From: Candidatus Staskawiczbacteria bacterium
GTDB taxonomy: Bacteria > Patescibacteriota > Minisyncoccia > Minisyncoccales > Staskawiczbacteraceae
Length of the DNA stretch: 64,000 bases
Direction: 5' to 3'
Assembly (NCBI GenBank): GCA_903928565.1
Contig: CAIYRH010000018.1
Span: 10,693 to 74,692 of the forward strand
Position 1 is the first letter of the stretch, and the number at the start of each line of letters is the position of its first letter. This document shows, piece after piece, positions 1 through 64,000 of the stretch. The position numbers were made by a program, and so were the translations under genes. The notes below the pieces were generated by a model. The model saw nothing but the letters and a program-made list of their open reading frames with translations, searched no databases and had not been told where the DNA came from.

Positions 1-1893
1 TCCGTCAATTATTACATTGTTAGCATCTACTTGTAAGCATGTCCCGTCGCTGGTAATATTGCTTGCTAATTGGTAATACCCTGAAATATCAATTGTTCCG
101 CATTCTGTGACTTGGCAGGCGTCGCCTTCAGTTCCACTGCCGGCCCAACCATTTGGACAAGTTGGGTCAACAATAAAATCAAAATCAATTGAGCCTGAAA
201 TCTTAAAATCAAATTGGTCTGTTGGGGTTTGCAGATTCGTTAATAAAACTTTATAAATTTTTGCTCCTGAAATGTCACTAAAGCTGGCAATTTGCGGGCC
301 TTCGGTAACATTGCCGTCTGCGTCGGTGTAAACCGGAAATACTTGGATAGACGAGTTGGTAGTTTGTAGTGGGTAGTTTGTAGCACGAGCATAAATTGTA
401 TTATCGTTTTTGTTTGTTAGTGTTTTTTCAAAAGTAAACCTAACATATTGATTGTTAGTTATTGTTGCATAATTGCCGTCTTGAGTTTTAACTGTGTCGT
501 AAATATCAGATAATATAGTTTGGTCGGTGTCTAGTTGGAATGCTTTTGAAATAAAAATAATATTGAAAATTTGTTCTGACAAGTGCGGAACAGTCCATTC
601 AACATAATCTAATTTACCATTGTTGTCTGTGTCGTAAGCGTGAAAAGCAACATCTTGGTTGCCGTTGGTTTCCCATTTAATTTTTATTTTATCTTCTTGC
701 CCTACTTTAAATATTTCTGGAATTTTTGTTGACGCTAAAACATCTACAAGCGGAGCTTGCGCATCTTCATTTGTTGCTGAAACAGTCACCTGTTGCCCAG
801 TGTCGGTTGCCTCGGAAACAATTTCCGGAGCTGGAGTTTCATATTGAATTGCCACAAAATCTCCGGCTGGGGCATCGGGCGTTGGCGTTACAGCGGGCGT
901 TACCGATGGTTTTGGTGCCGGCGCCGAAGTACTTTTAATATCGGCCACCAAAACCGTTACAACTGCCGGAGCCGTGCTAGTTGCCGACTTGCTTGTTGCA
1001 ACAATGTTTGCGGTGCCTGCAGAAACAGGCGCCACTACACCGCTAGAATTTACAGTGGCTACTGCGGTGTTGTCTGATGCCCAAATTAAATCTGCAGTAA
1101 TTGGCATACCACTTTGATCTAAAGTTTCTGCTGTTAATTGTTGAGTGCTACCACCAACTGTTAAGTCTAATGTTAACGGTGAAATATTAATTGTTGTTAA
1201 AACCGGAGTTGAAACCTCGGTTGGCGGGGTTGCAATATTTACATATGTTGCATCTACCGCCGGCGTGATGGTTTGGTCTGCCGGTTGTCCACCTATATTT
1301 TGTATAATCTCTGAAACCGGAATTACATTTTCAACGGCATCACCCAAATCGGCAAACATAAATTTAAAAGCATCGCTTATGCTGGCAAAAGAAGAACTAA
1401 AACCTTTTATTAAGGCATTTCTCTGATTTTTAACCGGCACTACCGCCAGCTGTTGCCGTTGCGCTAAAGATAACCGTGGTTGCGGTTTTGACGACAATAT
1501 AATTTTTGCTTGCTCTGCGCTGGCCTGTTTAACTTTTATATTCTGCGCTTCTTTTGGTAATTGCGCCAAATATTTTCCATTTTTAATTTGGCTTTTAGGC
1601 ACCAACATGGTCCATTTAACCGGTTGGCCAGCCACAATTTGTGCTTGTTTTATTGTAGAACCCGCTACTATTTTGCTTTCTGGTATTTTGGGAAATAAAA
1701 TAGCTGAACTTATACCCAAAACAACAACCAAAAGCAAAACTGCTACCGAAGTAGAAACCCAAATTGCTCTTCTTCTCTTTTGCTTTTTTAGTTTTTTTTC
1801 TTGATATGCTTTTACAAGCTCGGCAGGAAAAACTAGCTTGTCTGAAGAAGATTTTTTAGGTAAAGTTTTTTTTATTTTTTTAGCAACTGGCAT
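1..1893 (-). CDS. Large membrane-anchored surface protein, 5' part only (gene continues beyond window start); N-terminal TM anchor, Big_2-like Ig domain, beta-helix-like C-proximal part; N-terminal region paralogous to residues ~300-460 of the 2293-aa protein
   Basis: ATG at 1891-1893 (minus) followed by Lys-rich and hydrophobic segment; DNA and protein similarity between 600-760 and 11180-11340 (KIKIKW..DY.EWTVPHLSEQ.F.IIFISKAFQLD); the six-frame track missed it because the stop lies outside the window. Confidence 0.55.
   Translation of the reverse strand, partial: MPVAKKIKKTLPKKSSSDKLVFPAELVKAYQEKKLKKQKRRRAIWVSTSVAVLLLVVVLGISSAILFPKIPESKIVAGSTIKQAQIVAGQPVKWTMLVPKSQIKNGKYLAQLPKEAQNIKVKQASAEQAKIILSSKPQPRLSLAQRQQLAVVPVKNQRNALIKGFSSSFASISDAFKFMFADLGDAVENVIPVSEIIQNIGGQPADQTITPAVDATYVNIATPPTEVSTPVLTTINISPLTLDLTVGGSTQQLTAETLDQSGMPITADLIWASDNTAVATVNSSGVVAPVSAGTANIVATSKSATSTAPAVVTVLVADIKSTSAPAPKPSVTPAVTPTPDAPAGDFVAIQYETPAPEIVSEATDTGQQVTVSATNEDAQAPLVDVLASTKIPEIFKVGQEDKIKIKWETNGNQDVAFHAYDTDNNGKLDYVEWTVPHLSEQIFNIIFISKAFQLDTDQTILSDIYDTVKTQDGNYATITNNQYVRFTFEKTLTNKNDNTIYARATNYPLQTTNSSIQVFPVYTDADGNVTEGPQIASFSDISGAKIYKVLLTNLQTPTDQFDFKISGSIDFDFIVDPTCPNGWAGSGTEGDACQVTECGTIDISGYYQLASNITSDGTCLQVDANNVIIDG
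352..386. repeat. Degenerate heptamer tandem repeat (AGTTTGT-like x5) inside CDS
   Basis: agttggtagtttgtagtgggtagtttgtag read directly; same unit as at 22865-22897. Confidence 0.6.
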
Positions 1894-1981
1894 TAAAATT
1901 TATATGAAAAATATAAAAATAGTGATTAATATATAATACGCCTATTTAAATTCAAGCACAACACTGTGAATAACTTTAAAG

Positions 1982-3358
1982 TTATAAATTATTTTTACTT
2001 TTTTTGGCATCTCTAAAAAAATTGTAGGCAACCAAACAGAAAAGAATAATTATTAAAATTGTGTTCCAATTAAAGAGCGCCAACACATCAAATTCTTTCT
2101 TAAGCGCTATGTTGGCGTGTATTTCTTTTCCTTCAGCCACGCTGAACGCATCTCCTTGAAAAAGATAATAGTTAGGAGCAGAAACCGTAATATAATATGT
2201 GCCCGCTGGCACTAAAAAGGCGTAGTTTCCGGTAGCGTCGGTTATTTGAGGATTTTCTTGACCAAATTCGCCGGCGTTCCATAATTCATAACCGCCCGCT
2301 TCGTTTAACTTATACAAAGAAACTGTTGCATTATTTATGCGGAGTTCTTTGTCCCCCGTTCTTTCGTAAATATATCCTTCTGGGTCAACTAACGTGGTAA
2401 ATTTAATATCTTTTTTTTCTGCAACTTGCCCGCCATAATCTATTGAAGAAACAACTTCATATTCTCCTTTTACAACCGGAGCTTTTATATCAGCAACATA
2501 AATTCCGTCTTTGTCATCATCGTTGTAATTAAAATTTAAAATCACAAATTGCTGGTCATTTTGTGGCAATAATGCTACTCCACTTTTTGGAACGTAATTT
2601 GAAGAAACACCCGCGCTGCTTAAAGCCGAAAGCGCAACGTTGAAAGATGGAATATATTTTCCAGTAAAGGCGATTTTGGTGGCCGGAGTTTTAAAAAGCA
2701 TATATCCAGATACTGTTTTTGCTCCTGGTTTTGGTTTTAAAATTAAACGTAGTGATTCTCCTGAAAAAACATTAATTTTTTGTTTCACAACTCCAGCGTC
2801 TGAAAAATCTAATTTCGTTAAAGCGTCAATTTTCCCGTCGCCTAACAAGACAAACATTGTTTCGGCCGGTATTTTATTTTTTTGCTCTTGAGTAAGACTT
2901 GCAAAACTAGCTCCTGTCAATTCTTTAAGACCCGGCAAAAAAATATTATAATTTTGAAGTTTAACAATATCCTCTGCGCTACTAATATTTAACTTAGAAA
3001 GTATTCTACTAAAATCAGGAATTTTTTGGGTTAAATCTGCCACAGCCATTGGCAATAAACTAATAATGGCTGGAGTAGATGGCGTTGGAGTTTTTTCGGG
3101 TAAAATATTTTTCTCTGGTTGCACCGACGGATTTATTGCTGGCGGTATTGGTTTTTTTTCTGGCGGGGTTGAGGTTGGAACCGGAGGATAATAGCCACCA
3201 CCACCCGGACCAGTTTGGCTTTCTTCTACTCCAGGCACATAAACGCTTACATTAGAAATTTCTGCGGTGAAAAAATTACCAGCAACTGGCGCTAAAACTA
3301 AAATAAAAGATACTATAAATGCTAAACCTAATATTTTGTTTTCTATTTTTTCAGCCAT
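1982..3358 (-). CDS. Hypothetical membrane-anchored protein with Pro/Thr-rich linker and carboxypeptidase-regulatory-like beta-sandwich segment; C-terminal TM
   Basis: 458-aa ORF; N-terminal hydrophobic segment, PPxP-rich linker, motif GNYAFLVPAGTYYITVSAPNYY, C-terminal hydrophobic stretch. Confidence 0.55.
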   Translation of the reverse strand: MAEKIENKILGLAFIVSFILVLAPVAGNFFTAEISNVSVYVPGVEESQTGPGGGGYYPPVPTSTPPEKKPIPPAINPSVQPEKNILPEKTPTPSTPAIISLLPMAVADLTQKIPDFSRILSKLNISSAEDIVKLQNYNIFLPGLKELTGASFASLTQEQKNKIPAETMFVLLGDGKIDALTKLDFSDAGVVKQKINVFSGESLRLILKPKPGAKTVSGYMLFKTPATKIAFTGKYIPSFNVALSALSSAGVSSNYVPKSGVALLPQNDQQFVILNFNYNDDDKDGIYVADIKAPVVKGEYEVVSSIDYGGQVAEKKDIKFTTLVDPEGYIYERTGDKELRINNATVSLYKLNEAGGYELWNAGEFGQENPQITDATGNYAFLVPAGTYYITVSAPNYYLFQGDAFSVAEGKEIHANIALKKEFDVLALFNWNTILIIILFCLVAYNFFRDAKKSKNNL

Positions 3359-3367
3359 TTTATTATT

Positions 3368-4357
3368 TTACTTGCCGCCGTGAATTCTTAATTTTTTAAC
3401 TTCTTCTTTTTCTTCACGAGGCTTACCACCACCATTATTTTTATTTTTACGTAAAATTATAATTATAATTATTATCAATACTATAATCACTATAACGGCT
3501 CCAATTAACATATAAACCCAAGGTGGAATTGCTGAAAAGTTTGGCATTGGGAATACAAAACCTTTTTGTTTATTTTTAGCAATTACTGACGGACTCACTA
3601 CATTAAAAACCATTTTACTATCTACGGCGACCTTGTTTCCACTATAAATTTTTACATCAGCCCAATAAGACCCCAAATCTAAATTGTTTGGAAAATCAAC
3701 CGAAATATCTTTAGTTTGGAATGATTGAACTTTTTCTGTTATATCTTCGTCTTGCTGGCCTAATTGTTTTGAATGGTATTGGTCAAAAAATGTTAAGCTT
3801 ACTTTTGTTGGCCCATTTTCAACATTGCCTTCGTTTTTTACTTTAATTATAAATTTAATTGGAGCACCTTTAGCAACATCGGGAATTTGAAAATTTCTTA
3901 TAGAAAAATCAGAAACTTTTATGTCTGTAACGTCTAAATTAATTGCAACTTCAGCTCCTAAAGTTACTTGAACTCCTCCGGGGTTTTTAGTGGCCGGTAA
4001 AGTATTTATATGAATTTTCCCCTTATAATTACCAAGAGCAGCGGTAGGCGGCACATTTACGTCAACCTTCATTGCAAACTGTTGCGTGCCTTTTGGAATA
4101 TTAAAACTGTTTCCGTTTTCTATTGTAATCCAGCTATTGATTGCGCCGGCATCAACTGCAACCGTAGCATTAAGATCTTGATCTGGCGTGCCCTGAATTA
4201 AATAAATATTTTGTTCGTAAAAAGAACCGGGCACAAGATTTTTATTTGCAACTGTTGGCGGAGAAATACCAAATCCGGCAAGCGCAACACCACTTTGAGA
4301 AATAAAAAATATAAATAGCGTTAGCGCAAATGCAAATATCTTGGTTTTATAATTCAT
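3368..4357 (-). CDS. Hypothetical secreted/surface protein with C-terminal TM anchor and basic tail
   Basis: 329-aa ORF; signal-like N-terminus; C-terminal IVIIVLIIIIIIILRKNK. Confidence 0.55.
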   Translation of the reverse strand: MNYKTKIFAFALTLFIFFISQSGVALAGFGISPPTVANKNLVPGSFYEQNIYLIQGTPDQDLNATVAVDAGAINSWITIENGNSFNIPKGTQQFAMKVDVNVPPTAALGNYKGKIHINTLPATKNPGGVQVTLGAEVAINLDVTDIKVSDFSIRNFQIPDVAKGAPIKFIIKVKNEGNVENGPTKVSLTFFDQYHSKQLGQQDEDITEKVQSFQTKDISVDFPNNLDLGSYWADVKIYSGNKVAVDSKMVFNVVSPSVIAKNKQKGFVFPMPNFSAIPPWVYMLIGAVIVIIVLIIIIIIILRKNKNNGGGKPREEKEEVKKLRIHGGK

Positions 4358-4378
4358 TAAAATTTTAAATTAATATTA

Positions 4379-5329
4379 TTAAATAGCGGCTATTGCAGTA
4401 AACGTTGTTGTGCCCGAACACGTTCCCTTGGTTCCATTTGGAATGCCAACCTGCCAATAAGTATCCTGTGCAACTGGAACATTATTATAAGCTGGAGTTG
4501 CAAAAGTTCCGTTAACTGCTACGTCACCAGTTGTTAAAGCAGTTGCCCCGCCGCCGCCATAACTGAATGAAGCTAAATTATATTGTTCGTTTCCAACAGG
4601 AATAGCTCCCCTGCCATCGCAAGTTAAATCTGTTCCTTTAACATTAAAATCAATTGCAATATTTCCCGTATCTTTTACTGCTGATTTATGGTCACCCGTA
4701 GAATTACTCCCAGGAGCCACAGAACCATAAGCTATGTCTCCCACGCTAAGCGATTGCAAATCATTTAATGTAACTGCCGAAGATTCGCTCGCCCCTGCCG
4801 GGCCAGCGCTATCAGATGGAGTAACGGTTGTTTTCCATGTTCCACCATCGGCGTAATATTGAATATCAAAATTATGACTTACAGCATAAGTTAAGTCACT
4901 ATCGCCCGTACAGCTTGAATTAGAGGCGGGCGTAGAATCTGTCCAAACATAACAAGTATCGTAGTTGGTGACCGTGCACCCGGCGGCGCTACCCTTATAA
5001 ATTTTAACTTCTACCGAAGTTAAATCTTTGCAACTGTTATAATCTGTAACGTCACCAGTTACACCAATTGATGTTGTTGTGTTTTCGGTAAGAGTTATTT
5101 CTGTTTCACTATTAGTATTTCCATGCAAAACAACACTGGTTGTAGTTGGTGCGCTGTTTTCAACGGTAACCGTAACTTGCGAAATTCCGCCAAGGAAATA
5201 TTTTTTATATTTTCCTAAAGTATTTGGATAAATAGAAACAATTAAAACAAATATTAAGAGCACCAAAACACCAACCAACGCTGGCAGTCTTTTTTGTGGT
5301 TTCTTTTCCGTAATTTCAGTGCCTTCCAT
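4379..5329 (-). CDS. Hypothetical membrane-anchored Ser/Thr-rich protein; C-terminal ~150-aa domain shared with the C-terminus of the 2293-aa protein
   Basis: C-terminus ...NEQYNLASFSYGGG...QDTYWQVGIPNGTKGTCSGTTTF aligns with ...YEQYHLTSFVYGGG...QDTYWQMYVPNGVKGTCTGSTTF. Confidence 0.6.
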   Translation of the reverse strand: MEGTEITEKKPQKRLPALVGVLVLLIFVLIVSIYPNTLGKYKKYFLGGISQVTVTVENSAPTTTSVVLHGNTNSETEITLTENTTTSIGVTGDVTDYNSCKDLTSVEVKIYKGSAAGCTVTNYDTCYVWTDSTPASNSSCTGDSDLTYAVSHNFDIQYYADGGTWKTTVTPSDSAGPAGASESSAVTLNDLQSLSVGDIAYGSVAPGSNSTGDHKSAVKDTGNIAIDFNVKGTDLTCDGRGAIPVGNEQYNLASFSYGGGGATALTTGDVAVNGTFATPAYNNVPVAQDTYWQVGIPNGTKGTCSGTTTFTAIAAI

Positions 5330-5386
5330 AAAAATTAATATTTATTAATTGTAAATTATTAATTACCTAATTGCAAATTAATAATT

Positions 5387-8300
5387 TTAATTTACGCCAA
5401 AAGTTGTAGAGCCCGTGCACGTGCCCTTAACACCATTTGGAACATACATTTGCCAATAAGTATCTTGCGTGGGCAATGGAGTTGATTGCGTTGGTTTGTT
5501 TATGCTGGCCCCCGTGTCTGTTTCAACTTGCGCAAGTGCGGCGCCACCGCCATAAACAAAGCTGGTTAAATGGTATTGCTCATAACCAATAGCAATTGTT
5601 CCGCGAGAGCTACAGGTTAAAGCTGACTCTACCCCAGAAACTTTAAATCCTGTTGCCACGTTTCCTTCGTTAGTTACGGTTGCTTTATGATCTGAGGTTG
5701 TATTTTGCCCAGGAGTAAGCGAACCATAATTTAATGACGACACGTCAATATATTTTAATGTATCCATTTCAATTCCAGAAGAAACGGTGCTGGTGCCCGC
5801 ACCAACGTGATCGGCCGGAGTTATTTTGCAAAGCCAATTTTCGCCAGAATAAGTACCAGCATCTGTTGCGTCGGCATAATAATAAACTGAAAAAGTACAA
5901 GTGTAAACTTGCGTATTTCCCGAACCACCCGAAGCAACACATTGGCTTGTTAAAGTATAATGATTGCTTCTATCATCACCAGCACCGGCGCCAACTCCAC
6001 TTCTATATAATACCGCTGTCACACCGGTTAAATCTGAATAACCATTACCGTCATAAGCGGTTGCCGAGCAAACAACATTTTTTGTTGAATTTCCTATTAA
6101 AGTTATATCGGTTGATGATAAAGTTGTAGCGTCATAAGTTGAAACACTTCCCGATATATATGGCGCAACGTTAAAAAGCCAATTTAGATTATGACCGCCG
6201 TCAATTGAATTAGTTTGCACGACTGTTGTTCCACCAGAAGCATCAGAATCTGTAACGTCTGCATAATTAATTGCAAAAGTTCCATTGGCTACCAACCCCC
6301 ATCTTGTTCCGGGGCTGTCAGAAACTAAATTAACTCTGTCGTTATTGTCTATTCCTTGCAAAGTTAAAAGTCCTGCGATTGTTTGCGTGCCGGTATGATC
6401 AAAAGTTAAAATCACATCTGTAGAATTATTTGTTGTGTCGATTTTTGAAAAGTTTTTAAAATTAGTTGAGCCGGCGATTGATTGGTTTGTGCCATTAAAA
6501 GTTACCGTGCCGTTATTGTGATTAAACGTTCCTGTTGTATGCGACCAATTACCCGCCACTGAAAGATTTCCAGAGGTTGAATTGAAGGTTCCACCAGATA
6601 ATGAAAAGTTTCCCCCAATGTTTATGTCTCCGGTTCCAACAAACGTTCCGCCAGATTGTAAAAACTGTCCTGTTCCAAGACCAGAAGAATTATTTACTGT
6701 TAATGTTCCTGCATTAAGTGTAGTGCCACCAGAAAAAATATTTGTTCCCGACAAAGTAAGTGCTCCAGCTCCAGCTTTTGTCATAACATATGAGTTACTT
6801 CCGCTAATTCCCCCTTCAAAAGTTAATGTTTTCCCTGCAGTATTTGTTGTTATTTGGGAACTTGCATACAACATTGAAGAAGAAACCGTATCAAAACTTA
6901 GATCATTCGTGCCTGCAAATGCAAAATTTCCATAAAAAGAACAGCTCGTGCCAGTCACTGTCAGGGGGCTACCCGAAGTATTGTCAATTGTACCTCCATA
7001 TAAATAAAGAATTCCGTAAGGGCCACCAAGTGCGCCTGCGTTTGCAATATTTAAGGTGCCGGCGTAAACAGACACTCCACCAAAAGCAATAGCGGGGTTA
7101 TCGTCTGTATTATTATCTCCAGAAAGAGTAAGCGCACCTGTGCCATATTTTCCTATGCCGATATAATTAGTATCATCGTTAATTGTGCCACTAATTGTTA
7201 GATTTCCGCCATTCACGGTTATATAATGATAATCGCTTTGCCACCAAGCGCCAGAAAAATTTATATCTTTTGTGCCGGTGAATGCAAAATTACCACCCCA
7301 ATTTATATCATTAGTTACAGTAATAGGGTTACCAGAAGTATTATTTATTGTTCCGCCATTAATCCAAGCTAAAGCGCTTCCCAAAGCCGAAGCGTTGTTT
7401 ATATTTAATATACCGGTATTCATTTGAAAGCCGCCTGAAAAATTATTCGCACCAGAAAGCGTAAGCGTGCCATCACCATTTTTTTGAATACCAAACGTGG
7501 ACCCAGAAATAATTCCACCTATGGCTAATGTTCCTGTATTTATAGTCCATACACAAGTCGTTCCCAACGCAACAGCACCAGACCAAGTTCCTCCGGTAAA
7601 CGCCATATTCGCGTTTGAATTAATTGTAGCGGCAGTAATATTTATGGTTGATAATGGTGTAGTTCCGCCAACTACTCCACCAAAAGTTACCGTGGTGTTG
7701 GCCCCTCCGCTAACTGTAAGAGTTTGGGCGCCGTTAATTGTTTGTGCGAAATTTATCGTGTGAGCTGTACCTGAACAATTTACTGTAACGGGCGATCCTA
7801 AAACAACGGGCCCGGTGAATGTTGCGCCGTAGTTGGCAGCTATAGTAATTAGTGAGGTATTTAAATTAATTGCCGTGCCAGCTGTAACAGAAAGAGTCTG
7901 GATAGGTGTTGGGCTACCAATTATTCCGCCAAAAGCAACCGTAGTACCAGCTACTCCGCTAATTGTAAAAGTATACGCACCGCTAATACTAGAAGTAAAA
8001 TTAATTGTATGGGCCGTACCCGAACAATTAATTTGCACATTAGCACCCAAAACAACGGGCCCAGTAAATGTCGCGCCGTAGTTGGCAGCTATAGTAACAT
8101 TTTTAGACAAATTAATCGCCGTACTAGCGGTTACTGATAAAGTTCTTATGGGCGTTGATCCACCGATTATTCCGCCAAAAGTTACTGTACCAAAACTTCC
8201 GCTATTAATAGTAAGTGTATATGCCCCATTGATGGTCGCCGTGCTACCGCTAAAGTTTACGGTATTACTACCTGAAGTAGTAATTGAAGTGTTAACTCCA

Positions 8301-11300
8301 AGCACAACCGGACCCAAAAATGTTGGGCTATATCCCGAGGCAAGAGTAATTCCCGTAGTATTTATATTAATTGCTGTGCCGGCGGTAACTGAGAGGGTTT
8401 GTATGGGTGTTGAGCCTCCAATAATTCCGCCAAATGTTGCTGTTGTGTTTGTGCCTCCATTAATATAAAGTCCTTGGGCACCATTTATAGTAGATGTAAA
8501 ATTAATTGTGTGCGACGTGCCTGAGCAACCAATAGAAACCGTGGCGCCCAATACAACTGGTCCCGTAAATGTTGCGCCGTAGTTAGCGGCCAAAGTAATT
8601 CCTGCGCCATTTAAATTTATTGCCGTGCCGGCGGTGACTGCAAGAGTGTGTATCGGCGTTGGGCTACCAATGCTTCCACCGAAAGTAACCGTAGTGCCAG
8701 CAACTCCGGCAATAGTTAAATTATTTGCTCCACTAACACTTGAAGTAAAATTAATTGTGCTGGTTCCCGCTGGAGTAATAGTAACCGTTGCAGAATTTAA
8801 AGTTACTGGCCCAGTAAACGTAGCGCCATAACCCGAGGCAAGAGTAATTGCAGACGTGGAAAGACTAATAGCTGTTCCGGCGGTAACAGAAAGCGTACGT
8901 ATAGGAGTTAAATTCCCGATAGTACCATAAAAATAAACCGTACCCGAAGCCCCCGCATTAATTGTAAGATTATTAGCACCATTAACAGGGCTCATAAAAG
9001 TAACCGAGTTTGTACCAGAGGTGGTTATGGTTGTTGTAGGCGACCCCAAAGTTACAGCAGCGTTAAACGACAGATTATAACCCGAAGCAAGAGTAATTGC
9101 AGAGGTATTAAGGTTAATAGCAGTACTACCACTAAAAGAAAGTGTGTGCAATGGAGTTGTACCCCCAATGGCACCACCTAAAGTTAAAGTGCTTGAACCT
9201 GCTGTTAAGTTATAAGCGCCGTTAATTGTTCCAGCGAAATTAACTGTGTTAACACCCGCGGTGCTAATTGCAAGATTAGCCCCTAAAACAACCGGGCCGG
9301 TAAATGTTGCACTATATCCAGAATATAATGTTATTGCTGTAGTATTTAAATTTATTGCTGTGCCGGCAGTGACCGAAAGATTATGTAATGGCGTTGAGCC
9401 ACCTATAATGCCTCCAAAAGTAACTGTTGTACTCGCACCTCCGTTAATAGTTAGATTCGCCGATGAATTAATGGTAGAAGTAAAATTAATTGTGTGCGCT
9501 GTACCAGAGCAATTAATAGTGACATCTGTGCCTAGCGCAACCGGGCCGGTAAATGTTGCCCCATAGTTAGCAGCAATAGTTATTGCTGAGGCGCTTAAAT
9601 TTATTCCCGAAGTAGCGGTGACTGAAAGTGTGCGTATGGGCGTTGTGCCGCCAATAACACCAGAAAAATTCACCGAGCCAGAAGCTCCAGCATTAATTGT
9701 TAGAGTGTAGGCACCATTTATTGTTGTGGAGCTAGAACCACTAAAACCAACAGTATTTGTCCCCGAAGTAGTAATTGAAATATTTGCGCCTAAAACAACC
9801 GGGCCGGTAAATGAAGGACTATAACCCGAAGCAAAAGTAATTGCTGTAGTATTTAAATTTATTGCTGTGCTGGCGGTGATATAAAAATTTCGTATTGGCG
9901 TTGAGCCACCTATAATACCACCAAAAGTAACCGTGCCAGTGCCAGCGCCAACTGTTAAGTTATATGCTCCGTTAATGGTTGATGTAAAATTAACTGTATT
10001 AGTGCCTGAAGTAGTAATGGCAACATTAGCTCCCAACACAACAGCCCCCGTAAATGTTATACCATAAGTAGAGGCAAGGGTAATGGCCGTGGTGTTTAAA
10101 TTAATTGTGGTTGCGGTTACGGCCAAAGTTCTTATTGGCGTTGAGCCTCCAATATTTCCACCAAAAGTAACGATTCCGCCCGTATCACTAATTGTTAACG
10201 TATAAGCGCCATTAATTGTCCCTCCAATTGTCAAAGTTTGGCTGTTACTTATGGTCACGGTAGTATTTGCGCCAAGCGTTACAGCTCCAGTGCCAAGGTT
10301 TAAAGCTTGTGTGCCAGTAAATGCAAAGCTTGCGTTCCAAGTCTCTGCGTTATTAATGGTTACAGAACCAGCCGAAGTGTTATCTATTGTTCCACCATTA
10401 ATGGTAAGCGTTCCCGCGCCAAGAGCAAGGGCACTATTTATATTTAAAGTGCCCCCGGCATTTAAAGTCACGCCACCAGAAAGAGTATTGCTGTTTATTA
10501 AAGTAAGTTTACCGGCAGAAATTGCTACAGCCCCCGCAGATGTTACGATATATGTAGACGTTTGAGTTACAGTGCCAGAATATCCACTGTTTAATTGCAA
10601 TGCAGCAACGCTGACATCAACATTAATATTACAATCAGCAGTGCTTGTAGTATCAAAAACAGCAGTATCGCTAGAAGTTGGCACGTGCCCCAAAGACCAA
10701 TTATTTGCGTCGTTGTAGCTGTTATTATTGTCAGTATTTGTCCAGTAATTATTTGGGTCAACTACAAAATCAACGTCTACATTACCAAATATTTTTAAAT
10801 CAAAAGTATCTGTTGAATTTTGCAAATTAGTTAACGGAATTTTATAGGTATCTTCGTGGTCTATATTTTCAAAAGTTGCAACTAACGGGCCATCGGTCAT
10901 ATTTCCATTTTCATCGGTATAAACAGGATAAACTTCTATTTTAACTGGAGAGCTTGGATCTCTCGGCCTGGCATAAATAGTATTATCGTTAAAGTTTTGC
11001 AATGCTTGATCAAAAGTTGCTCTAATATATTGGCCGTCGGTTAATTGCGCCCAATTACCATCTTGTGCGCGAACTTTATCATAAATATCAGAAATTATAT
11101 TTTGACTTGCGTCCAATTGAAAAGCTTTAGATATAAAAATTATTTCAAATGTTTGCTCAGATAAGTGGGGAACCGTCCACTCTAAATAGTCAATTAAACC
11201 ATTGCCATCTAAATCTTTGGCGGTAAATTTAACTTCTTGGCCGTCATTGCTTTTCCATTTTATTTTTATTTTTTTCTCATCGCCAACTTTATAAATTTCT

Positions 11301-12268
11301 GGGATTGTAGTAAAAGCCACAACATCTGTTAGTGGAGTTGTTTCATCTTGAGCTGAAACTGTTACTAATTGCCCATTGTCTGTTTCGGTTTTTTCAATAA
11401 CGGGGGCGGGAGCCACATATTCCACCGCGATACAATTATCTGTTGCGTCACCCTGACAAGGTTGCTGATCTGGCTGAATATTTGAAGGATTTTCGGCAGG
11501 TTGTGTCTGGCTTTGATCTGGTGTAACGTCTGGCGGCGGGGTATTGTCTACTGGAGGTAAGTTAGTTTGATCTGTTGGTGGAGTTGTGTCGGTTGGCGAA
11601 GTTGTTTCTGTTGGCGGCGGTGTTTCGGTTATCGCTGGAGTCGAGGCAGTGGGCTCGCCCGCCACATTGTCCGCAGAATTTTGGGCGGGTTCGGCCGGTG
11701 CTGGATTAGAAACATCAACAAGTTGCGAGTTGCTGTCTGGCACAATGGCAGAAACCACGTTTTCTACCGCTTGCTGCTCATCGGCCAAAAAAAGACTCAT
11801 ACCGTCAGCCAAACTTCCTAAAAAATTTCTAGAAGAAACATTTTTGGCTACAGCGTTTTTAGCCGGTTTATTTTTTATGGATTTAATTATATTTAATCTT
11901 TGCTCTTCGGTAATTACAAATTGACCATTATTTTTCAAACTTTTAATTTCTTCTGGTGTTATTTTTTTTACCGTTACATTCGTGGCACTCTTAGGAACTT
12001 TTACTAAACGTTTTCCATTTTTTATTTCATTGGCATCTACTAAAGTAATCATTCTCACTGGTAGGCCGGCTACAACCTGAGAAGTAGAGGCTGTTCTAGT
12101 ATTTTTGAAAACAAAAACTTCTTCTCTATAATGGCTCAATTCAAACCAAATTCCCCAGACAAGAAACAAAAAAACTGCACAAGCTAAAACAGCCAAAATA
12201 TTCTTTTTGTTTTTCGAAAAGAATGCCACAAAAAACTCACAAAATTGATTGAAAGTTTTGCTTTGCAT
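5387..12268 (-). CDS. Giant (2293 aa) membrane-anchored surface protein with Pro/Thr-rich linker and at least ten tandem repeats of ~82 aa (beta-helix/adhesin-like)
   Basis: Single uninterrupted ORF; N-terminal TM; repeated block GPVVLGAN..TTSGTNTVNF..INGAYTLT..TVTFGGIIGGSTPIRTLSVTAGTAINLNTTAITLASGY. Confidence 0.7.
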   Translation of the reverse strand: MQSKTFNQFCEFFVAFFSKNKKNILAVLACAVFLFLVWGIWFELSHYREEVFVFKNTRTASTSQVVAGLPVRMITLVDANEIKNGKRLVKVPKSATNVTVKKITPEEIKSLKNNGQFVITEEQRLNIIKSIKNKPAKNAVAKNVSSRNFLGSLADGMSLFLADEQQAVENVVSAIVPDSNSQLVDVSNPAPAEPAQNSADNVAGEPTASTPAITETPPPTETTSPTDTTPPTDQTNLPPVDNTPPPDVTPDQSQTQPAENPSNIQPDQQPCQGDATDNCIAVEYVAPAPVIEKTETDNGQLVTVSAQDETTPLTDVVAFTTIPEIYKVGDEKKIKIKWKSNDGQEVKFTAKDLDGNGLIDYLEWTVPHLSEQTFEIIFISKAFQLDASQNIISDIYDKVRAQDGNWAQLTDGQYIRATFDQALQNFNDNTIYARPRDPSSPVKIEVYPVYTDENGNMTDGPLVATFENIDHEDTYKIPLTNLQNSTDTFDLKIFGNVDVDFVVDPNNYWTNTDNNNSYNDANNWSLGHVPTSSDTAVFDTTSTADCNINVDVSVAALQLNSGYSGTVTQTSTYIVTSAGAVAISAGKLTLINSNTLSGGVTLNAGGTLNINSALALGAGTLTINGGTIDNTSAGSVTINNAETWNASFAFTGTQALNLGTGAVTLGANTTVTISNSQTLTIGGTINGAYTLTISDTGGIVTFGGNIGGSTPIRTLAVTATTINLNTTAITLASTYGITFTGAVVLGANVAITTSGTNTVNFTSTINGAYNLTVGAGTGTVTFGGIIGGSTPIRNFYITASTAINLNTTAITFASGYSPSFTGPVVLGANISITTSGTNTVGFSGSSSTTINGAYTLTINAGASGSVNFSGVIGGTTPIRTLSVTATSGINLSASAITIAANYGATFTGPVALGTDVTINCSGTAHTINFTSTINSSANLTINGGASTTVTFGGIIGGSTPLHNLSVTAGTAINLNTTAITLYSGYSATFTGPVVLGANLAISTAGVNTVNFAGTINGAYNLTAGSSTLTLGGAIGGTTPLHTLSFSGSTAINLNTSAITLASGYNLSFNAAVTLGSPTTTITTSGTNSVTFMSPVNGANNLTINAGASGTVYFYGTIGNLTPIRTLSVTAGTAISLSTSAITLASGYGATFTGPVTLNSATVTITPAGTSTINFTSSVSGANNLTIAGVAGTTVTFGGSIGSPTPIHTLAVTAGTAINLNGAGITLAANYGATFTGPVVLGATVSIGCSGTSHTINFTSTINGAQGLYINGGTNTTATFGGIIGGSTPIQTLSVTAGTAININTTGITLASGYSPTFLGPVVLGVNTSITTSGSNTVNFSGSTATINGAYTLTINSGSFGTVTFGGIIGGSTPIRTLSVTASTAINLSKNVTIAANYGATFTGPVVLGANVQINCSGTAHTINFTSSISGAYTFTISGVAGTTVAFGGIIGSPTPIQTLSVTAGTAINLNTSLITIAANYGATFTGPVVLGSPVTVNCSGTAHTINFAQTINGAQTLTVSGGANTTVTFGGVVGGTTPLSTINITAATINSNANMAFTGGTWSGAVALGTTCVWTINTGTLAIGGIISGSTFGIQKNGDGTLTLSGANNFSGGFQMNTGILNINNASALGSALAWINGGTINNTSGNPITVTNDINWGGNFAFTGTKDINFSGAWWQSDYHYITVNGGNLTISGTINDDTNYIGIGKYGTGALTLSGDNNTDDNPAIAFGGVSVYAGTLNIANAGALGGPYGILYLYGGTIDNTSGSPLTVTGTSCSFYGNFAFAGTNDLSFDTVSSSMLYASSQITTNTAGKTLTFEGGISGSNSYVMTKAGAGALTLSGTNIFSGGTTLNAGTLTVNNSSGLGTGQFLQSGGTFVGTGDINIGGNFSLSGGTFNSTSGNLSVAGNWSHTTGTFNHNNGTVTFNGTNQSIAGSTNFKNFSKIDTTNNSTDVILTFDHTGTQTIAGLLTLQGIDNNDRVNLVSDSPGTRWGLVANGTFAINYADVTDSDASGGTTVVQTNSIDGGHNLNWLFNVAPYISGSVSTYDATTLSSTDITLIGNSTKNVVCSATAYDGNGYSDLTGVTAVLYRSGVGAGAGDDRSNHYTLTSQCVASGGSGNTQVYTCTFSVYYYADATDAGTYSGENWLCKITPADHVGAGTSTVSSGIEMDTLKYIDVSSLNYGSLTPGQNTTSDHKATVTNEGNVATGFKVSGVESALTCSSRGTIAIGYEQYHLTSFVYGGGAALAQVETDTGASINKPTQSTPLPTQDTYWQMYVPNGVKGTCTGSTTFGVN
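7570..10290. repeat. At least ten in-frame tandem DNA repeats of ~246 bp inside the giant protein gene
   Basis: Recurring ccgggccggtaaatgttgc...gcaagagtaattgc landmarks at ~7820, 8060, 8310, 8560, 8815, 9060, 9295, 9545, 9795, 10045. Confidence 0.6.
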
Positions 12269-12513
12269 TATATAACTTTATCATTTCCAATAAATTTTAC
12301 AATATACTTTATGCACAAAAAAACGGCCTGCTTATGGTCGTTCTTTTGTCGCCCTGAATTCCTTAAAAAATTCTAGTAATATTTTAGGTGGGCATCCTCA
12401 CGTTGTGGCCACGGCCACAACAAATATTAGATTCCCTAATGAAAAATTGTATAGAATTTATTGTGAAATATCAGAGCTACTTCTATTTTAACTTATTAGG
12501 CGTCAGTGTCAAA

Positions 12514-13578
12514 TTAAAATCCCAGGGCTCCTACAAGTTGTTTTATTAATGAAACAACAACTGGAGGTGGCATTAAACTGTTAGATAAATTTCCTTCGTC
12601 GTCTTTAACTTCCCAAGGTTTTTCATGAGTTAAAACAACGCCATCTTTTAATTCATAACTAAATTCTGGAGTAATTTCATAATCATCGGCAGTTTCGTTA
12701 GTCTTTGCAACAGGAATCGTGTTTCTCAATAAAACTTTTGGAATTCCCTGCAATTTATAAGCTTCTTTTATTAACATTTCGTCTTTGTCTAATCTTTCTT
12801 TTATTGGAGCAATTCCATTTTCGTCACCTTCTTTGGCAACCATTCTGGCTCCTGGACAACCGGAATTATCACAAATCAAATGAAATGTTTTATCTTTTTC
12901 ATCGTATTCAACTTTCTTGGTTGGCAAAAGTTTCAAACTTCTTGAATTATTACACAAAGGGCAGATAACTCTTGTTTTAACCCTTTCATCAATTACTGTT
13001 GTTGGGACATCAATTAAAACAAAAACGTCGGCATCTTCTCTGTATCCAATTAAATCTCTAAAAAATAATGCGTAGGAAATTTGGTCTAAGTCGCGCGGGA
13101 AACCGTCTATAAAAATTGTTTTCTTACCAAGCTTTGAAATTTCTCTCTTAGCCAAAGTTAAAATCAATTCTGTTGGCAATAAAACTTTTGTTGAACGGGT
13201 TTCTAGGGCCTTCATTATTTCCGACAACGGCAAAAAACCTCTATAATTTTTTTCTAAAAAATCAACCAGCTCTTTCTTTTTTTCTTCATCTTTCATTGTT
13301 TCGTCGAAACTTCTTATCATGTCTCCAATTGAAAAATGAGCAATTTTATCTTTATCAATTACTTCAGCCAACATTTTAGCATAGGTGCCTTTCCCAGAAG
13401 ACTTTTTACCCATCATATATGCAATAAAAGAATTTTTTTGCATATAATCTTTAAGTTTCTTTATTTCCGGCCCGGCTTTGTATTCAAAATACGCCTTTCT
13501 GCCTTCAAAGTCTGTTAAATCGAATTTTTTGTCCTCACTTGTTTTTGTTACAAATAATGGAAAATCTAAATCTTTCAT
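12514..13578 (-). CDS. Adenylate kinase family protein (NMP kinase with zinc-binding lid) with N-terminal extension
   Basis: P-loop GKKSSGKGT, IDGFPRD motif, lid cysteines CPLCNN...CDNSGCPG. Confidence 0.5.
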   Translation of the reverse strand: MKDLDFPLFVTKTSEDKKFDLTDFEGRKAYFEYKAGPEIKKLKDYMQKNSFIAYMMGKKSSGKGTYAKMLAEVIDKDKIAHFSIGDMIRSFDETMKDEEKKKELVDFLEKNYRGFLPLSEIMKALETRSTKVLLPTELILTLAKREISKLGKKTIFIDGFPRDLDQISYALFFRDLIGYREDADVFVLIDVPTTVIDERVKTRVICPLCNNSRSLKLLPTKKVEYDEKDKTFHLICDNSGCPGARMVAKEGDENGIAPIKERLDKDEMLIKEAYKLQGIPKVLLRNTIPVAKTNETADDYEITPEFSYELKDGVVLTHEKPWEVKDDEGNLSNSLMPPPVVVSLIKQLVGALGF

Positions 13579-13582
13579 TTGT

Positions 13583-14443
13583 TTATTCTTTAATTATATT
13601 TTCACCGTCAGAAACAAATACAACGTCGCCGTTTTTATCTGTTCTGAATATATTTATACCAAAATTTGCCAATCTATTCAATGCCTCAGGCGTTGGGTGC
13701 CCATAAGAATTCTTTCCAACATCCACAACGGCAAACGCGGGTTTAACATTTTCTAAAAATAAATCTGAGGTTGAATATTTACTTCCGTGGTGAGCAACTT
13801 TCAAAACTGTAGCTAAAATATTCTCTCCGCTGTTTACTAATTGCTTTTCAGCTTTTGTGTCTATGTCGCCGGTAAATAGAAATGAATCTTTTCCATAAAT
13901 TATTTTTGCCACAACGCACGAATCGTTAGAACTACTTTTCATTTCTTGCCCCTCCATGCTTTTTAAGGGATACATTGTATTTATTAAAACATTTCCGGCC
14001 TTAATTTCTTGGCCGGCCTGGGCAATTAAAATTTTAGCACCCATTTTCTTTTGTTCATCTAAAACTTTAAGCCACATAGTATATTCGGGAGCCGATTTCT
14101 TAATACCGCTCCACAAAATATAGCCTACTTTGTATTTTTGCAGGGCAAATAGAAGGCCTTGCATGTGATCGGATTCTGGGTGAGTTAAAATTACCAAATC
14201 AATTGTTTTGTCCCACACAGGCATATTCACAGACAGTTTAGCCAAAAGTGCAGAACTTGGCCCGCCATCAATTAAAATTTGGTGGCCTTCTGGGGTTTCA
14301 ATAAAAGCCGAATCTCCTTGCCCAACATTTAAAAAGTCGACCTTCAAATTATGCGGAAAATATAACGCAAAAACATTTTGCCACGCATAAATATTTAGAA
14401 TTATTAAAATTCCGGCAGTAAATATTTTTGTTTTCTTCTGCAT
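13583..14443 (-). CDS. ComEC/Rec2-like metallo-beta-lactamase domain protein
   Basis: LNVGQGDSAFIETPEGHQILIDGGP, HPESDHMQG, VAHHGSKYS motifs; N-terminal signal/TM. Confidence 0.6.
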   Translation of the reverse strand: MQKKTKIFTAGILIILNIYAWQNVFALYFPHNLKVDFLNVGQGDSAFIETPEGHQILIDGGPSSALLAKLSVNMPVWDKTIDLVILTHPESDHMQGLLFALQKYKVGYILWSGIKKSAPEYTMWLKVLDEQKKMGAKILIAQAGQEIKAGNVLINTMYPLKSMEGQEMKSSSNDSCVVAKIIYGKDSFLFTGDIDTKAEKQLVNSGENILATVLKVAHHGSKYSTSDLFLENVKPAFAVVDVGKNSYGHPTPEALNRLANFGINIFRTDKNGDVVFVSDGENIIKE

Positions 14444-14452
14444 ACAAATAAA

Positions 14453-14474
14453 AAACCCCGCTAAGCGGGGTAAT
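14453..14474 (-). terminator. Rho-independent terminator (CCCCGCTTAGCGGGG + T-run on minus strand)
   Basis: Hairpin followed by TTTTTT directly downstream of the 55-aa gene. Confidence 0.55.
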
Positions 14475-14477
14475 TTA

Positions 14478-14645
14478 CTATTTCTTTGCCATTCCTAATA
14501 TCTTGAACATTCCTGTTCCACATGTTGGGCAAGTACCTTTCATAGCGGCTCTTTTTTTACCGCCCTTGCCGTTCATGGAAACTTCTTTGGGGTCTTTCAT
14601 GTCTCTTTTTGCTTTACATTTTACGCAATAAGCTTCTGTTGCCAT
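14478..14645 (-). CDS. Small (55 aa) Cys-containing protein MATEAYCVKCK...GTCPTCGTGMFKILGMAKK, missing from the ORF track (shorter than 60 aa)
   Basis: ATG at 14643-14645, CxxC...CxxCG pattern, own terminator. Confidence 0.35.
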   Translation of the reverse strand: MATEAYCVKCKAKRDMKDPKEVSMNGKGGKKRAAMKGTCPTCGTGMFKILGMAKK

Positions 14646-14678
14646 AATTTTTGTTGATTTAATTATTATTAGATTAAT

Positions 14679-15479
14679 TTACCCGGCTGTCCACCCGCCG
14701 TCAACTACCATAACGCTTCCGGTCATATAAGATGATTCATCTGACGCCAAAAATAAGACTGCGCCGGCAATTTCTTCTGCAGTACCACTTCTTTTCATTG
14801 GTATTGGAGCCAGCATTGCCTCCCTTGTTTTTTCGTCCATTACCATTGTATGCGTGCCTGGGGTGTCTATTGAGCCAGGGTCAATTACGTTAATTCTAAT
14901 TCCCAGTGGAGCTAATTCTAAAGCCATTGCTCTTGTCATTCCCACCATTCCGCCCTTTGAGGCACAATAATGTGTTAGGCCAGCAAAGCCCATCAAGGCC
15001 GCCACCGAAGCAATATTTATAATAGAACCCCTTTGCCCTTTTTCATTTGGCTGGTTATTTTTCATTTTTAATGCGCAAGCCTGAGCAAACATAAAACTTC
15101 CTTTCAAATTAACATCAATAACTTTTGCAAACTGTTCTTCTTTCATTTCTAAAAATGGTTGAAAGGGATAAATGCCGGCATTATTTACTAAAATATCTAT
15201 TTTACCAAATTTTTTAATAGCTTCGGAAACCGCATTATCAATTTCTGATTTCTTACTAATATCACATTTTATAATAATAGACTCTCCACGCATTTTTTTA
15301 ATTTTTTCTGCAACCTGCTGGCAAGAAGCTGCGTCAACGTCGCACAATACAACCTTGGCACCTGCTTGTGCTAATTTTATTGAATCGGCTTCGCCCATGC
15401 CCTTACCGGCACCCGTTACTATAGCAACTTTTCCTTTTAGATCACAAAACTTTGGCGAGGTTCTATTTAGTCCAAACAT
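14679..15479 (-). CDS. Short-chain dehydrogenase/reductase (FabG-like)
   Basis: GKVAIVTGAGKGMG Rossmann motif, NNAG, YxxxK (YCASK). Confidence 0.75.
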   Translation of the reverse strand: MFGLNRTSPKFCDLKGKVAIVTGAGKGMGEADSIKLAQAGAKVVLCDVDAASCQQVAEKIKKMRGESIIIKCDISKKSEIDNAVSEAIKKFGKIDILVNNAGIYPFQPFLEMKEEQFAKVIDVNLKGSFMFAQACALKMKNNQPNEKGQRGSIINIASVAALMGFAGLTHYCASKGGMVGMTRAMALELAPLGIRINVIDPGSIDTPGTHTMVMDEKTREAMLAPIPMKRSGTAEEIAGAVLFLASDESSYMTGSVMVVDGGWTAG

Positions 15480-15521
15480 ATTTTTATTAAATTAATTATT
15501 AATATTAAATAATTATACCTC

Positions 15522-16055
15522 TTATTCTTTGCAACAATCAATTACTGACTGCACAACTTTTCCCAATTTTGCCAAAATTCCTTTTTTGTCTGTATCTGTT
15601 TTGGTAATTTGGTGGTCTTCAAGTTTTTTTACTTCGCCCATGTCTATAAGCTTTAAATTTAAACCCCAAAATAGGGAATACAATTGATAAGATTTCTTAA
15701 ATAAATCCTCGGCGTCTTTTTTATTATTACGCGCGTGAGCTTTTGTGCCAACTTCCATTAAACGCATTGAAGCGGCTAATAAGTGTTTTGAAATGCACCA
15801 AATTTCACCCTCGGGGTCTTTAACAATTCTTTTTAAAAGTTCGCCCCGCATTTTGCGCGCCTCTTGTAGCAAATCAAAATATTCTGGCTTGCCGGTTTTA
15901 TTTGCAGTAAAGAAAAAGTGCTCTTCAATGGAGATTAAATTCATTATTGCAATAGACAAGTCTTCATCTGAAGATAAGTCTAGCTGATTATCTTTGTCTT
16001 CTTGAACTTTTTTTATAAACTCTTCAATTTTTTTGTCGTCTAAATTGTTTTCCAT
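15522..16055 (-). CDS. Hypothetical protein
   Basis: 177-aa ORF in operon context; no recognised motif. Confidence 0.45.
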   Translation of the reverse strand: MENNLDDKKIEEFIKKVQEDKDNQLDLSSDEDLSIAIMNLISIEEHFFFTANKTGKPEYFDLLQEARKMRGELLKRIVKDPEGEIWCISKHLLAASMRLMEVGTKAHARNNKKDAEDLFKKSYQLYSLFWGLNLKLIDMGEVKKLEDHQITKTDTDKKGILAKLGKVVQSVIDCCKE

Positions 16056-16546
16056 AAAATTAAACTTGTTATTAATAAAAATAAAACCGGCACCGCCACT
16101 CTTTGATACGGAAAATACACTTTTCCGCCATTTTGCTTTTTTAAATATAAATTAAACCAACTGCCCAAATATAAAACTATAAAACCAATAGTAGACCCCA
16201 CAATTATTTTATCTAATCCCCAAATTTGGTTTAAAGGGTGCCCAACAATTCCAGCATAATATAGCGGAATAAATGTTAGCAAAATATAGGCCAAAGTAAT
16301 TACAATGCCGTCGTCAGTAAAATTCCAATTTCTTTTTTTCATAAATTCCAGCGTCCAGGAAATCATTGCAATTAAAAATGCACCAATCCAAACAGAAGAA
16401 ACAACGTCATCAATGCCAAACCAGCGCGACAAACCAAGCCCCGCACCAATTGCCACAACGCAAACCGGGCAAACTTGCGCACTCACAAAACCCGCCACAA
16501 AAATGCCTAAAAATAATAATGCAAAAAATAAATATTTAAATTTCAT
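16040..16546 (-). CDS. Hypothetical integral membrane protein
   Basis: 168-aa ORF with several hydrophobic helices. Confidence 0.5.
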   Translation of the reverse strand: MKFKYLFFALLFLGIFVAGFVSAQVCPVCVVAIGAGLGLSRWFGIDDVVSSVWIGAFLIAMISWTLEFMKKRNWNFTDDGIVITLAYILLTFIPLYYAGIVGHPLNQIWGLDKIIVGSTIGFIVLYLGSWFNLYLKKQNGGKVYFPYQRVAVPVLFLLITSLILWKTI

Positions 16547-16547
16547 A

Positions 16548-16940
16548 CTACTTGATACCGGCTGCGGTTTTTAAGAAATTAGGAACGTCTACTTCCCCTA
16601 TGTAACATTTGCCATTACCGTCGTATAAAAATGGAACACCCACCGAGTCTCCTTTTATATTACACATTTTTACAACCTGTGCCAAAGTGGCCTGGTTATT
16701 CTTATTATACCAAACTTCCAGCCTGCTAATTTTAACTTTGTCTTCAATTTTATTTTCAGTGATAAATTTTTCAACATCTTCGCAATGCGGGCACCCTTGC
16801 CCGTAAAACAAAACTATTCCTGCAGGTAATGGAGTAGCGGTTACTGTTGAATGCCCAGCAAATAATCCGCCCTGAAATGCCCAAAATAAAAACCCAGCTA
16901 AAACTACTATTAAAATTGTATAAATTATTGTTTTATCCAT
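16548..16940 (-). CDS. Thioredoxin-fold protein with N-terminal membrane anchor (CPHC active site)
   Basis: YGQGCPHCEDVEKF motif; N-terminal hydrophobic segment. Confidence 0.55.
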   Translation of the reverse strand: MDKTIIYTILIVVLAGFLFWAFQGGLFAGHSTVTATPLPAGIVLFYGQGCPHCEDVEKFITENKIEDKVKISRLEVWYNKNNQATLAQVVKMCNIKGDSVGVPFLYDGNGKCYIGEVDVPNFLKTAAGIK

Positions 16941-16984
16941 ATTTTATTATTTTACCCCCTTACAAAAAAATATTCAACTTAATT

Positions 16985-19213
16985 TTACTTATATGCCTTC
17001 ATGCTCAAGGAATTTAGCACCACGCTTACTGAAGAAAATGCCATGGCCCCCGCGGCAATTGAAGGGCTTAACAGCCAACCAGTAAATGGGAACAAAACGC
17101 CCGCCGCCACAGGAATTCCAACTATATTATAAAAGAAAGCCCAAAAAAGTCCCTGTTTTATTTTTCTTAAAGTGTAAACACTCAAATGAATTGCCTTAAC
17201 AACATCGCGCAAATCATTTTTAATTAAAACAATTTCTCCGGTTTCCATTGCAACATCGGTGCCACTACCCAAAGCAATTCCCAAATTTGCTTGAGCTAAG
17301 GCGGGCGCATCGTTTATGCCATCACCCACCATAGCCACGACTCTTCGAGTCGTGGAATTTCGAATTTCGAAATTCGAATTTCGAATTTGCTCGCCAGATT
17401 GCAATTTTTTAATAATCTGTGCTTTATCTTGCGGGAGGATCTCTGCAAATACATAATCTATACCAAGCTGGCGAGCTATGGCTTGGCCCACTCTTTTATT
17501 GTCTCCTGTAATTATTGCAACTTCTTTTCCCATTTTATGCAGGGTTTCAATGGCCTCTTTTGAATGTTCTTTTAAAACATCTGCCACTGCAATAATTCCA
17601 ATGATTTTTCCGCCCTGCGCTAAAATCATAGCCGTTTTGCCCTGATCTTCAAGCGTTGTCATTTTGTCTTCTATTAAATCAACCGGAATTTTATTATCGT
17701 TCATTAACATTCTTGTTCCTAATAAAATTTGCTTTCCCTCCAATAGAGCCTTAACGCCCCTGCCCGGAATTGCTTCAAACGCTTCAACTACGCTTAGCAC
17801 AAGCCCTTCTTTTTTTGCTTTGTTTACAATTGCTTGAGCCAAGGGGTGTTCTGAATTTTTTTCTACACTTGCTGCAATCTGCAAAATTTCGTTTTGAATT
17901 TCGGATTTCGTACTTCGAGTTTCCGTGATTGAAATTATGTCAGTCACGGTTGGTTCGCCCCTAGTAAGGGTGCCTGTTTTATCAAAAACAACCATATTAA
18001 CATCTTTTGCCATTTGCAGGGCTTTACTGGACTTTATTAAAATTCCATTTTTAGCGGCCAAGCCCGTGCCCATCATAACGGCGGTTGGCGTTGCTAACCC
18101 CAAGGCACACGGGCAAGCTATTATAAGCACCGCAACAAACACCGAAAGAGCTACAGAAATTTGGTGCACTATTAAAAACCAAGCCAACCCCGAAATTAAA
18201 GCAATTCCAATTACAACCGGCACAAAATAAAATGAAACTTTATCTGCCAAAAGCTGAATTGGTGCTTTGCTTCCCATGGCCTCTTCAACAATTTTAATTA
18301 TTTGGCTAATCATTGTGTCTTTGCCAACGCGAGTTGCCCGAAATTGCAAAACGCCAGTTTTATTTATGGTGGCACCAATAACTTCGTCACCTTTTTTCTT
18401 TTCAACCGGCATTGATTCGCCGGTAATTGCCTGTTCGTCAACACCCGAATAACCGCTTACAACAACACCATCAACCGGAATTTTTTGCCCTGGTTTTACT
18501 AAAATAATATCGCCAACCATAACTGCCGAGATTTGTATTTCCACTTCTTCGTTTCGGATTTCAGATTTCGAAATTCGAATTTCCCGCAACACTGTTGCGG
18601 TCTTTGGTGCCAAGCCAATTAATTTTTTTATGGCAGAAGAAGTTTTACCTTTTGTAACTGCCTCTAAATATTTCCCTAAAGAAATAAATATTAAAATAAA
18701 GATTGCACTTTCAAAATAAACCTCACCACCTAAAAACATTTCTACGATACTATATATAAATGCCACGGCAGTACCAATAAAAATTAGCGAATCCATATTG
18801 GGCGCTAATTTTACAAGTTTTTTAAACCCCGAAGTCCAAATATCGAAACAAATTAGAATAACCGCCAAGGCCAAAATTGCTTGCACATATTTGGGAATAA
18901 AATCCATTTTTCCTGCCACCATTGCAATAATTATGGGCAAGCCAAAAATAAGAGATAAAATAAATCTAGTTTTTAGTCTTTTAGATTCGTCTTTAACCAC
19001 GCCCTCAACAACTTTATATCCCGCACTTTTAATAGCATTTTTTATGTTGTCTTCTTTAATAATTGTTTCGTCAAAATCAATGTAAGCTTTTTCAGAAGCC
19101 AAATTAACGGTGGCTGAATTAATGCCCTTTTCTTTTTTTAGACTATATTCAATAACCGAAGCGCAAGAAGCGCAAGTCATTCCACCAATATTTAAGACAA
19201 TTTTTTTATCCAT
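16985..19213 (-). CDS. copA: Copper-translocating P1B-type ATPase
   Basis: N-terminal [14 protein letters not shown] motif, [17 protein letters not shown]; carries three in-frame heptamer-repeat inserts. Confidence 0.85.
17345..17390. repeat. (TTCGAAT)n-type heptamer repeat inserted in-frame in copA (encodes [10 protein letters not shown])
   Basis: gaatttcgaatttcgaaattcgaatttcgaattt. Confidence 0.65.
17885..17925. repeat. Degenerate heptamer repeat in copA (encodes [13 protein letters not shown])
   Basis: aatttcgttttgaatttcggatttcgtacttcgagtttccg. Confidence 0.5.
18547..18586. repeat. Heptamer repeat in copA (encodes [14 protein letters not shown]) ending in tttcccgc
   Basis: cgtttcggatttcagatttcgaaattcgaatttcccg. 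Confidence 0.6.
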
Positions 19214-19214
19214 C

Positions 19215-19433
19215 TTATTTTTTTACTTTCTTTCCGGCAGGCGAGTTTAACTCTTTTAAAATTTTAGCCAATTTTAAATCATAGGCTTTGCACACTTCTC
19301 CTATTTTTAAATCGTTTACTTCAAATTCGGCCATTGGGCAAGACAAACACGGCACGCCATTTTTTGCCAAAACTTCTTCACCGCCCTTCTTCTCAATTAT
19401 TTTTGCTAAAGTTGTATCTTTTGTAATTTTCAT
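19215..19433 (-). CDS. Small DUF1858-like redox/disulfide-motif protein
   Basis: 72 aa with CLSCPMA motif; placed between HMA membrane protein and copA. Confidence 0.45.
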
Positions 19434-19437
19434 AAAA

Positions 19438-20832
19438 TTAATTAATTACTTCTATTGTTCCCCTTATCATTCCCATTGTACAAGAAAACCCAAACGTACC
19501 CGCTGTTTGTGGAGTAAATTCTTTTACCGAAAGTTGCCCCGGAGTTAAATCAATTGCTCCATCAAATAATTTGCCAGAAATAATTGCCCCATTACATCCA
19601 AGCGAACTACCTGCCGTAATTTCCCACCTAACAGGAACTCCCGCCTTAACCTTAAAATAATTTGGGCTGTCTTCAGAACCAGTGGCAGTCATTGCAAGAA
19701 CCTGTTTTCCATTTACAATTGGTGCCAGGCCATTTTGCTTTGCCTCGCCAGAGCCTTGCGCGGAGGCGGGCGTTTGTGTCACTGTGTTATTATTGCCCGT
19801 AAATCCCAAAACCGTTGCTTGGTTAGACATATTAAACAGCGCAAAAAAGATTACTAAAAATCCGGCAACTTTAGAAAACCTTTGCGCCAAATGTGGTTTT
19901 GAAGATAATTTAACACTTGAAAGCCCAATAAAAAATAATACGGGAATTGTTCCAAGTGCGAACGCGCCCATTATTAATGCTCCGCTTACCATATTGCCCG
20001 AAAGCAATGCCAAACTTTGGACTGTTATTGTAAAACCACAAGGCAAAAAGAATGTTAACGCTCCCATAATAAATGGAGCATATTTTGTTTTGAAATTATT
20101 TTCATTGGCAATTCCGCGTGTAACTGACTTTGGTGCCGAAAGCTGAAATTTTCTGAAAGCTTTTACTCCAAGCATTTGCAGGCCTAAAGCAATCATTAAA
20201 ATAGAGATTGCAACAACTAAGTAACCCGTAATTTGCGGAGAAATTTGAAGCCGGCTACCAATTAACCCCAAAACGCCACCCAATACAGTGTAAGAGATTA
20301 ATCTTCCGGCGTTAAACATTAAATGTGGTTGAAGTTTTTTTGATGTGCTTTGATCTTGTGCATACAAACTGTTCCATTGTTTAGACATTGATAAAACAAT
20401 TCCGCCAACTAGCGCGGCGCAAGAAGACAGCCCAGCCAATAAACCAAAACCTAAAAAGGTTAAAACAGAAGAGCTTGAGCTTAAACTTAAAAAATTAGCA
20501 ATGCCTAATTTGTCTAAAACCAAAAAGGCAATAATTATAAAAATTGCAATATTAAAAGCCACTAACGTTGGATTGGCCCTTCGACTTCGCTCAGGGTCTT
20601 CGACCTTCTTTTCTTTTATATTTCCGTCTGAAAACGTGTAGTTGTCTTCTTTAAATATTCTATTTAATCTTTCTGGGTTTGGGCGGTCACCGTCGAATTC
20701 AATTGTAACTTCGCCTTTTGTAGTTGAAGCATTAACTGCTTTAATATTTTGTAAATCTAAAAGTTTTTTCTCAACTAAAATTTCGCACGAAGCGCAATGC
20801 ATTCCAACAACTTTGTATATATGTTCTGTCAT
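19438..20832 (-). CDS. HMA-domain membrane protein of CcdA/DsbD transmembrane family with C-terminal cupredoxin-like domain
   Basis: N-terminal GMHCASCE HMA motif; TM helices with conserved Cys (LSSCAAL, LPCGF); C-terminal beta-rich domain; contains GC-rich in-frame insert. Confidence 0.5.
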   Translation of the reverse strand: MTEHIYKVVGMHCASCEILVEKKLLDLQNIKAVNASTTKGEVTIEFDGDRPNPERLNRIFKEDNYTFSDGNIKEKKVEDPERSRRANPTLVAFNIAIFIIIAFLVLDKLGIANFLSLSSSSSVLTFLGFGLLAGLSSCAALVGGIVLSMSKQWNSLYAQDQSTSKKLQPHLMFNAGRLISYTVLGGVLGLIGSRLQISPQITGYLVVAISILMIALGLQMLGVKAFRKFQLSAPKSVTRGIANENNFKTKYAPFIMGALTFFLPCGFTITVQSLALLSGNMVSGALIMGAFALGTIPVLFFIGLSSVKLSSKPHLAQRFSKVAGFLVIFFALFNMSNQATVLGFTGNNNTVTQTPASAQGSGEAKQNGLAPIVNGKQVLAMTATGSEDSPNYFKVKAGVPVRWEITAGSSLGCNGAIISGKLFDGAIDLTPGQLSVKEFTPQTAGTFGFSCTMGMIRGTIEVIN

Positions 20833-20924
20833 ATTATTAAGTGAGCCAAATAAATTTTTGGAGGAGGGGCAATCGCCTTTAGGACATTCCCCCGACGAGC
20901 AAAAATTTAATTTGGCGAGCGAAG

Positions 20925-21200
20925 TTATTTGTTAAATAATTTAGTTACTTTTAAAATTTCATCGGTCATTTCTTGTTTTCTTTTACTGTTTTTAGAAGCC
21001 ATTGCATTTTTAAAACAAGAATTTAAATGGCTTTCCATTAGCATCTCGTGTGCCGAGCGCAACAAACCTATAACAGCCAAATTTTGCTGCATAATATCTA
21101 CGCAATATTCGCCCTCTTCAATCATTTTAATAATTCCCAAAAGAGAACCTTGGGCTTTTTTAAAACTAACCAACGCTTTTTGCCTATTTTCACTTAACAT
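20925..21200 (-). CDS. csoR: CsoR/RcnR-family metal-sensing repressor
   Basis: 91 aa; C...H...C ligand arrangement (YCVDI..., HEMLMESHLNSC). Confidence 0.6.
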   Translation of the reverse strand: MLSENRQKALVSFKKAQGSLLGIIKMIEEGEYCVDIMQQNLAVIGLLRSAHEMLMESHLNSCFKNAMASKNSKRKQEMTDEILKVTKLFNK

Positions 21201-21360
21201 AGTGTTTATTAATTTAATTAGTATTTTACCCCTACCTAGGGTATAGGTCTATGATATCAAAAGCAAGCCCCCGTGTCAATACCCCACCCCATTTCATATA
21301 ATAAAAAATCCCCGACAACAAGCGCAAAATTGAACTTGCTATCGGGGCATCAACGCCTGC

Positions 21361-22071
21361 TTACGCAGGCGGGATAACGGAGGAAACAACGGAACGGGAA
21401 CGCAGGTAGTCACTAGCATAGCCGGGGCTGTCCCAGTAGACAACGACCTCGCCACGGTCGACGACGAAGTACACGCCCGGCACGTAGCCACTGGAGCTGC
21501 GCGAGCCCGTACACAAGGTGGCATTTTTGACGTCCAAAAAATGACGGGTCGTCAGAAAATACCCAAGTTCAGGGAGCAGGCGCTCCAAAAGCGTGGCGCC
21601 CTTATGGCTTTCCGTCTTCAGCACGTTGGCCGACTTATTGGCATTTTCCTCGTCTGCCTCGACTGTCCGACGAAAACCGACAACGTACGAGCCGTCGCGG
21701 TTTGGGTCGCGGTCGTTGGTGGACACGTCTTTGTCGAGGTCATCAATATCGGTGCCGACCTTCAAACCAAACGGCTTCAGCACCTCGCGGAGCGTGGCAA
21801 CCACCTTATTGCAGGTGACGCCCTTAACCGCAGGCACAAGCCAGAGATTCGGGTTTTCCGCGACGCCGAGCTTTTTACTGACCTCGGCATACTCAGCAGA
21901 CATACCGAGCGCCGCATAGGTTATTTGCCAGTTAATATCGGGCACATTGCCGAATACAAACTGTTGCAGCACCTCGGCGAAAGCCTCTGGCTCCCGCTTT
22001 CCGTCGAGCACCAGCTTGTTAGCACTGGCTGCTAGTTTCCATAGACGTTCAAACACATTGTCATTGCTCAT
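21361..22071 (-). CDS. Hypothetical protein on a high-GC (~58%) island
   Basis: Start at MSNDNV with AAGGAAA RBS; strong GC contrast to flanks; terminator-like hairpin at 21305-21345. Confidence 0.5.
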   Translation of the reverse strand: MSNDNVFERLWKLAASANKLVLDGKREPEAFAEVLQQFVFGNVPDINWQITYAALGMSAEYAEVSKKLGVAENPNLWLVPAVKGVTCNKVVATLREVLKPFGLKVGTDIDDLDKDVSTNDRDPNRDGSYVVGFRRTVEADEENANKSANVLKTESHKGATLLERLLPELGYFLTTRHFLDVKNATLCTGSRSSSGYVPGVYFVVDRGEVVVYWDSPGYASDYLRSRSVVSSVIPPA

Positions 22072-22207
22072 GACAGTTTCCTTTCTTATAAGCACGATGA
22101 AGCAATTGCCCAGTTTGGTAGCACCAAACCAGTAAAACAACTACTATTGTCAACGAGCCTACTACCGTCTTATTACCACAAAAAAACAACGCTGTCAAGC
22201 ATTATTT

Positions 22208-23332
22208 TTACTTAATAATTCCGCCGCCGAGGACTTGGTTACCTTTGTAAAAAACGGCGGATTGGCCTTGGGCTAGGGCTTTGCCGGATTTTTTAAAAAC
22301 TAATTTACCATCTTTATATAAAGTTGCTTTTTGCAAAGGGGCTCTATAGCGAGTGCGCGCGTCAACCAAAACCGGAAAACTTGTTGGCCTATTTATCCAA
22401 TTAATATTTACAATTTTGGCTGTTTTGGTGGCTAAATCTTTTTCTTTACCAACATATATTATATTTTTCTTTAAATCTTTTTTAACAATAAAATATGGCC
22501 CATGCCCATCTGTTATGTTTAAGCCGTGGCGTTGGCCAATTGTATAATAATATACGCCATCATGCATTCCGATGACTTGGTCAGCGGAGTGTCCTGAGCG
22601 AGCAAAGCGAGTCGAAGGATTCCACAAAATTATTTTACCTATTTTTGGTTTTATATACATTTTTAAAAATGCCTTCATATCAAACTGCCCCACAAAGCAA
22701 ACCCCTTGGCTGTCTTTCTTTTCGGCGTTGTCTAATTTAAATTTCTTAGCTAATTTTCTAACTTCGGGTTTTACTAAATTCCCCACCGGAAAAATTATTT
22801 TATCTAACTGATTTTTTTTAATTTCATACAAAAAATACGTCTGATCTTTATTTGCATCGTGGGCAGTTTGTAGTTTGTAGTTTGTAGTTTGTAGTTTTTT
22901 ATTTTTAGATTTATTTCGAATTTCGAATTTCGAATTTCGAATTTCCCGCTTTATGCGGGCGTAGTGTCCTGTTGCCACAAAATCAAAACCCTCTTTCATT
23001 GCCCTATCAAAAAAATAACCAAACTTTATTATTTTATTACACATAACGTCGGGGTTTGGAGTAATCCCCTTTTTATATGAGTCAATCATATACTTGCCCA
23101 CCTGAGTCTCATATTCTTTTGAATAATCCCAGGTTAGAAAAGGAATTTTAAGTTTGGCACATGCCCGCATTGCATCTTGCCTGTCTGTTTTCCAAATGCA
23201 TTCTTTGCCTAAAATTTCCGGCGCCCACTGACGCATATAAATTCCAACTACGCTAAAACCAGCCTTTTTCAGCAAAGCCGCTGAAACACTAGAATCTACG
23301 CCCCCAGACATTGCACAGGCGACCTTAACCAT
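22208..23332 (-). CDS. mnmA: tRNA 2-thiouridine(34) synthase
   Basis: PP-loop AMSGGVDSS; length and C-terminal domain; contains heptamer repeats and a GC-rich insert. Confidence 0.85.
   Translation of the reverse strand: MVKVACAMSGGVDSSVSAALLKKAGFSVVGIYMRQWAPEILGKECIWKTDRQDAMRACAKLKIPFLTWDYSKEYETQVGKYMIDSYKKGITPNPDVMCNKIIKFGYFFDRAMKEGFDFVATGHYARIKREIRNSKFEIRNKSKNKKLQTTNYKLQTAHDANKDQTYFLYEIKKNQLDKIIFPVGNLVKPEVRKLAKKFKLDNAEKKDSQGVCFVGQFDMKAFLKMYIKPKIGKIILWNPSTRFARSGHSADQVIGMHDGVYYYTIGQRHGLNITDGHGPYFIVKKDLKKNIIYVGKEKDLATKTAKIVNINWINRPTSFPVLVDARTRYRAPLQKATLYKDGKLVFKKSGKALAQGQSAVFYKGNQVLGGGIIK
22865..22943. repeat. Composite heptamer element (AGTTTGT)x4.7 - spacer - (TTCGAAT)x4 - TCCCGC, in-frame in mnmA
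   Basis: agtttgtagtttgtagtttgtagtttgtag...ttcgaatttcgaatttcgaatttcgaatttcccgc. Confidence 0.7.
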
Positions 23333-23987
23333 AATACTTTTCTAAATAAAATTTAATTAGTTGTTCAATTGCCGGAATTGCTTCTGGGTCACCAACGCCA
23401 ACTTTTAATTTCTTCTGCACATCAAGCAAAGTGCGAGCTCCTTCTAAAACCGCCTCTTCAATGTCGTGGTCGGTAATGTTTAACCTTTTATCTATAACTT
23501 TATGACCCAAAACAATAATTTTTTCGTGCTGGCCTTTATTTCTAAAATAATTATTGGCGGCCTGCATAAACGCTTTGTCGCACAATACAGAACAATGCAC
23601 CTTTCTAACCGGTAAACCACCAAGACGCGCCATAATATCTTGCGGTTTTATTGCTAAAGCTTGATCAACAGTCATGCCCCCTTTTTCTGTAACAATAACC
23701 GAAAACATAGAAGTTGCCGCAATTGCCGAAGCACAACCAAAAGTTCTCCACTTTAATTTTTTAATTTTTTCTGTTTTTGGGTCAACTTTTATCCAAATGC
23801 GCATAACATCGCCACATTGAGGCGAACCAACTTGTCCCTCGGCGTCGAATTCGCCCTTCTTGGGCATTTTAGGTAAAAAATTTCTGGGGTGGAAAAAATG
23901 GTCTTTTACTGTTTCAGAATAAACCCAGCCATCGCCAACACGGGCACTGGCAACATCGGTTTTCTTTATTTTTGCTTTAGTTTTCAT
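23325..23987 (-). CDS. NifU/IscU-type Fe-S cluster scaffold protein
   Basis: GSPQCGDVM, FGCASAIA motifs. Confidence 0.8.
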   Translation of the reverse strand: MKTKAKIKKTDVASARVGDGWVYSETVKDHFFHPRNFLPKMPKKGEFDAEGQVGSPQCGDVMRIWIKVDPKTEKIKKLKWRTFGCASAIAATSMFSVIVTEKGGMTVDQALAIKPQDIMARLGGLPVRKVHCSVLCDKAFMQAANNYFRNKGQHEKIIVLGHKVIDKRLNITDHDIEEAVLEGARTLLDVQKKLKVGVGDPEAIPAIEQLIKFYLEKYYG

Positions 23988-24114
23988 ATAATATTATTTA
24001 GCGAGGCAATAAACTTTTTGTAGACCCAGGTCCACTTGCCTGCAAAGGCAAAGGGGGTTACCTGCATCGGAAAAAAGTTTGATTGGCGAGCGAAGAATTC
24101 GCTAGCGAGCGTTT

Positions 24115-25338
24115 TTAAATCTTCACATTTACCGGAGAAATACTTCTTAAATCAGAAACAATTTTTGGTAAAACTTTTAAAACATAATCTAAATCTTTTT
24201 TTGTTGTGTATTTGCCCATAGTAAACCTTAAATTTCCATTGGCATATTCATATGGCCTTCCTAGGGCTAAAATGACGTGTGAGGGCTCTAAACTTTGCGA
24301 ATCGCAGGCAGAACCAGTTGAACAAAAAATTCCATATTTATCGAGCCACAAAAGCATTGCCTCACCTTCAATATCTAAAATTGAAATGTTTATATTGTTT
24401 GGTAATCTTTTTTCTGCGTGACCATTCAAAACAACCTTAGAAACTTTTTTAGAAATTTCTTTTATAAAATAGTCACGCAATTTTGCTTCTCGTGCTGACT
24501 CTTGTTTTCTTTTTGCCTGCGATAATTCTAAGGCCTTGGCCAATCCAACAATTCCTGCAATGTTTTCTGTGCCACTGCGCAACCCTTTTTCTTGACCTCC
24601 ACCAAAAACTATTGGTTTAAGCTTAGTGCCGGTTCTAACATACAAAACTCCCATTCCTTTTGGGCCATAAATTTTACTTCCATTAAGGGTTAATAAATCA
24701 ACTCCTAATTTTTGAACATCTAAATCTAAATATCCGGCAGCTTGGCAAGCATCGGTGTGAAAATAAATTGGAGCGTCTATATTTCTTTTTATTCTATCGG
24801 CTTTTATTTCTTTTATAATTTCACCAATTTCTTTTATCGGTTGAATGGTGCCAATTTCGTTGTTGGCGTACATTATTGAGACTAAAATTGTGCTGTCTGT
24901 TATAGCCTTTTTAAAATCGTCTAAGATTAAAACGCCGTCTTTATCTACTTTAGAATAAACTAGATCAAAACCTTCTTTTTCGAGTTGCTCGCATGTATAC
25001 AAAACCGCATGGTGTTCGATGGCCGAAGTGACGATACATTCCCCCGACGAGTAAAAATTTGATTTAGCGAGGCTAGTCAAAAAAGCACGCGCCACACCCA
25101 AAATTGCCAAATTGTCGCTTTCTGTGCCCGAGCCCGTAAAAATAATTTCTTCCGGTTTGCAATTTAAAATTTTAGCAATTGATTTTCTGGCCTGCAATAT
25201 TGCTGTTTTTGATTCTCTACCCGAACCATGCAAAGAGCCGGGGTTGCCGTAAACTTTATTAAAATAAGGCTCCATTGCTTTTAACACGCGGGAATCTGTT
25301 GGAGTTGTGGCTGCGTTGTCTAAATATATTTTTTGCAT
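24115..25338 (-). CDS. Cysteine desulfurase (NifS/IscS, class V aminotransferase)
   Basis: PLP-enzyme fold motifs, SGSACDS active-site Cys. Confidence 0.85.
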   Translation of the reverse strand: MQKIYLDNAATTPTDSRVLKAMEPYFNKVYGNPGSLHGSGRESKTAILQARKSIAKILNCKPEEIIFTGSGTESDNLAILGVARAFLTSLAKSNFYSSGECIVTSAIEHHAVLYTCEQLEKEGFDLVYSKVDKDGVLILDDFKKAITDSTILVSIMYANNEIGTIQPIKEIGEIIKEIKADRIKRNIDAPIYFHTDACQAAGYLDLDVQKLGVDLLTLNGSKIYGPKGMGVLYVRTGTKLKPIVFGGGQEKGLRSGTENIAGIVGLAKALELSQAKRKQESAREAKLRDYFIKEISKKVSKVVLNGHAEKRLPNNINISILDIEGEAMLLWLDKYGIFCSTGSACDSQSLEPSHVILALGRPYEYANGNLRFTMGKYTTKKDLDYVLKVLPKIVSDLRSISPVNVKI

Positions 25339-25342
25339 ATTA

Positions 25343-25789
25343 TTATTTAATAAGACTTGCTAATGTAATTGAATTCAATGTTTTGTTTAATGCTAAATCA
25401 ATTTTGCTCCACACATTTTTAGCAAGGCATTTTTTTGACCTAAGGCAACCCGTGCAATCTACGGTGTTTATGTCTTCAAGTAATTTTATAACGTCGGCAA
25501 CAGCTATTTTTGTCGGACTTTTAGCAAGAGCATAGCCACCATTGGCACCATGGTGCGAAACTACCAATTTACCTTTTTCTAAACTGGAAAAAATTTTACT
25601 TAAAAATTCAAAAGGCACACCTTCAATATTTGAAATTTGTCTAATTGAAACAGCCCCGTTGCTATTGCGGTTTTTTTTGTGAGGTGGATTTTTTGCCAAA
25701 TGGACCATTGCAGTAAGCCCATACTCGGCCTTTTTTGATATTTTCATTTTTTTAATAGAAGTTACTCTAGAATTAGCATAACCGACCAA
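25343..25789 (-). CDS. Rrf2-family transcriptional regulator (IscR-like)
   Basis: N-terminal wHTH, C-terminal Cys cluster CTGCLRSKKC. Confidence 0.75.
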   Translation of the reverse strand: MVGYANSRVTSIKKMKISKKAEYGLTAMVHLAKNPPHKKNRNSNGAVSIRQISNIEGVPFEFLSKIFSSLEKGKLVVSHHGANGGYALAKSPTKIAVADVIKLLEDINTVDCTGCLRSKKCLAKNVWSKIDLALNKTLNSITLASLIK

Positions 25790-25857
25790 TTTAGTCGGTT
25801 ATGGTTGATAGTATCAAAACAAAAACCCCCTGTCAAGGGTGAAAAAAGGAGTTTTTT

Positions 25858-26319
25858 TTAACTGTCTAATACCTTTACGTCGTGCTCTAAAATTTTATAT
25901 TCGTCTTCAAAAATAAAATTTGCTTCAACCTTGCTTCCCTTTAGCACATGGGGCATCCAGTGAGCATCGTCGGGCCACATTTTTTTATATGGAATTTCGT
26001 CGTGTAAAAACCATTTTGGCGCCATTTCATCGGACTCTGCCGGCTCGCCGTCCCATTCTTTTGCCACAAATAAAGTTACCATTTGATTCCATTCTGGCTT
26101 GTCTGTAAATTTAAATTTAAAAACACCAACTTTCTCTATATTTTTCAAATCAACACCAATTTCTTCCTTGGCTTCTCTAACAGCTGCGTCTGTAATTTTT
26201 TCTCCAAATTCAACTTTTCCGCCTACTCCATTCCATTTCCCAACACCAAACCCTCTTTTCTTCATTGCTAAAAGAATTTGGTTGTCTTTAATCAGCAAAC
26301 ATAAAGTTGATTGCTTCAT
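25858..26319 (-). CDS. NUDIX hydrolase
   Basis: Nudix box GGKVEFGEKITDAAVREAKEEIGV; start taken at MKQSTL. Confidence 0.65.
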   Translation of the reverse strand: MKQSTLCLLIKDNQILLAMKKRGFGVGKWNGVGGKVEFGEKITDAAVREAKEEIGVDLKNIEKVGVFKFKFTDKPEWNQMVTLFVAKEWDGEPAESDEMAPKWFLHDEIPYKKMWPDDAHWMPHVLKGSKVEANFIFEDEYKILEHDVKVLDS

Positions 26320-26327
26320 AATTTTTT

Positions 26328-26576
26328 TTACTGTTTTATTTTTGTTGATTTTCTTTTGCTGAAATAAAATATGTAAAGAATTTCTAATATACCCACTGTG
26401 TTTACAACTAATAGCACAACAAACCATGGCTTTGAGCCATTTCGGGCGGCTGTCCATAAAGCAATTCCCTTCCAAATTATTGACCATACTGCTAATAATG
26501 CAAACAAAACCATAAAACCTACCGGCACCGATTGGTACCCCATTACGTTTATAAACTGTTGAAAATCTGGATTCAT
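26328..26576 (-). CDS. Small membrane protein
   Basis: 82 aa, two hydrophobic helices. Confidence 0.4.
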   Translation of the reverse strand: MNPDFQQFINVMGYQSVPVGFMVLFALLAVWSIIWKGIALWTAARNGSKPWFVVLLVVNTVGILEILYIFYFSKRKSTKIKQ

Positions 26577-26594
26577 AATTTTTTTTATTTAATA

Positions 26595-27077
26595 TTATTT
26601 GCGATATTTATTTATTTCGTATCCTGCGACTCCAAAGGATACGGCTACGTTTAACGATTCTTTTTGCCCCGACATAGGCAAAAATATTATTTTATCTGAC
26701 TTTTTTAATACTGCTTTTGAAACGCCCTTTACCTCGTTGCCCAAAATTAGTGCTAACGGAAATTTAGGCTTAAGTTTTAAATAATTAATAGACTGTTTGC
26801 CTGCCTGCCGAGCTGGTAGGGCCTGCTCTAAAGCTATTATATTTATTCTACTCTTCTTTAGTTTGTCTAGCAACCTGCTAGTTTGTTTGCAATATTCAAA
26901 GGGAATTCTTTCTTCCGCCCCCAGTGCAGTTTTAGAAATTTTATGATGCGGTGGTTTACCGGTTATTCCGCATAAAAATATTTTGGCTACGCCCAACGCG
27001 TCGGAAGTTCTAAAAATAGAACCCACATTTTCTAGGCTTCTAATATTGTCGCAAATCACATAAAATTCTTTTTTCAT
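26595..27077 (-). CDS. SpoU/TrmH-family RNA 2'-O-methyltransferase
   Basis: SPOUT motifs LILGNEVKGVS, LNVAVSFGVAGY. Confidence 0.7.
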   Translation of the reverse strand: MKKEFYVICDNIRSLENVGSIFRTSDALGVAKIFLCGITGKPPHHKISKTALGAEERIPFEYCKQTSRLLDKLKKSRINIIALEQALPARQAGKQSINYLKLKPKFPLALILGNEVKGVSKAVLKKSDKIIFLPMSGQKESLNVAVSFGVAGYEINKYRK

Positions 27078-27169
27078 TATTCAATTCTATACTCTTTGCC
27101 CAAAAAATCAACAAAAAAAGAGCCACACGGTTTTAACGGTGGCTTATAAAATCTGTTGAGGGGCAAGCC

Positions 27170-27769
27170 CTATATTCTTGCAATAGCAATGAAAACTTCG
27201 TTTATGAAGCGCTGAGTCCGCCCTTCGTTTGCCGACTTTGACTTCATTGCTTTAATTAAGCGAGTTGCAACCTTCGCTAGCTTGATGCGGTTTTCGATCG
27301 CATATTCCAACTTAAGTAAATCCCTTCGGTATATTTCACGAATTTTCCGAGAATCATCCTCCACGTCCATAGAAATAGACACCGTTTCCGACATGGGCAG
27401 ACAAGTCAAAGTGGCACCAAATCTTTCTCCAACAATGGGATGCTCGCCATTAACCCACTGATATTCGCCATAGCGCGTTGGGCGCCTGCCGGAAGGAATG
27501 CGTGCATGCGTATAATGCACAGACACATTAATAAGCTTCATGCAGGTAGGACCCGCATCGAAAAGCGTATTCTCGGGGCAATGGCTGCTACCAGTATCGA
27601 GAATACACTTTGCCCAATCCTTATGGTCATAACTTGCCTCTAGTATATTCCCGTCAAGATGCTTAATCTTCAAGCCCCTTCTTTCCAGCGACTCTTTTCC
27701 TGCGCTTAGGATTCCTAGTGGGTTTTCAAGCCCGGGCACCACTAAATACATCAATTTTATCGTTTTCAT
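27170..27769 (-). CDS. Hypothetical protein on a high-GC island; paralog of the gene at 50606-51268
   Basis: Shared TCLPMSETVS/TCLPIDETVS and RTQRFINEV..IARI/RAQRFIIEL..IARS; own terminator at ~27125-27165. Confidence 0.5.
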   Translation of the reverse strand: MKTIKLMYLVVPGLENPLGILSAGKESLERRGLKIKHLDGNILEASYDHKDWAKCILDTGSSHCPENTLFDAGPTCMKLINVSVHYTHARIPSGRRPTRYGEYQWVNGEHPIVGERFGATLTCLPMSETVSISMDVEDDSRKIREIYRRDLLKLEYAIENRIKLAKVATRLIKAMKSKSANEGRTQRFINEVFIAIARI

Positions 27770-27934
27770 ACAGGTATTTTTCTGTAAATGATCAATCAGT
27801 GTTCCGCGGCACACTGAAAAGCCGTTAGATATAATCTATATCTTTTCTAAATTTTTGTCAAACAAAAAATCGCCCTACTTACGGACGATTTTTAAATACG
27901 ATTTTTTATTTTTCTAAAAAACGGTTTTTACTAG

Positions 27935-30900
27935 CTATTTATTAAGCTCATTAAGCTTATTTCTTGTATTTGACCCCACCATTCCATATTGAAGTGATTT
28001 TGCTGTAAGAATATTATATTTTAATTGAAAGGCCTTAACTGATTTTAATGTTGTTGGGCCAAAACTTTTAGTTGAGTTTATTGATTGCGAAAAGAGATTT
28101 AATTTCTTTAAAATATTTTGCAACAAAATAACTTCGCTGTCGTAGCTACCAAATCTTAAATCTTTAGTTAATAATTGAGGCGTAGTTGGATTTTGCCCTC
28201 TTTGAGCCAATATTTGCTGTATAAGAATTTGCAATTGAAGAATTTGTGCTTTTAGAGATTCTATGGTTGGGGTGTTGTTTGGTGGAATATTTATTGGAGA
28301 TACTGGGGGCGTGGTTACCGATATTGCTGAAAAGTTTGCTAAAATTGTATGGGATTGGGTAACATTACTGAATGTATAGGTTGATCGGGCTCCAACAGAA
28401 ATATTATCTACTAGTACATCTGCAATTTGGTATCCTGTATATGGGGTAATGGTGAAGGTATAGCTTCCTCCTCGCGCGATAGACTGGCTTTGTGGAGTAA
28501 TTGAACCATTAGGGGTTACGTAGACTGAAATTGGATAATATGTTAGCCCTCCGCCACCGGGTGCTCTGGTTACAGTAATTGTGTATGTATTTGTGCTTGA
28601 ATCTTGAGCAGTTACTACAACCGTGATTGTATTAGAACCCACGTTTAGTGGCAATGAATCAGATGGTAAGCCAGATGTAATAGCTATAGGAGTTGAATTA
28701 TTAATGGATATTGTCATAGTTGCACTTGCCTGATTTCGTGTTGGGGTAACTGTTAAATTATTTGTATTGTAATCAACACTTTCGGTATATGAAGTTGTTT
28801 CCGATGAAAACGTTGGAGATAACGTGCCCGCGCTAATGGCAAGATTACTTAGGGTGGCGTCGGCGCTTGCCGGTGTTACAGTTATTGTATATGTTGCTTG
28901 CGAAACACCATCCTGAGCTAAAACAACTAAGGTATCTCCAGTTAATATTGGATCATGTATACCGGTATCTGTCCATGTCTGATTAATTTGACCTTTAGTT
29001 AGATTAGATTCAAAAGTCGCCTTAGATGTATTGTATGGAACATTAATTATTGTTCCCGCATTGCCAACAAGCGAACTAACCGTATAAGTTGATGAACTAA
29101 CTGTATCATTGCTACTTAGAGAAAAATAAGATATATTGCTTGGATTAGACCACCCTGATTGACCATTTGTAAGGGTGAATGTCTTACTACCCGATGAAGC
29201 AGGGGTATATGTAAAAGTAAATGAATTCGCAGAAGCAGCGGGAGTAACCGTTACCGACGAAATACCAGATGAGCCAACTGACGGAGTAAATGTACCGCCA
29301 TCTCCGCCGTCTGAAATTGTTATCGTTTGGTCTCCAATAAATGGCGCACTATTTCCTAAAGTCACAGTAAATGCTGTGCTAGTTTGTGATGCCGATCCAC
29401 TTGAAGGCCCAGAAACAGTATAGCTTGGCTGAGCTAATATTGGAGCAATACGTTTTGCATATTTTACAAATCCACTGTCTGTAGGATGCACATCATTACT
29501 TACATCTGATAAGGTTAATAGAGTTGTTCCATCAACTAATGCCGCATAACTACTACGCGCATTACACACTGTAGCAATTTGTGATCTATAATCTGCCAAA
29601 GTATTTCCATTTGAATTAAGCGGACCAGTAATTTCAGAACCCCTAACAAGAGGAGTTTGACAAATAACACGCGCAGCTGGCAATGCAGAATGTAGACCAT
29701 CTAATAAATTACCGTAAGCCGTACCGAAACTATTTACATTCCAACTATCGCCCCAATCATTTGTGCCAATAGCAAGATATATTGTTGAGGGCGTGTATGA
29801 CACAAGCCGACTTACAAACGCATTCAATAATCCGACCGTATGAGCATCATCGTATAAAGCGCGGTACCCCCACCCCTCTAACATTACACTCTGGCCGTAA
29901 AGATTTCTTAGCAATGGAACATATGCTTGGCTTTCAGGATTAGTTGCATAAGCTCCGGCTGATATACTATCACCATATACAAGCACACGATTTGGTGTGT
30001 CGTTAGGTGGCAACACATTAAATGAAGCAGTAGCAGGATATGTGATACTATTAATAAATGAACCACTCACAGTATTCGTGCCCCCATCGCTCTGCATTCC
30101 CGTAATTATATCTACAGTACGCGTAGTACCCGCAGAACCAAGATTAACCGTAAAACTTTGAGATGCACTAGTAAACGATAAAGGCGACTGGTCTACTCCG
30201 TTTATTTGCACGCCCAAAGTTGCATAATAATTTGGATATAAAGTTGAATTACCGGTAACGGTAATACTTGCTGCGTTAGTTGTAAAAACAAATCGAGCAA
30301 ATGTTGATTGCTTGGGTGCGTTAACATTATCATACCCATTATCCCACAAATCTGCTTGCTGAACATTATATGTGATATCATTCGTCACTATCGTTAATAT
30401 ATTTGAGGTGGCGGTACTTGATGTGGCATCGGTGTAGACGACTTTATAATCATAACTTGTTGAAGGGCTTAGTCCCGTGTCTGTTACCGGGCTTGTAGTT
30501 GCGCCACTTACATTTGACCATGTGTTTGCACTGTGTGCACTGCGTTGCAATTGCGCTGTTATTGGGGCAGTACCACCAGATGCGACCGTCCATGACACAG
30601 TAGCAGAAGTAGATGTTTGAGATACCGAAGAAAGAACACCAGCCGACAAACTATTATCTGCAGTTACCGTTAATATATTTGAGGTGGCGGTACTTGATGC
30701 TGTATCGGTATAGACAACTTTGTAATCATAACTTGTTGAAGGGCTCAATCCCGTGTCTGTTGCCGGGCTTGTAGTTGCGCCACTTACATTTGACCACGTG
30801 TTTGCGCTGTGTGCACTTCGTTGCAATTGCGCTGTTATGGGGGCAGTACCGCCAGATCCGCTTGTCCAGGAAACGGTGGCAGAAGTAGATGTTTGAGATA

Positions 30901-31615
30901 CCGAAGAAAGAACACCAGCAACCAAAGGATTATTATCGGTCACTAAAAAATTATCAATATGCACTTGAGTTGTCGCTGTTGCTGGCTGATCAAAATACAT
31001 GCAAGGAACACCAATAGAACCAATAATGTTTCCTCCGGTTGCGGTTACATCTATTACAGAAGACGCATCCCAATATACTTTAATATTATTACCATTCATT
31101 ACCAATTTCATAGCATGAGTCTGACCCGCAGCAAGTCCGGATAAACTATAAGCTCCAATTTGAGTTCCAATAGTTGAATATAATTTAATCATCGGACCGG
31201 GTGACACAGTAGCAAAATAGCCAAGGGTACTCGCACCACAACGTCCGCCAATCCCAGTATTGCCACTCACCACGCCATCCGCTAAATATACATCAGCCGA
31301 AACCGTATAGTTATATGTGGGTGGCGAGAAAGAACTATCGTATATGTCCATACTACTTAAAAGATAAATCCTGCCGGCACTTGATATGGTTACGTCTCCC
31401 CAATAAATAGCATTATTCTTGACCCAAGTATTGCCATCAGCGGTATGATTTTGTAATAAAGTACCGGTAGTATCTGTAAATGTATCGTTAACATATGTTG
31501 TAGCGCTAGCTTCATGCACAGAGCTAAAAAATAAAAAACAAGCAAAAAATAAAATTGCAACAGCTTTATAATTAAGAAACATTTTCTTCCAAATTTTATT
31601 TTCCATTACTACCAT
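27935..31615 (-). CDS. Large secreted multidomain protein: two FN3 repeats, SGNH/GDSL hydrolase domain, cadherin-like beta-sandwich, C-terminal peptidoglycan-binding domain
   Basis: Signal peptide; GDSIS and DxxH SGNH motifs; repeated FN3 block; C-terminal PG_binding_1-like helices. Confidence 0.6.
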   Translation of the reverse strand: MVVMENKIWKKMFLNYKAVAILFFACFLFFSSVHEASATTYVNDTFTDTTGTLLQNHTADGNTWVKNNAIYWGDVTISSAGRIYLLSSMDIYDSSFSPPTYNYTVSADVYLADGVVSGNTGIGGRCGASTLGYFATVSPGPMIKLYSTIGTQIGAYSLSGLAAGQTHAMKLVMNGNNIKVYWDASSVIDVTATGGNIIGSIGVPCMYFDQPATATTQVHIDNFLVTDNNPLVAGVLSSVSQTSTSATVSWTSGSGGTAPITAQLQRSAHSANTWSNVSGATTSPATDTGLSPSTSYDYKVVYTDTASSTATSNILTVTADNSLSAGVLSSVSQTSTSATVSWTVASGGTAPITAQLQRSAHSANTWSNVSGATTSPVTDTGLSPSTSYDYKVVYTDATSSTATSNILTIVTNDITYNVQQADLWDNGYDNVNAPKQSTFARFVFTTNAASITVTGNSTLYPNYYATLGVQINGVDQSPLSFTSASQSFTVNLGSAGTTRTVDIITGMQSDGGTNTVSGSFINSITYPATASFNVLPPNDTPNRVLVYGDSISAGAYATNPESQAYVPLLRNLYGQSVMLEGWGYRALYDDAHTVGLLNAFVSRLVSYTPSTIYLAIGTNDWGDSWNVNSFGTAYGNLLDGLHSALPAARVICQTPLVRGSEITGPLNSNGNTLADYRSQIATVCNARSSYAALVDGTTLLTLSDVSNDVHPTDSGFVKYAKRIAPILAQPSYTVSGPSSGSASQTSTAFTVTLGNSAPFIGDQTITISDGGDGGTFTPSVGSSGISSVTVTPAASANSFTFTYTPASSGSKTFTLTNGQSGWSNPSNISYFSLSSNDTVSSSTYTVSSLVGNAGTIINVPYNTSKATFESNLTKGQINQTWTDTGIHDPILTGDTLVVLAQDGVSQATYTITVTPASADATLSNLAISAGTLSPTFSSETTSYTESVDYNTNNLTVTPTRNQASATMTISINNSTPIAITSGLPSDSLPLNVGSNTITVVVTAQDSSTNTYTITVTRAPGGGGLTYYPISVYVTPNGSITPQSQSIARGGSYTFTITPYTGYQIADVLVDNISVGARSTYTFSNVTQSHTILANFSAISVTTPPVSPINIPPNNTPTIESLKAQILQLQILIQQILAQRGQNPTTPQLLTKDLRFGSYDSEVILLQNILKKLNLFSQSINSTKSFGPTTLKSVKAFQLKYNILTAKSLQYGMVGSNTRNKLNELNK
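30402..30933. repeat. Two near-identical 266-267-bp tandem DNA repeats (FN3 domain duplication)
   Basis: cgttaatatatttgaggtggcggtacttgatg recurs at 30402 and 30668. Confidence 0.7.
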
Positions 31616-31648
31616 TACTATATTATTGAAATATTATTTTATTATACC

Positions 31649-31676
31649 AAAAAGCCACCTCGATTACAAGGTGGCT
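31649..31676 (-). terminator. Rho-independent terminator downstream of SOD gene
   Basis: AGCCACCT...AGGTGGCT 8-bp stem followed by T-run on minus strand. Confidence 0.6.
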
Positions 31677-31684
31677 GAAACAAA

Positions 31685-32293
31685 CTATTCGCTAAATGTT
31701 TTTTCGGCTTCTTGCCAGTTAACAACATTCCACCAAGCTTTTAGATAATCTGCGCGGACATTTTTATATTGCAAATAATATGCATGCTCCCAAACATCGT
31801 TGCCAATAATTGGTTTTTTACCTTCGCTTATTGGGTTGTCTTGGTTTGCGGTTGAAACAATTTCAAGCTTGCCTAATTCATTTTTAACCAACCACACCCA
31901 ACCCGAACCAAAACGTTTTAAGCCTTCGTCGTTAAACTTTTGCTGAAAATCTGCAAAGCTTCCAAAATTGTCATTTATTACTTTTGCCAAATCACCTGAG
32001 GGCTCGCCGCCTGATTTAGGCGCCATACTTTCCCAAAACATTGAATGGTTTACGTGCCCACCGGCATTATTTCTAACAGCAGTTCTTATGTCTTCGGGTA
32101 ATTTGTCTAACATTACCAAAAGTTGCTCTGCGGTTTTTTCAAAAAATTCCGGATGTTTTTCTATAGCAACGTTTAAATTGCTAACATATGTTGCGTGGTG
32201 CTTATCATGATGCAATTTCATTATTTCTTCTGAAATATACGGCTCTAAAGCATTATATGCATAGGGTAATTCCGGTAATGTATATTTTTCCAT
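31685..32293 (-). CDS. sod: Fe/Mn superoxide dismutase
   Basis: [18 protein letters not shown] motifs; 202 aa. Confidence 0.9.
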
Positions 32294-32305
32294 AAATTTG
32301 TTTAT

Positions 32306-32476
32306 TTAGCCTTCGTCTACTCTTGAACAAACTGGGCAATATGCTAATAAATGTTGAGCCATTTTTTCTTTTTTCTCTTCGCTGATTCTTGAATTGCTTA
32401 GCCAAATTTCGAATTGAGCAGCACAAATGCTGCACTGCCTACTTTCTTCTTTTATTTTTTGTGTAGCGTATTTCAT
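32306..32476 (-). CDS. Possible small (56 aa) CxxC...CxxC zinc-finger protein MKYATQKIKEESRQCSICAAQ...YCPVCSRVDEG (alternative to the overlapping track ORF 32253-32435)
   Basis: ATG 32474-32476, stop 32306-32308, two CxxC pairs. Confidence 0.3.
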   Translation of the reverse strand: MKYATQKIKEESRQCSICAAQFEIWLSNSRISEEKKEKMAQHLLAYCPVCSRVDEG

Positions 32477-32517
32477 ATTATTTTTATTAATAATTAAGCT
32501 TCACAAATTACTACGAG

Positions 32518-32817
32518 CTAACAACAGTCTTTAGATGCAATAAACTCTTTTCTCTCTGCAAATTCCTGTTTTTTACCTTTATGCCATTGCTGAACTGGCC
32601 TTATATAGCCAACAACTCTTGAGTAAACCTCGCAAGGCTGGTAATTGGTAAGCGCCGGGCTTTTTGCATAGCAATCATCGCACTTTAAAATATTTATTTT
32701 TTCGCCAGCATTATCGTATACCAAACAAACTCCACCTTGAATTTCTTCGTTGCTTACTGACATTTCTTTGCCACAATCGTGGCAAGCACTATCGTTTACA
32801 TTTTTTACAGATTCCAT
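32518..32817 (-). CDS. Stand-alone NrdD C-terminal-domain-like protein (zinc ribbon plus glycyl-radical-type motif)
   Basis: CHDCG...CDDC zinc ribbon followed by SRVVGYIRPVQQWHKGKKQEFAERK, which resembles the anaerobic RNR RVxGY...NxGKxxExxxR glycyl-radical loop. Confidence 0.45.
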   Translation of the reverse strand: MESVKNVNDSACHDCGKEMSVSNEEIQGGVCLVYDNAGEKINILKCDDCYAKSPALTNYQPCEVYSRVVGYIRPVQQWHKGKKQEFAERKEFIASKDCC

Positions 32818-33180
32818 AAAAATTTATTTTATAACTATTAATTGCACCGACCTTTGTTCTTTTATTCTTTAAAATGCCACATTTTGAGCATTCATCTATA
32901 ACATCAAAAACATTTCCACAATTTTCGCAAATAAAATGGGCGTGATCGGAAATGTCGGCGTCAAAGTGCACGGTGTCTTTGGTGTCTATAGAAATAATGT
33001 CCCCTTTTCTTTTAAAATTATTTAAAACTCGGTAAACTGTGCCTTGGCTTATGTTGGGCAATTTCTTTTTTACCTCTTTGTAAATTATTTCTGCCGAAGG
33101 ATGTGATTTAACGCTTTTTAAGTAACCCAAAATAAAACTCTTTTGAGCCGTCATGCGTTCTTTTTTTTGCAAAGTTTTCA
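32789..33180 (-). CDS. Fur-family metalloregulator (Fur/PerR/Zur-like)
   Basis: wHTH ISQGTVYRVL, metal site HAHFICENCGNVFD...CSKCG; start taken at MKTLQKK (approximate to 1-2 nt) because the conserved promoter motif occupies 33208-33252. Confidence 0.7.
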
Positions 33181-33207
33181 TAATTTTATTACGAATACTA
33201 TTAATAT

Positions 33208-33252
33208 TTATTACTAATTGTATTTTATTACTAACAAGAACCCTTGTCAACT
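33208..33252 (-). promoter_or_regulatory. Conserved promoter/operator module (TTGACA + direct repeats TTATTACTA) upstream of the Fur-family gene
   Basis: ~45 bp near-identical to 35164-35209, at identical distance (~65 nt) from the start codon. Confidence 0.5.
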
Positions 33253-33263
33253 CGGTGAATTAT

Positions 33264-33824
33264 TCACAACCTAATGTATGTTGGGTTGTTGTCTTTGTAA
33301 GTATCTAAAATTATTTTTCTAACTTCTGCGGTATCTTTGGGGTAAAAACGTTTTATGTTGGGCAAATTTTTAAGCAAATCTTCTTCGTTTTCTTTGCCTA
33401 ATAGGTTGTGCGACATTCCCTGAAACCTGTAGTGGACCGCCCCAACTGCGCCAATCATTTTAACATCTGCATTATTATAGCAAACGTCGTTTCTAAGCTG
33501 TTCGTAATTGCGCATAATAATAAACGGCACCATGGAATACACATATGGTTTCCAACCGCTTTTAGCTAAACCGGCGGCAATGCCCATAAAAGATTGCTCT
33601 GTAACGCCGGCATTAATGTATTGCTTGGGATATTTTTCTTGAAAAACCTGCATATAAGAAAAACCAACATCACCCACAATTAAGATAATTTTTTTGTCTT
33701 TTTTAACCAACTCTTCAAGCGTTTCCATAAATACGCCACGGGAACTTCGGGCAACTTTTTCTTTGAAGACTTCGTTGGGCAAACCGTTGGTAAAACCAGG
33801 AATAGAAGATAATTTATTTTCCAT
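33264..33824 (-). CDS. Transketolase, C-terminal (pyrimidine-binding) subunit of split enzyme
   Basis: Pyr domain motifs; adjacent and overlapping N-terminal subunit. Confidence 0.7.
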   Translation of the reverse strand: MENKLSSIPGFTNGLPNEVFKEKVARSSRGVFMETLEELVKKDKKIILIVGDVGFSYMQVFQEKYPKQYINAGVTEQSFMGIAAGLAKSGWKPYVYSMVPFIIMRNYEQLRNDVCYNNADVKMIGAVGAVHYRFQGMSHNLLGKENEEDLLKNLPNIKRFYPKDTAEVRKIILDTYKDNNPTYIRL

Positions 33825-34620
33825 TGTTGTTTAATTCGCTTAATGCTTTTATATAATTTTCTTTATCTATGTTTTTATAATGCCATTCCAATTTTCTTTC
33901 AAAAAAAGATACGCCTTTGCCCTTGGTTGTGCGAGCAATAATTACTAGTGGGCGTTTTCTGGTGCTTTTGAAACTCTCGGTTATGGCTTTATTTATTTGC
34001 ACATAATTATGGCCATCAATTTCGGCAACATCCCAATTAAAAGCTTTCCATTTATCTGCCAAAGGTTCCATGCTTAAAACTTCTTTGGTGGTGCCCATGG
34101 CTTGAAAATCGTTGCAATCTACAATAACGGTTAAATTATTTAGCTTATGCTGAGGAGCCAACGCTGCACATTCCCAAGTGGTTCCGCAATCTAACTCGCC
34201 GTCTGACATTAAAACAAACGTTTTCCATTTTTCTCCGGATAATTTTGCGCCCAATGCCATGCCAACCGCCATTGGCAAACCGTGCCCCATTGCTCCGCCG
34301 GCAACTTCAACGCCCCTGACATCGGGTTCGGCAAGTCCTATATATTTAGAACCGGGCTGGCAATAAGTTTTTAAATCATCTTTAGGAATTACTCCTTTTT
34401 CTGATAAAAAGTAATACAATGCTGCCGCCGCCCAACCCTTAGAAAGTATAAAACGGTCTCTGTCATCTTTTAAATCTTTATCTAAATTCAGTTTAGAAAA
34501 CAAAACCGCCAAAACATCCATGCAAGAAAAATTAGACCCAATGTGAGATGTGCCCGCCAAATGCACCATTTCTAGAACTTTTTTGCGGGCGTTATTTGCT
34601 ATTTCTTTATAATCTTCCAT
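33814..34620 (-). CDS. Transketolase, N-terminal (TPP-binding) subunit
   Basis: GHIGSNFS, GDGELDCG TPP-binding motifs. Confidence 0.8.
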   Translation of the reverse strand: MEDYKEIANNARKKVLEMVHLAGTSHIGSNFSCMDVLAVLFSKLNLDKDLKDDRDRFILSKGWAAAALYYFLSEKGVIPKDDLKTYCQPGSKYIGLAEPDVRGVEVAGGAMGHGLPMAVGMALGAKLSGEKWKTFVLMSDGELDCGTTWECAALAPQHKLNNLTVIVDCNDFQAMGTTKEVLSMEPLADKWKAFNWDVAEIDGHNYVQINKAITESFKSTRKRPLVIIARTTKGKGVSFFERKLEWHYKNIDKENYIKALSELNNNGK

Positions 34621-34631
34621 ATATTAAATTT

Positions 34632-35138
34632 CTATTGAACTATTAACACACCAATTTGCCCCATCATGCGGTGAAAACCCTTACCAACGGCACAATAATA
34701 TTCAAACGTTCCTTTTTTATCTGCGGTGAATTCAATTGTGTCGGTTTCGCCTCCCTGAATAGTTTTAGTAGCAATTCCTCCAAAATCTGTGAAAGTTAAG
34801 TTGTGCGTTCCGCCAACGTTAGTAAAGTTAATTACTACTTTGTCACCTTGTTTTACTGTTATTTCATTTGGAGTAAAGTAAAAGCTTCCTCCGGCAACAT
34901 CGAATGTTAGGGTGGTTGGCTGGTGATCGGCGGCGCCCAATTTTAACTCTGCCTTTTGTGCATCTGTTAATGTGGCGGGAACGTGTGGTTGCATGAAGTC
35001 TTCCTTCATTGAAGCTGTTTGCGATGCGTTGTCATTAACTGCAACAGCCGGCCTTTGCATGTTGCCAACTAAAAGATAAACTACCGTTATTGCTAAAACA
35101 ACAATAACGCCCAACGATACTTTTATACTTGTATTCAT
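34632..35138 (-). CDS. Secreted cupredoxin (type-1 blue copper protein-like)
   Basis: Signal/TM; ligand pattern H (GGTHN), C, H, M in YYCAVGKGFHRMMG. Confidence 0.55.
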   Translation of the reverse strand: MNTSIKVSLGVIVVLAITVVYLLVGNMQRPAVAVNDNASQTASMKEDFMQPHVPATLTDAQKAELKLGAADHQPTTLTFDVAGGSFYFTPNEITVKQGDKVVINFTNVGGTHNLTFTDFGGIATKTIQGGETDTIEFTADKKGTFEYYCAVGKGFHRMMGQIGVLIVQ

Positions 35139-35163
35139 ATTTTTATGTATTTTGTTATTAATA

Positions 35164-35209
35164 ATTATTACTAATTAGATTTTATTACTATTATTAACCC
35201 TTGTCAACT
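35164..35209 (-). promoter_or_regulatory. Conserved promoter/operator module upstream of cupredoxin gene (twin of 33208-33252)
   Basis: TTGACA-N17-TAAAAT on minus strand followed by TTATTACTA direct repeats. Confidence 0.5.
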
Positions 35210-35310
35210 ACCTCCTTTCCAGAAAAGTTATCCACAGTTGACGACCCTTCTTAATAATCATAAAATTAAATAATCTTAACGATAATAATTATTAATAAAT
35301 AATCAATACT

Positions 35311-37821
35311 ATGGAAATTTATGTGACGAAGAGAGATGGCACCAAGGAGCTTTTTGATGCCAATAGAATAAACAAATCTATTGAAAGAGCTTGCCTTGGA
35401 CTAGAAAACCCAATTAGCAAAGTTGTGCAAATTGCTTCGGAAACCCAGTTAATGCTTTATGACGGCATTACAACCGAGGAATTGGATTTTGCTACAATAA
35501 ACGCTGCTTTGCAAAACATTCAAGAAGACACTTCTTATGACAAGGTGGCCACTCGCCTATTGCTAAAAACTGTATATAAACGAATTTTTGGCGATTATAA
35601 TGCCGACGAAACTGTTTTAGAGGGAAAATACAAAAAATATTTTTCACAGCACATTAAAAACGGAGTTAAGTCAGAAATTTTAGACAAAAGAATGACAGAT
35701 TGTTTTAATTTGGAAGAATTAGCTGGCGCGTTAGATATCAAAAAAGACGAACTTTTTAAGTATGCGGGAATTTCAACTTTGTTTGACCGCTATTCAATGA
35801 AAGATACGGACCAAAAACCAATTGAAACTCCTCAATATTTTTTTATGCGAGTTGCTATGGGTTTGTCTTATAACGAAAAAAATCCCACAGAACAGGCAAT
35901 TAAGTTTTACAACAAAATGTCTAACTTAGAATATGTTGCCGGAGGTTCTACAAATATTGGAGCAGGAACTACAAGACCGGCCTTATCAAATTGTTTTTTG
36001 CTGGAAATTCAAGACGACATTGAGAATATTGCCAAATCTGTGTCTGACGTTATGAAAATTTCTAAAGCAACCGGAGGTATTGGAGCTTCAATTACAAAAT
36101 TAAGAGCCAGCGGATCACCACTTTCTTCAAATAATACAACTTCATCTGGCCCAACACCGTTTGCAAAAATTATTGATACAGCTATTAGGGCAATTCAAAG
36201 GGGCGGGAAGAAAAAAGGAGCATTGTGTTTTTACATGGAAAATTGGCACATTGATTTTCCGGACTTTTTAATGTGGAGACATAATGCCGGTGACGACTAT
36301 TTAAGAATGAGAACTGCCGATACCGCTGTTTTCATTTCTGATGAATTTATGCAAAGAGTAAAAGATAAAGAAAGCTGGTATATGTTTGACCCTAAGGAAA
36401 CGCCGGATTTAAACGAGTTGTATGGGCAGAAATTTTCTAAACGCTATAAAGAGTACATTGCAGACGCCGAAGCCGGAAAACTGAGAACTTTTACGAAAGT
36501 TCCCGCAGAAGAACAATACCGGCAAATTTTGGTTATGTTGCAAGCTACCTCTCACCCGTGGCTAACATGGAAAGACCCAATTAATTTGCGAGCGTTAAAT
36601 AATAATACGGGCACAATTCACATGTCTAACCTTTGCACAGAAATTTGCTTGCCCCAAGACAAAGACAACATTGCCGTTTGCAATTTGGCCTCTATTAATA
36701 TTGCAGCGCACATTAACAACAAAGAAATTAAATGGAAACAGCTTGAGGAAACTACAAGGTTGGCTGTAAGACAGCTAGACAACTTAATAGACATTAATTT
36801 ATTGCCCATTCCCGAGGCAATAAAATCGGACAAAGAAAACCGAGCCATTGGTTTGGGAGTTATGGGTTTTTCTGAAGCTGTAGAATTGCTGAGATTAGGT
36901 TATGAAGATGAAAAAACTTTTGAAATGGCTGACAAAATTTTTGAGTTTATAAGTTATGTTGCAATTGATGAAAGCGCAAATTTGGCAAAAGAGCGCGGAA
37001 GCTATAAAAATTTCGAAGGGTCTGGGTGGGCAAAAGGCCTGGTGCCATTTGATACTATTGAAAATGTAGAAAATTCTAGAGGAGAAAAATTAGATTTAGA
37101 CAAAACAAGCCACGCAAAAGAACTTAATATTGATTGGACCAGTTTAAGAAAAAAAGTTAAGAAAGGAATGAGGAATGCTACGTTAATGGCGGTCGCCCCA
37201 AATGCAAACATTGGCTTGTTGGCGGGCACCACACCTGGGATTGACCCAAGATTTGCACAAGTATTTTCTAGAAATAAAATATCTGGAAAATATTTAGACA
37301 TAAACCACAACCTAGTTAACGACTTAAAAGAAATTAACATTTGGGAGGAAGTAAAAAACGAAATAATTGAAAAACAGGGCGACATTTTAAGCATTGAAAA
37401 AATTCCGCAAGAATTGAAAATAAGATATAAGTCGGCATTTACTACTTCGCCGTATGCGTTTATTGAAATTGCCGCACGCGCGCAAAAATGGGTTGACCAG
37501 GCTTTGTCACGAAATATGTATTTAGAAACAAGAATTACAGAAGAATTAATGGATATTTATAACATGGCTTGGCGCAAAGGTTTGAAAACAACCTATTATT
37601 TGCACATGAAACCACGCCACACTGCCGAACAAAGCACCGTGACCATAAATAAACGAGAAAAAATGGGCAGAGTTGGTTTTTCCGCCTTTGCTAAAGTTTC
37701 GACGGACAAGGGTGCAGTTGGCACCGAAGAAACAGAGCAAAGCTCGGCAGAATATGAAGCAATAATGGCAAAAATAAACGAAGACCCGCAAGGGAATTTT
37801 GTTTGTGACTCTTGCCAGTAA
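35311..37821 (+). CDS. nrdA: Ribonucleoside-diphosphate reductase class Ia alpha subunit with ATP-cone
   Basis: N-terminal ATP-cone, NLCTEI active site, C-terminal CDSCQ. Confidence 0.9.
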   Translation: MEIYVTKRDGTKELFDANRINKSIERACLGLENPISKVVQIASETQLMLYDGITTEELDFATINAALQNIQEDTSYDKVATRLLLKTVYKRIFGDYNADETVLEGKYKKYFSQHIKNGVKSEILDKRMTDCFNLEELAGALDIKKDELFKYAGISTLFDRYSMKDTDQKPIETPQYFFMRVAMGLSYNEKNPTEQAIKFYNKMSNLEYVAGGSTNIGAGTTRPALSNCFLLEIQDDIENIAKSVSDVMKISKATGGIGASITKLRASGSPLSSNNTTSSGPTPFAKIIDTAIRAIQRGGKKKGALCFYMENWHIDFPDFLMWRHNAGDDYLRMRTADTAVFISDEFMQRVKDKESWYMFDPKETPDLNELYGQKFSKRYKEYIADAEAGKLRTFTKVPAEEQYRQILVMLQATSHPWLTWKDPINLRALNNNTGTIHMSNLCTEICLPQDKDNIAVCNLASINIAAHINNKEIKWKQLEETTRLAVRQLDNLIDINLLPIPEAIKSDKENRAIGLGVMGFSEAVELLRLGYEDEKTFEMADKIFEFISYVAIDESANLAKERGSYKNFEGSGWAKGLVPFDTIENVENSRGEKLDLDKTSHAKELNIDWTSLRKKVKKGMRNATLMAVAPNANIGLLAGTTPGIDPRFAQVFSRNKISGKYLDINHNLVNDLKEINIWEEVKNEIIEKQGDILSIEKIPQELKIRYKSAFTTSPYAFIEIAARAQKWVDQALSRNMYLETRITEELMDIYNMAWRKGLKTTYYLHMKPRHTAEQSTVTINKREKMGRVGFSAFAKVSTDKGAVGTEETEQSSAEYEAIMAKINEDPQGNFVCDSCQ

Positions 37822-37834
37822 GTTAAATAAAATC

Positions 37835-37928
37835 CGAAGCACGAAATCCGAAATCCGAAACAAATCATAATTTTCAAATACTAAAAATTCAAAACAAGTT
37901 TCGAATTTCGAAATTCGAATTTCGAGTT
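37835..37928. repeat. Intergenic heptamer repeats (CGAAATC)n and (TTCGAAT)n in inverted arrangement between nrdA and nrdB
   Basis: aatccgaaatccgaaac ... gtttcgaatttcgaaattcgaatttcgag. Confidence 0.6.
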
Positions 37929-37938
37929 TCAAATCAAT

Positions 37939-38961
37939 ATGGCACTTATAGGAAAAGCATCACCAAAAGATTATAACATTCACCCTTCTTTGTACCCCTG
38001 GGCACGAGAACTTTACGACCAAGCAATTGCAAACACTTGGTACCCGCACGAAATTCCGCTAAAAGAAGATTTAGAAGATTGGGCAACAATGACCAACGAC
38101 GAAAAATATGCGGTGGAATTTGTTATGTCGTTTTTTAATCCAGCGGAGTTAGTTGTTAACAGAGTTTTGGCACTGGGAGTTTACCCATATTTAAAGTCGG
38201 CTGAATGCCATTTATATTTGGCAAAACAAATGTGGGAAGAAGCAAACCATTGTGTTGCATTTGAATATGTTTTAGAAACTTTACCACTAGACAGAACAAA
38301 AATATATGAAACACACATAACCACTCCGTCAATGAAGGCGAAGGAAGATTACATAAATGATTATGTTGCCCGAATGACCGAAGACACTTATGACGTTACA
38401 ACAGTTGAGGGCAAAAAAGATTTTATTAGAAATCTTGTGGCATACAATATTGTTATGGAAGGCGTTTGGTTTTATTCTGGGTTTATGGTTATGCTTTCTT
38501 TCAGACAAAGAAATAAGCTGAGAAATTTGGCTTCTATGATAAATTGGGTTTTACGCGACGAAAGTTTGCACTTAAAATTTGGAATAAATTTGGTTTTAAC
38601 TTTGCTTGAAGAAAACCCTGAAATTGTTTCTGCTGAATTTGCCGAGGAAATTAAAAATATAATAATTAAGGGAGTTGATTTGGAAACAGAATATAACAAA
38701 AATTTATTTCCACGTGGAATTCTTGGGTTAAACGCCGACTATGTTAACCAATATGTGCAATATGTTGCCGACAGGAGAATGGAAGAATTGGGTTTTCAGC
38801 CACATTATAACGCAACAAACCCAGCTAAATGGATGAGCACGGCAACTGACGTTTATGAGTTGGTTAACTTTTTTGAGGCACAAAACACCAACTACGAGGT
38901 TAATTCAAAATCACATAACCTGCCTACCGGACAGGCAGGCACAGAGAAACCAAAAGAATAA
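37939..38961 (+). CDS. nrdB: Ribonucleotide reductase class Ia beta subunit
   Basis: Di-iron ligands EEANHC, DESLH; 340 aa. Confidence 0.9.
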   Translation: MALIGKASPKDYNIHPSLYPWARELYDQAIANTWYPHEIPLKEDLEDWATMTNDEKYAVEFVMSFFNPAELVVNRVLALGVYPYLKSAECHLYLAKQMWEEANHCVAFEYVLETLPLDRTKIYETHITTPSMKAKEDYINDYVARMTEDTYDVTTVEGKKDFIRNLVAYNIVMEGVWFYSGFMVMLSFRQRNKLRNLASMINWVLRDESLHLKFGINLVLTLLEENPEIVSAEFAEEIKNIIIKGVDLETEYNKNLFPRGILGLNADYVNQYVQYVADRRMEELGFQPHYNATNPAKWMSTATDVYELVNFFEAQNTNYEVNSKSHNLPTGQAGTEKPKE

Positions 38962-38962
38962 A

Positions 38963-40111
38963 TTAAATTTCGCCTTTTTTTATTCTTTCGCGGATGCTTT
39001 CTACAAAAGTGTTGAAATAAAACAAATTATGAAATGTTAGAAGTTTCATGCCGGTTATTTCACCAGCTTTTAGTAAATGGCAAATGTAGTCTTTTTTGTA
39101 ATTTAAACAAACAGCGCAAACACAACCCTTGTCTAACGGTTCATTCTTTCTTAAAAATTTAGTTTGTTTTAAATTTAATTTTCCTTGGCTAGTAAAGGCA
39201 ATTCCTCGCCTGGCATAATGAGTTGGCACGGTGCAGTCGAAAGTGTCGGCGCCAGATTTTATTATTAATTCCATATCTTCTAAATAACCTACACCCAAAA
39301 GGTGCCTTGGCTTTTTTTCGGGCAATTCATCTACCACCCAGCCAATCATTTCACCCATTTTTTTCTTGTCGTTGCCAAATTCTCCACCAATTCCAAAACC
39401 GTCAAAATCCATTGCACCAATTACTTTTGCGCTTTCAATGCGCAAGTCTTTAAATTTTGAACCCTGCACAATGCCATAAAGGGCTTGTTTTGACTTTTGA
39501 GATTTTAAACAAATTTCGGCCCAGCGGTGTGTTTTTTCTAACGATTTTTTTACATAGTTGTAGTCAGCCAAGGAAGCTGTACACTCGTCGAAGGCAAAAA
39601 TAATGTCTGCGCCCAAACTTTCCTGTATTTTAATTGATTCTTTTGGGCCAATAAATAATTCGTCTCCATTTACCGGCGAGCGAAAGGTCACGCCATCGTG
39701 ATTTATTTTTATGTTTTGTGGCTGAGCTCCAGCACTAATTGAGCGCGGCAATAAACTTTTTTCAGGCGCGAGCGAAAATTTGCTGCCAGAATTGAAATCC
39801 CTTCCAAAACCTAAAGAGAAAACTTGATAACCGCCCGAGTCCGTCATAAGCGGTTTTTTCCAATTCATAAACTTATGCAGTTTTCCGGCCTTCTCTACAA
39901 TTTTCTCGCCCGGTTTTAAATGCAAATGGAAAGTATTGGAAATTAAAATTTGAGATTTTGTTTCTTCCACTTCTTTACTTTCTAAAGTTTTAACAACGGC
40001 TTGTGTGGCAACCGGAACTAAACACGGAGTTTCAACAACTCCGTGTTCTGTTTCTAAAAACCCCAACCGCGCTCTGCTTTTTGATGACTTTTTTAATATC
40101 TTAAAATTCAT
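38963..40111 (-). CDS. tgt: Queuine tRNA-ribosyltransferase
   Basis: TIM-barrel Tgt motifs, zinc site CVCAVC...H. Confidence 0.85.
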   Translation of the reverse strand: MNFKILKKSSKSRARLGFLETEHGVVETPCLVPVATQAVVKTLESKEVEETKSQILISNTFHLHLKPGEKIVEKAGKLHKFMNWKKPLMTDSGGYQVFSLGFGRDFNSGSKFSLAPEKSLLPRSISAGAQPQNIKINHDGVTFRSPVNGDELFIGPKESIKIQESLGADIIFAFDECTASLADYNYVKKSLEKTHRWAEICLKSQKSKQALYGIVQGSKFKDLRIESAKVIGAMDFDGFGIGGEFGNDKKKMGEMIGWVVDELPEKKPRHLLGVGYLEDMELIIKSGADTFDCTVPTHYARRGIAFTSQGKLNLKQTKFLRKNEPLDKGCVCAVCLNYKKDYICHLLKAGEITGMKLLTFHNLFYFNTFVESIRERIKKGEI

Positions 40112-40184
40112 GTTTAGCGATACTAATAATATACTAATCTCATACCAATGATACTAATTAGCTTCAATTCTCACAATTTTTTTT

Positions 40185-40202
40185 GGTTATCACGTGATAA
40201 CC
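40185..40202. promoter_or_regulatory. Palindrome box GGTTATCACGTGATAACC, 8 nt upstream of TTGTGA-N17-TATCAT promoter of tgt
   Basis: Perfect 18-bp palindrome. Confidence 0.6.
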
Positions 40203-40220
40203 TAAGCTTTTTTATTTCAC

Positions 40221-40412
40221 CTAACTTTTTAATAAATATTTTATATCTGTTTTTTTAATTATAAAATTGGGCCCGACTTTTACTGCTTTGATTGCTCCCC
40301 GATTAATTCTTTTCAGTACAGCCACCCGACTAATTTTTAAAAGCTTCGCCAGCTGACTCACGGATAAAAACTCACTTTTTTCTATAATAACATCTTTTAA
40401 ACTGTTGCTCAT
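40221..40412 (-). CDS. Excisionase/MerR-type helix-turn-helix DNA-binding protein (63 aa)
   Basis: LSVSQLAKLLKISRVAVLKRINRGAIKAVKVG matches the excisionase-family HTH; flanked by palindrome boxes. Confidence 0.6.
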   Translation of the reverse strand: MSNSLKDVIIEKSEFLSVSQLAKLLKISRVAVLKRINRGAIKAVKVGPNFIIKKTDIKYLLKS

Positions 40413-40436
40413 ACTACGGCTATTTACTTATATTCT

Positions 40437-40460
40437 TCAGGTTATCACGTGATAACCTGA
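40437..40460. promoter_or_regulatory. Perfect 24-bp palindrome TCAGGTTATCACGTGATAACCTGA upstream of HTH gene
   Basis: Read directly. Confidence 0.65.
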
Positions 40461-40480
40461 GACTTTCAATAAATTACAAA

Positions 40481-40900
40481 TTAGAGGTTTTTACTTAAAT
40501 AGTACCAATCCACCCCATAATAATATTTTGGAAGAACTGCATCTTTTTTATAACCCATTTTCTTATAAAAATGTATGGTTTTGGGCCACGCAGATGAGGT
40601 TTTTACAACCGATTTAACACAATTTTTTTTGATCTTTGCCCAAGCCTCAACGTGACTAAATAACTGGGTACCAACACCGCTCCCCCGCAAACCATCCTTC
40701 ACAAGCAAAGACCGAATTTCTGCAATTCCGCCCCTAATTTCAACTTGAGCATATGCGATAATTTCTTTGCCCGAATATGAGGCAAAATAAAATGTTTTTC
40801 TAGAAGGTAAGAAGTTAAACTTTTTATCATTTATTGCCCATTGTTTGTTCCCAAAACTTTCAGTCGCCGTTTTTTTAACTTCTTTAATTTGAACATTCAT
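40481..40900 (-). CDS. GNAT-family N-acetyltransferase
   Basis: Acetyl-CoA motif RGSGVGTQL; start taken at MNVQIK, since upstream in-frame codons are a translation of the palindrome. Confidence 0.65.
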   Translation of the reverse strand: MNVQIKEVKKTATESFGNKQWAINDKKFNFLPSRKTFYFASYSGKEIIAYAQVEIRGGIAEIRSLLVKDGLRGSGVGTQLFSHVEAWAKIKKNCVKSVVKTSSAWPKTIHFYKKMGYKKDAVLPKYYYGVDWYYLSKNL

Positions 40901-40908
40901 ATTTATTT

Positions 40909-40932
40909 TCAGGTTATCACGTGATAACCTGA
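40909..40932. promoter_or_regulatory. Perfect 24-bp palindrome TCAGGTTATCACGTGATAACCTGA immediately upstream of GNAT gene
   Basis: Read directly. Confidence 0.65.
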
Positions 40933-40957
40933 GCATTTATGTCTTATTGTGTCGAAA

Positions 40958-41428
40958 TTATTTGATAATCACGGGGAGGCCGAGGTTTTTGTTCTTTTCT
41001 GGTAAACCGCTGGGGTTTTCATTGCTGAAGAAGAGCGTGGCAGAGCCCTTGTAGTCCGTGGTGAATGTTAGGGTTGTTTCAAATTGAGTTGGAAATTTTG
41101 TCCAATCTGTTGTTGCCTTTAAAACGCCATCTGCTATTTTTTTACCTTTATTATCGGACAACTGAACTGTGCCAACTTGTCCTTCAAAACCTGCCCAGCC
41201 ACCGCCATTTACAGAACCCGTAATTTTTAATGGCGAAACAACCCAACCGCCGTCTTTAGGAGAATCTATTTTTATGCCCTCTACTGCTTGGTTTTGCGTT
41301 TGTGAATTTTGTTGCGAATTATTTTGTTGCGAAGTTGTGGGCGCTTTTGCCGGCACAAGAAACAAAATTCCTAACAAAATAATAAATATTATACCTAACA
41401 CGGCTAAAAGCCAAATTTCTTTTTTCAC
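40958..41428 (-). CDS. Secreted Gmad2-like Ig-fold domain protein
   Basis: Signal/TM; KIDSPKDGGWVVSPLKITGSVNGGGWAGFEG pattern. Confidence 0.4.
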   Translation of the reverse strand: MKKEIWLLAVLGIIFIILLGILFLVPAKAPTTSQQNNSQQNSQTQNQAVEGIKIDSPKDGGWVVSPLKITGSVNGGGWAGFEGQVGTVQLSDNKGKKIADGVLKATTDWTKFPTQFETTLTFTTDYKGSATLFFSNENPSGLPEKNKNLGLPVIIK

Positions 41429-41594
41429 GGGTCTGCGAGCGAGGCGAGCAGATTTGCTTCGGAAATCAAGCCCAGATATATCTTATACATTGAGGGTTTG
41501 ATTTACGCTGAATACCTTTTTCGAATTAATTGTATATCTTCATTCTACATTTTAGATAGAAAAAATAAACCCCCCTACCCACCGGCAGGCAGGC

Positions 41595-41623
41595 TTGACA
41601 TAGCCCTATAAACAAAGTATAAT
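41595..41623 (+). promoter_or_regulatory. Consensus sigma-70-type promoter TTGACA-N17-TATAAT
   Basis: cTTGACAtagccctataaacaaagTATAATaaat ~65 nt upstream of small zinc-ribbon gene. Confidence 0.55.
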
Positions 41624-41688
41624 AAATATAGTTAGTTAAAAGGTCGTTTTAGTATTTATTAGGCAAATGCCTATAAAAGAAACAAAAA

Positions 41689-41868
41689 ATGTTCGACAGA
41701 AACAATAACAGTGGAGGTTTTGTTAAAAGAGAACCTGTAAAAGGAAACTGGAAATGCTCCGAATGCGGAGTAGAAATCACAGAGCTTCCTTTTGAACCGG
41801 CTCCAGACAGACCAATCTACTGCAGAGAATGCTGGTCTAAAAAGAGACCTCCAAGATTCAGCAGGTAA
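41689..41868 (+). CDS. Small (59 aa) zinc-ribbon protein; C-x2-C...APDRPIYC-x2-C motif identical in pattern to the C-terminal ribbon of the Cys-rich array proteins
   Basis: MFDRNNNSGGFVKREPVKGNWKCSECGVEITELPFEPAPDRPIYCRECWSKKRPPRFSR; terminator-like hairpin at 41890-41915. Confidence 0.5.
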   Translation: MFDRNNNSGGFVKREPVKGNWKCSECGVEITELPFEPAPDRPIYCRECWSKKRPPRFSR

Positions 41869-41965
41869 AATTTCTGAATTTTAGAAATAATCCCCTACTC
41901 GGGGGTTATTTTTTTGCAAAAAATTCTAATAGTGATACAATAAAAAAACAATTTAAAAATAAATT

Positions 41966-42364
41966 ATGGAAATTAATCCTCCCGTAAAAATTAAAGTTTT
42001 AGAAGTGGAAGGCAAGGGACGAGGTGTTGTGGCAACAGAAGATATTAACGAAGGTGAAATTATTGAATACTGCCCTATTGTTTTTATTACTAAAGAAGAA
42101 GCTGAATTTTTTGAAAAAGGAAAAACCGTTTTGAATTTTTATTATATGCAACAACCAGAAATTAACCAAGTTTGCTTAATGCTTGGTTACGGTTGCATTT
42201 ACAACCACAGCCAAACGCCTAACGCGGAAGTAGATTATGACACTGCCAGCCCAAAAGATTTTTTGTATTTTAAGGCCTTAAGAAAAATTTCTGCCGGCGA
42301 AGAAATTGTGTACGACTACCAATTTGATAATAATAAAGAAGAATTTTTACAAGATGCCAAATAA
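41966..42364 (+). CDS. SET-domain protein (putative lysine methyltransferase)
   Basis: GKGRGVVATEDINEGEIIEY, NHSQTPN, GEEIVYDY motifs. Confidence 0.55.
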   Translation: MEINPPVKIKVLEVEGKGRGVVATEDINEGEIIEYCPIVFITKEEAEFFEKGKTVLNFYYMQQPEINQVCLMLGYGCIYNHSQTPNAEVDYDTASPKDFLYFKALRKISAGEEIVYDYQFDNNKEEFLQDAK

Positions 42365-42767
42365 CGAATTTTTAGAAAACTTAAAAAACACATACTGCAG
42401 GCTGAAAGCTTCAAAGATAGAAGGTGTTGGGATTTTTGCAATAAGAAATATTCCTAAAAATACTAACCCATTTTATGGAGTTTCTAAAAGAAAGTGGCAA
42501 AAAATAAAACCAAAAGACTATAAAAATTTTGATAAAGAAATAAAAGCAATGATTGGAGATTTTTTTGCCTTTGATGAAAATGGAGAGTTTTCAATTCCCC
42601 AACATGGACTAAACGGCATGGACATATCATTTTTTCTGAATACATCTAAAAACCCTAATGTGAAAACAATAGATGACGGAACAAATTTTGTTACTACAAG
42701 AAAAATTAAAAAGGGCGAAGAACTTACCGTATTTTATGGAGATTATGACGTAAGATATAAAAAATAA
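42354..42767 (+). CDS. Second SET-domain-like protein (overlaps preceding gene by 11 nt)
   Basis: GVGIFAIRNIPKNTNPF ... KKGEELTVFYGDY. Confidence 0.45.
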   Translation: MPNNEFLENLKNTYCRLKASKIEGVGIFAIRNIPKNTNPFYGVSKRKWQKIKPKDYKNFDKEIKAMIGDFFAFDENGEFSIPQHGLNGMDISFFLNTSKNPNVKTIDDGTNFVTTRKIKKGEELTVFYGDYDVRYKK

Positions 42768-42772
42768 AAAAA

Positions 42773-44005
42773 ATGGCACAAGATCCTGACAAATTAAATG
42801 AGGGCGAAAAAACGCAGGAAACTGCCGAGCAGGATGAGGTGTCTAAACAATTGCAAGAAATGGCCAGAAACTTAGAAGCAGGCGCGCCTAATAAAGAACA
42901 AGCGGAACAAAAAACCAGAGAAATAAGAGAAAAACACGCCGGCCAAATGATTGATGATTATTTATCGCTGAGCCCAAATGAGAGAGTTTTATTTTTAACA
43001 GACACAAATCCTGTTAACACAGACCGGCCGCTTATTGAAGCGATTCAAAACCAGTTGAGAGCAAGAGGCGTAGATTTTTCTGAATTAGCAGTTAGTAAAA
43101 AAACAAAGAAAAAAGATTTTTCAACTGAAGTAAACAAAGCCGACCTTATTTGGTCTTCGTGGTCTTGGGAAGAACAGCCAAAAGGTGTTGATTTTTATGA
43201 TTTTACTGAATCTTTGCCAGATAGTGGCAAAAGAATGGCATTTTGCCCTGGTTTAACAGCCGAAGCACTAGACGAGGGAGGGGCATTAACAGAACAAAAA
43301 GACGTTTTGGAACACCGAATGAACCGAATGTTAGAGCAAGTAAAAGACGCCGAAGTAATGAGAATAACTACAGTTTATGGAACAGATTTAACCGTAAAAT
43401 TGCGCAAGGGCGACAGAAGATGGGTAACAGATGGCGGAGCAATTGAAAAAGGAATCTGGGACAACCTACCAAAAGGCGAAATATATACCACGCCAGACGA
43501 AGAACAAGCCAATGGAATTTTAATGCTTCCAGTTTTGCAAGATGAAGTTACTATGGACCAAGGCGTAGACAAATTTGTACGTTTGGAAGTGGTAAATGGA
43601 AAAATAAGAGGAATTAGCGGTGGGGCTTCAGCCGAAAAATTGAGAACATATCTGCAAGAGCACTCTTTAGATGAGAGTAACCCTGAAAGCGTTTTACAAA
43701 TTGCTGAAATTGCTTTTGGTGCCAATTCAATGGCACGAACTGGGCCATCGAACCCAGAAGGTGACTACTCTGAACAAGTTAGACCCACAGTTGAAACAGA
43801 AAAACGTTTAGGAACAATGCATATGGCTTTTGGAAGTTCGCAACACGGCTCGGACGGTGCCGACGGCCACACAGAGTCTGACGTACATTTAGATTTTGTA
43901 ATTCCCCGACACGGTTTAACAATTGAAAGTTTTAATACAGAACAAGATTTTAGACGCAATAAAAATGGTAGAAAGCTAATTGACCGCGGGGGCTGGAATT
44001 TTTAA
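42773..44005 (+). CDS. Putative aminopeptidase (M29/AmpS-like)
   Basis: GTMHMAFGSS..GHTESDVHLDF resembles HIAFG...H.D motifs; weak. Confidence 0.35.
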   Translation: MAQDPDKLNEGEKTQETAEQDEVSKQLQEMARNLEAGAPNKEQAEQKTREIREKHAGQMIDDYLSLSPNERVLFLTDTNPVNTDRPLIEAIQNQLRARGVDFSELAVSKKTKKKDFSTEVNKADLIWSSWSWEEQPKGVDFYDFTESLPDSGKRMAFCPGLTAEALDEGGALTEQKDVLEHRMNRMLEQVKDAEVMRITTVYGTDLTVKLRKGDRRWVTDGGAIEKGIWDNLPKGEIYTTPDEEQANGILMLPVLQDEVTMDQGVDKFVRLEVVNGKIRGISGGASAEKLRTYLQEHSLDESNPESVLQIAEIAFGANSMARTGPSNPEGDYSEQVRPTVETEKRLGTMHMAFGSSQHGSDGADGHTESDVHLDFVIPRHGLTIESFNTEQDFRRNKNGRKLIDRGGWNF

Positions 44006-44042
44006 TAAAAATATTTAAAATAATATAATATCATAAAATAAA

Positions 44043-45392
44043 ATGGAGAACGGACAAAATGGGCAAAATGGAAAAAACAACTTGCCCGAACCAAAAGTTA
44101 TACCGGAAAAAATAAAAAGGAAATTTTTGTTTGTTGGCTGGGAAAGTTTGTCGGGTGATTTGGCTTGGCAAATTTCTAAAGAAGGCCACGAAGTAAAAGT
44201 TAGTATAAAATCGGAAGCAGACAAAGATGTTTATGATGGCTTTTTAGATAAAGTTGGCGACTGGAAAGAATTTGTTGATTGGGCAGATGTAATTATTTTT
44301 GACGACATTGGTTTTGGAGACGTTGCAGATGAACTTAGGAAAAAAGGCAAATTGGTTGTAGGGGGCAGCGAGTATACCGACAAATTAGAAAAAGACAGAG
44401 AATTTGGTCAGTCGGAAATGAAAAGAGTTGGAATGCTTACGCTTCCCCACTGGGATTTTACCGATTACGATTCGGCATTAAAATTTATTGAAGAAAACCC
44501 CGGAAGATATGTTTATAAACCATCGGGGTTTACTCCATCTGATTCTAAGGGGCTTTTATTTTTAGGAAAGGACGACGATGGAAAAGACATTCATGAGATT
44601 ATTAGGTCAAACAAAAAAGTTTTGCAAACAAGAGTTAAAGAAATGCAACTGCAAAAATTTGTTCAAGGCGTTGAAATAGCCGTTGGCGCATTTTTTAACG
44701 GTAATGATTTTATTTATCCCATAAACGTTAATTTTGAACATAAAAAACTTTTCCCGGGCGACATTGGCCCTTTTACGGGAGAAATGGGGACATTAATGTA
44801 TTGGTCGGGGCCGAATACAATTTTTAGAATGACTTTAGATAGAATGAAAGAAGATATTAAAAAGTCTGGTTATGTTGGATATATTGATATAAATTGCATT
44901 GCCAATGGCCGAGGAATTTACCCCTTGGAATTTACTGCAAGGTTTGGCTACCCTACAATTTCTATTCAAATGGAAGGAATTATTTCCGAATGGGGAGAAT
45001 TTATGCACTCAATTGCAAAAGGAGAAAATTTTGACTTAAAAACAAAGAAGGGTTTTCAAATTGGTGTTGTTTGCGCAACTCCGCCGTGGCCTTATAGCGA
45101 CAAATCGGAGGCTAGTATTTACCACGACTTGTCTATTATTTTCAAAAAACCAAACCTGGAAGGCATACATTTGGGCGATATAAAATTAGTTGATGGAAGC
45201 TGGAGAATTGCGGGCGTTATGGGGTATGACTTAATTGTTACTGGAAATGGAGTTACAGTTGAAGACGCCAGAAAACAAGCATATGGCAGAATTGACAATA
45301 TATTGTTACAAAATATGTTTTACAGGACAGATATTGGACTTGGTTGGTATGAAGATTCCGATAAATTACAAACTTGGGGATACCTTTACTAA
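44043..45392 (+). CDS. ATP-grasp enzyme related to phosphoribosylamine-glycine ligase (PurD-like)
   Basis: N-terminal KFLFVGWESLSGDLAWQ; EHKKLFPGDIGPFTGEMG resembles PurD DHKR..D.GPNTGGMG. Confidence 0.45.
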   Translation: MENGQNGQNGKNNLPEPKVIPEKIKRKFLFVGWESLSGDLAWQISKEGHEVKVSIKSEADKDVYDGFLDKVGDWKEFVDWADVIIFDDIGFGDVADELRKKGKLVVGGSEYTDKLEKDREFGQSEMKRVGMLTLPHWDFTDYDSALKFIEENPGRYVYKPSGFTPSDSKGLLFLGKDDDGKDIHEIIRSNKKVLQTRVKEMQLQKFVQGVEIAVGAFFNGNDFIYPINVNFEHKKLFPGDIGPFTGEMGTLMYWSGPNTIFRMTLDRMKEDIKKSGYVGYIDINCIANGRGIYPLEFTARFGYPTISIQMEGIISEWGEFMHSIAKGENFDLKTKKGFQIGVVCATPPWPYSDKSEASIYHDLSIIFKKPNLEGIHLGDIKLVDGSWRIAGVMGYDLIVTGNGVTVEDARKQAYGRIDNILLQNMFYRTDIGLGWYEDSDKLQTWGYLY

Positions 45393-45415
45393 ACTTTATT
45401 TTTTAAATAACAAAA

Positions 45416-45440
45416 AAGCCCCGTAGAGCGGGGTTTTTTG
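45416..45440. terminator. Bidirectional rho-independent terminator (A-run, GCCCCG..CGGGG hairpin, T-run)
   Basis: aaaaaagccccgtagagcggggttttttg between convergent genes. Confidence 0.65.
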
Positions 45441-45450
45441 TTGAAGTTTT

Positions 45451-45657
45451 TTAATTTCTGCCTAATTTTGGCCAGACAACAATAAGGTAAATTGCTGACA
45501 AACCAACTAATACATAAACTGTGCTTACTAACCATGCCATTGAACCAAAAAGCATTGTGACTAAATTATAGTCGGGACTGATGGCTACCAATAGCCAGTT
45601 TAACCCTCCAATTATTACTAATACTAACGCAATTGCGTCTAATGTTTTAAATTTCAT
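45451..45657 (-). CDS. DUF378-like small membrane protein
   Basis: GGLNWLLVA ... VYVLVGLSAIYL pattern. Confidence 0.5.
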   Translation of the reverse strand: MKFKTLDAIALVLVIIGGLNWLLVAISPDYNLVTMLFGSMAWLVSTVYVLVGLSAIYLIVVWPKLGRN

Positions 45658-45734
45658 ATTCGATTTTATAAATTAATTCTTAAAATCGACCTTTAATATA
45701 TTATACTACAAAATTGGCAGTCAATAGAAGTGGA

Positions 45735-46211
45735 TTACTGCACAGTTACCTTTGCTGTGTCCCCCACTTTTATGCCCAGACTGTCCGAAAGCCCGCCGTT
45801 AATTTCCAAAACATAACCTGCCCTAGCAGATGAGTTAATTGACGGGCAGATTAAACTTTTGCATGGCTGAACATTTTTTGCAATAAAAACAACTTGGTTA
45901 GCAGAATTAATCCAAATCATGTCTAGCGGAATTAAAGTATCTTTCATCCAAAAAGAATACAAACCTTCATTTTCAAAAATAAAAAGCATTCCTTTATTTT
46001 CATCTAAATGGCTTCTATTCATTAACCCTTTTTCTCTTTCGGCGGTTGTTTTAGCGACTTCAACAAAAAAACATTTTTCTGCTACACAAACAGAATTATT
46101 ACTGTTTTGCGGAGTTGCAGGAGACAACGAAACTTGGGCATAATGAAAAAAAATATAACTCAAAACAATAACCAAAATTATTAACAACAATATTTCAAAC
46201 ATTATTCTCAT
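45735..46211 (-). CDS. DUF192-domain protein
   Basis: GLMNRSHLDENKGMLFIF...FWMKDTLIPLDMIWI pattern. Confidence 0.55.
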   Translation of the reverse strand: MRIMFEILLLIILVIVLSYIFFHYAQVSLSPATPQNSNNSVCVAEKCFFVEVAKTTAEREKGLMNRSHLDENKGMLFIFENEGLYSFWMKDTLIPLDMIWINSANQVVFIAKNVQPCKSLICPSINSSARAGYVLEINGGLSDSLGIKVGDTAKVTVQ

Positions 46212-46687
46212 TTTAAAGTTGAATGCCTTTTATATTCTAAATAAATAAACCCTATTACAACAATATCAAAAATTGTTAATAGCAAAAGCAATAAAGAGTG
46301 TGTGTGAAAGTATCTGTAAATTTGATAAATTGAAAATAGAGAAAAAATTCCTAAAGCCGCAGGATATGCCCACAACTTTTCCTTTAATAAAAATATGGCT
46401 AAAAATACATTTACGATGCCGTGTGCAATTAAATACACAATGGCAAAAACATGAACACCCGAGAAAATGTTACTTGAAGTTTTTAAAATAAAATTTACGA
46501 AAACATCTTTTGGGTCTTCTGAAATTTCCTGTTGAGTTAAGGCTATTATTAAATTATTTGTAATTAGCCGGCCGGATGTTGCCAAAATTGTTCCCGCTAA
46601 AACTTCAAAAAAACCAAAGAAGGCCTTTATTAAAACGCCGATATCAAAAACTTCATCAATAAATTTTTTGCTAAACATTTTTGCCAT
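46208..46687 (-). CDS. Integral membrane protein (DUF2127-like)
   Basis: 159 aa, four hydrophobic helices. Confidence 0.45.
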   Translation of the reverse strand: MAKMFSKKFIDEVFDIGVLIKAFFGFFEVLAGTILATSGRLITNNLIIALTQQEISEDPKDVFVNFILKTSSNIFSGVHVFAIVYLIAHGIVNVFLAIFLLKEKLWAYPAALGIFSLFSIYQIYRYFHTHSLLLLLLTIFDIVVIGFIYLEYKRHSTLK

Positions 46688-46955
46688 AATCTTTTTTTAT
46701 TGTAACACTTCAACAAACAACGCTCAAGAAAAAATCACCGCAGATTCGGTGATTTTTAAAGAATACGTGTCATTTATTTGCTTGTCCTCTTGTTAAGTTT
46801 TGTTCTTTTTCTTTTTTTAACCCTTCGTCCTAATCTTTTTTTATTCGCCCAAGTTGGCATATTTTTGTTTCTTTATAATATAATACCTACGACCTTTTAA
46901 TATTCTTTATATTAATATACCACAGTTTTAATAAAAATGATATAATAAGCGCAAT

Positions 46956-47681
46956 ATGGAATTATTAATTTTTGTTTATATAATTTTAGGTTTGGTGCCC
47001 AGCTTGGTTTGGTTGGCTTACTATTTAAGAGAAGACATGCACCCCGAACCGAAAAGAATGATTTTAGAAATTTTCTTTTGGGGAGCACTTATTACAATTC
47101 CCGTTTTTTTTGTTCAAGTTGGACTTGCCAATTTGTTGGAAATGACAAACTTAAACTCGACTATTTTTAGCATTATATATTGGTTTTTAATAATTGCTTT
47201 CTCTGAGGAATTTTTTAAATATTTGGTTTTTAGAGTAAAAGTTTTTAATAGTCCGCATTTAGACGAACCTTTGGATGTTATGCTTTATATGGTTGTTGCT
47301 GCATTAGGTTTTACTGCCATTGAAAACATTCTTTACTTGTTTTCGCCCGCCGGACCAATGTCTTTTGACCAATCGGTCACCAGAGCGCTAATTATGGTGC
47401 TAATTCGCTTCATTGGAGCCACTTTCTTGCATACATTGTGCTCAGCAACTGCCGGCTATTTCCTGGCCATTTCCATTCAAAAAGCAAAAAAGAAATATAT
47501 CCCACTTATTTTAGGTTTGTTAATAGCAACTGTATTACACGGATTGTATGACTTCTCTTTAATGGCAACTAACAACTATATAAAAATTGGCGTTCCCATT
47601 GCCATAATAGTCGTGCTTGCCGTTTTTGTATTTACCGGATTTTCCAGACTCCAAAAAATGAAGAGCGTTTGCAAGGTTTAA
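46956..47681 (+). CDS. PrsW-family intramembrane metalloprotease
   Basis: FSEEFFKYL, TAIENILY, HTLCSATAGY motifs; terminator at 47687-47716. Confidence 0.6.
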   Translation: MELLIFVYIILGLVPSLVWLAYYLREDMHPEPKRMILEIFFWGALITIPVFFVQVGLANLLEMTNLNSTIFSIIYWFLIIAFSEEFFKYLVFRVKVFNSPHLDEPLDVMLYMVVAALGFTAIENILYLFSPAGPMSFDQSVTRALIMVLIRFIGATFLHTLCSATAGYFLAISIQKAKKKYIPLILGLLIATVLHGLYDFSLMATNNYIKIGVPIAIIVVLAVFVFTGFSRLQKMKSVCKV

Positions 47682-47717
47682 TTATAAAATAAAAGCACCC
47701 TACCGGGTGTTTTTTTG

Positions 47718-47788
47718 CTGCGAGGCTTGGACTCGAACCAAGATAACATCCTTCAGAGGGACGTGTCCTACCATTAGACGACCTCGCA
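47718..47788 (-). tRNA. tRNA-Gln (anticodon CTG)
   Basis: Manual cloverleaf: acceptor TGCGAGG/CCTCGCA, anticodon loop CTCTGAA, T-loop TTCGAGT; CCA not encoded; exact ends within 2 nt. Confidence 0.65.
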
Positions 47789-47804
47789 ATTCAATATTGT
47801 TATC

Positions 47805-48719
47805 TTATACCTGCAAGTGTTTTTTGACAACTATGAAACTGGAGATAACCCCCACCCCAATTCCAAACCCCAATTGTAATAAAATAAAAATCCACAAATT
47901 ATTTAAGAAATACCCAAACATGTCAAAGCCCGGCAAAATAATTGCCATTTGGGGCGACAAAAGAAATGCCGTAATTGCAGAAATGAAAATGCAAAATAAG
48001 AATGCAATAAACCCGTAAATTACGCCCTGAATAATAAATGGGCCCCTGATAAACCAATCTGAAGCGCCAACAATTCTCATTGTGCTAATTTCGTCTCTTG
48101 AATTTTCAATGGCAAGCTTTATTGTGTTGTAAACAACCAAAATGGCAACTAGCGCTAAAATAATTCCCAGTATTAAACCAACTGTATTTATTTTTGACGT
48201 TATGGAATAAACTTTTTCAATAATATCTTTTTTCTGAGAAAAATCTACCGTGTCTATTAAATTGCTAAAATCTGAAGTTTGCAAAAGGCTGGCAATTTGC
48301 GCATATTGAGCTGGTTCGCCATTGGTTGTGATGTTTAAAGATGGCAAAAATGGATTTGCTCCAACTTCTTGTAAAGCCTGCGATAAAGTTGAGTCGCTTT
48401 GATGAATTGTGTTAAAAGTGGCCAACGCCTGATCTTTAGAAACGTAATCAATGTTCTTTATGTTTGGTGCCAATTTTACTATTTGGTCTCTTACATTTAA
48501 AATATCTTGCTCTTGAGTGCCATCTTTAAAATAAGCAGTAATATCAATTTTGTCTTGTATTTGCGTGGTTAAATAACCAACCATGTTTTGAAAAAAGAAA
48601 AGCCCAGTAACAAGCAAAATGGTAATTATTAAAACAAAAATTGCGGCAATTGAAATTCCTTTATTTCTGCTAAAATCTTTAACAGCAAAATTTGTAATTC
48701 TTTTTAAATTTGTTGGCAT
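47805..48719 (-). CDS. ftsX: Cell-division ABC transporter permease FtsX-like
   Basis: Four TM helices plus periplasmic loop; downstream of ftsE. Confidence 0.7.
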   Translation of the reverse strand: MPTNLKRITNFAVKDFSRNKGISIAAIFVLIITILLVTGLFFFQNMVGYLTTQIQDKIDITAYFKDGTQEQDILNVRDQIVKLAPNIKNIDYVSKDQALATFNTIHQSDSTLSQALQEVGANPFLPSLNITTNGEPAQYAQIASLLQTSDFSNLIDTVDFSQKKDIIEKVYSITSKINTVGLILGIILALVAILVVYNTIKLAIENSRDEISTMRIVGASDWFIRGPFIIQGVIYGFIAFLFCIFISAITAFLLSPQMAIILPGFDMFGYFLNNLWIFILLQLGFGIGVGVISSFIVVKKHLQV

Positions 48720-48761
48720 GAGATTAAAATTATTCTAATTATATTAATTATTCTAATTACA

Positions 48762-49442
48762 CTAAATAATAAATTTTCCTTCGGCTTCGTCTCTTAAAAT
48801 TTTACCTTGTTCTAAGGTAATTACTCTTTTCCCTAATTTATTTATAACTTCTCTGTCGTGAGTGGCTAAAATAATTGTTTTTCCGGCTTGATTAATTTTT
48901 CTTAAAAGCGCAATGACTTCGTATGTGTTGTAAGGGTCTAAATTGCCGGTTGGTTCGTCGGCAATAATTATGTCGGGCTGGTTTACAAGGGCTCGGGCAA
49001 TGGCAAGCCTTTGCTGTTCGCCACCGGAAAGTTGATGGGGGAAATTATTAACTTTATTTTCTAAACCAATAACTTCTAACACTTTGGGAACTTCCCTTTC
49101 TATTTCTTCATTATCTTTGCCCTCTACCTGCATAATGTAAGCCACATTTTCATAGACGGTTTTTTTAGGCAATAATTTATAATCTTGGTGAATGACGCCA
49201 ATTTTTCTTCTTATTTCTTGAATTTTTAAAGAGTCGGCCTCGCTTAAATTTGTACTTTCAAAAAAAACTTCACCTGAAGATGGCTTTTCTAACCCTAAAA
49301 TTAAATGAATTAGAGTAGTTTTGCCAGAACCGGACTTGCCCACAATTGATACAAATTCTCCTTTTTTTACATCAAATGAAACGTCTTGCAAAACTAGAGT
49401 ATCTGGTGGGTAAATTTTTTCTACGTTTTTAAATTTTATCAT
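48762..49442 (-). CDS. ftsE: Cell-division ATP-binding protein FtsE
   Basis: Walker [13 protein letters not shown] signature LSGGEQQR. Confidence 0.85.
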
Positions 49443-50521
49443 ATTTTATTTCAGCTTCTATAAATTTTTCTAAGTCGCCGTCTAAAACTCCTTCGGCATC
49501 GCTTGTTTCATAAAGCGTGCGCAAATCTTTTACCATTTTATAAGGGTGCAAAACATAAGACCTAATTTGATTCCCAAACCGCACTGAAATGTTTTCACCT
49601 TTTATTTCTTTAATTTCTTTAACGTGCTGTTCTTCGCGCAACTGATATAATTTTGCCACCAAAATTTTCATTGCCTTATCTTTATTTTTTCCTTGCAGCC
49701 TTTCTTTTTGCGAAGCGACTACAATGCCAGTTGGTATGTGCGTAATTCTAATGGCCGATTCGGTTTTATTTACATATTGGCCACCAGGGCCAGAAGCTTT
49801 AAATGTGTCTATTTTTAAGTCGTCTGGCCTAATTTCTAATTCAATTTCGTTATCTTTAATTTCCGGCAATATATTTACAAGCGCAAAAGAAGTGTGGCGA
49901 AGTTTTTGCGAATTAAATGGCGAAAGTCTTACCAACCTGTGTACGCCTGCTTCTTTTTTTAAAAAACCGTAAGCATAGTTTCCTTTTATTTCTATTATAA
50001 CAGATTTTGTGCCAATTCTTCCTTCGGGGCCACCGCCTTCGCCAAGCGCTTGGTGCAAAATTGCAGTTTTATAACCTTTTTTCTCACAATAGCGTTCGTA
50101 CATTCGTAAAAGCATTGTTGACCAATCTTGCGAATCTTGCCCACCGGCCCCAGAATATATTTCTAAAATTGCATTGCTTTTGTCGTATTTGCCTGACAAA
50201 TAAGTCTTAAATTCTTGCTTTTCTATCTTTACATTCAAATTTTCCAAAGAAAATTTGTCCTGAGCGGAGTCGAAGGATTGCAACACCTTATAATCGGCAA
50301 TATCATTTTTTATTTCTTCCAATGCTGATATTTCATTTTTTATTTCTGAGATTTCTTGTTGAACTTCCGTTGCATGTTCGTTGTCGTTCCAGAAATTTGG
50401 CAGTAATGATTCTTCTTCTAACTCTTTTAATTTCTTTTCTTTTCCGGCTACATCAAAGACGGTCTCCCAAATTCTGGAGCCTTGTTTCTAACTCTTCAAT
50501 TTGTGGAGTTGCATCTACCAT
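49429..50521 (-). CDS. prfB: Peptide chain release factor 2 with programmed +1 frameshift
   Basis: ATG 50519-50521, 22 codons MVDATPQIEELETRLQNLGDRL then CTT TGA T shifty site (rc of 50453-50459), continuing in +1 frame into the 297-aa ORF; GGQ-type RF2 body. Confidence 0.85.
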
Positions 50522-50567
50522 ATTGTTTTTATTTTATCATAATAATTGAAACAAAAAAAGACCGCAA
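50313..50567. repeat. Direct repeat copy 1 (~255 bp, prfB promoter plus first ~75 codons), ~92% identical to 51604-51858
   Basis: Aligned by eye. Confidence 0.7.
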
Positions 50568-50605
50568 GGCGAACCTTACGGAGTGCGTCGCTGAAAAACA
50601 GCGAC

Positions 50606-51268
50606 CTAAGACCTGGCAATGGAGAGCATGAGTTCTATGATGAACCGCTGAGCGCGCCCATAATTGAAAGTTTTTGCCTTGATAGCTTTTTCTAGGCGAC
50701 GAGCAGCACGCGTGACTTTGAGGTTGTGCTCAAGTTTATGCATCTCGCCCATAAAGAAACGACACCAAGCTAGACTCATAAACCTGGATAAACCACAGGG
50801 CATCTCCGCATTTAGCGACACTGTTTCGTCAATTGGCAAGCATGTCAATTTTGCGCTGAAAAAATTCATCGTCTTGAAGTAATCAGCACTGCCCACCTCA
50901 ATATCGCTATTCTCTCTGGGTATTTCATCTCCACTTATGAGAATTTGCCTGTTAGCCCAATCATAACAATGATATCCAACGCGCATGTTAGAGGGCAAAA
51001 CGGCATGATCGTAAGTGACCGCGATGCGCGAGATATAAAGACGTTCGTCGGTGGGCGTCCAATAAGAATGGATTACGGTGCCAGACGACCCCACGTCTTC
51101 AATTGCTTTTGTCCAGTTTTTTTCTTCCATCGACACAACAAGAGCGTCTTTAAGCCTGGTGCATCGCACATCTGGCCGGCCCGACCTGTTATACTCTTCC
51201 GCAGTAAAAGCACTAAATTGATCGCTGAGCGTAATAGCCTTGTAAGTGAAGCTCAATGTTTTTTTCAT
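50606..51268 (-). CDS. Hypothetical protein on a high-GC island; paralog of 27170-27769
   Basis: GGAGGA RBS before MKKTLSF; terminator hairpin 50553-50580; GC ~50% versus ~35% flanks. Confidence 0.5.
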   Translation of the reverse strand: MKKTLSFTYKAITLSDQFSAFTAEEYNRSGRPDVRCTRLKDALVVSMEEKNWTKAIEDVGSSGTVIHSYWTPTDERLYISRIAVTYDHAVLPSNMRVGYHCYDWANRQILISGDEIPRENSDIEVGSADYFKTMNFFSAKLTCLPIDETVSLNAEMPCGLSRFMSLAWCRFFMGEMHKLEHNLKVTRAARRLEKAIKAKTFNYGRAQRFIIELMLSIARS

Positions 51269-51394
51269 AGTACATTTCCTCCATTGTTTGGATGATGTAA
51301 AGAGCATCTGTGTTTAGATAAGGCACACCGAAAAGCCTCCGATGTTATAGCTTATAACACGAATTGTTTTATGTCAACAAAAAACGCTATTGCC

Positions 51395-51418
51395 TCAGGT
51401 TACCCTACGGTAACCTGA
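51395..51418. promoter_or_regulatory. Variant palindrome TCAGGTTACCCTACGGTAACCTGA followed by TTGACA promoter element of the 233-aa gene
   Basis: Same 8-bp outer arms as the consensus 24-mer, different centre. Confidence 0.5.
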
Positions 51419-51529
51419 GCCGAACTATTCCACTTTTTCGTGGAATGGCTGTGCCCCACCACCTTAATTTATTAATTTTTCATATAGGACAATTCTATAG
51501 AATTGTCCTATTGCGTTTTGTCGCACTTA

Positions 51530-51812
51530 TTATGCTACTTCGTTTTGATAACAACTTTCGCAATAAACTAATTCCGGACGGTCGGGAGAATAAGAAGTTT
51601 TGATTTCTTCCAATGCTGATATTTCATTTTTTATTTCTGAAATTTCTTGTTGGACTTCGGTAGCATGTTCGTTATCATTCCAAAAGTTAGGCAACACAGA
51701 TTCTTCTTCTAATTCTTTTAATTTCTTTTCTTTGCCAACTACATCAAAGACGGTCTCCCAAATTCTGGAGCCTTACTTCTAACTCTTCAATTTGCGGAGT
51801 TATATCTACCAT
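51530..51812 (-). pseudogene. Chimeric relic: duplicated prfB 5' end (start, frameshift site, ~55 +1-frame codons) fused in-frame to the last 23 codons of a Cys-rich-family gene (KTSYSPDRPELVYCESCYQNEVA)
   Basis: Start 51810-51812; stops TAA TAA at 51527-51532; followed by relic family intergenic palindromes (51420-51530). Confidence 0.6.
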
Positions 51813-51858
51813 ATTGTTTTTATTTTATCATAATAATTGAAACAAAAAAAGACCGCAA
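51604..51858. repeat. Direct repeat copy 2 of prfB 5' region
   Basis: See 50313-50567. Confidence 0.7.
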
Positions 51859-51883
51859 TAACTTTCGCTACTACGGATGTTTA

Positions 51884-52309
51884 CTATCCGGCCATTATGC
51901 CAGTCATAAAATTTTCTACCTCCAAAGCGATTTCTAGGCTCGTCAGACCGTCTTTCAGAGTCAGCACTAACGGATCTACCGTTTTTTCCATTGCTTCGAA
52001 TGCAAAACTATCGACACCAAAGATGACAATAGGCAAACATGGAATCTCCTCGCGCAATCTATGGTAAAGCGCTATGCCCGTTTCGCAACCACCCGCAACC
52101 AGATGTTCCCTAAACACTCCCCCGTATGGCAAAAAGTTAGAAGTGACTAACAGCTCTGACCGTTGGTCTTCTGGCTTATCAAATTGTTCCAAAACCGCCG
52201 AAGCATAGTCACAAACCACAACTTTATGCCCAGCTTTTTGCAATCTTGCAATGAGTATTTCATTAAAAAATCTACTATCTGTAGCGAATGCAATTCTGAA
52301 CGTTTTCAT
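51884..52309 (-). CDS. Hypothetical protein with degenerate CheY-like receiver fold (phospho-acceptor Asp not evident); moderately GC-rich
   Basis: AAGAAGGGAA RBS; pattern MKTFRIAFATDS...LLVTSNFLPYGG...IPCLPIVIFG resembles a receiver-domain scaffold. Confidence 0.3.
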   Translation of the reverse strand: MKTFRIAFATDSRFFNEILIARLQKAGHKVVVCDYASAVLEQFDKPEDQRSELLVTSNFLPYGGVFREHLVAGGCETGIALYHRLREEIPCLPIVIFGVDSFAFEAMEKTVDPLVLTLKDGLTSLEIALEVENFMTGIMAG

Positions 52310-52410
52310 GACGTTTGATTCCCTTCTTGTTGTGAAGTTGCTACGATTGATTAAGATCAATTATAATACTACCCGAATTATTCTATCTGTCAACAAAAAA
52401 CGCTATTGCC

Positions 52411-52434
52411 TCAGGTTATCACGTGATAACCTGA
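52411..52434. promoter_or_regulatory. Perfect 24-bp palindrome TCAGGTTATCACGTGATAACCTGA, 8 nt upstream of TTGACA-N16-TAGTAT promoter of the CheY-like gene
   Basis: Read directly; abuts the stop codon of array member 1. Confidence 0.65.
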
Positions 52435-52435
52435 G

Positions 52436-54013
52436 CTAGGATATTTCGGTTTGATAGCAGGCCTCGCAGTAAACTATTTCGGGGCGGTCTGGGGCGTAGG
52501 AAGTTTTGATTTCTTTGGCGCATTTGGCACATTGGCGGTTCCACAGTTTAAATGGAGTGCGCATAGACAATCTTTTGCTGTGACGGCACATAAAACAATT
52601 AACGGGTTGTGGCAAACCCATTTCATTATAAAAATCTTGCTCGCGATCTATAATTTTAAAATAATTACCGCACTGCTGACATTTAAAAACATTCTTTTCA
52701 TCGCCGGCGTATTCTACCTTAGTTTTCTCTCTCCAAAGAAACCCCTTTTGCGCTGCTGTTTCTGGCGATAAAGGGAAATAGTCTTGGGCAAGCGTTTCGT
52801 TGTAGGCAAAGGGCGATAATTCTGCCGGAAAAAATTGGCCGTACTCGCCCGTTTTTTTCATATGTTCAATAATTTTATCTCTTAATGCAAAATACTCTTC
52901 TTTAGAATATTGTTTGTTAAATATACAATGTTTTTTCTTGCGCAAACCTACGCAACCAAACAAATCAGACGAATTGTAACAATAATAAGAATATTGAACA
53001 TCGTTGGAATACCAAACACGCTTGCTGTAAGAAATGTTCGTGCCCAATATGCTCATTGAGTCATTTATTAATTCACCATAGCCACTGCCAAAACAATCGT
53101 AAGCATCTTTAATTTTGAGCGATTCTTGAACCCATTTTAAATTTTCGCCATCGTTAATGCCAAAACAATTTTTACAATTTTTAGAATTATTTATATTTTC
53201 GCCAAAACAATCTACTGCATTTTTGAATGTGTGTAATTGACGTGGCTTTGAATTTACAAATTTTATGGCTTCATCTTGTGAAATGCTTTGTATCTTCTCA
53301 AAATATTCTTTTTTAGTATATGGTTTATTAAAAATGTGGAATTTTTTACTACGTAAACCCACACAAGCAAAACAATTTGAACAATCGCGGCAATCGTATA
53401 AATATGATGATTCTCTGCATTCAATTGCAAACCGGCTAAACCGAACATTATAACATTTTTGGCTGTCTATTAATTCGTAACATTTTTCGCATGGCCCACC
53501 AACCCAAAAACAATCCGCAGAATCCTTAAGATCGTTTGACTGAGAAGTGTACAGAACATTCTCGTCGTAGTCTGAGACAAAAGTCATATAACAATTTTTA
53601 CAACTTAAAAGCGAATGACAATAGTTGCAATTTGACGAATTAGTGTTGGCCACATGAGGAAATGGCACCGCCTGAATAAGTTGGGCAAATTGCTCAAAAA
53701 ATGGAACAGAAAAATTGAAATCTTTTCCATAACTCATAACATCCCAATTGTCGGACCACCAATAATCTTGGTCGTAAACTACAACGTTGGCTTGAGGCGG
53801 GAAAATTGATATTAATTCCTCAGAGTGCCCTGGCGCCTGGCACTTTCTTCTAAAAAGATTGTGCTCGTTGCGCCACATAAACCTTCTACCAATTCTGCAT
53901 TCTGGACAAAATGTTGGAGCGGGCACTTTCATTTTTTCGTAGAACGCAAAATCATCAGGCTCTATTACAAAGTCTTTTTTGCAGTTTTGACAATTTTTTG
54001 TTTGACTATCCAT
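52436..54013 (-). CDS. Cys-rich double-zinc-ribbon protein, array member 1 (525 aa from MDSQTK)
   Basis: Conserved N-terminus MDSQTKxCQNCKxxFxIEPDDFAFYEKMKVPAPTFCPECR, internal CxxCxxCxGLRxKxYxIFNKxY(T/S)KEEY signature twice, C-terminus C..C..APDRPEIVYCEACYQTE. Confidence 0.7.
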   Translation of the reverse strand: MDSQTKNCQNCKKDFVIEPDDFAFYEKMKVPAPTFCPECRIGRRFMWRNEHNLFRRKCQAPGHSEELISIFPPQANVVVYDQDYWWSDNWDVMSYGKDFNFSVPFFEQFAQLIQAVPFPHVANTNSSNCNYCHSLLSCKNCYMTFVSDYDENVLYTSQSNDLKDSADCFWVGGPCEKCYELIDSQKCYNVRFSRFAIECRESSYLYDCRDCSNCFACVGLRSKKFHIFNKPYTKKEYFEKIQSISQDEAIKFVNSKPRQLHTFKNAVDCFGENINNSKNCKNCFGINDGENLKWVQESLKIKDAYDCFGSGYGELINDSMSILGTNISYSKRVWYSNDVQYSYYCYNSSDLFGCVGLRKKKHCIFNKQYSKEEYFALRDKIIEHMKKTGEYGQFFPAELSPFAYNETLAQDYFPLSPETAAQKGFLWREKTKVEYAGDEKNVFKCQQCGNYFKIIDREQDFYNEMGLPQPVNCFMCRHSKRLSMRTPFKLWNRQCAKCAKEIKTSYAPDRPEIVYCEACYQTEIS

Positions 54014-54087
54014 AATTTTATTATAGTATGTTTTTTCACGTGGCGTGAAAAACATACTACTGTCACGTGTACTGTCACGTGTATTGT

Positions 54088-54110
54088 CAGGTTGTCGCAT
54101 GATAACCTGG
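54088..54110. promoter_or_regulatory. Variant palindrome CAGGTTGTCGCATGATAACCTGG upstream of member 1
   Basis: Followed on coding strand by ACACGTGACAGT x2 and the stem-loop GTATGTTTTTCACGCCACGTGAAAAAACATAC. Confidence 0.55.
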
Positions 54111-54218
54111 TATTGGCTATTCCACTTTTTAGTGGAATGGCCGTGCCCCACCACTTTAATTTATATTTCTCACATACAACTATTCCATGGAATTGTTTAA
54201 TGGTGGGATTAGCAATGT

Positions 54219-55886
54219 CTAGGCGACTTCATTTTGATAGCAAACCTCGCAGTAAACTATTTCTGGGCGGTTGGGGGCGTAGCTGGTTTCAAATTCATTG
54301 ATGCAACCTGGTTTCATGCATTTTCTGTGCCAAAGTTTGGAAGGCCCGCGAAGCTCAAATCTTTTTTTGAGTCTACAAAAAAAACATTTTACAGGTATAG
54401 GAATTTTCCATTTACGATAAAAAGCCAACTCGTCAGGTACTATTTTATAATTTCTTTTGCAAACGTCACACTCTAATATTTCATTTAAAATTGAATCATC
54501 AACATTATTTATATTATCGGGGATATTTTTTAACGTAGTTTTACCGAGGGTTTTTTGAATATTTTCTTGCCAATTTAGCTCTTTGCTTAAAGCTTCTTCT
54601 TTTGTTAAAGGAAAATCTATCATCGCCATAGATTCGTTATAAGCAAACGGTGAATACTGCATTGGGAAAAACTCGCCCCACTCTCTTCCCTTTTTCATGT
54701 GTTCAATAATTTTTTCTTTTAAGGCAAAATATTCTTCTTTTGTGTATTGTTTGTTAAAAATTGAATATTCGCCATGTTTTAAAGCAACGCTGCCAAAACA
54801 ATTATTTGAAGATTGGCAAAAATCCGAATATGCCACATCCATGCATTTCCAAGCATGAATACAGTACAATGCCCTATTAGAATTATCTGGCGTTATGCTT
54901 TCATAGCATTATGAAAGTTCACCGCCAGAACACAAGTCGTAACTGTCTTTTTGAGTATCACCATTTTCTAAATATTTAGAATCTTCTGACCTGCGACAAT
55001 GAAAAACGTTTTTTGAATTTTTACTGTTAATTATATTATTCCCCGTGCAGTTTAGGCAATTTCTGGAAGAAACAAACCGCCTTGGCTGAGTAATTAAAAA
55101 ATTGTTAAATTCAAGTTGAGCCCTTTCGCAACCGTTTCGGCTTCCTATTTTATAAGCATCGATAATTTTTTCGTATTCTTCTTTTGTATATTGTTTATTT
55201 AAAATATAGTATTGCTTGTTGCGTAAATTTACAGACATAAAACAATTTTCACATCCAACACATTCAACGCAATAAGCGCAATTCATCAGACTGGAAGAGC
55301 CATAAACATTTCTGCATCCAAAACATTTGTCGCTATACATTACCTCATACAAACCTTCGCCCGTGCTAAAAATTCCCATTGAATCAACGGTGTCTTTTGT
55401 TTCGGCGCAATAACACGTGTACATACAATTTTCAACTTTCCATGAAACCATTGCCATATAACAATTTTTTCCCAAAGCGAAATTTTGGGTATATTCACAA
55501 TTTTCGCTTCCAATATTATTATCGTTGACTAAAGCAAGCGTGGGAACTTTCAATCTAAATTCCCTAAATTGATCAAAAAACGGTCTGTTAAAATCAAAAT
55601 CTTGTGCATATTGTTTGGGGTCCCATGAGTCTCCCCACCAACATTTATTACAATAAATGACTTGTGGGCTTTCTGGAGAATAAATTGAAATTATATTTCT
55701 TTTACATAAATCGCAATTACGATTATAAAAAACAAAATCGTTTCTCCATGACAATCGTCTCTGTCTTCTGCACTCTGCGCACCAGGTTGGGGGTGGGACT
55801 TTCATTTTTTCGTAAAACGCAAAATCATCGGGCTCAATTACGAACTCGCTGTTACAGTTTTGACAAACTTTTGTTTGACTATCCAT
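54219..55886 (-). pseudogene. Cys-rich array member 2, interrupted by a single in-frame TAA (54906-54908) lying within a small hairpin; otherwise a continuous ~555-codon reading frame
   Basis: Track ORFs 54909-55940 and 54219-54869 are in the same frame; N-half has MDSQTK start, C-half has the family C-terminus. Confidence 0.6.
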
Positions 55887-55948
55887 AATTTTATTATAGT
55901 ATGTTTTTTCACGTGGCGTGAAAAAACATACTACTGTCACGTGTACTG

Positions 55949-55972
55949 TCAGGTTGTCACGTGATAACCTGA
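55949..55972. promoter_or_regulatory. Palindrome TCAGGTTGTCACGTGATAACCTGA upstream of member 2
   Basis: One mismatch from the perfect 24-mer. Confidence 0.6.
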
Positions 55973-55978
55973 TGAATT

Positions 55979-57682
55979 TTAAACAACTTCTTGCTGGTAA
56001 CAGCCTTCACAATAAACTATTTCGGGACGATTTGGTGCATAGGAAGTTTGGATTGCAACATTGCATTTTGCGCAGTTTCTAGGCCACAGTTTTGGCGGAT
56101 TGATACGTGCCAAACGTTGCATGTGCCGACAATCTGAACAAAAATGAGGAACTGGGAATTCGAAACGGCGTAAAAGTGCAAGTTCGGCTGTTGTTATTTT
56201 AAAAGCTTTTCCACACAATTCGCAACCCAAAACTTCTTTTAATATTGAATCTTCCACATTTTTTATATTGTCGGAGATTTTATTGGCAGGTAGTGTAATA
56301 ACGTGATTACTTATTGCGGGGTCGCGCCACTTCCAGCCATTTTTTAAAACCTCTTCTTTTGAAAGTGGATAATACTGAATTGCTTGAGATTCGTTATATG
56401 CGAAAGGGCCTAAGTCATAAGGTAAAAAATCACCATAACGCCAAATTCTGCCAACTGAATCAATGTAGGGGTTTTTATTCATGTCTTCTATTATTTGCGC
56501 TCGCAAAGCTGTGTATTCTTCTGCCGAATATTGTTTGTTTAAAATTCTATATCGTTTCTTTTTTTGATTTATACAACCAAAAGAATATTGGCACGAAACA
56601 TTATACATTCCATATTCCACCTCCATAGTACCCTGATGCCATGCACCCAAAGTAAACCTAACCATGTCGGCCCCCTCGCCGACAGTAATTGAGTCTACAA
56701 CACGTTGAACGCCATTGCCCCATTCAGTGAGATCATAGATATCTTTAGCTGGAGGTATTGTTATAAATTGGCAGTATTTAGCATCTTCCAACTCGCGAGC
56801 CTGAAAACAATTGAGTGCATTCTTTGCACGATAAACATAATCTCCAGAAACATTTATACACTGTGCATCTTTGTGCATATATTTGTTTGGATATTGCAGC
56901 CAAAAATCATCAACAATTTTTTTGATCTTTAACAATTCGCTGTTACTGGCAAGATTATATTCTTTAATTTTTTCTAAATATTCTTCTTTGGTATATGGTT
57001 TATTAAAAATATAATATTTTTTATTGCGCAAATTAATGCAACCGAAACAATTGTCACAACCGATACAACTTTTTAAAAAATAAGATTCTGTGCACTTTGT
57101 GCAACTTTCGGAAAAAAATAACTTATAACCTTTGCTGTCTATGGCTTGATACATTAATTCTGACTCGCCCACCATATAGCAATCCATAGAATCTTTAACG
57201 CTTACCACAATGGTTGAATAATGAACATTTTCGCAAAAATCAGAATTAAAAACTAAGTAACAGTTTTTGGCACTTCCTGCATGATTAACATAATCACTAT
57301 TTATAAGTGTTGCGTGGTCATTTATTAGAGCCATATGCGGAGTTTTTTTCTGCAATTCAAGCATTTGCTCAAAAAATGGCACCGCTGGGTTGTATTCTAA
57401 AAAATGTTCGCCGTCGTCCCATTTGTCAGACCACCAACAGGCGGAACAATACATAATTAGTTTTGATTCCGGAGAAAAAATTGTCACAACATTTTCGCCA
57501 CATAAGTCACATTTTCTTTTATACAGAACTCTTTCGCTTCTACACATAATTCTACGCTGAAATCTGCAGGAAGGGCAAAATGTTGGAGCGGGAACTTTCA
57601 TTTTTTCGTAGAACGCAAAATCGTCGGGCTCAATTACGAACTCGTTTTTGCAGTTCTGACAAACTTTTGTTTGACTATCCAT
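55979..57682 (-). CDS. Cys-rich double-zinc-ribbon protein, array member 3 (567 aa)
   Basis: Same architecture; ends PNRPEIVYCEGCYQQEVV. Confidence 0.7.
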   Translation of the reverse strand: MDSQTKVCQNCKNEFVIEPDDFAFYEKMKVPAPTFCPSCRFQRRIMCRSERVLYKRKCDLCGENVVTIFSPESKLIMYCSACWWSDKWDDGEHFLEYNPAVPFFEQMLELQKKTPHMALINDHATLINSDYVNHAGSAKNCYLVFNSDFCENVHYSTIVVSVKDSMDCYMVGESELMYQAIDSKGYKLFFSESCTKCTESYFLKSCIGCDNCFGCINLRNKKYYIFNKPYTKEEYLEKIKEYNLASNSELLKIKKIVDDFWLQYPNKYMHKDAQCINVSGDYVYRAKNALNCFQARELEDAKYCQFITIPPAKDIYDLTEWGNGVQRVVDSITVGEGADMVRFTLGAWHQGTMEVEYGMYNVSCQYSFGCINQKKKRYRILNKQYSAEEYTALRAQIIEDMNKNPYIDSVGRIWRYGDFLPYDLGPFAYNESQAIQYYPLSKEEVLKNGWKWRDPAISNHVITLPANKISDNIKNVEDSILKEVLGCELCGKAFKITTAELALLRRFEFPVPHFCSDCRHMQRLARINPPKLWPRNCAKCNVAIQTSYAPNRPEIVYCEGCYQQEVV

Positions 57683-57744
57683 AATTTTATTTTAGTATGT
57701 TTTTTCACGTGGCGTGAAAAAATATACTACAGTCACGTGTACTG

Positions 57745-57768
57745 TCAGGTTATCACGTGATAACCTGG
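57745..57768. promoter_or_regulatory. Palindrome TCAGGTTATCACGTGATAACCTGG upstream of member 3
   Basis: Read directly. Confidence 0.6.
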
Positions 57769-57878
57769 AATTTGGTATTCCACTTTTTCGTGGAATGGCA
57801 GTACCCCTTCACTTTAATTTATTAAATTTTCACATTGAACAATTCTATGGAATTGTTTAATGATGGGATTGGCAATAT

Positions 57879-59534
57879 CTAGGCGACCTCGTTCTGGTAA
57901 CAGGTCTCGCAATAAACTATTTCCGGGCGGTCTGGGGCGTAGGAAGTTTCAAATTCGTTTTGACAACCTGCCTTCATGCATTTTCTGTGCCAAAGTTTAA
58001 AAGGCAGTCTCATTTCTCGGCGGGCACCTAGACGGCATTGAGGACACTCGCGTGGTAACGGCAATGAAAATCGTTTAAGATATTTTAATTCTTCTATAAC
58101 AATTTTATAGTTTCGTTTACAATATATGCATGAAAAGACTTCTTTAATAAAATCATCGTCGACATCTTTAATATTATCTGGAATATTTTCTGTTAAAACT
58201 GTCTCCTGGCTTGTGATTAAAGGCACATCCTCTTGCCAATGATAACCTTGTCTTAATGCTTCCTCTTTTGTAAGTGGATAATAATCGTTTGCGGCAGTCT
58301 CGTTATAACCAAAAGTGCTAAAATCTTTATCCATAAATAAAGCAAGCTCTTTTTTTTCTTCAATTTGTTTTTTTATGGTTTCATATTCGGCTTTTGAATA
58401 TTGTTTATTTAAAATACAATATTCTTTTCGCTTTAATCCAATGCAAGCAATGCAATTATTACATGAAATTAGGCTATCACACCAATCACAGAAGCTGGAA
58501 TTAAAAATATTGAAAGAATTTTTTATCATAGAACCTCCCTTAATCACTGCCGAACTGAAAATATTTTCCGTTGGTTGGGTGCCTACTGCATAGCTCCATT
58601 GAGCACTATTTGAATGGAGAATGCTGGCAACATTGCGCACATCTTGATTATCCGCACCATCAAAACACCAAAAATTTCTATCACAATTTTCGAGATAATT
58701 GCCAACACAGCCGTTAGATTTTAAGAAAAAAGCAAAGCGGTGGATAGCAACCTTCTTCAGCTCTTTATATTCGGAAAGCGAATTAAGATGAGTAACATAA
58801 CTGCCATTAAGAATTTTTTTACATTCTTTGAGATACTCTTCGCGCCCAACTTCTTTATTTCTAACGCAATAAGATTTATTCCGCAAATTATAACAAAAAA
58901 GACAGTTACTACAACCACGCAAGTCATAGCTAAAATAGCAATCTGAACAATCAGAAGAATCTTGAATATACGCAGAGTGATAAGACTTTATCACGTCTAC
59001 TGAATTGAGAATTAATTCGCTATCGGTTATTTTATGACAATCCATGCAATCTTTGTTGCCAACCATCCACATCGAATATAGGATATTCTCTGAATTCGAA
59101 ATTAAAAAAGAAAAATAGCAATTTTTAGAATCACGCACGTTGCTACCGTAAGTACAATTTGTAGAATTTAAAATAATGACAGCCTCCCGAGGAACTCTTT
59201 TTTGTAATTCAATAACCTGGTCAACAATTGAGCGACCAGAATCATAATTATTTCCATAAGATAGTCCATCCCATTGATCACTCCACCAACAGTCGTGACA
59301 AAAAATCGTATACGGTGATTTAGAATGATAAAGTGACATTGTTTTCTGTCCACAATGAGCACATTTACCCCAATATACCACTTTTTCGTTACGTAATACT
59401 TCTATTTGTGCCATGCCGCACTCATAACAGAATTCTAAAGGATTCACTTTCATTTTTTCATAAAACTCAAAATCATCGGGCTCAATTATGAAGTCCTTCT
59501 TGCAATTTTGACAAACTTTTGTTTGACTATCCAT
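57879..59534 (-). CDS. Cys-rich double-zinc-ribbon protein, array member 4 (551 aa)
   Basis: Same architecture; ends PDRPEIVYCETCYQNEVA. Confidence 0.7.
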   Translation of the reverse strand: MDSQTKVCQNCKKDFIIEPDDFEFYEKMKVNPLEFCYECGMAQIEVLRNEKVVYWGKCAHCGQKTMSLYHSKSPYTIFCHDCWWSDQWDGLSYGNNYDSGRSIVDQVIELQKRVPREAVIILNSTNCTYGSNVRDSKNCYFSFLISNSENILYSMWMVGNKDCMDCHKITDSELILNSVDVIKSYHSAYIQDSSDCSDCYFSYDLRGCSNCLFCYNLRNKSYCVRNKEVGREEYLKECKKILNGSYVTHLNSLSEYKELKKVAIHRFAFFLKSNGCVGNYLENCDRNFWCFDGADNQDVRNVASILHSNSAQWSYAVGTQPTENIFSSAVIKGGSMIKNSFNIFNSSFCDWCDSLISCNNCIACIGLKRKEYCILNKQYSKAEYETIKKQIEEKKELALFMDKDFSTFGYNETAANDYYPLTKEEALRQGYHWQEDVPLITSQETVLTENIPDNIKDVDDDFIKEVFSCIYCKRNYKIVIEELKYLKRFSLPLPRECPQCRLGARREMRLPFKLWHRKCMKAGCQNEFETSYAPDRPEIVYCETCYQNEVA

Positions 59535-59616
59535 AATTTTATTTTAGTATGTTTTTTCACGTGGCGTGAAAAAATACACTACTGTCACGTGTAATATCAC
59601 GTGTACTTTCAGGGGG

Positions 59617-59790
59617 TTATTTTTTCCAATCTATGACGCTGATTGTTCGCCCTTTTAAGGCAACAACCACCTTTTGGTGCTCTTTCCAGCCAAGTTTTTG
59701 CACAATTTCAATTGGAAGAGTAATGCCTAGGGTTTTTCCCTTGCCTGTTTTAGTTAATTTCCTAATATTTTTTTCACTTAGATTTCTCAT
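59617..59790 (-). CDS. AbrB/MazE/SpoVT-type swapped-hairpin DNA-binding protein (57 aa), missing from the ORF track
   Basis: MRNLSEKNIRKLTKTGKGKTLGITLPIEIVQKLGWKEHQKVVVALKGRTISVIDWKK; variant palindrome directly upstream. Confidence 0.5.
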   Translation of the reverse strand: MRNLSEKNIRKLTKTGKGKTLGITLPIEIVQKLGWKEHQKVVVALKGRTISVIDWKK

Positions 59791-59802
59791 GTTAAGTGTA
59801 CT

Positions 59803-59828
59803 GTCAAGTTAACCACGGTTAACCTGAC
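59803..59828. promoter_or_regulatory. Variant palindrome GTCAAGTTAACCACGGTTAACCTGAC upstream of AbrB-like gene
   Basis: Inverted arms GTTAACC/GGTTAAC; preceded by the actgtca context seen at other copies. Confidence 0.45.
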
Positions 59829-59842
59829 AATTAATTATTTTT

Positions 59843-59916
59843 TGGAGCCGCTTGCAAGAATCGAACTTGCGTCCACGCTTTACGAAAGCGTTGCTTTGCC
59901 ACTAAGCTAAAGCGGC
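59843..59916 (-). tRNA. tRNA-Thr (anticodon CGT), CCA encoded
   Basis: Manual fold: acceptor GCCGCTT/AAGCGGC, D-stem GCTT/AAGC, anticodon loop TTCGTAA, T-loop TTCGATT. Confidence 0.7.
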
Positions 59917-59994
59917 TGGAGCGAAAGACGGGAATCGCCCGGTGATAAACACCGGGCGCCCAGTGTTAATCACTGGGCGAACTACTGTTTCGCA
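59917..59994 (-). ncRNA. tRNA-like element of uncertain nature: acceptor-like ends GCGAAAC...CTTTCGCTCCA, but the core forms two consecutive 9-bp hairpins instead of D and anticodon arms
   Basis: Minus-strand CGCCCAGTG-ATTAA-CACTGGGCG and CCCGGTG-TTTAT-CACCGGG; 3' part resembles a T-arm/acceptor; could not be folded as a canonical tRNA by hand. Confidence 0.25.
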
Positions 59995-60065
59995 AGCGAG
60001 TAACGGGAATCGGACCCGTATCTTATCCTTGGGAAGGATACGTTCTACCACTGAACCATACTCGC
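59995..60065 (-). tRNA. tRNA-Gly (anticodon CCC)
   Basis: Manual fold: acceptor GCGAGTA/TACTCGC, D-arm GTTC-AGTGGTA-GAAC, anticodon loop TTCCCAA, T-loop TCCGATT. Confidence 0.7.
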
Positions 60066-60082
60066 GATATAAATATATTACC

Positions 60083-60496
60083 TTAATTTTTACTTTTAGA
60101 CCAGTTAAAAATTCCGGAAACCCAAGACGTAAAAGCCTCCCAGGCATTTTTTGGAGCCACTGGCGCGGGCGTTTTGGCAGGAGCTTTTACAAACATGTAT
60201 TCGGTTTCACCGGGCTTGGCTTGGCCAAATTGTTCGTAGCCAAGCTTTTCTAAGTAATCGGTTTCGCCGGCATTGGTAATTTGATTTTTCAATTTTTGAC
60301 TGTCGGTTTTTATTTCCTCTATTTGCTTTTTGTAAGTGTTAATTTGAGCAAGTAATTCTTGTTTTTTTCTGTAAATTTTAATATCTTGGACAATCATAAA
60401 CAAAACAAAGAAAATTAAAAAAACACCGCCAATTTTTAATAAAAGTTGCTGTTTGAAAGCTTCCCTATTCCCTTTTTTGTTAAAATCAGATACCAT
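60083..60496 (-). CDS. Septum-formation initiator (FtsB/DivIC-like) coiled-coil membrane protein
   Basis: N-terminal TM then Q/K/E-rich coiled coil. Confidence 0.5.
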   Translation of the reverse strand: MVSDFNKKGNREAFKQQLLLKIGGVFLIFFVLFMIVQDIKIYRKKQELLAQINTYKKQIEEIKTDSQKLKNQITNAGETDYLEKLGYEQFGQAKPGETEYMFVKAPAKTPAPVAPKNAWEAFTSWVSGIFNWSKSKN

Positions 60497-60634
60497 TAGA
60501 ATAATATATTAAAAAAATTTATGAAAAGAAAAACAATATTTAAGATTACTTGGACAATTTTGATAAGCTTGGTGGCAATTGGTACAGTTTTGTTTTTGAT
60601 TGCACCAATTCTTTAGTGATTATATCATAAAAAA

Positions 60635-60660
60635 ACCCGCTTTTAAAAGCGGGTTTTTTG
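60635..60660. terminator. Rho-independent terminator AAAAAACCCGCTTTTAAAAGCGGGTTTTTTG (bidirectional shape)
   Basis: Read directly. Confidence 0.6.
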
Positions 60661-60669
60661 TTTGATGTT

Positions 60670-61212
60670 TTAACCAAGTCCTATATTGTTGGCGGCAACT
60701 TCGTAAGTGCTTAATATTTTTTGAGCCTCTGCTGAAGGTATTTTATAATTAGGGTTATATACAATTGCATTTCTAACTTCGTGAGCGTGCAAAACTTCAC
60801 TTAAAAGTGGCTCTACTATTCTGCCTGCTTTTTGAATGCTTTCTTCAAAAGTGTCGCCCTCGTAGCCCCTGTTATCTAAAATTTCTGCCAAAAAATCGTC
60901 TGCGTCAATTATTGCTAATTTGTAGTCTGATTCTGCGCCAGATTCAATTCTTTTTCTAATTTTGTTCCACTGTTTTTGCATTTCGCGTTGACCATAGGCC
61001 TGCCAAGAAAAAAATTCTGTGACATCTTCTAAAAATTTGAATTGAAGCCACGAAGAATTCAACATAAAATAAATTACAAATATTAGAAAGAATGCCGAGA
61101 ATATAACAAAAATTAGCTTTACAGGAAAAAGCATATCTTGCAATTGCGAAGACGAAATAAAATAAATAAAATCTTTAATGTGTAGAAAATCGTAAAAATT
61201 ATCCCAGGTCAT
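60670..61212 (-). CDS. Hypothetical membrane protein
   Basis: 180 aa, hydrophobic N-terminal half. Confidence 0.45.
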   Translation of the reverse strand: MTWDNFYDFLHIKDFIYFISSSQLQDMLFPVKLIFVIFSAFFLIFVIYFMLNSSWLQFKFLEDVTEFFSWQAYGQREMQKQWNKIRKRIESGAESDYKLAIIDADDFLAEILDNRGYEGDTFEESIQKAGRIVEPLLSEVLHAHEVRNAIVYNPNYKIPSAEAQKILSTYEVAANNIGLG

Positions 61213-61324
61213 TATATTATTGTAATATCATGCAGAAAAAAAAGCAAACCCTCCTTCGCCAAGGCTTCGGCGAGGCCAGGTAAAAAAAGAGCGACCGTGG
61301 TCGCTTAACTTGAAAAGAGGAAAA

Positions 61325-61543
61325 TTAAATTGCAAGATGGTTTAGCAAAAGGCGCAAAAGTTCACACGAATCTTCGTTGCGGTCAAACACAAACACAAAC
61401 TCGCCCCGCTCTTGCGCAAAGCTAAGTGCCCAATCAACGATGTTGGCATAAATGAACGCCAGTGCGCAGTGCGGTTTATTTCTAAGTGTTAAAACCAACA
61501 GTGGCTTATGAGATATAAGCCAATGAACAAATTCCTGTCTCAT
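61325..61543 (-). CDS. Hypothetical small protein (72 aa from MRQEFVHW), tandem paralog of 61561-61836; GC-rich
   Basis: AAGAAGGGAAACG RBS; DWALSFAQERGEFVFVF versus EWAMRFAQATGTGLLLY; terminator hairpin 61288-61312. Confidence 0.4.
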   Translation of the reverse strand: MRQEFVHWLISHKPLLVLTLRNKPHCALAFIYANIVDWALSFAQERGEFVFVFDRNEDSCELLRLLLNHLAI

Positions 61544-61560
61544 TTTGTTCGTTTCCCTTC

Positions 61561-61836
61561 TTATTGAAATTGCGCTGGGTCGATGCCCTTTAGAATTTTC
61601 GCGTAACGTTTTTGGCAAAAGTGTAAGAGATCTTCATGAATGCGATGTCCAGGATAAAGTAACAACCCCGTTCCTGTTGCCTGCGCAAAACGCATTGCCC
61701 ACTCATAAAGCAAGCTTGAAAAATGTATTAGTATCTCGTCTGGGGACAACTTCATTGCCAACAAAAATTCGCCAATTGCTTCTTCCCCGCGACTTTCAAG
61801 ATCCTGTACGAACCATTTCATAAAATGAATATTCAT
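61561..61836 (-). CDS. Hypothetical small protein (91 aa), paralog of the preceding gene
   Basis: Promoter-like TTGACA...TATAAT at 61893-61921. Confidence 0.4.
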   Translation of the reverse strand: MNIHFMKWFVQDLESRGEEAIGEFLLAMKLSPDEILIHFSSLLYEWAMRFAQATGTGLLLYPGHRIHEDLLHFCQKRYAKILKGIDPAQFQ

Positions 61837-61924
61837 TTCAATTTTCCCTTCAGTTTAGGTTTTCAAAGGCCAGTTGCATAATACAACATTATAATTTTTA
61901 TTGGCAAATGTCAATTTAAAGTAA

Positions 61925-61948
61925 CAAAAAACCACTTATTTAAAGTGG
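61925..61948 (-). terminator. Rho-independent terminator ending the ATP synthase operon
   Basis: ACCACTTTAAATAAGTGGT + TTTTT on minus strand. Confidence 0.6.
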
Positions 61949-61959
61949 TCTTAAGATAT

Positions 61960-62201
61960 TTATTGTTCAACAATGCACCTGACTTCGTTGTCTGGTTTTA
62001 CCTCTAAAAATCCGGAATTTATTGGGAAAAACTGTTCTTTTTTGTCTTTATCGATAAGTTTAATTACGCCGGCAGACAAAACGCTAATTAGCGCCTCGTG
62101 GTGGTCTAAAACAGTTATTTCGCCCATAATTGTTTGACAATTAAAACTGGAGGCTTCGCCCTGAAATAAAATATTTTTTAAGCTGTAGATTGAAAGTTTC
62201 A

Positions 62202-62202
<1 letters not shown>
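61960..62202 (-). CDS. atpC: F0F1 ATP synthase epsilon subunit (short form)
   Basis: 80 aa beta-sandwich-length protein immediately after atpD, with start/stop overlap. Confidence 0.65.
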
Positions 62203-63584
<1,382 letters not shown>

Positions 63585-63650
63585 TTATTTTTAAATTAAA
63601 GTTATAAGCGAGGCAATAAATTTTTTATTTAAAAGTTTGCTACCGAGCGA

Positions 63651-64000
63651 TTATGAAAGCGCTTCGGCTCCGGCGGAAATTTCTGAAATTTCTGTGGTAA
63701 TTTTGCTTTGTCGTGACTTATTATATTGTAAATTTAAGGCGTTACCTAATTCATTTGCGTTGTCTGACGCGGTTTTCATGGCCATTCGGCGTGCTGAATG
63801 TTCACTGGCGTTGGCCTCTAAAATTAAGTGGTAAACCTGTATAAAAAATAAATGTTTTGCCAATTTGTTTAAAACTTCTTGTGGCGAAGGTTCAATTAAA
63901 TAATCTGTGGTGCTGGCTTTGTTTGGCACAAAGTTTATATTGTGCTCTTTTATTAAATCGGCGAACTTTCCGCGTTCGGGAATTATTTCTTTTACGGTGT
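63651..64000 (-). CDS. atpG: F0F1 ATP synthase gamma subunit, 3' part (gene continues beyond window end)
   Basis: C-terminal helix ...RQSKITTEISEISAGAEAL typical of gamma. Confidence 0.75.
   Translation of the reverse strand, partial: TVKEIIPERGKFADLIKEHNINFVPNKASTTDYLIEPSPQEVLNKLAKHLFFIQVYHLILEANASEHSARRMAMKTASDNANELGNALNLQYNKSRQSKITTEISEISAGAEALS

Follow-up and report, generated by a model that had tools for sequence, protein, structure and literature searches.

Hairpin-associated heptamer repeat arrays within conserved genes of a Staskawiczbacteria genome

In the window, which is the whole 64,000-nt stretch of DNA analysed here from Candidatus Staskawiczbacteria, an ultra-small CPR bacterium, we detected GAAATTC/TTCGAAT-type heptamer arrays at three copA sites and one mnmA site (17345-22943) using TRF and a period-7 scan. 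We give roughly even odds (a probability of about 0.5) to the reading that these arrays are hairpin-associated repeat DNA, which slippage, template switching or copying spreads or turns over and of which selection leaves the tolerated versions; the mechanism of spread and turnover is one that we infer. They consist of 4-5 copies (~32 nt) of A/T-rich heptanucleotides, namely GAAATTC, variants of it by one or two bases, and ACAAACT. Repeats of this class, specific to period 7 and ~30-34 nt long, are common in Staskawiczbacteria/Paceibacteria and also in ten or more other phyla. The features concerned are as follows.

354-383, - strand: degenerate AGTTTGT array, 78-93% matches (TRF, pattern search, translation), of the ACAAACT type; encodes ATNYPLQTTNS in a large surface-protein-like ORF running off the window start
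16985-19213, - strand: copA, P1B copper ATPase, 742 aa (Pfam E1-E2_ATPase, Hydrolase, HMA), with three array inserts
18548-18583, - strand: copA insert 1, residues 211-222, 9-residue gap versus 3j09
17891-17923, - strand: copA insert 2, residues 431-441, 7-residue gap versus 3j09
17342-17395, - strand: copA insert 3, residues 607-624, 16-residue gap versus 3j09
17355-17388: GAATTTC x4.9 array of copA insert 3 (TRF/period-7 scan)
18552-18583 and 17892-17917: degenerate arrays in copA (TRF/period-7 scan)
18584-18600: perfect 7-bp hairpin CCGCAAC-ACT-GTTGCGG abutting copA insert 1, including the "TCCCGC tail"
17923-17949: hairpin CCGTGATTGA-N7-TCAGTCACGG in the copA CDS, immediately upstream (sense) of insert 2
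17335-17355: perfect 9-bp hairpin CCACGACTC-TTC-GAGTCGTGG abutting copA insert 3
22208-23332, - strand: mnmA, tRNA 2-thiouridylase, 374 aa (Pfam; PDB alignments 9hlv, 2hma, 2der; AF2)
22859-22959, - strand: mnmA composite insert, folding as a hairpin on the + strand
22865-22897: AGTTTGT x4.7, perfect, in mnmA (TRF/period-7 scan)
22913-22945: ATTTCGA x4.7, perfect, in mnmA (TRF/period-7 scan)
37830-37929: intergenic hairpin between the nrdA stop codon (37819-37821) and the nrdB ATG (37939)
37830-37861 and 37898-37929: its inverted 32-nt arms in the nrdA-nrdB spacer

Pfam identified the genes as CopA, MnmA, NrdA and NrdB. That the repeats are real was supported by TRF, the period-7 scan, shuffles and an exact 19-mer at three places. 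With up to three mismatches, (TTCGAAT)2 matched the window 35 times against 15.3 expected (none of 100 shuffles reached 35), and with up to two mismatches nearly every match fell within five loci. The 19-mer ATTTCGAAATTCGAATTTC, which includes the same irregular unit in each array, occurred exactly three times (17364, 18565 and 37905), with 0 expected. The AGTTTGT pattern showed no excess over chance across the window (18 matches versus 14.5), and only its two named loci, in mnmA and at 354-383, are real. A sequence-only reading of this DNA had placed heptamer units at three positions in copA, an array in the first surface-protein gene (352-386) and an inverted arrangement in the nrdA-nrdB spacer (37835-37928); the three copA arrays, the degenerate array at 354-383 and the inverted arms bear this out, and our translations gave the same peptides.

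The window thus holds one intergenic hairpin (nrdA-nrdB) and five intragenic copies. Every intragenic insert is in frame and free of stop codons, which agrees with the earlier remark that copy numbers keep the frame and that a one-unit slip would shift it. AGTTTGT gives a TAG stop on one strand, and both intragenic window arrays of this type occur only as sense ACAAACT. Alignment with solved structures (for CopA, those of A. fulgidus CopA, 3j09 and 7r0g) puts the excess at about 9, 7 and 16 residues for the three CopA sites; in MnmA it is 16 residues, and another insert of ~12 residues lies apart from these. When mapped onto these structures and homologues, and onto an AF2 model for MnmA, all inserts fell in loops or beta-turns, one of them in the loop directly before the CopA GDGxND motif, as had been proposed. 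At all four copA/mnmA sites, most orthologues lack the insert.

Insert 1 of copA (sense units GAAATTC GAATTTC GAAATCT GAAATCC) is missing from ~110 of 120 homologues, and related heptad peptides occur at this site in P0170, P0176, P0194 and P0196. The degenerate array of insert 2 (GAAACTC GAAGTAC GAAATCC GAAATTC) is apparently older; orthologous arrays are found in the related loci L239, L122, L124 and L240. At site 3, most homologues read QSEGK-IVAMVGDG. The window has (AAATTCG)n there versus (AAATTGG)n in the subclade of L121, L122 and L124, encoding EIRNSKF and EIGNWKL, respectively, so the peptide is not conserved.

The intragenic arrays adjoin the base of a short G+C-rich hairpin, with a junction in which CGG is followed directly by GAAAT. 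The CCGCAAC/GTTGCGG hairpin of insert 1 also occurs in L122, where the array is present and a loop base differs, and is missing from the array-free L121 and L236. At the place of the insert 3 hairpin, L121, L122 and L124 carry CCCGCC-NNN-GGCGGG. For the insert 2 hairpin, 81.8% of cells were paired over 10 orthologues versus 27-45% with partners slid; both sides had changed in five pairs, and the covariation score was 0.345 versus 0.22 (1 of 500 shuffles). The flanking hairpins are retained through compensatory synonymous changes, which counts against the repeat-DNA reading and hints at a function or a recognition step. In low-GC loci, hairpins were present at 15 of 248 array flanks versus 1.2% of random positions. 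TCCCGC, which had been taken as a common terminus, stands after two arrays (18583 and 22945) and forms an arm of mini hairpins that differ by site (CCCGC/GCGGG, CCGCAAC/GTTGCGG) and abut the arrays.

The mnmA insert encodes REIRNSKFEIRNKSKNKKLQTTNYK (residues 129-153, DNA 22874-22948). On the sense strand, its arrays read GAAATTC (22913-22945) and ACAAACT (22865-22897), separated by an A-rich 15-nt spacer. A clamp is formed by GTGGGC (22859-22864) pairing with CCCGC (22945-22949), and an alternative mini hairpin, CCCGC-TTTAT-GCGGG, lies at 22945-22959. The + strand folds into a single long hairpin (-25.7 kcal/mol, z -4.5). The two arrays, which had been described as a composite of (AGTTTGT)n, spacer, (TTCGAAT)n and TCCCGC, are better read as the arms of one imperfect hairpin with + strand G.U pairs and a GUGGG/CCCGC closure than as a fixed element. 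Both unit types do recur together in mnmA, and nowhere else in the window. Many close homologues have an empty loop here (GHYAQIK-NGK-LLKA). In the AF2 model (mean pLDDT 88.9), the insert forms the tip of a beta-hairpin with strands at residues 125-132 and 149-156; pLDDT is ~54 over residues 131-150 and <50 at 136-141 and 145-147, and the remainder is confident. This low confidence counts in favour of hairpin-associated repeat DNA.

In the nrdA-nrdB spacer, the arms are of the AAATCCG (37830-37861) and TTTCGAA (37898-37929) types, 32 nt each, 75% complementary and 36 nt apart. The predicted fold is stronger on the - strand (-34.3 kcal/mol, z -4.8) than on the + strand (-18.7). The hairpin ends ~5-10 nt ahead of the nrdB ATG, and no terminator-like site was found in it.

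Beyond the window, at least 120 loci carried (TTCGAAT)3; they came from Acidobacteriota, Verrucomicrobiota, Planctomycetota, Chloroflexota, Bacteroidota, Myxococcota, Nitrospirota, Patescibacteria and further groups. In 846 kb of these seed-chosen loci, there were 158 period-7 arrays of other units versus at most 13 for each of the periods 4-11, and in 823 kb of MnmA loci chosen without regard to repeats, 35 versus at most 4 for other periods. Array lengths showed a second mode at 30-35 nt with a steep fall past 36 nt. Inverted pairs accounted for 67 of 108 neighbouring arrays in the (TTCGAAT)3 loci and formed near-perfect hairpins; in other phyla, such pairs are frequent and make long intergenic hairpins. 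In CPR-type loci, 35 of 50 arrays lay within long ORFs, with the A-rich strand as sense in 32 of the 35. A special status of TTCGAAT itself was rejected, as in viral contigs it formed arrays at 3 loci versus 4-16 for control heptamers, which were thus about as frequent or more so. Arrays averaged 37% G+C where the loci were 62% G+C, and co-occurring units of one locus were alike (32 at distance 1 versus 2.2 expected). Pure local slippage fails to explain this G+C difference, the typical ~32-nt length, the closely related units per genome and the exact irregular 19-mer in three arrays.

In related genomes, the orthologous sites carry other heptamers (AAATTGG, AAATCCC, AAATTCC), and between orthologous arrays the entire unit and the number of copies differ; they are therefore not a fixed-sequence transposon. 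We found neither terminal inverted repeats nor target duplications, and no transposase. The suggestion of a defined mini-element rather than independent slippage thus stands as far as the shared 19-mer and the alike units per locus, and falls on the differing heptamers and the missing element hallmarks. A GAAATT-like host sequence ("seed") is present at empty sites of the closest relatives; at wider MnmA empty sites it was found in just 3 of 29, versus a 4.3% background.

A non-autonomous mobile element (MITE/REPIN/RPE-like), in which a trans-acting transposase moves or copies the hairpin and array as a unit, appears rather unlikely. The candidate enzyme would be a RAYT-like HUH/Y1 protein recognising the flanking hairpin, and the intragenic copies would be survivors. 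Such an element is consistent with one unit at five loci in 64 kb, the 19-mer in three arrays, array starts exactly at the hairpin foot, and A/T-rich units that are related within GC-rich genomes. It also fits one Deltaproteobacteria MAG, in which arrays flank segments of ~150-2000 nt and two copy pairs share 50-70 nt past the array. However, the arrays have no conserved terminus, the flanking hairpins vary by site and are partly made of host codons, the loops between inverted arms vary among copies, and arrays are kept at orthologous sites with different units. The related contig L124 has a 251-aa Y1_Tnp gene whose best NCBIfam match is REP-associated tyrosine transposase, but the match reaches 41 bits against a family cut-off of 80, the gene is flanked by G+C-rich palindromes rather than heptamer arrays, and no Y1 gene was found in the window.

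We consider it improbable that the hairpin and array constitute a selected cis-acting element, that is, an RNA/DNA structure or protein-binding site with functional intragenic copies. The roles considered were intercistronic mRNA stabilisation, mRNA processing, translational coupling, and a replication or chromosome-organisation signal. The narrow array length (~32 nt), the compensatory changes and the proximity of the window hairpin to the nrdB ATG would suit such a role. At a Chloroflexia locus (L005), intergenic hairpins immediately precede a Shine-Dalgarno sequence with its ATG, and MacGregor (2015, PMC4679880) proposed that TAACTGA repeats ahead of start codons act in translation. Against this, the unit is not conserved across orthologous sites, arrays are altogether missing from most orthologues, neither an Rfam family match nor a terminator-like feature was found, and location in protein loops is a prediction of tolerance, not of regulation.

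Contingency loci, at which one-unit slips would switch copA or mnmA on and off, are very unlikely. A unit length that 3 does not divide, the two perfect mnmA arrays with 4.7 copies each, and the varying copy number among orthologues would suit such switching. However, array positions are intergenic or in the middle of housekeeping-enzyme genes, degenerate arrays such as that at copA site 2 persist, all observed alleles are in frame, and no array differed in copy number in two contig pairs of 99.94-99.97% identity. An assembly or sequencing artefact can practically be dismissed: short tandem repeats can be mis-assembled and the window MnmA protein is recorded from one contig only, but orthologous arrays keep codon position and frame in many independent samples and assemblies, in which insert-bearing proteins recur identically (P0207 on 23 contigs), and arrays are present on megabase-scale contigs and in the complete genome CP012155.

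By analogy, the window arrays resemble Rickettsia palindromic elements (RPE), reportedly described by Ogata et al. in 2000, and the cyanobacterial STRR heptanucleotide repeats that Mazel is said to have described in 1990. RPEs are likewise short hairpin-forming repeats in frame in unrelated conserved genes, patchy among orthologues, with an extra peptide (predicted here) at fold-compatible positions. They differ in host (Rickettsia versus a CPR bacterium) and in being ~150 bp long with conserved sequence and peptide families, whereas the window has ~32-nt arrays of a 7-nt unit that varies by site and genome, with no conserved peptide. A summary of RPEs is given in PMC10969869. Heptamers were the most abundant long SSR class according to Mrazek 2007, as cited in PMC4679880; examples are the TAACTGA repeats of Beggiatoaceae (PMC4679880) and the Xanthomonas GGGAATC repeats, some of them inverted pairs (PMC4692102). 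Known bacterial heptanucleotide repeats and the window class have in common tandem 7-nt units in a low copy number, genome-wide dispersal, period-7 specificity, occasional inverted pairs and sporadic phylogenetic spread. The published repeats are mainly intergenic, at ORF ends or in hypothetical ORFs, whereas most window arrays lie in the middle of conserved enzyme genes, at the base of conserved hairpins. Both the lineage (Patescibacteria) and the units are new, and the heptanucleotide-repeat papers compared describe neither the typical 30-34-nt length nor the wide range of phyla.

The E. coli K1 neuO gene has a coding-region heptanucleotide phase-variation switch, a single locus near the 5' end of a gene for surface modification, where switching is proven. 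There, as here, a 7-nt unit within an ORF encodes a heptad peptide, so that full-length protein is made only at right-frame copy numbers; unlike neuO, the window arrays occupy many loci, in housekeeping genes and spacers, with no length polymorphism seen. REP/REPIN sequences, which avoid coding sequence as REPINs, also form inverted doublets as long intergenic hairpins in genome-specific sequence families. REP arms carry a GTAG or CGTC tag and are not tandem heptamers, in contrast to the untagged heptamer arrays of the window, where no linked RAYT gene was found. REP/REPIN-RAYT systems are covered in PMC3116915 and PMC3733652. Palindromic amphipathic repeat coding elements (PARCELs), 25-residue domains found as arrays in uncharacterised ORFs, share repeat-coding DNA with dyad symmetry and sporadic occurrence across distant microbes, but have no 7-nt unit and are not short inserts in conserved enzymes (PMC2996958).

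Under the hairpin-associated repeat DNA reading, replication slippage or template switching at hairpins would generate arrays, with copying or conversion between arrays contributing. The product would be selfish or neutral repeat DNA, not a functional protein module, and intragenic arrays would be translated into 7-25 extra, poorly ordered residues. An array may be inherited vertically for some time, then undergo whole-array unit replacement and copy-number change, and finally decay and be lost. As a side effect, slippage by a single unit within any perfect array would change the reading frame. Intragenic arrays would persist because only certain versions survive: those with a net length in multiples of 3, a sense orientation without stop codons, the A-rich, hydrophilic-coding strand as sense, and a location in loops or beta-turns. 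In-frame heptamer runs in surface loops of conserved CPR enzymes may thus illustrate how repeats persist without destroying genes.

Reading positions 17200-23100, together with TRF and our own period-7 scan, bore out the heptamer arrays named in the sequence-only reading, and the peptides it had quoted were present in the translations. Peptides encoded by the inserts include EIRNSKFEIRNK and KLQTTNYK. The observation itself was confirmed, and its interpretation was supported in part. MnmA homologues assign the window to Candidatus Staskawiczbacteria, within the Paceibacteria of the CPR. The features concerned are listed below.

Heptamer arrays and the ORFs around them. Lines reading "array" come from TRF and the period-7 scan, and lines reading "ORF" from Pfam.
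354-383: degenerate AGTTTGT array
16985-19213, - strand: P1B copper ATPase ORF (copA)
17355-17388: GAATTTC x4.9 array in copA (site 3)
17892-17917: degenerate array in copA (site 2)
18552-18583: degenerate array in copA (site 1)
22208-23332, - strand: MnmA ORF
22865-22897: perfect AGTTTGT x4.7 array in mnmA
22913-22945: perfect ATTTCGA x4.7 array in mnmA
35311-37821, + strand: NrdA ORF
37830-37861 and 37898-37929: inverted arms of 32 nt each in the nrdA-nrdB spacer
37939-38961, + strand: NrdB ORF

Copy number per window locus was 4.4-5.1 by TRF and the period-7 scan, as in the heptanucleotide simple-sequence repeats (STRR/LSSR); unlike that mostly intergenic class, five of the six array loci are intragenic. 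TTCGAAT-type matches numbered 35 in the window against 15.3 expected, a count reached in none of 100 shuffles. AGTTTGT showed no window-wide enrichment and was clear only at its two named loci (354-383 and 22865-22897). A 19-mer with one flipped unit, ATTTCGAAATTCGAATTTC, was exactly common to three window arrays; the control count for it (0 of 205 loci) is biased, because the seeded loci had been picked for three uninterrupted units.

We then located the inserts against solved structures. CopA carries ~9 extra residues past the VIRD-equivalent position of the actuator domain (site 1), ~7 where the nucleotide-binding domain begins (site 2) and ~16 immediately ahead of the GDGxND motif (site 3). 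MnmA has 16 extra residues in the beta-hairpin after GHYAR and a separate second insert of ~12 residues. The AF2 model of MnmA (mean pLDDT 88.9) shows the insert lengthening the beta-hairpin (strands 125-132 and 149-156), with low confidence at the insert tip and at the second insert. The AF2 model of CopA was unusable (pLDDT 64, pTM 0.38), so the CopA mapping rests on PDB sequence alignments. The proposal that the inserts land in loops agreed with this mapping, which put the MnmA insert in a beta-hairpin by both alignment and AF2. Sites 1 and 3 were empty in ~110 of 120 CopA homologues, and related heptad peptides stood at exactly the same CopA sites in a minority of the 120. The MnmA turn was often minimal (GHYAQIK-NGK-LLKA) among 120 homologues; in the 82 loci with DNA, the segment was minimal in 25 and held inserts of many kinds in roughly 30. 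The coding arrays lie in frame in conserved ORFs and are absent from most orthologues, as RPE-like or MITE insertions are. An exact protein look-up had no record of the window's MnmA. The ACAAACT (KLQTTNYK) unit recurred in distant MnmA orthologues (loci L128 and L184, proteins P0024 and P0120), and other lineages had a second array hot spot near the MnmA C-terminal beta-barrel (L134 4162-4192, L184 10982-11011, L185 6558-6584, L166 2193-2220 and L133 1549-1573).

Other features were noticed in the same region. G+C-rich mini-inserts of another, unrelated family occur in A/T-rich genes, at 22577-22621 in mnmA, where the copy is the ~12-residue insert relative to solved structures, and at 20575-20610 in a DsbD-like ORF (19438-20832). 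These encode NPSTRFARSGHSADQ and VEDPERSRRA and share CTGAGCGA...GTCGAAGG, which runs in opposite orientations in the two. A similar TTCGAC...GAGC sequence adjoins a RAYT-like gene in the related contig L124 (13890-13930). Between csoR and mnmA, a 259-aa ORF (21361-22140, - strand) has ~50% G+C against ~37% around it; searches of Pfam, NCBIfam, PADLOC and PHROGs gave it no match, its place in the syntenic contig L236 is without a gene, and it may be a foreign gene. Finally, a 276-nt tandem repeat (30392-30919; 1.9 copies, 91% matches) lies within a 1226-aa ORF (27935-31615).

At the arrays themselves, folding changed how the composite element should be read. On the + strand, the mnmA region forms a single long hairpin in which (AGUUUGU)n pairs with (UUCGAAU)n via G.U wobbles, closed by GUGGG/CCCGC (-25.7 kcal/mol, z -4.5). 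This makes the supposed TCCCGC tail one arm of the clamp, which can alternatively pair locally as CCCGC-TTTAT-GCGGG. The arrays also have no common termini, their flanking hairpins are site-specific, and the claim of a composite mini-element with a TCCCGC tail was not supported. The nrdA-nrdB arms likewise fold into a hairpin on the - strand (-34.3 kcal/mol, z -4.8), an inverted doublet like those of REP/REPIN sequences, and long intergenic hairpins from inverted doublets also occurred at many loci in other phyla. As TTCGAA is palindromic, one TTCGAAT array can fold on itself (-12.6 kcal/mol for five units), and MnmA-loop inserts at 26 loci had a mean fold z of ~-3. This hairpin-forming, palindromic character is shared with RPE-like and MITE elements. 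Better folding of the antisense strand, seen for mnmA, the nrdA-nrdB spacer and one spacer of the related contig L122, failed as a rule, holding for only 17 of 26 MnmA inserts and being reversed in L184; we treated the strand bias as a base-composition effect. Inverted pairing also failed as a rule, with an exact partner for 0 of 27 arrays in unbiased CPR loci.

Furthermore, every coding array adjoins a short perfect hairpin ending in a ...CGG-GAAAT junction.

Short hairpins abutting the coding arrays.
17335-17355: CCACGACTC-TTC-GAGTCGTGG
17923-17949: CCGTGATTGA-N7-TCAGTCACGG
18584-18600: CCGCAAC-ACT-GTTGCGG
22945-22959: CCCGC-N5-GCGGG

Such a G+C mini hairpin was not a universal companion of arrays (6.5% against 9.4% at random positions, all phyla) and was enriched only in low-GC, CPR-type loci.

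We next compared orthologous sites in syntenic contigs (L121, L122, L124 and L236-L243). Site 3 holds (AAATTCG)n in the window and 4-7 units of (AAATTGG)n followed by CCCGCC-NNN-GGCGGG in L121, L122 and L124; it is empty in L236, which reads GAAGGGAAAATTGTGGCA. The orthologous array has thus changed its unit throughout, and its peptide too (EIRNSKF vs EIGNWKL), which argues against a conserved protein function. At site 2, orthologous arrays in partial decay occur in the window, L239, L122, L124 and L240. In L122, L124 and L239 the adjoining hairpin is a perfect one of 10-12 bp, in which synonymous changes come in pairs (GTG/GTC vs GTA/GTT; ACC/TCG vs ACT/TCA). Across ten sequences, 81.8% of its cells were paired, compared with 27-45% when partners were slid, although the T-D...S-V amino-acid pattern by itself favours pairing. 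Both sides had changed in five pairs, and covariation was 0.345 vs 0.22, a value reached by 1 of 500 shuffles of these few and related sequences. Array-free orthologues have a weaker site 2 hairpin. In the array-free copA of L121, a perfect G+C hairpin (GAGGGT-CGG-ACCCTC) lies just past it, where other genomes have the array. The mnmA hairpin showed one compensatory change (CCCGCC/GGCGGG vs CTCGCC/GGCGAG), again among few, related sequences.

Array copy number differed among orthologues at 66-78% protein identity; contig pairs 99.94-99.97% identical differed by SNPs only. Every allele seen among the orthologous arrays compared was in frame. Alignments of filled and empty sites had no target-site duplication; also lacking here were a family consensus and conserved ends in the form of terminal inverted repeats, as in RPE-like or MITE elements.

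To place these arrays more widely, we scanned a genome collection for (TTCGAAT)3, which gave at least 120 loci in many phyla (32-71% G+C). Among the matches listed, other heptamers were plentiful in the same loci (158 arrays; no other period between 4 and 11 exceeded 13), array length had a second mode at 30-35 nt, and 67 of 108 neighbouring arrays were inverted pairs forming near-perfect hairpins. The listed arrays were A/T-rich whatever the genome composition (37% G+C vs 62% in their loci), and their units were close relatives of TTCGAAT (32 at distance 1 vs 2.2 expected). Period 7 also dominated an unbiased sample of 80 metagenome MnmA loci not picked for repeats (35 vs at most 4), the over-representation typical of STRR/LSSR repeats. 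In CPR-type loci, 35 of 50 arrays lay inside long ORFs, the A-rich strand being sense in 32 of the 35. One Chloroflexia MAG locus (L005, 300-6850) packed 18 heptamer arrays into 7 kb, mostly perfect inverted pairs (AATTCTT/AAGAATT, TAGTGGT, ATTTCGA) whose hairpins (-32 to -60 kcal/mol) directly precede a Shine-Dalgarno sequence and ATG; positions 300-333 of the locus form a TAACTGA-like array.

Taken together, the feature is a variant of two known kinds, heptanucleotide repeats and in-frame palindromic inserts, and its mechanism is inferred. Turnover in place would explain why the unit and its copy number vary among orthologous arrays. The shared ATTTCGAAATTCGAATTTC, the likeness of units across sites of one genome and their unlikeness between genomes, and flanks shared in a MAG would fit copying or conversion between sites. 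In that MAG (Deltaproteobacteria HYP3_US_05_8; L024, L027, L050, L063 and L071), inverted TTCGAAT arrays flank segments of ~150-2000 nt, and two pairs of copies have 50-70 nt in common beyond the array, which suggests larger dispersed units with heptamer-array ends. In the near-identical contigs L122 and L123 (different samples, 99.94%), 3 of 13 SNPs, all G/A, fell in one intergenic hairpin of AAATCCN/GGAATTT arrays (14225-14420); relaxed constraint could account for this clustering as an alternative to turnover.

A bolder reading, to which we give a probability of about 0.1, is that the arrays are not passive slippage, and that a hairpin-anchored process of repeat writing or copying adds ~32 nt of heptamer at the base of a short G+C hairpin, in genes and spacers of many phyla. 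Such writing might be done by a polymerase that idles at a stalled hairpin or by an enzyme of the HUH, primase or reverse-transcriptase type, and coding-sequence hairpins kept by compensatory changes would serve as recognition sites.

Other explanations were set aside. Seeding from GAAATT-like host sequence was attractive in the closest relatives but fitted a wider sample poorly (3 of 29). A RAYT as mobilising enzyme seems unlikely: its single homologue, a Y1_Tnp protein of 251 aa in L124 (14010-14765) that carries HUH (NHIHLL) and YIHTNP motifs, matched the REP-associated tyrosine transposase family best in NCBIfam but under the family cut-off, and its gene is flanked by G+C-rich palindromes, not heptamer arrays. 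tblastn found no Y1 gene in the 64-kb window, and the sequences read had no REP GTAG or CGTC tag, the arms being tandem heptamers, not REP sequences. TTCGAAT is not a special, horizontally spread sequence, as it had 3 viral-contig loci, compared with 13 and 14 for heptamers of the same composition, 4 and 4 for G+C-rich ones and 16 for AGTTTGT. An intron, intein or known RNA family was rejected, as Rfam returned only three tRNAs in the window and sub-threshold miRNA-hairpin matches in five related loci. An assembly artefact is contradicted by insert-carrying proteins that recur identically across independent samples and assemblies with reading frames kept throughout (P0170 in JGI and ENA, P0137 in ENA and JGI, P0207 on 23 contigs).

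To our knowledge, no mechanism or function has been accepted for the surplus of heptanucleotide repeats that has been remarked on in bacteria since 1990 and 2007; repeat writing, if true, would explain it. Among the long SSRs of many bacteria, heptamers are known to be the commonest class, and polymerase slippage has been put forward as an explanation (Mrazek 2007, summarised in PMC4679880). In Beggiatoaceae, Cyanobacteria and Bacteroidetes, TAACTGA repeats lie mostly upstream of start codons and occasionally in ORFs (PMC4679880). Inverted pairs occur among the GGGAATC repeats of Xanthomonas, in a paper whose authors remark that heptameric repeats lacked a detailed literature (PMC4692102). Rickettsia palindromic elements (RPEs) set a precedent, being palindromic inserts that sit in frame within conserved genes (PMC10969869). 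The literature searched, which covered some journals only, contained no CPR-specific description of heptamer repeats.

The arrays in conserved enzymes share a characteristic length of roughly 32 nt, adjoin a hairpin and change their unit across the whole array. The locus and its relatives offer a tractable case, in which filled sites can be set against their empty orthologues nucleotide by nucleotide. The inserts in CPR core enzymes, predicted to be translated, resemble the RPEs of Rickettsia, and CPR genomes are very small. Such inserts bear on the annotation, alignment-based phylogeny and structure prediction of CPR proteins, and any perfect array could become a hotspot for frameshifts within a core gene.

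What the first reader, a model, noticed from the sequence alone, without database searches (positions are those of the whole stretch)
21250..22150. Several single-gene high-GC islands in a ~35% GC genome, two of them paralogous and carrying the same TTGACA promoter stub
GC-rich (about 50-58%) segments occur at 21.3-22.1 kb (236-aa protein), 27.1-27.8 kb (200-aa), 50.6-51.3 kb (220-aa, paralog of the previous; shared TCLP..ETVS and RxQRFI..E....IAR blocks), 51.9-52.3 kb (CheY-like) and 61.3-61.8 kb (tandem 72/91-aa paralogs). Each has its own RBS and a hairpin terminator. The two paralogs both follow a CGTTTTTTGTTGACA-type promoter fragment, which in the 50-52 kb copies is fused to the palindrome box. 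This pattern suggests repeated acquisition of small foreign cassettes that are plugged into the palindrome regulon.
Basis: partly seen in the sequence, partly recalled or inferred. Interest (0 to 1): 0.55.

Follow-up and report, generated by a model that had tools for sequence, protein, structure and literature searches.

The report
Stand-alone DGR variable-protein gene, GC-rich
The strongest GC-rich island in this low-GC Patescibacteria (CPR) genome is a gene for a hypervariable protein of the kind rewritten by diversity-generating retroelements; it sits here without its reverse transcriptase, and its GC-richness is shared by its whole gene family, so it is not evidence of foreign DNA.

Summary
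In a 37.5% GC window, the six ORFs named have the six highest third-codon-position GC values. Only the 236-aa gene (21361-22071, minus strand) reaches 50-58% GC (55.8%; GC3 0.67); the others are 41-46%.

The 236-aa gene belongs to a Patescibacteria-only family with more than 170 homologs and no Pfam domain. In about 20 related loci the same gene is followed by a template repeat and a reverse transcriptase, and the repeat mismatches fall almost only at template adenines. These are classical diversity-generating retroelements (DGRs).

The window copy has the variable region, the VR-type boundary sequence (IMH) and a GC-rich hairpin with a 4-nt loop. It has no template repeat or RT within the 64 kb, and its variable region is identical in three assemblies. 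It is therefore a remote target or a frozen former target.

GC-richness is family-wide: 40 of 46 loci are GC-richer than their flanks, while the partner RT genes are AT-richer than their hosts. Simple foreign origin does not explain this.

The other islands are unrelated to it:
- the 199-aa gene has a positional homolog in a sibling genome;
- the 220-aa and CheY-like genes lie in a lineage-specific 9.3-kb block next to tRNA genes.

Verdict: a new member of a known kind.

The parts
21361..22071 (-). CDS of the 236-aa DGR-type variable protein (ATG 22071-22069, stop TAA 21363-21361). GC 0.558, GC3 0.667.
   Evidence: ORF. 173 homologs. AlphaFold pLDDT 93.3. Composition.
21406..21510 (-). Variable region (VR), diversifiable part, about codons 188-222. 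It carries NNY codons where the TRs of relatives carry AAY.
   Evidence: identical to five TRs at 43 of 46 invariant non-A columns, but different at 23 of 34 TR-adenine columns. Protein alignment.
21376..21405 (-). IMH-like 3' boundary of the VR. CTGCGTTCCCGTTCCG is followed by the VR-type end GTTGTTTCC (TRs have GAAGTCTCC).
   Evidence: The 16-mer is identical to that of the L003 DGR VR and TR.
21354..21371 (-). GC-rich inverted repeat CGCCTGC-GTAA-GCAGGCG. This is the DGR target-site hairpin/cruciform candidate. The stop codon lies in its loop.
   Evidence: Comparable hairpins follow the VRs of L001, L003, L009 and L010. Criteria from PMC3240598.
21303..21347 (-). Intrinsic terminator: a 14-bp stem CCCCGAUAGCAAGU...GCUUGUUGUCGGGG followed by U6.
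   Evidence: MFE -48 kcal/mol, z -5.1. Sequence.
22076..22198 (-). Upstream region. Candidate promoter TTGACA (22198-22193), 17-nt spacer, TAATAA (22175-22170). RBS AAGAAAGGAAA (22086-22076).
   Evidence: Read from the sequence. The consensus scan did not call this promoter, so it is weak or inferred.
27170..27769 (-). 199-aa gene, a second GC island (GC 0.453). It belongs to a rare family of about 200-aa proteins and has a positional homolog upstream of SpoU in L059.
50606..51268 (-). 220-aa paralog of the 199-aa gene (GC 0.459).
51884..52309 (-).
   Evidence: the only database match is itself.
61325..61836 (-). 72-aa and 91-aa ORFan pair (GC 0.43 and 0.41), only weakly similar to each other.
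51598..51858 (-). Duplicated prfB 5' end, 91% identical to 50307-50567, including the CTTTGA frameshift site. It marks the local duplication that gave p220 and the CheY-like gene the same upstream and downstream modules.
   Evidence: (repeat family D10).
51372..51419 (-). Palindrome CTCAGGTTACCCTACGGTAACCTGAG plus GCGTTTTTTGTTGACA, upstream of p220. The twin copy is at 52388-52435, upstream of the CheY-like gene.

Best explanation
The island at 21.3-22.1 kb is a protein-coding gene for a variable protein of a diversity-generating retroelement (DGR), from a family found only in Patescibacteria.

**How it works in relatives (shown).** A reverse transcriptase encoded 0.4-1 kb downstream copies a template repeat (TR). 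It misincorporates opposite template adenines. The cDNA then overwrites the last ~120 nt of the gene, the variable region (VR). AAY codons become NNY, which randomises about 10-12 surface residues on a fixed scaffold.

**The window copy (shown).** It carries every cis feature of a recipient:
- a C-terminal VR with the NNY pattern;
- the VR-type boundary sequence (IMH);
- a 7-bp GC hairpin with a 4-nt loop.

The window has no TR and no RT.

**Inference.** This is a stand-alone target. It is either served in trans by a DGR elsewhere in the genome or is a formerly diversified copy that is now fixed.

**GC content.** The high GC is mainly at third codon positions and spans the whole scaffold. It is a trait of the gene family in whatever host it sits, and it is larger in RT-linked copies. 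Its cause is not established. Candidates are selection on the target gene or its mRNA, GC-biased gene conversion at a recombination-prone accessory locus, or frequent lateral spread among CPR genomes.

**Other islands.** The other GC-enriched genes are unrelated accessory genes with separate histories.
For: **Real protein**
- 173 homologs, all from CPR or groundwater-type assemblies, none with a Pfam domain.
- The scaffold is conserved and the C-terminal 45 residues alternate fixed and variable positions.
- The AlphaFold model has pLDDT 93.3.

**DGR linkage in relatives**
- An RVT_1 reverse transcriptase lies directly downstream in L001 and L003.
- RT was found by tblastn in 17 of 50 loci.
- TR-VR pairs have mismatches almost only at TR adenines: L010 14/14, L017 17/17, L028 19/19, L047 22/22.

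**Window copy**
- The VR matches five TRs at 43 of 46 invariant non-A columns, but differs at 23 of 34 TR-adenine columns.
- The boundary sequence is of the VR type, not the TR type.
- The IMH 16-mer is identical to that of L003.
- The hairpin CGCCTGC-GTAA-GCAGGCG lies 14 nt after the VR end. This fits the published criteria of 7-10 bp GC stems, a 4-nt loop and 4-34 bp distance (PMC3240598).

**Composition**
- GC3 is 0.67 against a median of 0.317. A3 is 0.09 against 0.36.
- Across the family, scaffold GC minus flank GC averages +0.068, positive in 40 of 46 loci (p=2.5e-7).
- RT genes average -0.085, positive in 0 of 15.
- Linked copies average +0.105 and unlinked copies +0.047 (p=0.03).

**Literature.** CPR DGRs form their own clade, their targets lack recognisable domains, and remote targets are known (PMC8144416, PMC5758913).
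Against: - No TR (blastn-short) and no RT (tblastn) anywhere in the 64-kb window.
- The rest of the 92.7-kb source contig could not be fetched.
- Among 20 TRs recovered from metagenomes, none is cognate to this VR; each has at least 19 non-adenine mismatches.
- Two other assemblies of this organism, from different samples, have the same VR DNA as the window. The only differences are one T-to-G substitution at the VR edge and a 1-nt deletion in an A-run upstream. There is no sign of ongoing diversification.
- About 22 family members have no TR or RT within 10 kb. Several of these lack the DGR-type hairpin, so the family includes non-diversified paralogs.
- The hairpin loop GTAA departs from the GRNA consensus.
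- The fold was not recognised as a C-type lectin fold by Foldseek.
Confidence: 0.85

Rival explanations
1. Frozen relic. The gene was diversified by a DGR in the past, but this genome no longer has a cognate TR or RT. It now evolves as an ordinary gene for a binding protein.
For: The VR is identical in three assemblies. There is no TR or RT in 64 kb. The closest homolog, L058, also lacks a TR or RT within about 7 kb downstream. Many family members are unlinked.
Against: The IMH and hairpin are intact, and in L058 the hairpin is kept with a different stem sequence. The ORF is intact. The GC offset (+0.13 to +0.24 across the gene) lies in the range of RT-linked copies. Assemblies give consensus sequences and can hide minority variants.
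Confidence: 0.45
2. One reading: the islands are recently acquired foreign cassettes from GC-richer donors, wired into a palindrome-controlled regulon.
For: The composition is atypical. p236, the CheY-like gene and p220 are present or absent among relatives. The 50.5-59.6 kb block abuts tRNA-Thr and tRNA-Gly. Palindromes sit upstream of two of the genes.
Against: All p236 homologs are in Patescibacteria. The GC offset recurs in 40 of 46 hosts, while the RT of the same cassette is AT-rich. p199 is positionally conserved in L059, with a conserved promoter and leader, yet is still GC-rich. No PHROG or PADLOC hit was found for any of the six proteins, and no mobility gene was seen next to them (not searched for systematically). 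Four of the six genes have no palindrome. The shared promoter stub is the product of a local duplication.
Confidence: 0.15
3. The GC-rich stretch is a structured non-coding RNA, or a chance ORF in GC-rich DNA, and not a protein gene.
For: GC-rich DNA in an AT-rich genome often encodes RNA. Long ORFs occur in several frames here.
Against: There is no Rfam hit. The protein family has 173 members conserved at the amino-acid level. GC is strongly partitioned by codon position: GC3 0.67 against GC2 about 0.40. The structure model is confident.
Confidence: 0.01

Closest known systems
CPR/Patescibacteria DGRs and their target genes (DGR clade 2 of Roux et al. 2021, PMC8144416; the 'CPR set' with unclassified VR classes UVR1-6 of Wu et al. 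2018, PMC5758913; Paul et al. 2017, Nat Microbiol, cited from memory because the paper was not readable here)
   Same: In relatives the layout is target, then TR, then RT on one strand. Mismatches are adenine-specific. The VR is C-terminal. The target has no transmembrane segment or recognisable domain. The host range is Patescibacteria from groundwater-type samples.
   Different: The window copy has no TR or RT within 64 kb. Which published target cluster it belongs to was not determined.
Remote (non-adjacent) DGR targets, e.g. those of the Treponema denticola DGR (PMC5758913, section 'Non-adjacent target genes')
   Same: A VR-bearing gene with an IMH sits far from any RT and could be served in trans.
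   Different: In Wu et al., targets more than 100 kb away were seen only in lineage 4 DGRs and their neighbours on the RT tree. [quoted passage not shown] Here the cognate TR has not been found, so trans-targeting is inferred and not shown.
Bordetella phage BPP-1 Mtd target site (IMH plus hairpin/cruciform; Guo et al. 2011, PMC3240598)
   Same: A GC-rich boundary sequence ends the VR. A 7-bp GC-rich inverted repeat with a 4-nt loop follows a few nucleotides downstream, and a separate terminator comes after it.
   Different: The loop is GTAA instead of GRNA. The IMH is not a (GC)14 run. The protein shows no detectable sequence or Foldseek similarity to Mtd.

Membership tests
DGR target (variable-protein) gene | Homologous to genes whose 3' end pairs with a nearby template repeat that differs almost only at template adenines, next to a reverse transcriptase | tested here: met
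   About 20 related loci have TR-VR pairs, e.g. 14/14, 17/17, 19/19 and 22/22 mismatches at TR adenines. RT hits have E<=1e-89.
DGR target (variable-protein) gene | C-terminal variable region in which variable codons are NNY at the positions of AAY in the templates, with scaffold positions fixed | tested here: met
   (43/46 invariant non-A columns kept; 23/34 TR-adenine columns changed). Protein alignment.
DGR target (variable-protein) gene | IMH at the 3' end of the VR, distinct from the IMH* of the TR | tested here: met
   CTGCGTTCCCGTTCCG is followed by GTTGTTTCC as in VRs; TRs have GAAGTCTCC.
DGR target (variable-protein) gene | GC-rich inverted repeat (7-10 bp stem, 4-nt loop) 4-34 bp downstream of the VR | tested here: met
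   criteria from PMC3240598. The loop is GTAA, not GRNA. Wu et al. found such repeats in only 34% of DGRs, so the feature is supportive rather than obligatory.
DGR target (variable-protein) gene | A cognate TR that differs from this VR only at adenines | tested here: not met
   None in the 64-kb window. None among 20 metagenomic TRs. The rest of the genome could not be examined.
DGR target (variable-protein) gene | DGR reverse transcriptase (and accessory gene) in the same genome | not testable with these tools
   No RT in the window. The source contig beyond the window and the other contigs were not retrievable.
DGR target (variable-protein) gene | VR heterogeneity within or between populations | tested here: inconclusive
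   Three assemblies share the same VR. Consensus assemblies cannot exclude minority variants.
C-type lectin (CLec) fold VR domain (Mtd/TvpA/AvpA type) | Sequence match to CLec or FGE-sulfatase models, or structural match to solved DGR variable proteins | tested here: inconclusive
Horizontally acquired genomic island | Atypical composition, and absence from the syntenic position in relatives | tested here: met
   Composition. In L003 the slot after mnmA holds another gene, and L058 has different neighbours. The CheY-like and p220 block is absent in L003. This is not true for p199, which is positionally conserved in L059.
Horizontally acquired genomic island | Composition that reflects a foreign donor: the whole cassette is atypical, and the deviation is not found in other hosts | tested here: not met
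   The target is GC-richer than the host in 40 of 46 loci, while the RT of the same cassette is AT-richer in 15 of 15. The p199 family is also GC-rich in L059, L064 and L065.
Response-regulator receiver (CheY-like), for the 141-aa ORF | Match to Response_reg models above threshold | tested here: not met
   No Pfam hit. The best NCBIfam hit is CpdR at E=0.02, 14.9 bits against a cutoff of 180. The protein is an ORFan.

The most novel reading that the evidence does not exclude
DGR target genes of this CPR family carry a built-in compositional signature. The whole scaffold is GC3-rich and A3-poor, and the effect is stronger in RT-linked copies, while the partner RT gene is AT-rich. This could reflect a mechanistic or selective link to retrohoming. 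Possibilities include protecting the scaffold from adenine-directed mutagenesis or off-target reverse transcription, or GC-biased repair at a locus that is repeatedly overwritten. If so, GC3 islands could serve as a sequence-only marker for live remote DGR targets. Separately, the VR may be displayed on a fold that is not a recognisable C-type lectin fold.
Probability: 0.2. Interest if true: 0.65.

Novelty: new member of a known kind. Interest (0 to 1): 0.4.

Why it matters
- It replaces a vague 'foreign GC island' label with a concrete function. The gene is a hypervariable binding protein of the DGR type, in a lineage (CPR) where DGRs are thought to matter for attachment to host cells.
- It shows that DGR target genes can sit far from any RT yet keep complete target-site signals. 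Contig-based DGR surveys miss such copies by design (PMC8144416).
- The opposite composition of target and RT genes within the same cassette cautions against using GC deviation alone as evidence of horizontal transfer. If the effect is mechanistic, it could help find remote targets.

Tried and rejected
- **Non-coding RNA.** Rfam at gathering thresholds finds only three tRNAs in the window. This reading was rejected.
- **TR or RT in the window.** None was found.
- **Cognate TR or VR variants in metagenomes.**
  - A degenerate VR pattern found nothing.
  - The TR-type IMH* pattern found 20 TRs, none cognate.
- **Rest of the source contig.** Look-ups through proteins at both window ends and through p220 returned only short ENA contigs.
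- **Fold assignment.**
  - Foldseek against PDB and BFVD gave no hits for p236.
  - Foldseek against PDB gave no hit better than E=0.01 for the p220 family.
  - A profile search of PDB sequences found nothing.
- **Family libraries.** Pfam, NCBIfam, PHROGs and PADLOC gave nothing significant for any of the six proteins.
- **Trans-targeting within one MAG.** In RA.bin4, the TR of L032 does not match the VR of the unlinked copy L041.
- **Adenine avoidance as the cause of the GC.** A3 is strongly depleted, but T3 also falls. The codon usage resembles that of an ordinary gene from a genome of roughly 55% GC (this comparison is from general knowledge, not computed), so the data do not separate adenine avoidance from a general AT-to-GC shift.

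Full report

The window has 37.5% GC. A sliding-window profile shows its strongest GC peak at 21251-22150, with a 200-nt maximum of 59.5%.

All six exceed every background gene in GC3:

| ORF | GC | GC3 |
|---|---|---|
| p236 (21361-22071, minus) | 0.558 | 0.667 |
| p220 (50606-51268, minus) | 0.459 | 0.498 |
| p199 (27170-27769, minus) | 0.453 | 0.470 |
| p72 | 0.429 | 0.438 |
| 141-aa 'CheY-like' | 0.432 | 0.408 |
| p91 | 0.413 | 0.402 |

So the islands exist, but only the first reaches '50-58%'.

Other points of the observation:
- p199 and p220 are true paralogs (32% identity, E=1e-23).
- p72 and p91 are only marginally similar.
- The 'CheY-like' label rests on a sub-threshold NCBIfam hit.
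- The exact promoter stub GCGTTTTTTGTTGACA occurs twice only, upstream of p220 and the CheY-like gene.
- A further GC-rich stretch at 700-1150 lies inside a minus-strand ORF that runs off the window start. I took it to be a compositionally biased coding segment and did not test this.

**2. What the focal gene is**

The 236-aa protein has no Pfam or NCBIfam match. It has 173 homologs in the large protein collection, all unnamed or 'hypothetical'. The named ones come from Staskawiczbacteria, Parcubacteria and other Patescibacteria.

The first two genomic contexts I fetched were decisive. In L001 and L003 the homolog is followed within 0.4-0.8 kb by an RVT_1 reverse transcriptase. Its sequence contains LGNITSQ, which I recognise from memory as the DGR-type motif.

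Repeat searches found a copy of the last ~120-135 nt of the gene between the gene and the RT. The mismatches between the two copies fall at adenines of the downstream copy: 21 of 28 in L001 and 16 of 21 in L003. That is the signature of a diversity-generating retroelement, with a template repeat (TR) and a variable region (VR).

A scan of one genome per species gave 48 more loci, nearly all from Patescibacteria MAGs. Some are labelled otherwise but have the same low-GC flanks. Across all 50 loci examined:
- About 20 have a TR 360-500 nt downstream, with almost purely adenine-specific mismatches (L010 14/14, L017 17/17, L028 19/19, L047 22/22).
- 17 have an RT hit at E<=1e-89.
- About 22 have neither a TR nor an RT within 10 kb.

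**3. Anatomy of the window copy**

The protein alignment shows a conserved scaffold (residues ~45-185). It is followed by TLCTGSR.S.G.VP.V.F....G.V.V.W..PG.....LRSRSVVS, in which fixed and variable positions alternate.

At the DNA level I aligned the window VR with five TR-VR pairs of relatives:
- It is identical to the TRs at 43 of 46 columns where all TRs share a non-adenine base.
- It differs at 23 of 34 columns where the TRs carry adenine.
- Where L003's TR has AAY or AAG, the window has AGC, TAC, GGC, TAC, GTC, CGT, GAG, AGC, TAT, AGT and TAC. The third base is always kept.

The VR ends with CTGCGTTCCCGTTCCG, identical to L003. This is followed by GTTGTTTCC, the form seen in VRs (IMH). 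TRs have GAAGTCTCC instead (IMH*).

Fourteen nucleotides further on lies CGCCTGC-GTAA-GCAGGCG, at 21354-21371, with the stop codon in its loop. A separate strong intrinsic terminator follows at 21303-21347.

Guo et al. 2011 showed that an IMH plus a downstream GC-rich hairpin is sufficient to make a sequence a DGR recipient. The hairpin has a 7-10 bp stem and a 4-nt loop, and lies 4-34 bp from the VR (PMC3240598). RT-linked relatives have equivalent hairpins: L001 and L003 GCCCGC/GTCCCGC-GAA, L010 GTCCCGC-CAAA, L009 AGTCGCT-CGCA. Several unlinked family members have only a terminator.

The closest homolog from another genome (L058, 68% aa) keeps a GTAA-loop hairpin with a different stem sequence.

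**4. What is missing**

- The window contains no RT (tblastn with two family RTs).
- It contains no second copy of the VR (blastn-short).
- I could not fetch the remaining ~29 kb of the 92.7-kb source contig.
- A degenerate pattern for VR variants or the TR found nothing in the metagenome collection.
- Twenty TRs recovered with the IMH*-type pattern all have at least 19 non-adenine mismatches to this VR.
- Two further assemblies of this organism, from other samples, carry the same VR as the window. The only differences are one T-to-G change at gene nt 556 (L186V) in L056 and a 1-nt deletion in an A-run in L057. That deletion explains the frameshifted cluster P0002.

The copy is therefore competent-looking, but there is no evidence that it is being diversified now.

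**5. The protein**

An AlphaFold model built from 66 family members is confident (pLDDT 93.3, pTM 0.83). It has an N-terminal helical part and an alpha/beta core, and the VR forms the last three or four beta-strands.
- Foldseek found nothing in the PDB or in BFVD at E<0.4.
- A profile search of PDB sequences found nothing.
- No family member hits a Pfam lectin or FGE model.

Roux et al. 2021 note that CPR targets typically lack recognisable domains and may hide new C-Lec variants (PMC8144416). My result agrees with that and leaves the fold unassigned. I saw no N-terminal hydrophobic segment in the sequence.

**6. Why is it GC-rich?**

The excess is mostly at third codon positions (GC3 0.67, GC2 ~0.40). 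It covers the whole scaffold, not just the VR. Codon choice is inverted relative to the host:
- no AGA or AGG among 13 Arg codons;
- no TTA among 23 Leu codons;
- AAG in 10 of 14 Lys codons.

The effect is not peculiar to this genome:

| Comparison | Result |
|---|---|
| Scaffold GC minus flank GC, 46 loci | mean +0.068, positive in 40 (Wilcoxon 2.5e-7) |
| RT-linked copies | mean +0.105 |
| Unlinked copies | mean +0.047 (Mann-Whitney p=0.03) |
| RT gene GC minus flank GC | mean -0.085, positive in 0 of 15 |

A cassette whose two genes deviate in opposite directions, in dozens of hosts of one phylum, is not explained by import from a GC-rich donor.

Third-position adenine is strongly depleted (0.14 against 0.28 in linked copies), but thymine also falls. 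I therefore cannot separate adenine avoidance from a general AT-to-GC shift. The cause remains open, and I list selection, biased gene conversion and frequent intra-CPR transfer as candidates.

**7. The other islands**

- **p199 and p220.** They belong to a rare family: 30 representatives among 1.84 billion proteins. The family is about 200 aa long, gives a confident model (pLDDT 86.7) and has no structural match.
- **p199 is positionally conserved.** In L059 a 34%-identical homolog lies at the same place, directly upstream of SpoU-DUF5652-NUDIX. It has the same -35/-10 arrangement and the same 5' leader (GGCTTTTCRGTGTGCC...AACACTG), and it is also GC-rich (0.49 against 0.39).
- **p220 and the CheY-like ORFan.** They lie at the end of a 9.3-kb block (50.55-59.6 kb) made mostly of five treble-clef zinc-ribbon paralogs. 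The block is absent in the syntenic relative L003, where the order is p180, DivIC, tRNAs, prfB, ftsE, ftsX.
- **Origin of the shared modules.** A 261-nt copy of the prfB 5' end (91% identical, including the CTTTGA frameshift site) is fused to a zinc-ribbon 3' fragment and sits between the two genes. A local duplication therefore gave them the same palindrome-plus-TTGACA upstream module and the same terminator.
- **p72, p91 and the CheY-like ORF.** No relatives turned up: the CheY-like protein matched only itself in the large protein search, and p72 and p91 matched nothing in the family libraries or fetched loci.
- **No link to the DGR gene.** None of these genes resembles it.

**8. Verdict**

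It is wrong on the cause of the GC and on a common 'palindrome regulon' wiring, and it missed the identity of the main gene.
- The focal feature is a new member of a known kind, a stand-alone DGR variable-protein gene of the CPR type.
- Two side observations deserve follow-up: the opposite compositional bias of target and RT genes, and the unrecognised fold.

Noticed in passing
window 52436-59534 (minus strand): Tandem array of five paralogous treble-clef zinc-ribbon proteins (572, 216, 343, 567 and 551 aa; Pfam zf_Tbcl). They are separated by conserved intergenic modules that carry the palindrome CAGGTTATCACGTGATAACCTG and ACACGTGAC repeats. The whole block is absent from the syntenic relative L003.
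   Followed up: partly
window 51530-51858: A 261-nt duplicate of the prfB 5' end (91% identical to 50307-50567, including the CTTTGA +1 frameshift site) is fused to the last ~25 codons of a zinc-ribbon paralog. This is a rearrangement scar between the CheY-like and 220-aa genes.
   Followed up: partly
window 27790-27830 and 51300-51345; L059 7945-7985; L064 30-70; L065 520-560: A conserved 5' leader, GGCTTTTCRGTGTGCC(3-6 nt)RAACACWG, lies between the promoter and RBS of every examined member of the 199/220-aa family, even at 25-35% protein identity. It has no Rfam match and could be an RNA hairpin or an operator.
   Followed up: partly
window 17358-17393, 17892-17927, 18552-18587, 22914-22949, 37899-37934: A 36-nt TTTCGAATTTCGAA-type repeat occurs in frame inside the 742-aa gene (three times) and inside mnmA. 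There it encodes EIRNSKFEIRN-like inserts. One further copy is intergenic.
   Followed up: no
L059 463-1527: A sibling CPR genome has another single-gene GC island: an AP_endonuc_2 gene with GC 0.58 and GC3 0.69, against 0.39 for its flanks. Such islands are therefore a recurrent feature of these genomes.
   Followed up: no
L003 18412-19167 and 20610-20717: In the syntenic relative, mnmA is flanked by two moderately GC-enriched genes without Pfam domains. The upstream 251-aa protein has motifs reminiscent of the p236 scaffold (NDRR..., FYEFLG). The gene in the slot after mnmA is unrelated to p236 over the 36 residues that are visible.
   Followed up: no
L008 346-897 and 4232-4741; L024 9039-9548 and 10001-10621; L011 4348-5304 and 11324-12313: Some genomes carry two copies of the target family close together without an RT (L008, L024). 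L011 has two RTs within 7 kb. The family therefore expands locally as well as through DGR cassettes.
   Followed up: no
window 40166-40933: Three more copies of the TCACGTGA-centred palindrome lie upstream of small minus-strand genes, including a GNAT acetyltransferase (40481-40936) and a Gmad2-domain protein (40958-41428). These are far from the zinc-ribbon array.
   Followed up: no
window 5387-12268 and 27935-31615: Two very large minus-strand genes (2293 aa and 1226 aa) have internal repeats, with a period of about 249 nt in the first and a 276-nt tandem repeat in the second. Judged from their sequences alone, they look like surface proteins.
   Followed up: no

What the first reader, a model, noticed from the sequence alone, without database searches (positions are those of the whole stretch)
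40185..59828. Regulon defined by a perfect 20-24-bp palindrome TCAGGTTATCACGTGATAACCTGA, in nine copies placed just upstream of -35 elements
The palindrome, or close variants that keep the outer arms, occurs at 40185, 40437, 40909, 51395, 52411, 54088, 55949, 57745 and 59803. In each case it lies 5-10 nt upstream of a TTGACA-like -35 box with a TAGTAT/TATCAT -10 box. The downstream genes are tgt, a 63-aa excisionase-type HTH gene, a GNAT gene, two high-GC cargo genes (233-aa and CheY-like), every member of the Cys-rich array, and an AbrB-like gene. The HTH gene is flanked by copies on both sides, which makes it the prime candidate binder; the AbrB-like protein is the alternative. The link to tgt is odd, since the array proteins are unusually rich in the Q-decoded residues Tyr, Asn, Asp and His; that connection is speculation.
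Basis: partly seen in the sequence, partly recalled or inferred. Interest (0 to 1): 0.8.

Follow-up and report, generated by a model that had tools for sequence, protein, structure and literature searches.

The report
Operator palindrome of a small repressor
The repeated palindrome is real and is most likely the DNA docking site, built into the promoter, of the tiny 63-residue DNA-binding protein encoded between two of its copies; this protein-and-site pair recurs across a group of uncultivated bacteria, so it is a sound but fairly ordinary gene switch.

Summary
The palindrome exists at all nine coordinates. Only three copies are perfect 24-mers, two have one mismatch, one keeps a perfect 18-bp core and three are variants. 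None is expected by chance.

The window comes from a Candidatus Staskawiczbacteria (Patescibacteria/CPR) genome. In all five lineages reached through the 63-aa HTH_17 protein, its gene has GGTTATCA-NN-TGATAACC just upstream and a second copy just downstream. Distant homologues (38–52% identity) keep the same 16 arm bases in front of their own genes. These homologues are Doc-toxin partners or N-terminal fusions to type I HsdM methyltransferases.

At HTH genes a TTGACA box lies 4–6 nt upstream of the palindrome. The right arm plus a conserved T (TGATAACCT) reads as an extended −10. Start codons peak 7–11 nt downstream, as for leaderless transcripts. I infer an autorepressor whose operator overlaps its core promoter.

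tgt and the Cys-rich genes recur as neighbours of the site elsewhere. The two foreign cargo genes may only sit next to an older site. The AbrB-like alternative has no support.

This is a new member of a known kind, of moderate interest.

The parts
40182..40205 (.). Palindrome copy 1 (perfect 18-bp core 40185-40202), between the HTH stop codon and tgt
   Evidence: It lies 73 nt before the tgt ATG. The base after the core is A rather than T, so the -10-like TAACCT is not complete here.
40148..40176 (-). Candidate sigma-70-type promoter of tgt (TTGTGA-17-TATCAT), 8 nt downstream of copy 1
   Evidence: This is a consensus match only and is not statistically special.
40437..40460 (.). Palindrome copy 2 (perfect 24-mer) in the HTH gene's own promoter region
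   Evidence: TTGAAA lies 6 nt upstream, the right arm reads TGATAACCT, and the ATG is 27 nt after the core.
40909..40932 (.). Palindrome copy 3 (perfect 24-mer), 11 nt before the GNAT start codon
51395..51418 (.). Variant palindrome TCAGGTTACC-GTAG-GGTAACCTGA, with a symmetric T>C / A>G change
   Evidence: The same GGTTACC variant sits between the Cys-rich gene and prfB in relative L144.
52411..52434 (.). Palindrome copy 5 (perfect 24-mer), 20 nt upstream of TTGACA-16-TAGTAT of the 141-aa cargo gene
54087..54110 (.). Degenerate copy upstream of the 525-aa array gene
55949..55972 (.). Copy with one mismatch, upstream of the split array gene
57745..57768 (.). Copy with one mismatch, upstream of the 567-aa array gene; its end overlaps a CTGACA -35-like box
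59804..59827 (.). Variant palindrome TCAGGTTAACC-GT-GGTTAACTTGA, 16 nt before the AbrB-like gene
40221..40412 (-). 63-aa HTH_17 / excisionase-family winged-helix protein, the proposed binder and autoregulator
   Evidence: PF12728 31.6 bits (cutoff 27) and TIGR01764 34.1 bits (cutoff 28.8). AlphaFold2 model with pLDDT 84.6. Best fold matches are BldC, Pukovnik Xis, RdfS and RacA. 76 homologue clusters share 59-100% identity.
38963..40111 (-). tgt (tRNA-guanine transglycosylase), a recurrent neighbour of the palindrome
   Evidence: TIGR00430 433.8 bits. The palindrome lies upstream of tgt in L003, L015, L017 and L022 as well.
40481..40900 (-). GNAT acetyltransferase (139 aa)
   Evidence: GNAT genes follow the palindrome in L065 and L129 too. 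An ASCH gene takes this position in L015.
50606..51268 (-). 220-aa cargo gene (GC 0.45, GGAGG ribosome site); membership in the regulon is doubtful
51884..52309 (-).
52436..54013 (-). Cys-rich array gene (525 aa from MDSQTK)
54219..55886 (-). Cys-rich array gene split into two ORFs (325 aa + 216 aa)
55979..57682 (-). Cys-rich array gene (567 aa), member of a Parcubacteria-wide family
57879..59534 (-). Cys-rich array gene (551 aa); no main palindrome directly upstream
59617..59790 (-). 57-aa AbrB/MazE-like gene behind the 59804 variant
   Evidence: PF04014 22.7 bits, below its cutoff of 24.7. No homologue in related loci.

Best explanation
The palindrome GGTTATCA-NN-TGATAACC is the operator of the 63-aa winged-helix HTH_17 protein encoded at 40221-40412.

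**Binding (inferred).** Two monomers bind the two 8-bp half-sites. The half-site centres are 10 bp apart, so both monomers sit on the same face of the DNA.

**At the protein's own gene (inferred from the anatomy).** The operator lies inside the core promoter. A TTGACA-like -35 sits 4-6 nt upstream. The right arm plus a conserved following T (TGATAACCT) serves as an extended -10. Bound protein should therefore block RNA polymerase, giving negative autoregulation. In many relatives the start codon follows 8-10 nt later, which fits a leaderless transcript.

**In this genome.** The operator has spread to at least eight further intergenic sites. The one protein is therefore positioned to co-control tgt, a GNAT gene, the AbrB-like gene and the promoters of the Cys-rich paralogues. 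Control of the two foreign cargo genes is possible but weakly supported.

**Status of each step.**
- Shown: the site, its conservation, and its fixed association with the HTH gene.
- Inferred: binding, the sign of regulation, and the leaderless start.
- Unknown: the input signal. The protein has no sensor domain.
For: 1. **Test not seeded by the motif.** HTH homologues were found by protein search. Their contigs represent five lineages: the window type, P0027, P0050, P0036 and P0072. In all five, a palindrome with at most 2 mismatches in 18 lies 8-27 nt before the HTH start, and a second copy lies just after the gene.
2. **Motif-seeded scans.**
   - Of the 15 stretches with the exact 18-mer in 596 Gb of genomes, 13 are in Patescibacteria MAGs (at least five labelled Staskawiczbacteria, the rest Saccharibacteria or 'Patescibacteria group'). 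The other two fall inside ORFs of high-GC genomes and look like chance.
   - Among low-GC loci from both scans, the largest family of genes directly behind the site is the HTH family itself, with 23 loci.
3. **Sequence, not structure, is conserved.** In 19 non-redundant HTH-upstream sites, the 16 arm positions are invariant or nearly so (at least 18 of 19 at each). Only the two central bases vary. This holds although the proteins share as little as 38% identity. Their recognition-helix motif ISRxAxLKxI keeps S28, R29, L33 and K34 invariant.
4. **Reuse in self-regulating modules.** The same operator precedes HTH-Doc toxin-antitoxin pairs (Doc TIGR01550 43.8 bits) and HTH-HsdM fusions (N6_Mtase 353 bits). 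Both are module types where autorepression by an N-terminal or antitoxin HTH is the established pattern.
5. **Promoter geometry.**
   - TTGACn lies 4-6 nt upstream in 16 of 19 HTH sites.
   - T follows the 18-mer in 18 of 19 sites, while the mirror position is not conserved.
   - Start codons peak 7-11 nt after the site: 4.4 ORFs per nt, against 0.3-1.2 in the other distance bins.
   - Native genes of the window lack Shine-Dalgarno sites.
6. **Divergent arrangement.** In L004 the site lies between the HTH gene and an oppositely oriented gene. That fits an operator, not a terminator.
7. **Fold.** The model is a MerR/Xis-type winged helix. Its best matches are the DNA-binding proteins BldC, Xis, RdfS and RacA.
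Against: - No binding data exist; everything is comparative.
- The three variant sites (GGTTACC, GGTTAAC) change both arms symmetrically. That is what hairpin selection or palindrome-correcting repair would give. A single dimer's specificity would not obviously produce it.
- Outside the HTH gene the position relative to putative promoters is inconsistent in this window: the gap from the core to the -35 box is 8 nt at tgt and 20 nt at the cargo promoters, and the two overlap at the array promoters. One sign of regulation therefore cannot be read off.
- Array orthologues in other lineages have no such palindrome. The Staskawiczbacteria relative L144 has none upstream of its single Cys-rich gene, only a GGTTACC variant downstream of it.
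- A cargo homologue elsewhere lacks the palindrome.
- The protein has no sensor domain, so what the regulon responds to is open.
- The extended -10 reading assumes E. coli-like promoter rules in an uncultivated phylum.
Confidence: 0.7

Rival explanations
1. The palindrome is mainly a nucleic-acid hairpin: a terminator, an RNA processing site, or a REP/MITE-like dispersed intergenic repeat. It would be selected for structure rather than for binding the HTH protein.
For: - It folds strongly as RNA (-14.7 kcal/mol, z = -4.8).
- The variants at 51395 and 59804, and in L144, L001, L009 and L011, keep the symmetry through paired changes.
- It is often accompanied by a small hairpin, ATTCYAN-loop-NTRGAAT, which clearly covaries.
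- Metagenome contigs often break at the site, as they do at repeats.
Against: - The arms show no covariation in 19 diverged lineages, and only the would-be loop varies. A structural element would drift.
- No T-run follows on the coding strand. The terminator scan calls the site only on the non-coding strand.
- At HTH genes a -35 box lies upstream of it and the ATG 8-10 nt downstream, so most of it would not be transcribed with that gene.
- It occurs between divergent genes in L004.
- It is specifically tied to one protein family across three different gene architectures.
Confidence: 0.1
2. The palindrome is only a promoter: a bidirectional extended -10 element read by RNA polymerase alone. The HTH protein would bind elsewhere or not at all.
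For: - The right arm plus T reads TGnTAACCT.
- The T is conserved on one side only.
- Start codons peak 7-11 nt downstream.
- A -35 box lies at the correct spacing.
Against: - A -10 element does not need the mirror-image left arm, yet that arm is equally invariant.
- This reading does not explain why the element is tied to one HTH family, including antitoxin and methyltransferase-fusion forms.
- It does not explain the second copy placed directly after the HTH gene.
- Most genes of the window have no such element.
Confidence: 0.08
3. The palindromes are recombination sites. The excisionase-family HTH would be a directionality factor that helps an unidentified recombinase insert or excise 'palindrome + gene' cassettes, in an integron-like manner.
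For: - The protein matches the excisionase family model (TIGR01764).
- The gene between Gmad2 and HTH differs among genomes: GNAT here, ASCH in L015, none in L003. Each is preceded by a copy.
- The two cargo genes sit between the same 5' flank (86% identity over 65 nt) and 3' flank (91% over 261 nt).
- The locus has grown from one gene in L144 to about eight here, next to two tRNA genes.
Against: - No integrase or recombinase is conserved near the HTH. Its neighbours are ychF, rluD or tgt, and one serine recombinase is seen only in L023.
- The cargo homologue in L154 is a self-contained promoter-gene-terminator unit with no palindrome.
- The cargo junction is explained by a tandem duplication through EIK microhomology with prfB.
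- No HTH homologue occurs in the viral contigs that carry the motif.
- The operator-in-own-promoter geometry is not an att-site feature.
Confidence: 0.05
4. The 57-aa AbrB/MazE-like protein (59617-59790) is the binder.
For: It is a small DNA-binding fold encoded behind a variant copy and in front of the array.
Against: - It has no homologue in any related locus, although the palindrome is conserved there.
- Its Pfam score is below the curated cutoff (22.7 against 24.7).
- Its own upstream site is a divergent variant.
Confidence: 0.02

Closest known systems
BldC of Streptomyces (PDB 6AMA, 6AMK)
   Same: - Top structural match (TM 0.7-0.86).
- A stand-alone MerR-like winged helix of about 60-70 residues, with no effector or dimerisation domain, that controls many promoters.
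   Different: - 12-15% sequence identity.
- From my own knowledge of the BldC structures, BldC binds head-to-tail on direct repeats. Here the site is a strict palindrome with 10-bp half-site spacing inside the protein's own promoter.
Excisionases / recombination directionality factors (Pukovnik Xis 4J2N, RdfS 8DGL, TIGR01764)
   Same: - Same sequence family: TIGR01764 at 34.1 bits and PF12728 at 31.6 bits, both above cutoff.
- Weak PDB sequence hit to Pukovnik Gp37 (E = 0.089).
- Same fold.
   Different: - No integrase and no att context.
- Stable chromosomal synteny (ychF-HTH-rluD or HTH-tgt) across species.
- The site is a palindrome overlapping a promoter.
Autoregulating HTH modules of restriction-modification systems (C proteins; N-terminal HTH of methyltransferases such as M.SsoII)
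   Same: - Same logic: a palindromic operator in the module's own promoter, bound by its own HTH.
- Homologues of this HTH are fused to type I HsdM and have the same operator upstream.
- Weak hits to the MADS system HTH, mad1.
   Different: - From my own knowledge, C proteins are Xre-type HTHs with different C-boxes.
- The window's protein is free-standing, with no methyltransferase next to it.
Type II antitoxins that autorepress their operon (the Phd-Doc paradigm)
   Same: Homologues of 84-91 aa with a C-terminal extension precede Doc toxins and carry the same operator in their promoter.
   Different: - The window's protein lacks the extension and has no Doc neighbour.
- From my own knowledge, Phd itself has a different fold from this HTH_17 domain.
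MerR-family regulators and RacA
   Same: - Winged-helix fold.
- Operator lying between the -35 and -10 boxes.
- From my own knowledge, RacA binds a short palindrome.
   Different: - No coiled-coil or effector domain.
- The spacer is a normal 17-18 bp (19 in the window) rather than the long MerR spacer.
- The -10 lies inside the operator.

Membership tests
HTH_17 (PF12728) / excisionase-family DNA-binding domain (TIGR01764) | Score above the curated cutoff of the family model | tested here: met
   PF12728 31.6 bits against cutoff 27. TIGR01764 34.1 bits against cutoff 28.8.
HTH_17 (PF12728) / excisionase-family DNA-binding domain (TIGR01764) | Winged-helix fold of the MerR/Xis type | tested here: met
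   AlphaFold2 model with pLDDT 84.6 and strand-helix-helix-hairpin order. Best Foldseek matches are BldC, Xis, RdfS and RacA, with TM up to 0.86 but weak E-values because the protein is small.
Functional excisionase (recombination directionality factor) | Encoded with an integrase on an integrative element bounded by att sites | tested here: not met
   No recombinase lies among the genes from 38.9 to 60.5 kb. The conserved neighbours in relatives are ychF, rluD and tgt. A serine recombinase is nearby only in L023.
MerR-family transcription factor | C-terminal coiled-coil dimerisation helix and effector-binding domain | tested here: not met
   The protein has 63 residues. The model ends with one short helix after the wing.
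Type II toxin-antitoxin antitoxin | Adjacent cognate toxin gene, and a toxin-neutralising extension on the antitoxin | tested here: not met
   The window neighbours are GNAT and tgt, and the protein has no extension. Distant homologues do meet this feature: they are 84-91 aa and are followed by Doc (TIGR01550 43.8 bits, cutoff 38.65).
Autoregulated transcription factor with a palindromic operator | Operator conserved in the factor's own promoter across lineages | tested here: met
   Five of five lineages reached through the protein. In 19 non-redundant sites the arms are invariant or nearly so.
Autoregulated transcription factor with a palindromic operator | Direct, sequence-specific binding of the protein to the site | not testable with these tools
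   This needs EMSA, footprinting or DAP-seq.
Intrinsic terminator | GC-rich hairpin followed by a T-run on the transcribed strand | tested here: not met
   The tails on the gene strand are TGAAGAAT, TGAAAATA and AAAAAAAA. The scan calls the site only on the opposite strand.
Rfam RNA families | Match at gathering score | tested here: not met
   Only three tRNAs are found in 38-64 kb.

The most novel reading that the evidence does not exclude
The 18-bp palindrome is a self-contained, portable control unit. It would be at once the -10 element of a leaderless promoter and the operator of a sensor-less, antitoxin-derived HTH. CPR bacteria would reuse this unit for toxin-antitoxin pairs, type I methyltransferases and chromosomal genes.

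In this lineage it would tie tRNA/RNA-modification genes (tgt, plus GNAT or ASCH at the same position) to the Cys-rich paralogues. Those genes are enriched in Q-decoded NAU codons. Supply of queuosine-modified tRNA and demand for it would then be co-regulated.
Probability: 0.15. Interest if true: 0.7.

Novelty: new member of a known kind. Interest (0 to 1): 0.42.

Why it matters
Almost nothing is known about transcriptional control in Patescibacteria/CPR, because the organisms are uncultivated. This finding offers a protein-operator pair that can be tested directly with a 63-residue protein and a 24-mer oligonucleotide. It also offers a concrete promoter model for these genomes: a -35 box, an operator-embedded extended -10, and leaderless starts. 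The same DNA-binding module serves toxin-antitoxin pairs, type I methyltransferases and housekeeping genes.

The finding also gives a first regulatory handle on a roughly 565-residue Cys-rich protein family. That family is present in thousands of Parcubacteria and has no known function. If the link between tgt and NAU-rich targets were real, it would be a rare case of a tRNA-modification enzyme co-regulated with the genes most dependent on it.

Tried and rejected
- **Split prfB.** I first thought prfB was split by an insertion. It is intact at 50521-49429. The upstream piece is a 261-nt duplicate fused to a Cys-rich tail.
- **Integron-like or att-site reading.** Rejected as the main explanation. 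No recombinase is conserved nearby, and the cargo homologue in L154 has no palindrome.
- **Terminator reading.** Rejected because no T-run follows on the gene strand.
- **AbrB-like binder.** Rejected because the protein is absent from all related loci.
- **Phage origin.** The eight viral contigs with the motif have no HTH homologue and look like chance hits.
- **TIGR-Tas link.** A 2026 preprint on Staskawiczbacteria TIGR-Tas systems (10.64898/2026.09.09.750476) describes stems that flank spacer pairs, not an uninterrupted palindrome. I found no link.
- **Literature searches.** Searches for the half-site sequences returned only unrelated titles. A search on HTH_17 antitoxins with Doc returned six papers that do not look relevant from title and abstract. 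A search on leaderless translation in Patescibacteria found nothing.
- **Family searches.** Pfam, NCBIfam and PADLOC give nothing for the two cargo proteins or for the 100-aa partner of the HTH gene.
- **Chance hits in the metagenome scan.** Many of the 120 metagenome hits to the 16 specified bases are chance matches in high-GC or gut contigs. I set these aside.

Full report

The 24-mer TCAGGTTATCACGTGATAACCTGA occurs perfectly at 40437, 40909 and 52411, and with one mismatch at 55949 and 57745. At 40182 it has three outer mismatches around a perfect 18-bp core. None is expected in 100 shuffles.

A looser search for GGTTATC-N4-GATAACC adds 51398 and 54090. Reading the sequence adds 59804-59827. 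Two of these three are symmetric variants:
- 51395: GGTTACC-GTAG-GGTAACC.
- 59804: GGTTAACC-GT-GGTTAACT.

The 54087 copy is degenerate. No further copy lies in the first 40 kb. All neighbouring genes are on the minus strand.

The distance from the 18-mer to the start codon is as follows:

| Gene | Gap (nt) |
|---|---|
| GNAT | 11 |
| AbrB-like | 16 |
| HTH | 27 |
| two array genes | 65 |
| tgt | 73 |
| third array gene | 76 |
| 141-aa cargo | 104 |
| 220-aa cargo | 129 |

The 551-aa array gene has no copy of its own. The AbrB-like gene is in between.

**2. What organism and what genes?**

The window has about 37% GC. It carries atpD, prfB, ftsEX, nrdAB and tgt. The exact 18-mer and the closest protein homologues are in Candidatus Staskawiczbacteria MAGs, which belong to the Patescibacteria/CPR.

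The HTH protein passes the curated cutoffs of PF12728 and TIGR01764. Its AlphaFold2 model (pLDDT 84.6) is a winged helix. The best structural matches are BldC, mycobacteriophage Pukovnik Xis, RdfS and RacA.

**3. Comparative test of the binder hypothesis**

*Seeded by the protein.* A protein search found 76 HTH homologue clusters (59-100% identity in the full alignment), named Staskawiczbacteria or Patescibacteria wherever a source gives a name. Contigs encoding five different homologues were fetched without using the motif. In every one, a palindrome with at most two mismatches lies 8-27 nt before the HTH start, and another lies directly after the gene. Two synteny types occur: ychF-HTH-100aa-rluD and HTH-tgt.

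*Seeded by the motif.* The genome scan found the exact 18-mer in 15 stretches. Thirteen are in Patescibacteria MAGs; at least five carry the Staskawiczbacteria label, and the rest are labelled Saccharibacteria or 'Patescibacteria group'. The other two fall inside ORFs of high-GC genomes and look like chance.

The metagenome scan with GGTTATCANNTGATAACC gave 120 loci, many of them chance hits. I then looked at the genes directly behind the site in low-GC loci from both scans:
- the HTH family itself, 23 loci;
- a 100-aa protein of unknown function that follows the HTH gene, 8 loci;
- tgt, 5 loci;
- single or few cases of GNAT, ASCH, Nudix, HAD, DUF218, an SDH-type protease, a tRNA-binding domain protein and xseA.

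*Distant homologues.* HTH homologues of only 38-52% identity keep the same operator in front of their own gene. They occur in two other architectures:
- 84-91-aa proteins followed by a Doc toxin (TIGR01550 43.8 bits, above cutoff);
- N-terminal fusions to type I HsdM methyltransferases of about 600 aa (N6_Mtase 353 bits, HsdM_N 95 bits, PADLOC MTase_I).

*Conservation pattern.* In 19 non-redundant HTH-upstream sites, the 16 arm positions are invariant or nearly so (at least 18 of 19 at each), and only the two central bases vary. The recognition-helix motif ISRxAxLKxI is conserved across all three architectures.

An element selected only as a hairpin would show compensatory drift in its stem. 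The small companion hairpin ATTCYAN-loop-NTRGAAT next to several palindromes does exactly that. The main palindrome does not. This contrast is the main argument for sequence-specific protein recognition.

**4. How it most likely works**

At HTH genes a TTGACn box lies 4-6 nt upstream of the 18-mer in 16 of 19 cases. That puts the right arm at the -10 position with a 17-18-bp spacer. TGATAACCT then reads as TGn + TAACCT, which keeps the T, A and final T that matter most in a -10 hexamer. This last point rests on established sigma-70 promoter knowledge, not on a test here.

The T that completes the hexamer is present in 18 of 19 sites. Its mirror position on the other side is not conserved. So the T serves the promoter, not the symmetric binder.

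Start codons behind the site peak sharply at 7-11 nt. There are 22 non-redundant ORFs in that bin, or 4.4 per nt, against 0.3-1.2 per nt in the other distance bins. This fits transcripts that start at or next to the ATG. Native genes of the window have no Shine-Dalgarno sequence, so leaderless or unstructured A-rich leaders are plausible here.

A dimer on this operator would cover the spacer and the -10. I therefore infer negative autoregulation. The half-site centres are 10 bp apart, which is the usual arrangement for a dimer binding one face of the helix.

At the other window sites the palindrome lies upstream of, or overlaps, separate candidate promoters. The sign and strength of control there cannot be read from the sequence.

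**5. Which genes belong to the regulon?**

*Well supported by recurrence.*
- The HTH gene itself.
- tgt, which follows the palindrome in L003, L015, L017 and L022.
- The gene slot between Gmad2 and HTH. It holds GNAT here, ASCH in L015 and nothing in L003.

*Supported once.* A Cys-rich gene starts 18 nt after the palindrome in L009.

*Specific to this lineage.* A palindrome in front of each array paralogue is not general.
- Relative L144 has a single Cys-rich gene between two tRNA genes and prfB. It has no palindrome upstream, only a GGTTACC variant downstream.
- Arrays in other Parcubacteria are tight operons without the motif.

*Doubtful.* The two cargo genes have higher GC and a GGAGG ribosome-binding site. 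They share a 5' flank (86% identity over 65 nt) and a 3' flank (91% over 261 nt, a duplicated prfB 5' end). The 220-aa protein has only ten relatives among 1.84 billion representatives. One relative, in L154, has the same 5'UTR motif and its own promoter but no palindrome. The cargo units therefore look self-contained. They probably landed next to the palindrome that originally stood between the Cys-rich gene and prfB.

**6. Rivals**

- *Hairpin, terminator or dispersed repeat.* The palindrome folds well, and three variants keep symmetry through paired changes. However, the canonical arms do not covary, no T-run follows on the gene strand, and the element is tied to one protein family.
- *Promoter only.* This explains the conserved T and the fixed distance to the ATG. 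It does not explain the invariant left arm or the HTH association.
- *Recombination site with the excisionase-like HTH as directionality factor.* This is attractive because of the variable gene slot and the growth of the locus. However, no recombinase is conserved nearby, and the cargo homologue lacks the site.
- *AbrB-like binder.* It has no homologue anywhere else.

The symmetric variants remain unexplained. They could be weaker sites, sites of an unseen paralogue, or products of palindrome-correcting template switching.

**7. The tgt / Q-codon speculation**

Array genes have more NAY codons than 13 other genes of the window (20.7% against 15.7%, p = 5e-7). They also prefer the U-ending codon in those boxes (NAC/NAY 0.29 against 0.47, p = 5e-9). 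The Phe and Ser control boxes show no such shift: Phe TTC 0.17 against 0.16, Ser AGC 0.56 against 0.61.

The sample is small and the causal link is untested.

**8. Comparison with known systems and verdict**

The protein is a member of the HTH_17/excisionase domain family (tested and met). It fails the defining context of three related classes:
- functional excisionases, because there is no integrase or att site;
- MerR regulators, because there is no coiled coil or effector domain;
- antitoxins, because this copy has no toxin neighbour.

In mechanism it most resembles autorepressing antitoxins and restriction-modification control modules, and its homologues actually serve in both. In form it most resembles BldC.

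I found no description of this operator in the searchable literature. It is a new member of a known kind: a small autoregulated repressor with a palindromic operator that overlaps its core promoter. The evidence is unusually clean comparative data from an uncultivated phylum.

My interest score is moderate (0.42). My confidence is 0.7 that the HTH binds the palindrome and autoregulates. It is lower for the sign of regulation at the other sites and for full regulon membership.

Noticed in passing
window 54025-54058, 55898-55932, 57694-57728, 59546-59580: A second palindrome of about 34 nt, AGTATGTTTTTTCACGCCACGTGAAAAAACATACT, lies about 12 nt before the ATG of all four array genes. This includes the gene that lacks the main palindrome. 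Relative L144 has an equally placed 34-nt palindrome of different sequence, GATGAGTGTTTTGCCACGTGGCAAAACACTCATC. The arms therefore covary around a conserved CCACGTG core. It may be a 5'UTR hairpin or a second operator.
   Followed up: partly
window 54062-54085, 55936-55947, 57732-57743, 59584-59607: Direct repeats GTACACGTGACA, in one to two copies, lie between the main palindrome and the second one. Seventeen of the 21 CACGTG hexamers in the 64-kb window lie in these control regions. This hints at another CACGTG-reading factor or a methylation motif.
   Followed up: no
window 51427-51448, 54119-54140, 57777-57798; also L007, L011, L013, L052, L118: A small hairpin, ATTCCAC-N5/6-GTGGAAT, lies 8-12 nt from several palindromes. 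Across genomes the stem covaries (CCAC/GTGG, CTAC/GTAG, CCAA/TTGG), so it is selected as a structure. Its role is unknown.
   Followed up: partly
window 51530-51858 and 50307-50567: A 261-nt copy (91% identity) of the terminator, promoter and 5' end of prfB, including the CTTTGA frameshift site, lies upstream of the intact prfB. It is fused in frame to a Cys-rich C-terminal tail through an EIK microhomology. This looks like a tandem duplication in which the enclosed cargo gene differs between the two copies.
   Followed up: yes
window 50606-51268; L154 5001-5609: The 220-aa cargo protein is close to an orphan, with ten hits among 1.84 billion representatives. It and its homologue in L154 share a 5'UTR motif, GGCTTTTCGGTGTGCC, and a GGAGG or GGGGG ribosome site. 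Both have GC of 0.45-0.49 in genomes of 0.37 GC.
   Followed up: partly
window, upstream of atpD, ftsE, ftsX, nrdA, nrdB and others: Native genes have A/T-rich upstream regions without Shine-Dalgarno sequences. Only the two cargo genes have one.
   Followed up: partly
L145, L156, L157 (relatives of window 55979-57682): The roughly 565-aa Cys-rich family has more than 6400 clusters across Parcubacteria. In other lineages it forms tight operonic arrays of 3-5 or more paralogues. These sit next to VirD4/TraG-like coupling ATPases, some of which (L145, L157) carry the same zf_Tbcl_2 zinc-finger tail. In L145 an ArsR-type HTH_5 gene directly precedes the array.
   Followed up: partly
window 54219-55886: One array member is split into two ORFs of 325 aa and 216 aa. 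It is probably a pseudogene or a sequencing frameshift.
   Followed up: no
window 37900-37919: Three tandem TTCGAA palindromes with a 7-nt period lie about 20 nt upstream of nrdB.
   Followed up: no
L001 3199, L009 153, L011 4074 and 5942: A second palindrome type, GGTTAAC(A)...(T)GTTAACC, with a total length of 17-19 bp, often stands 10-20 nt from the canonical GGTTATC type in other Staskawiczbacteria. The window's 59804 site is of this type.
   Followed up: partly
L018 3139-3444, L020 10236-10538, L056 562-861, L094 690-980: A conserved 100-aa protein (MDFxIKN...YPRFH...) with no family match follows the HTH gene in many genomes. It has its own palindrome upstream. It is absent from the window.
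   Followed up: partly
window 41689-41868: A 59-aa ORF carries a CxxC...DRPIYCRECW motif that resembles the C-terminal tail of the array proteins.
   Followed up: no
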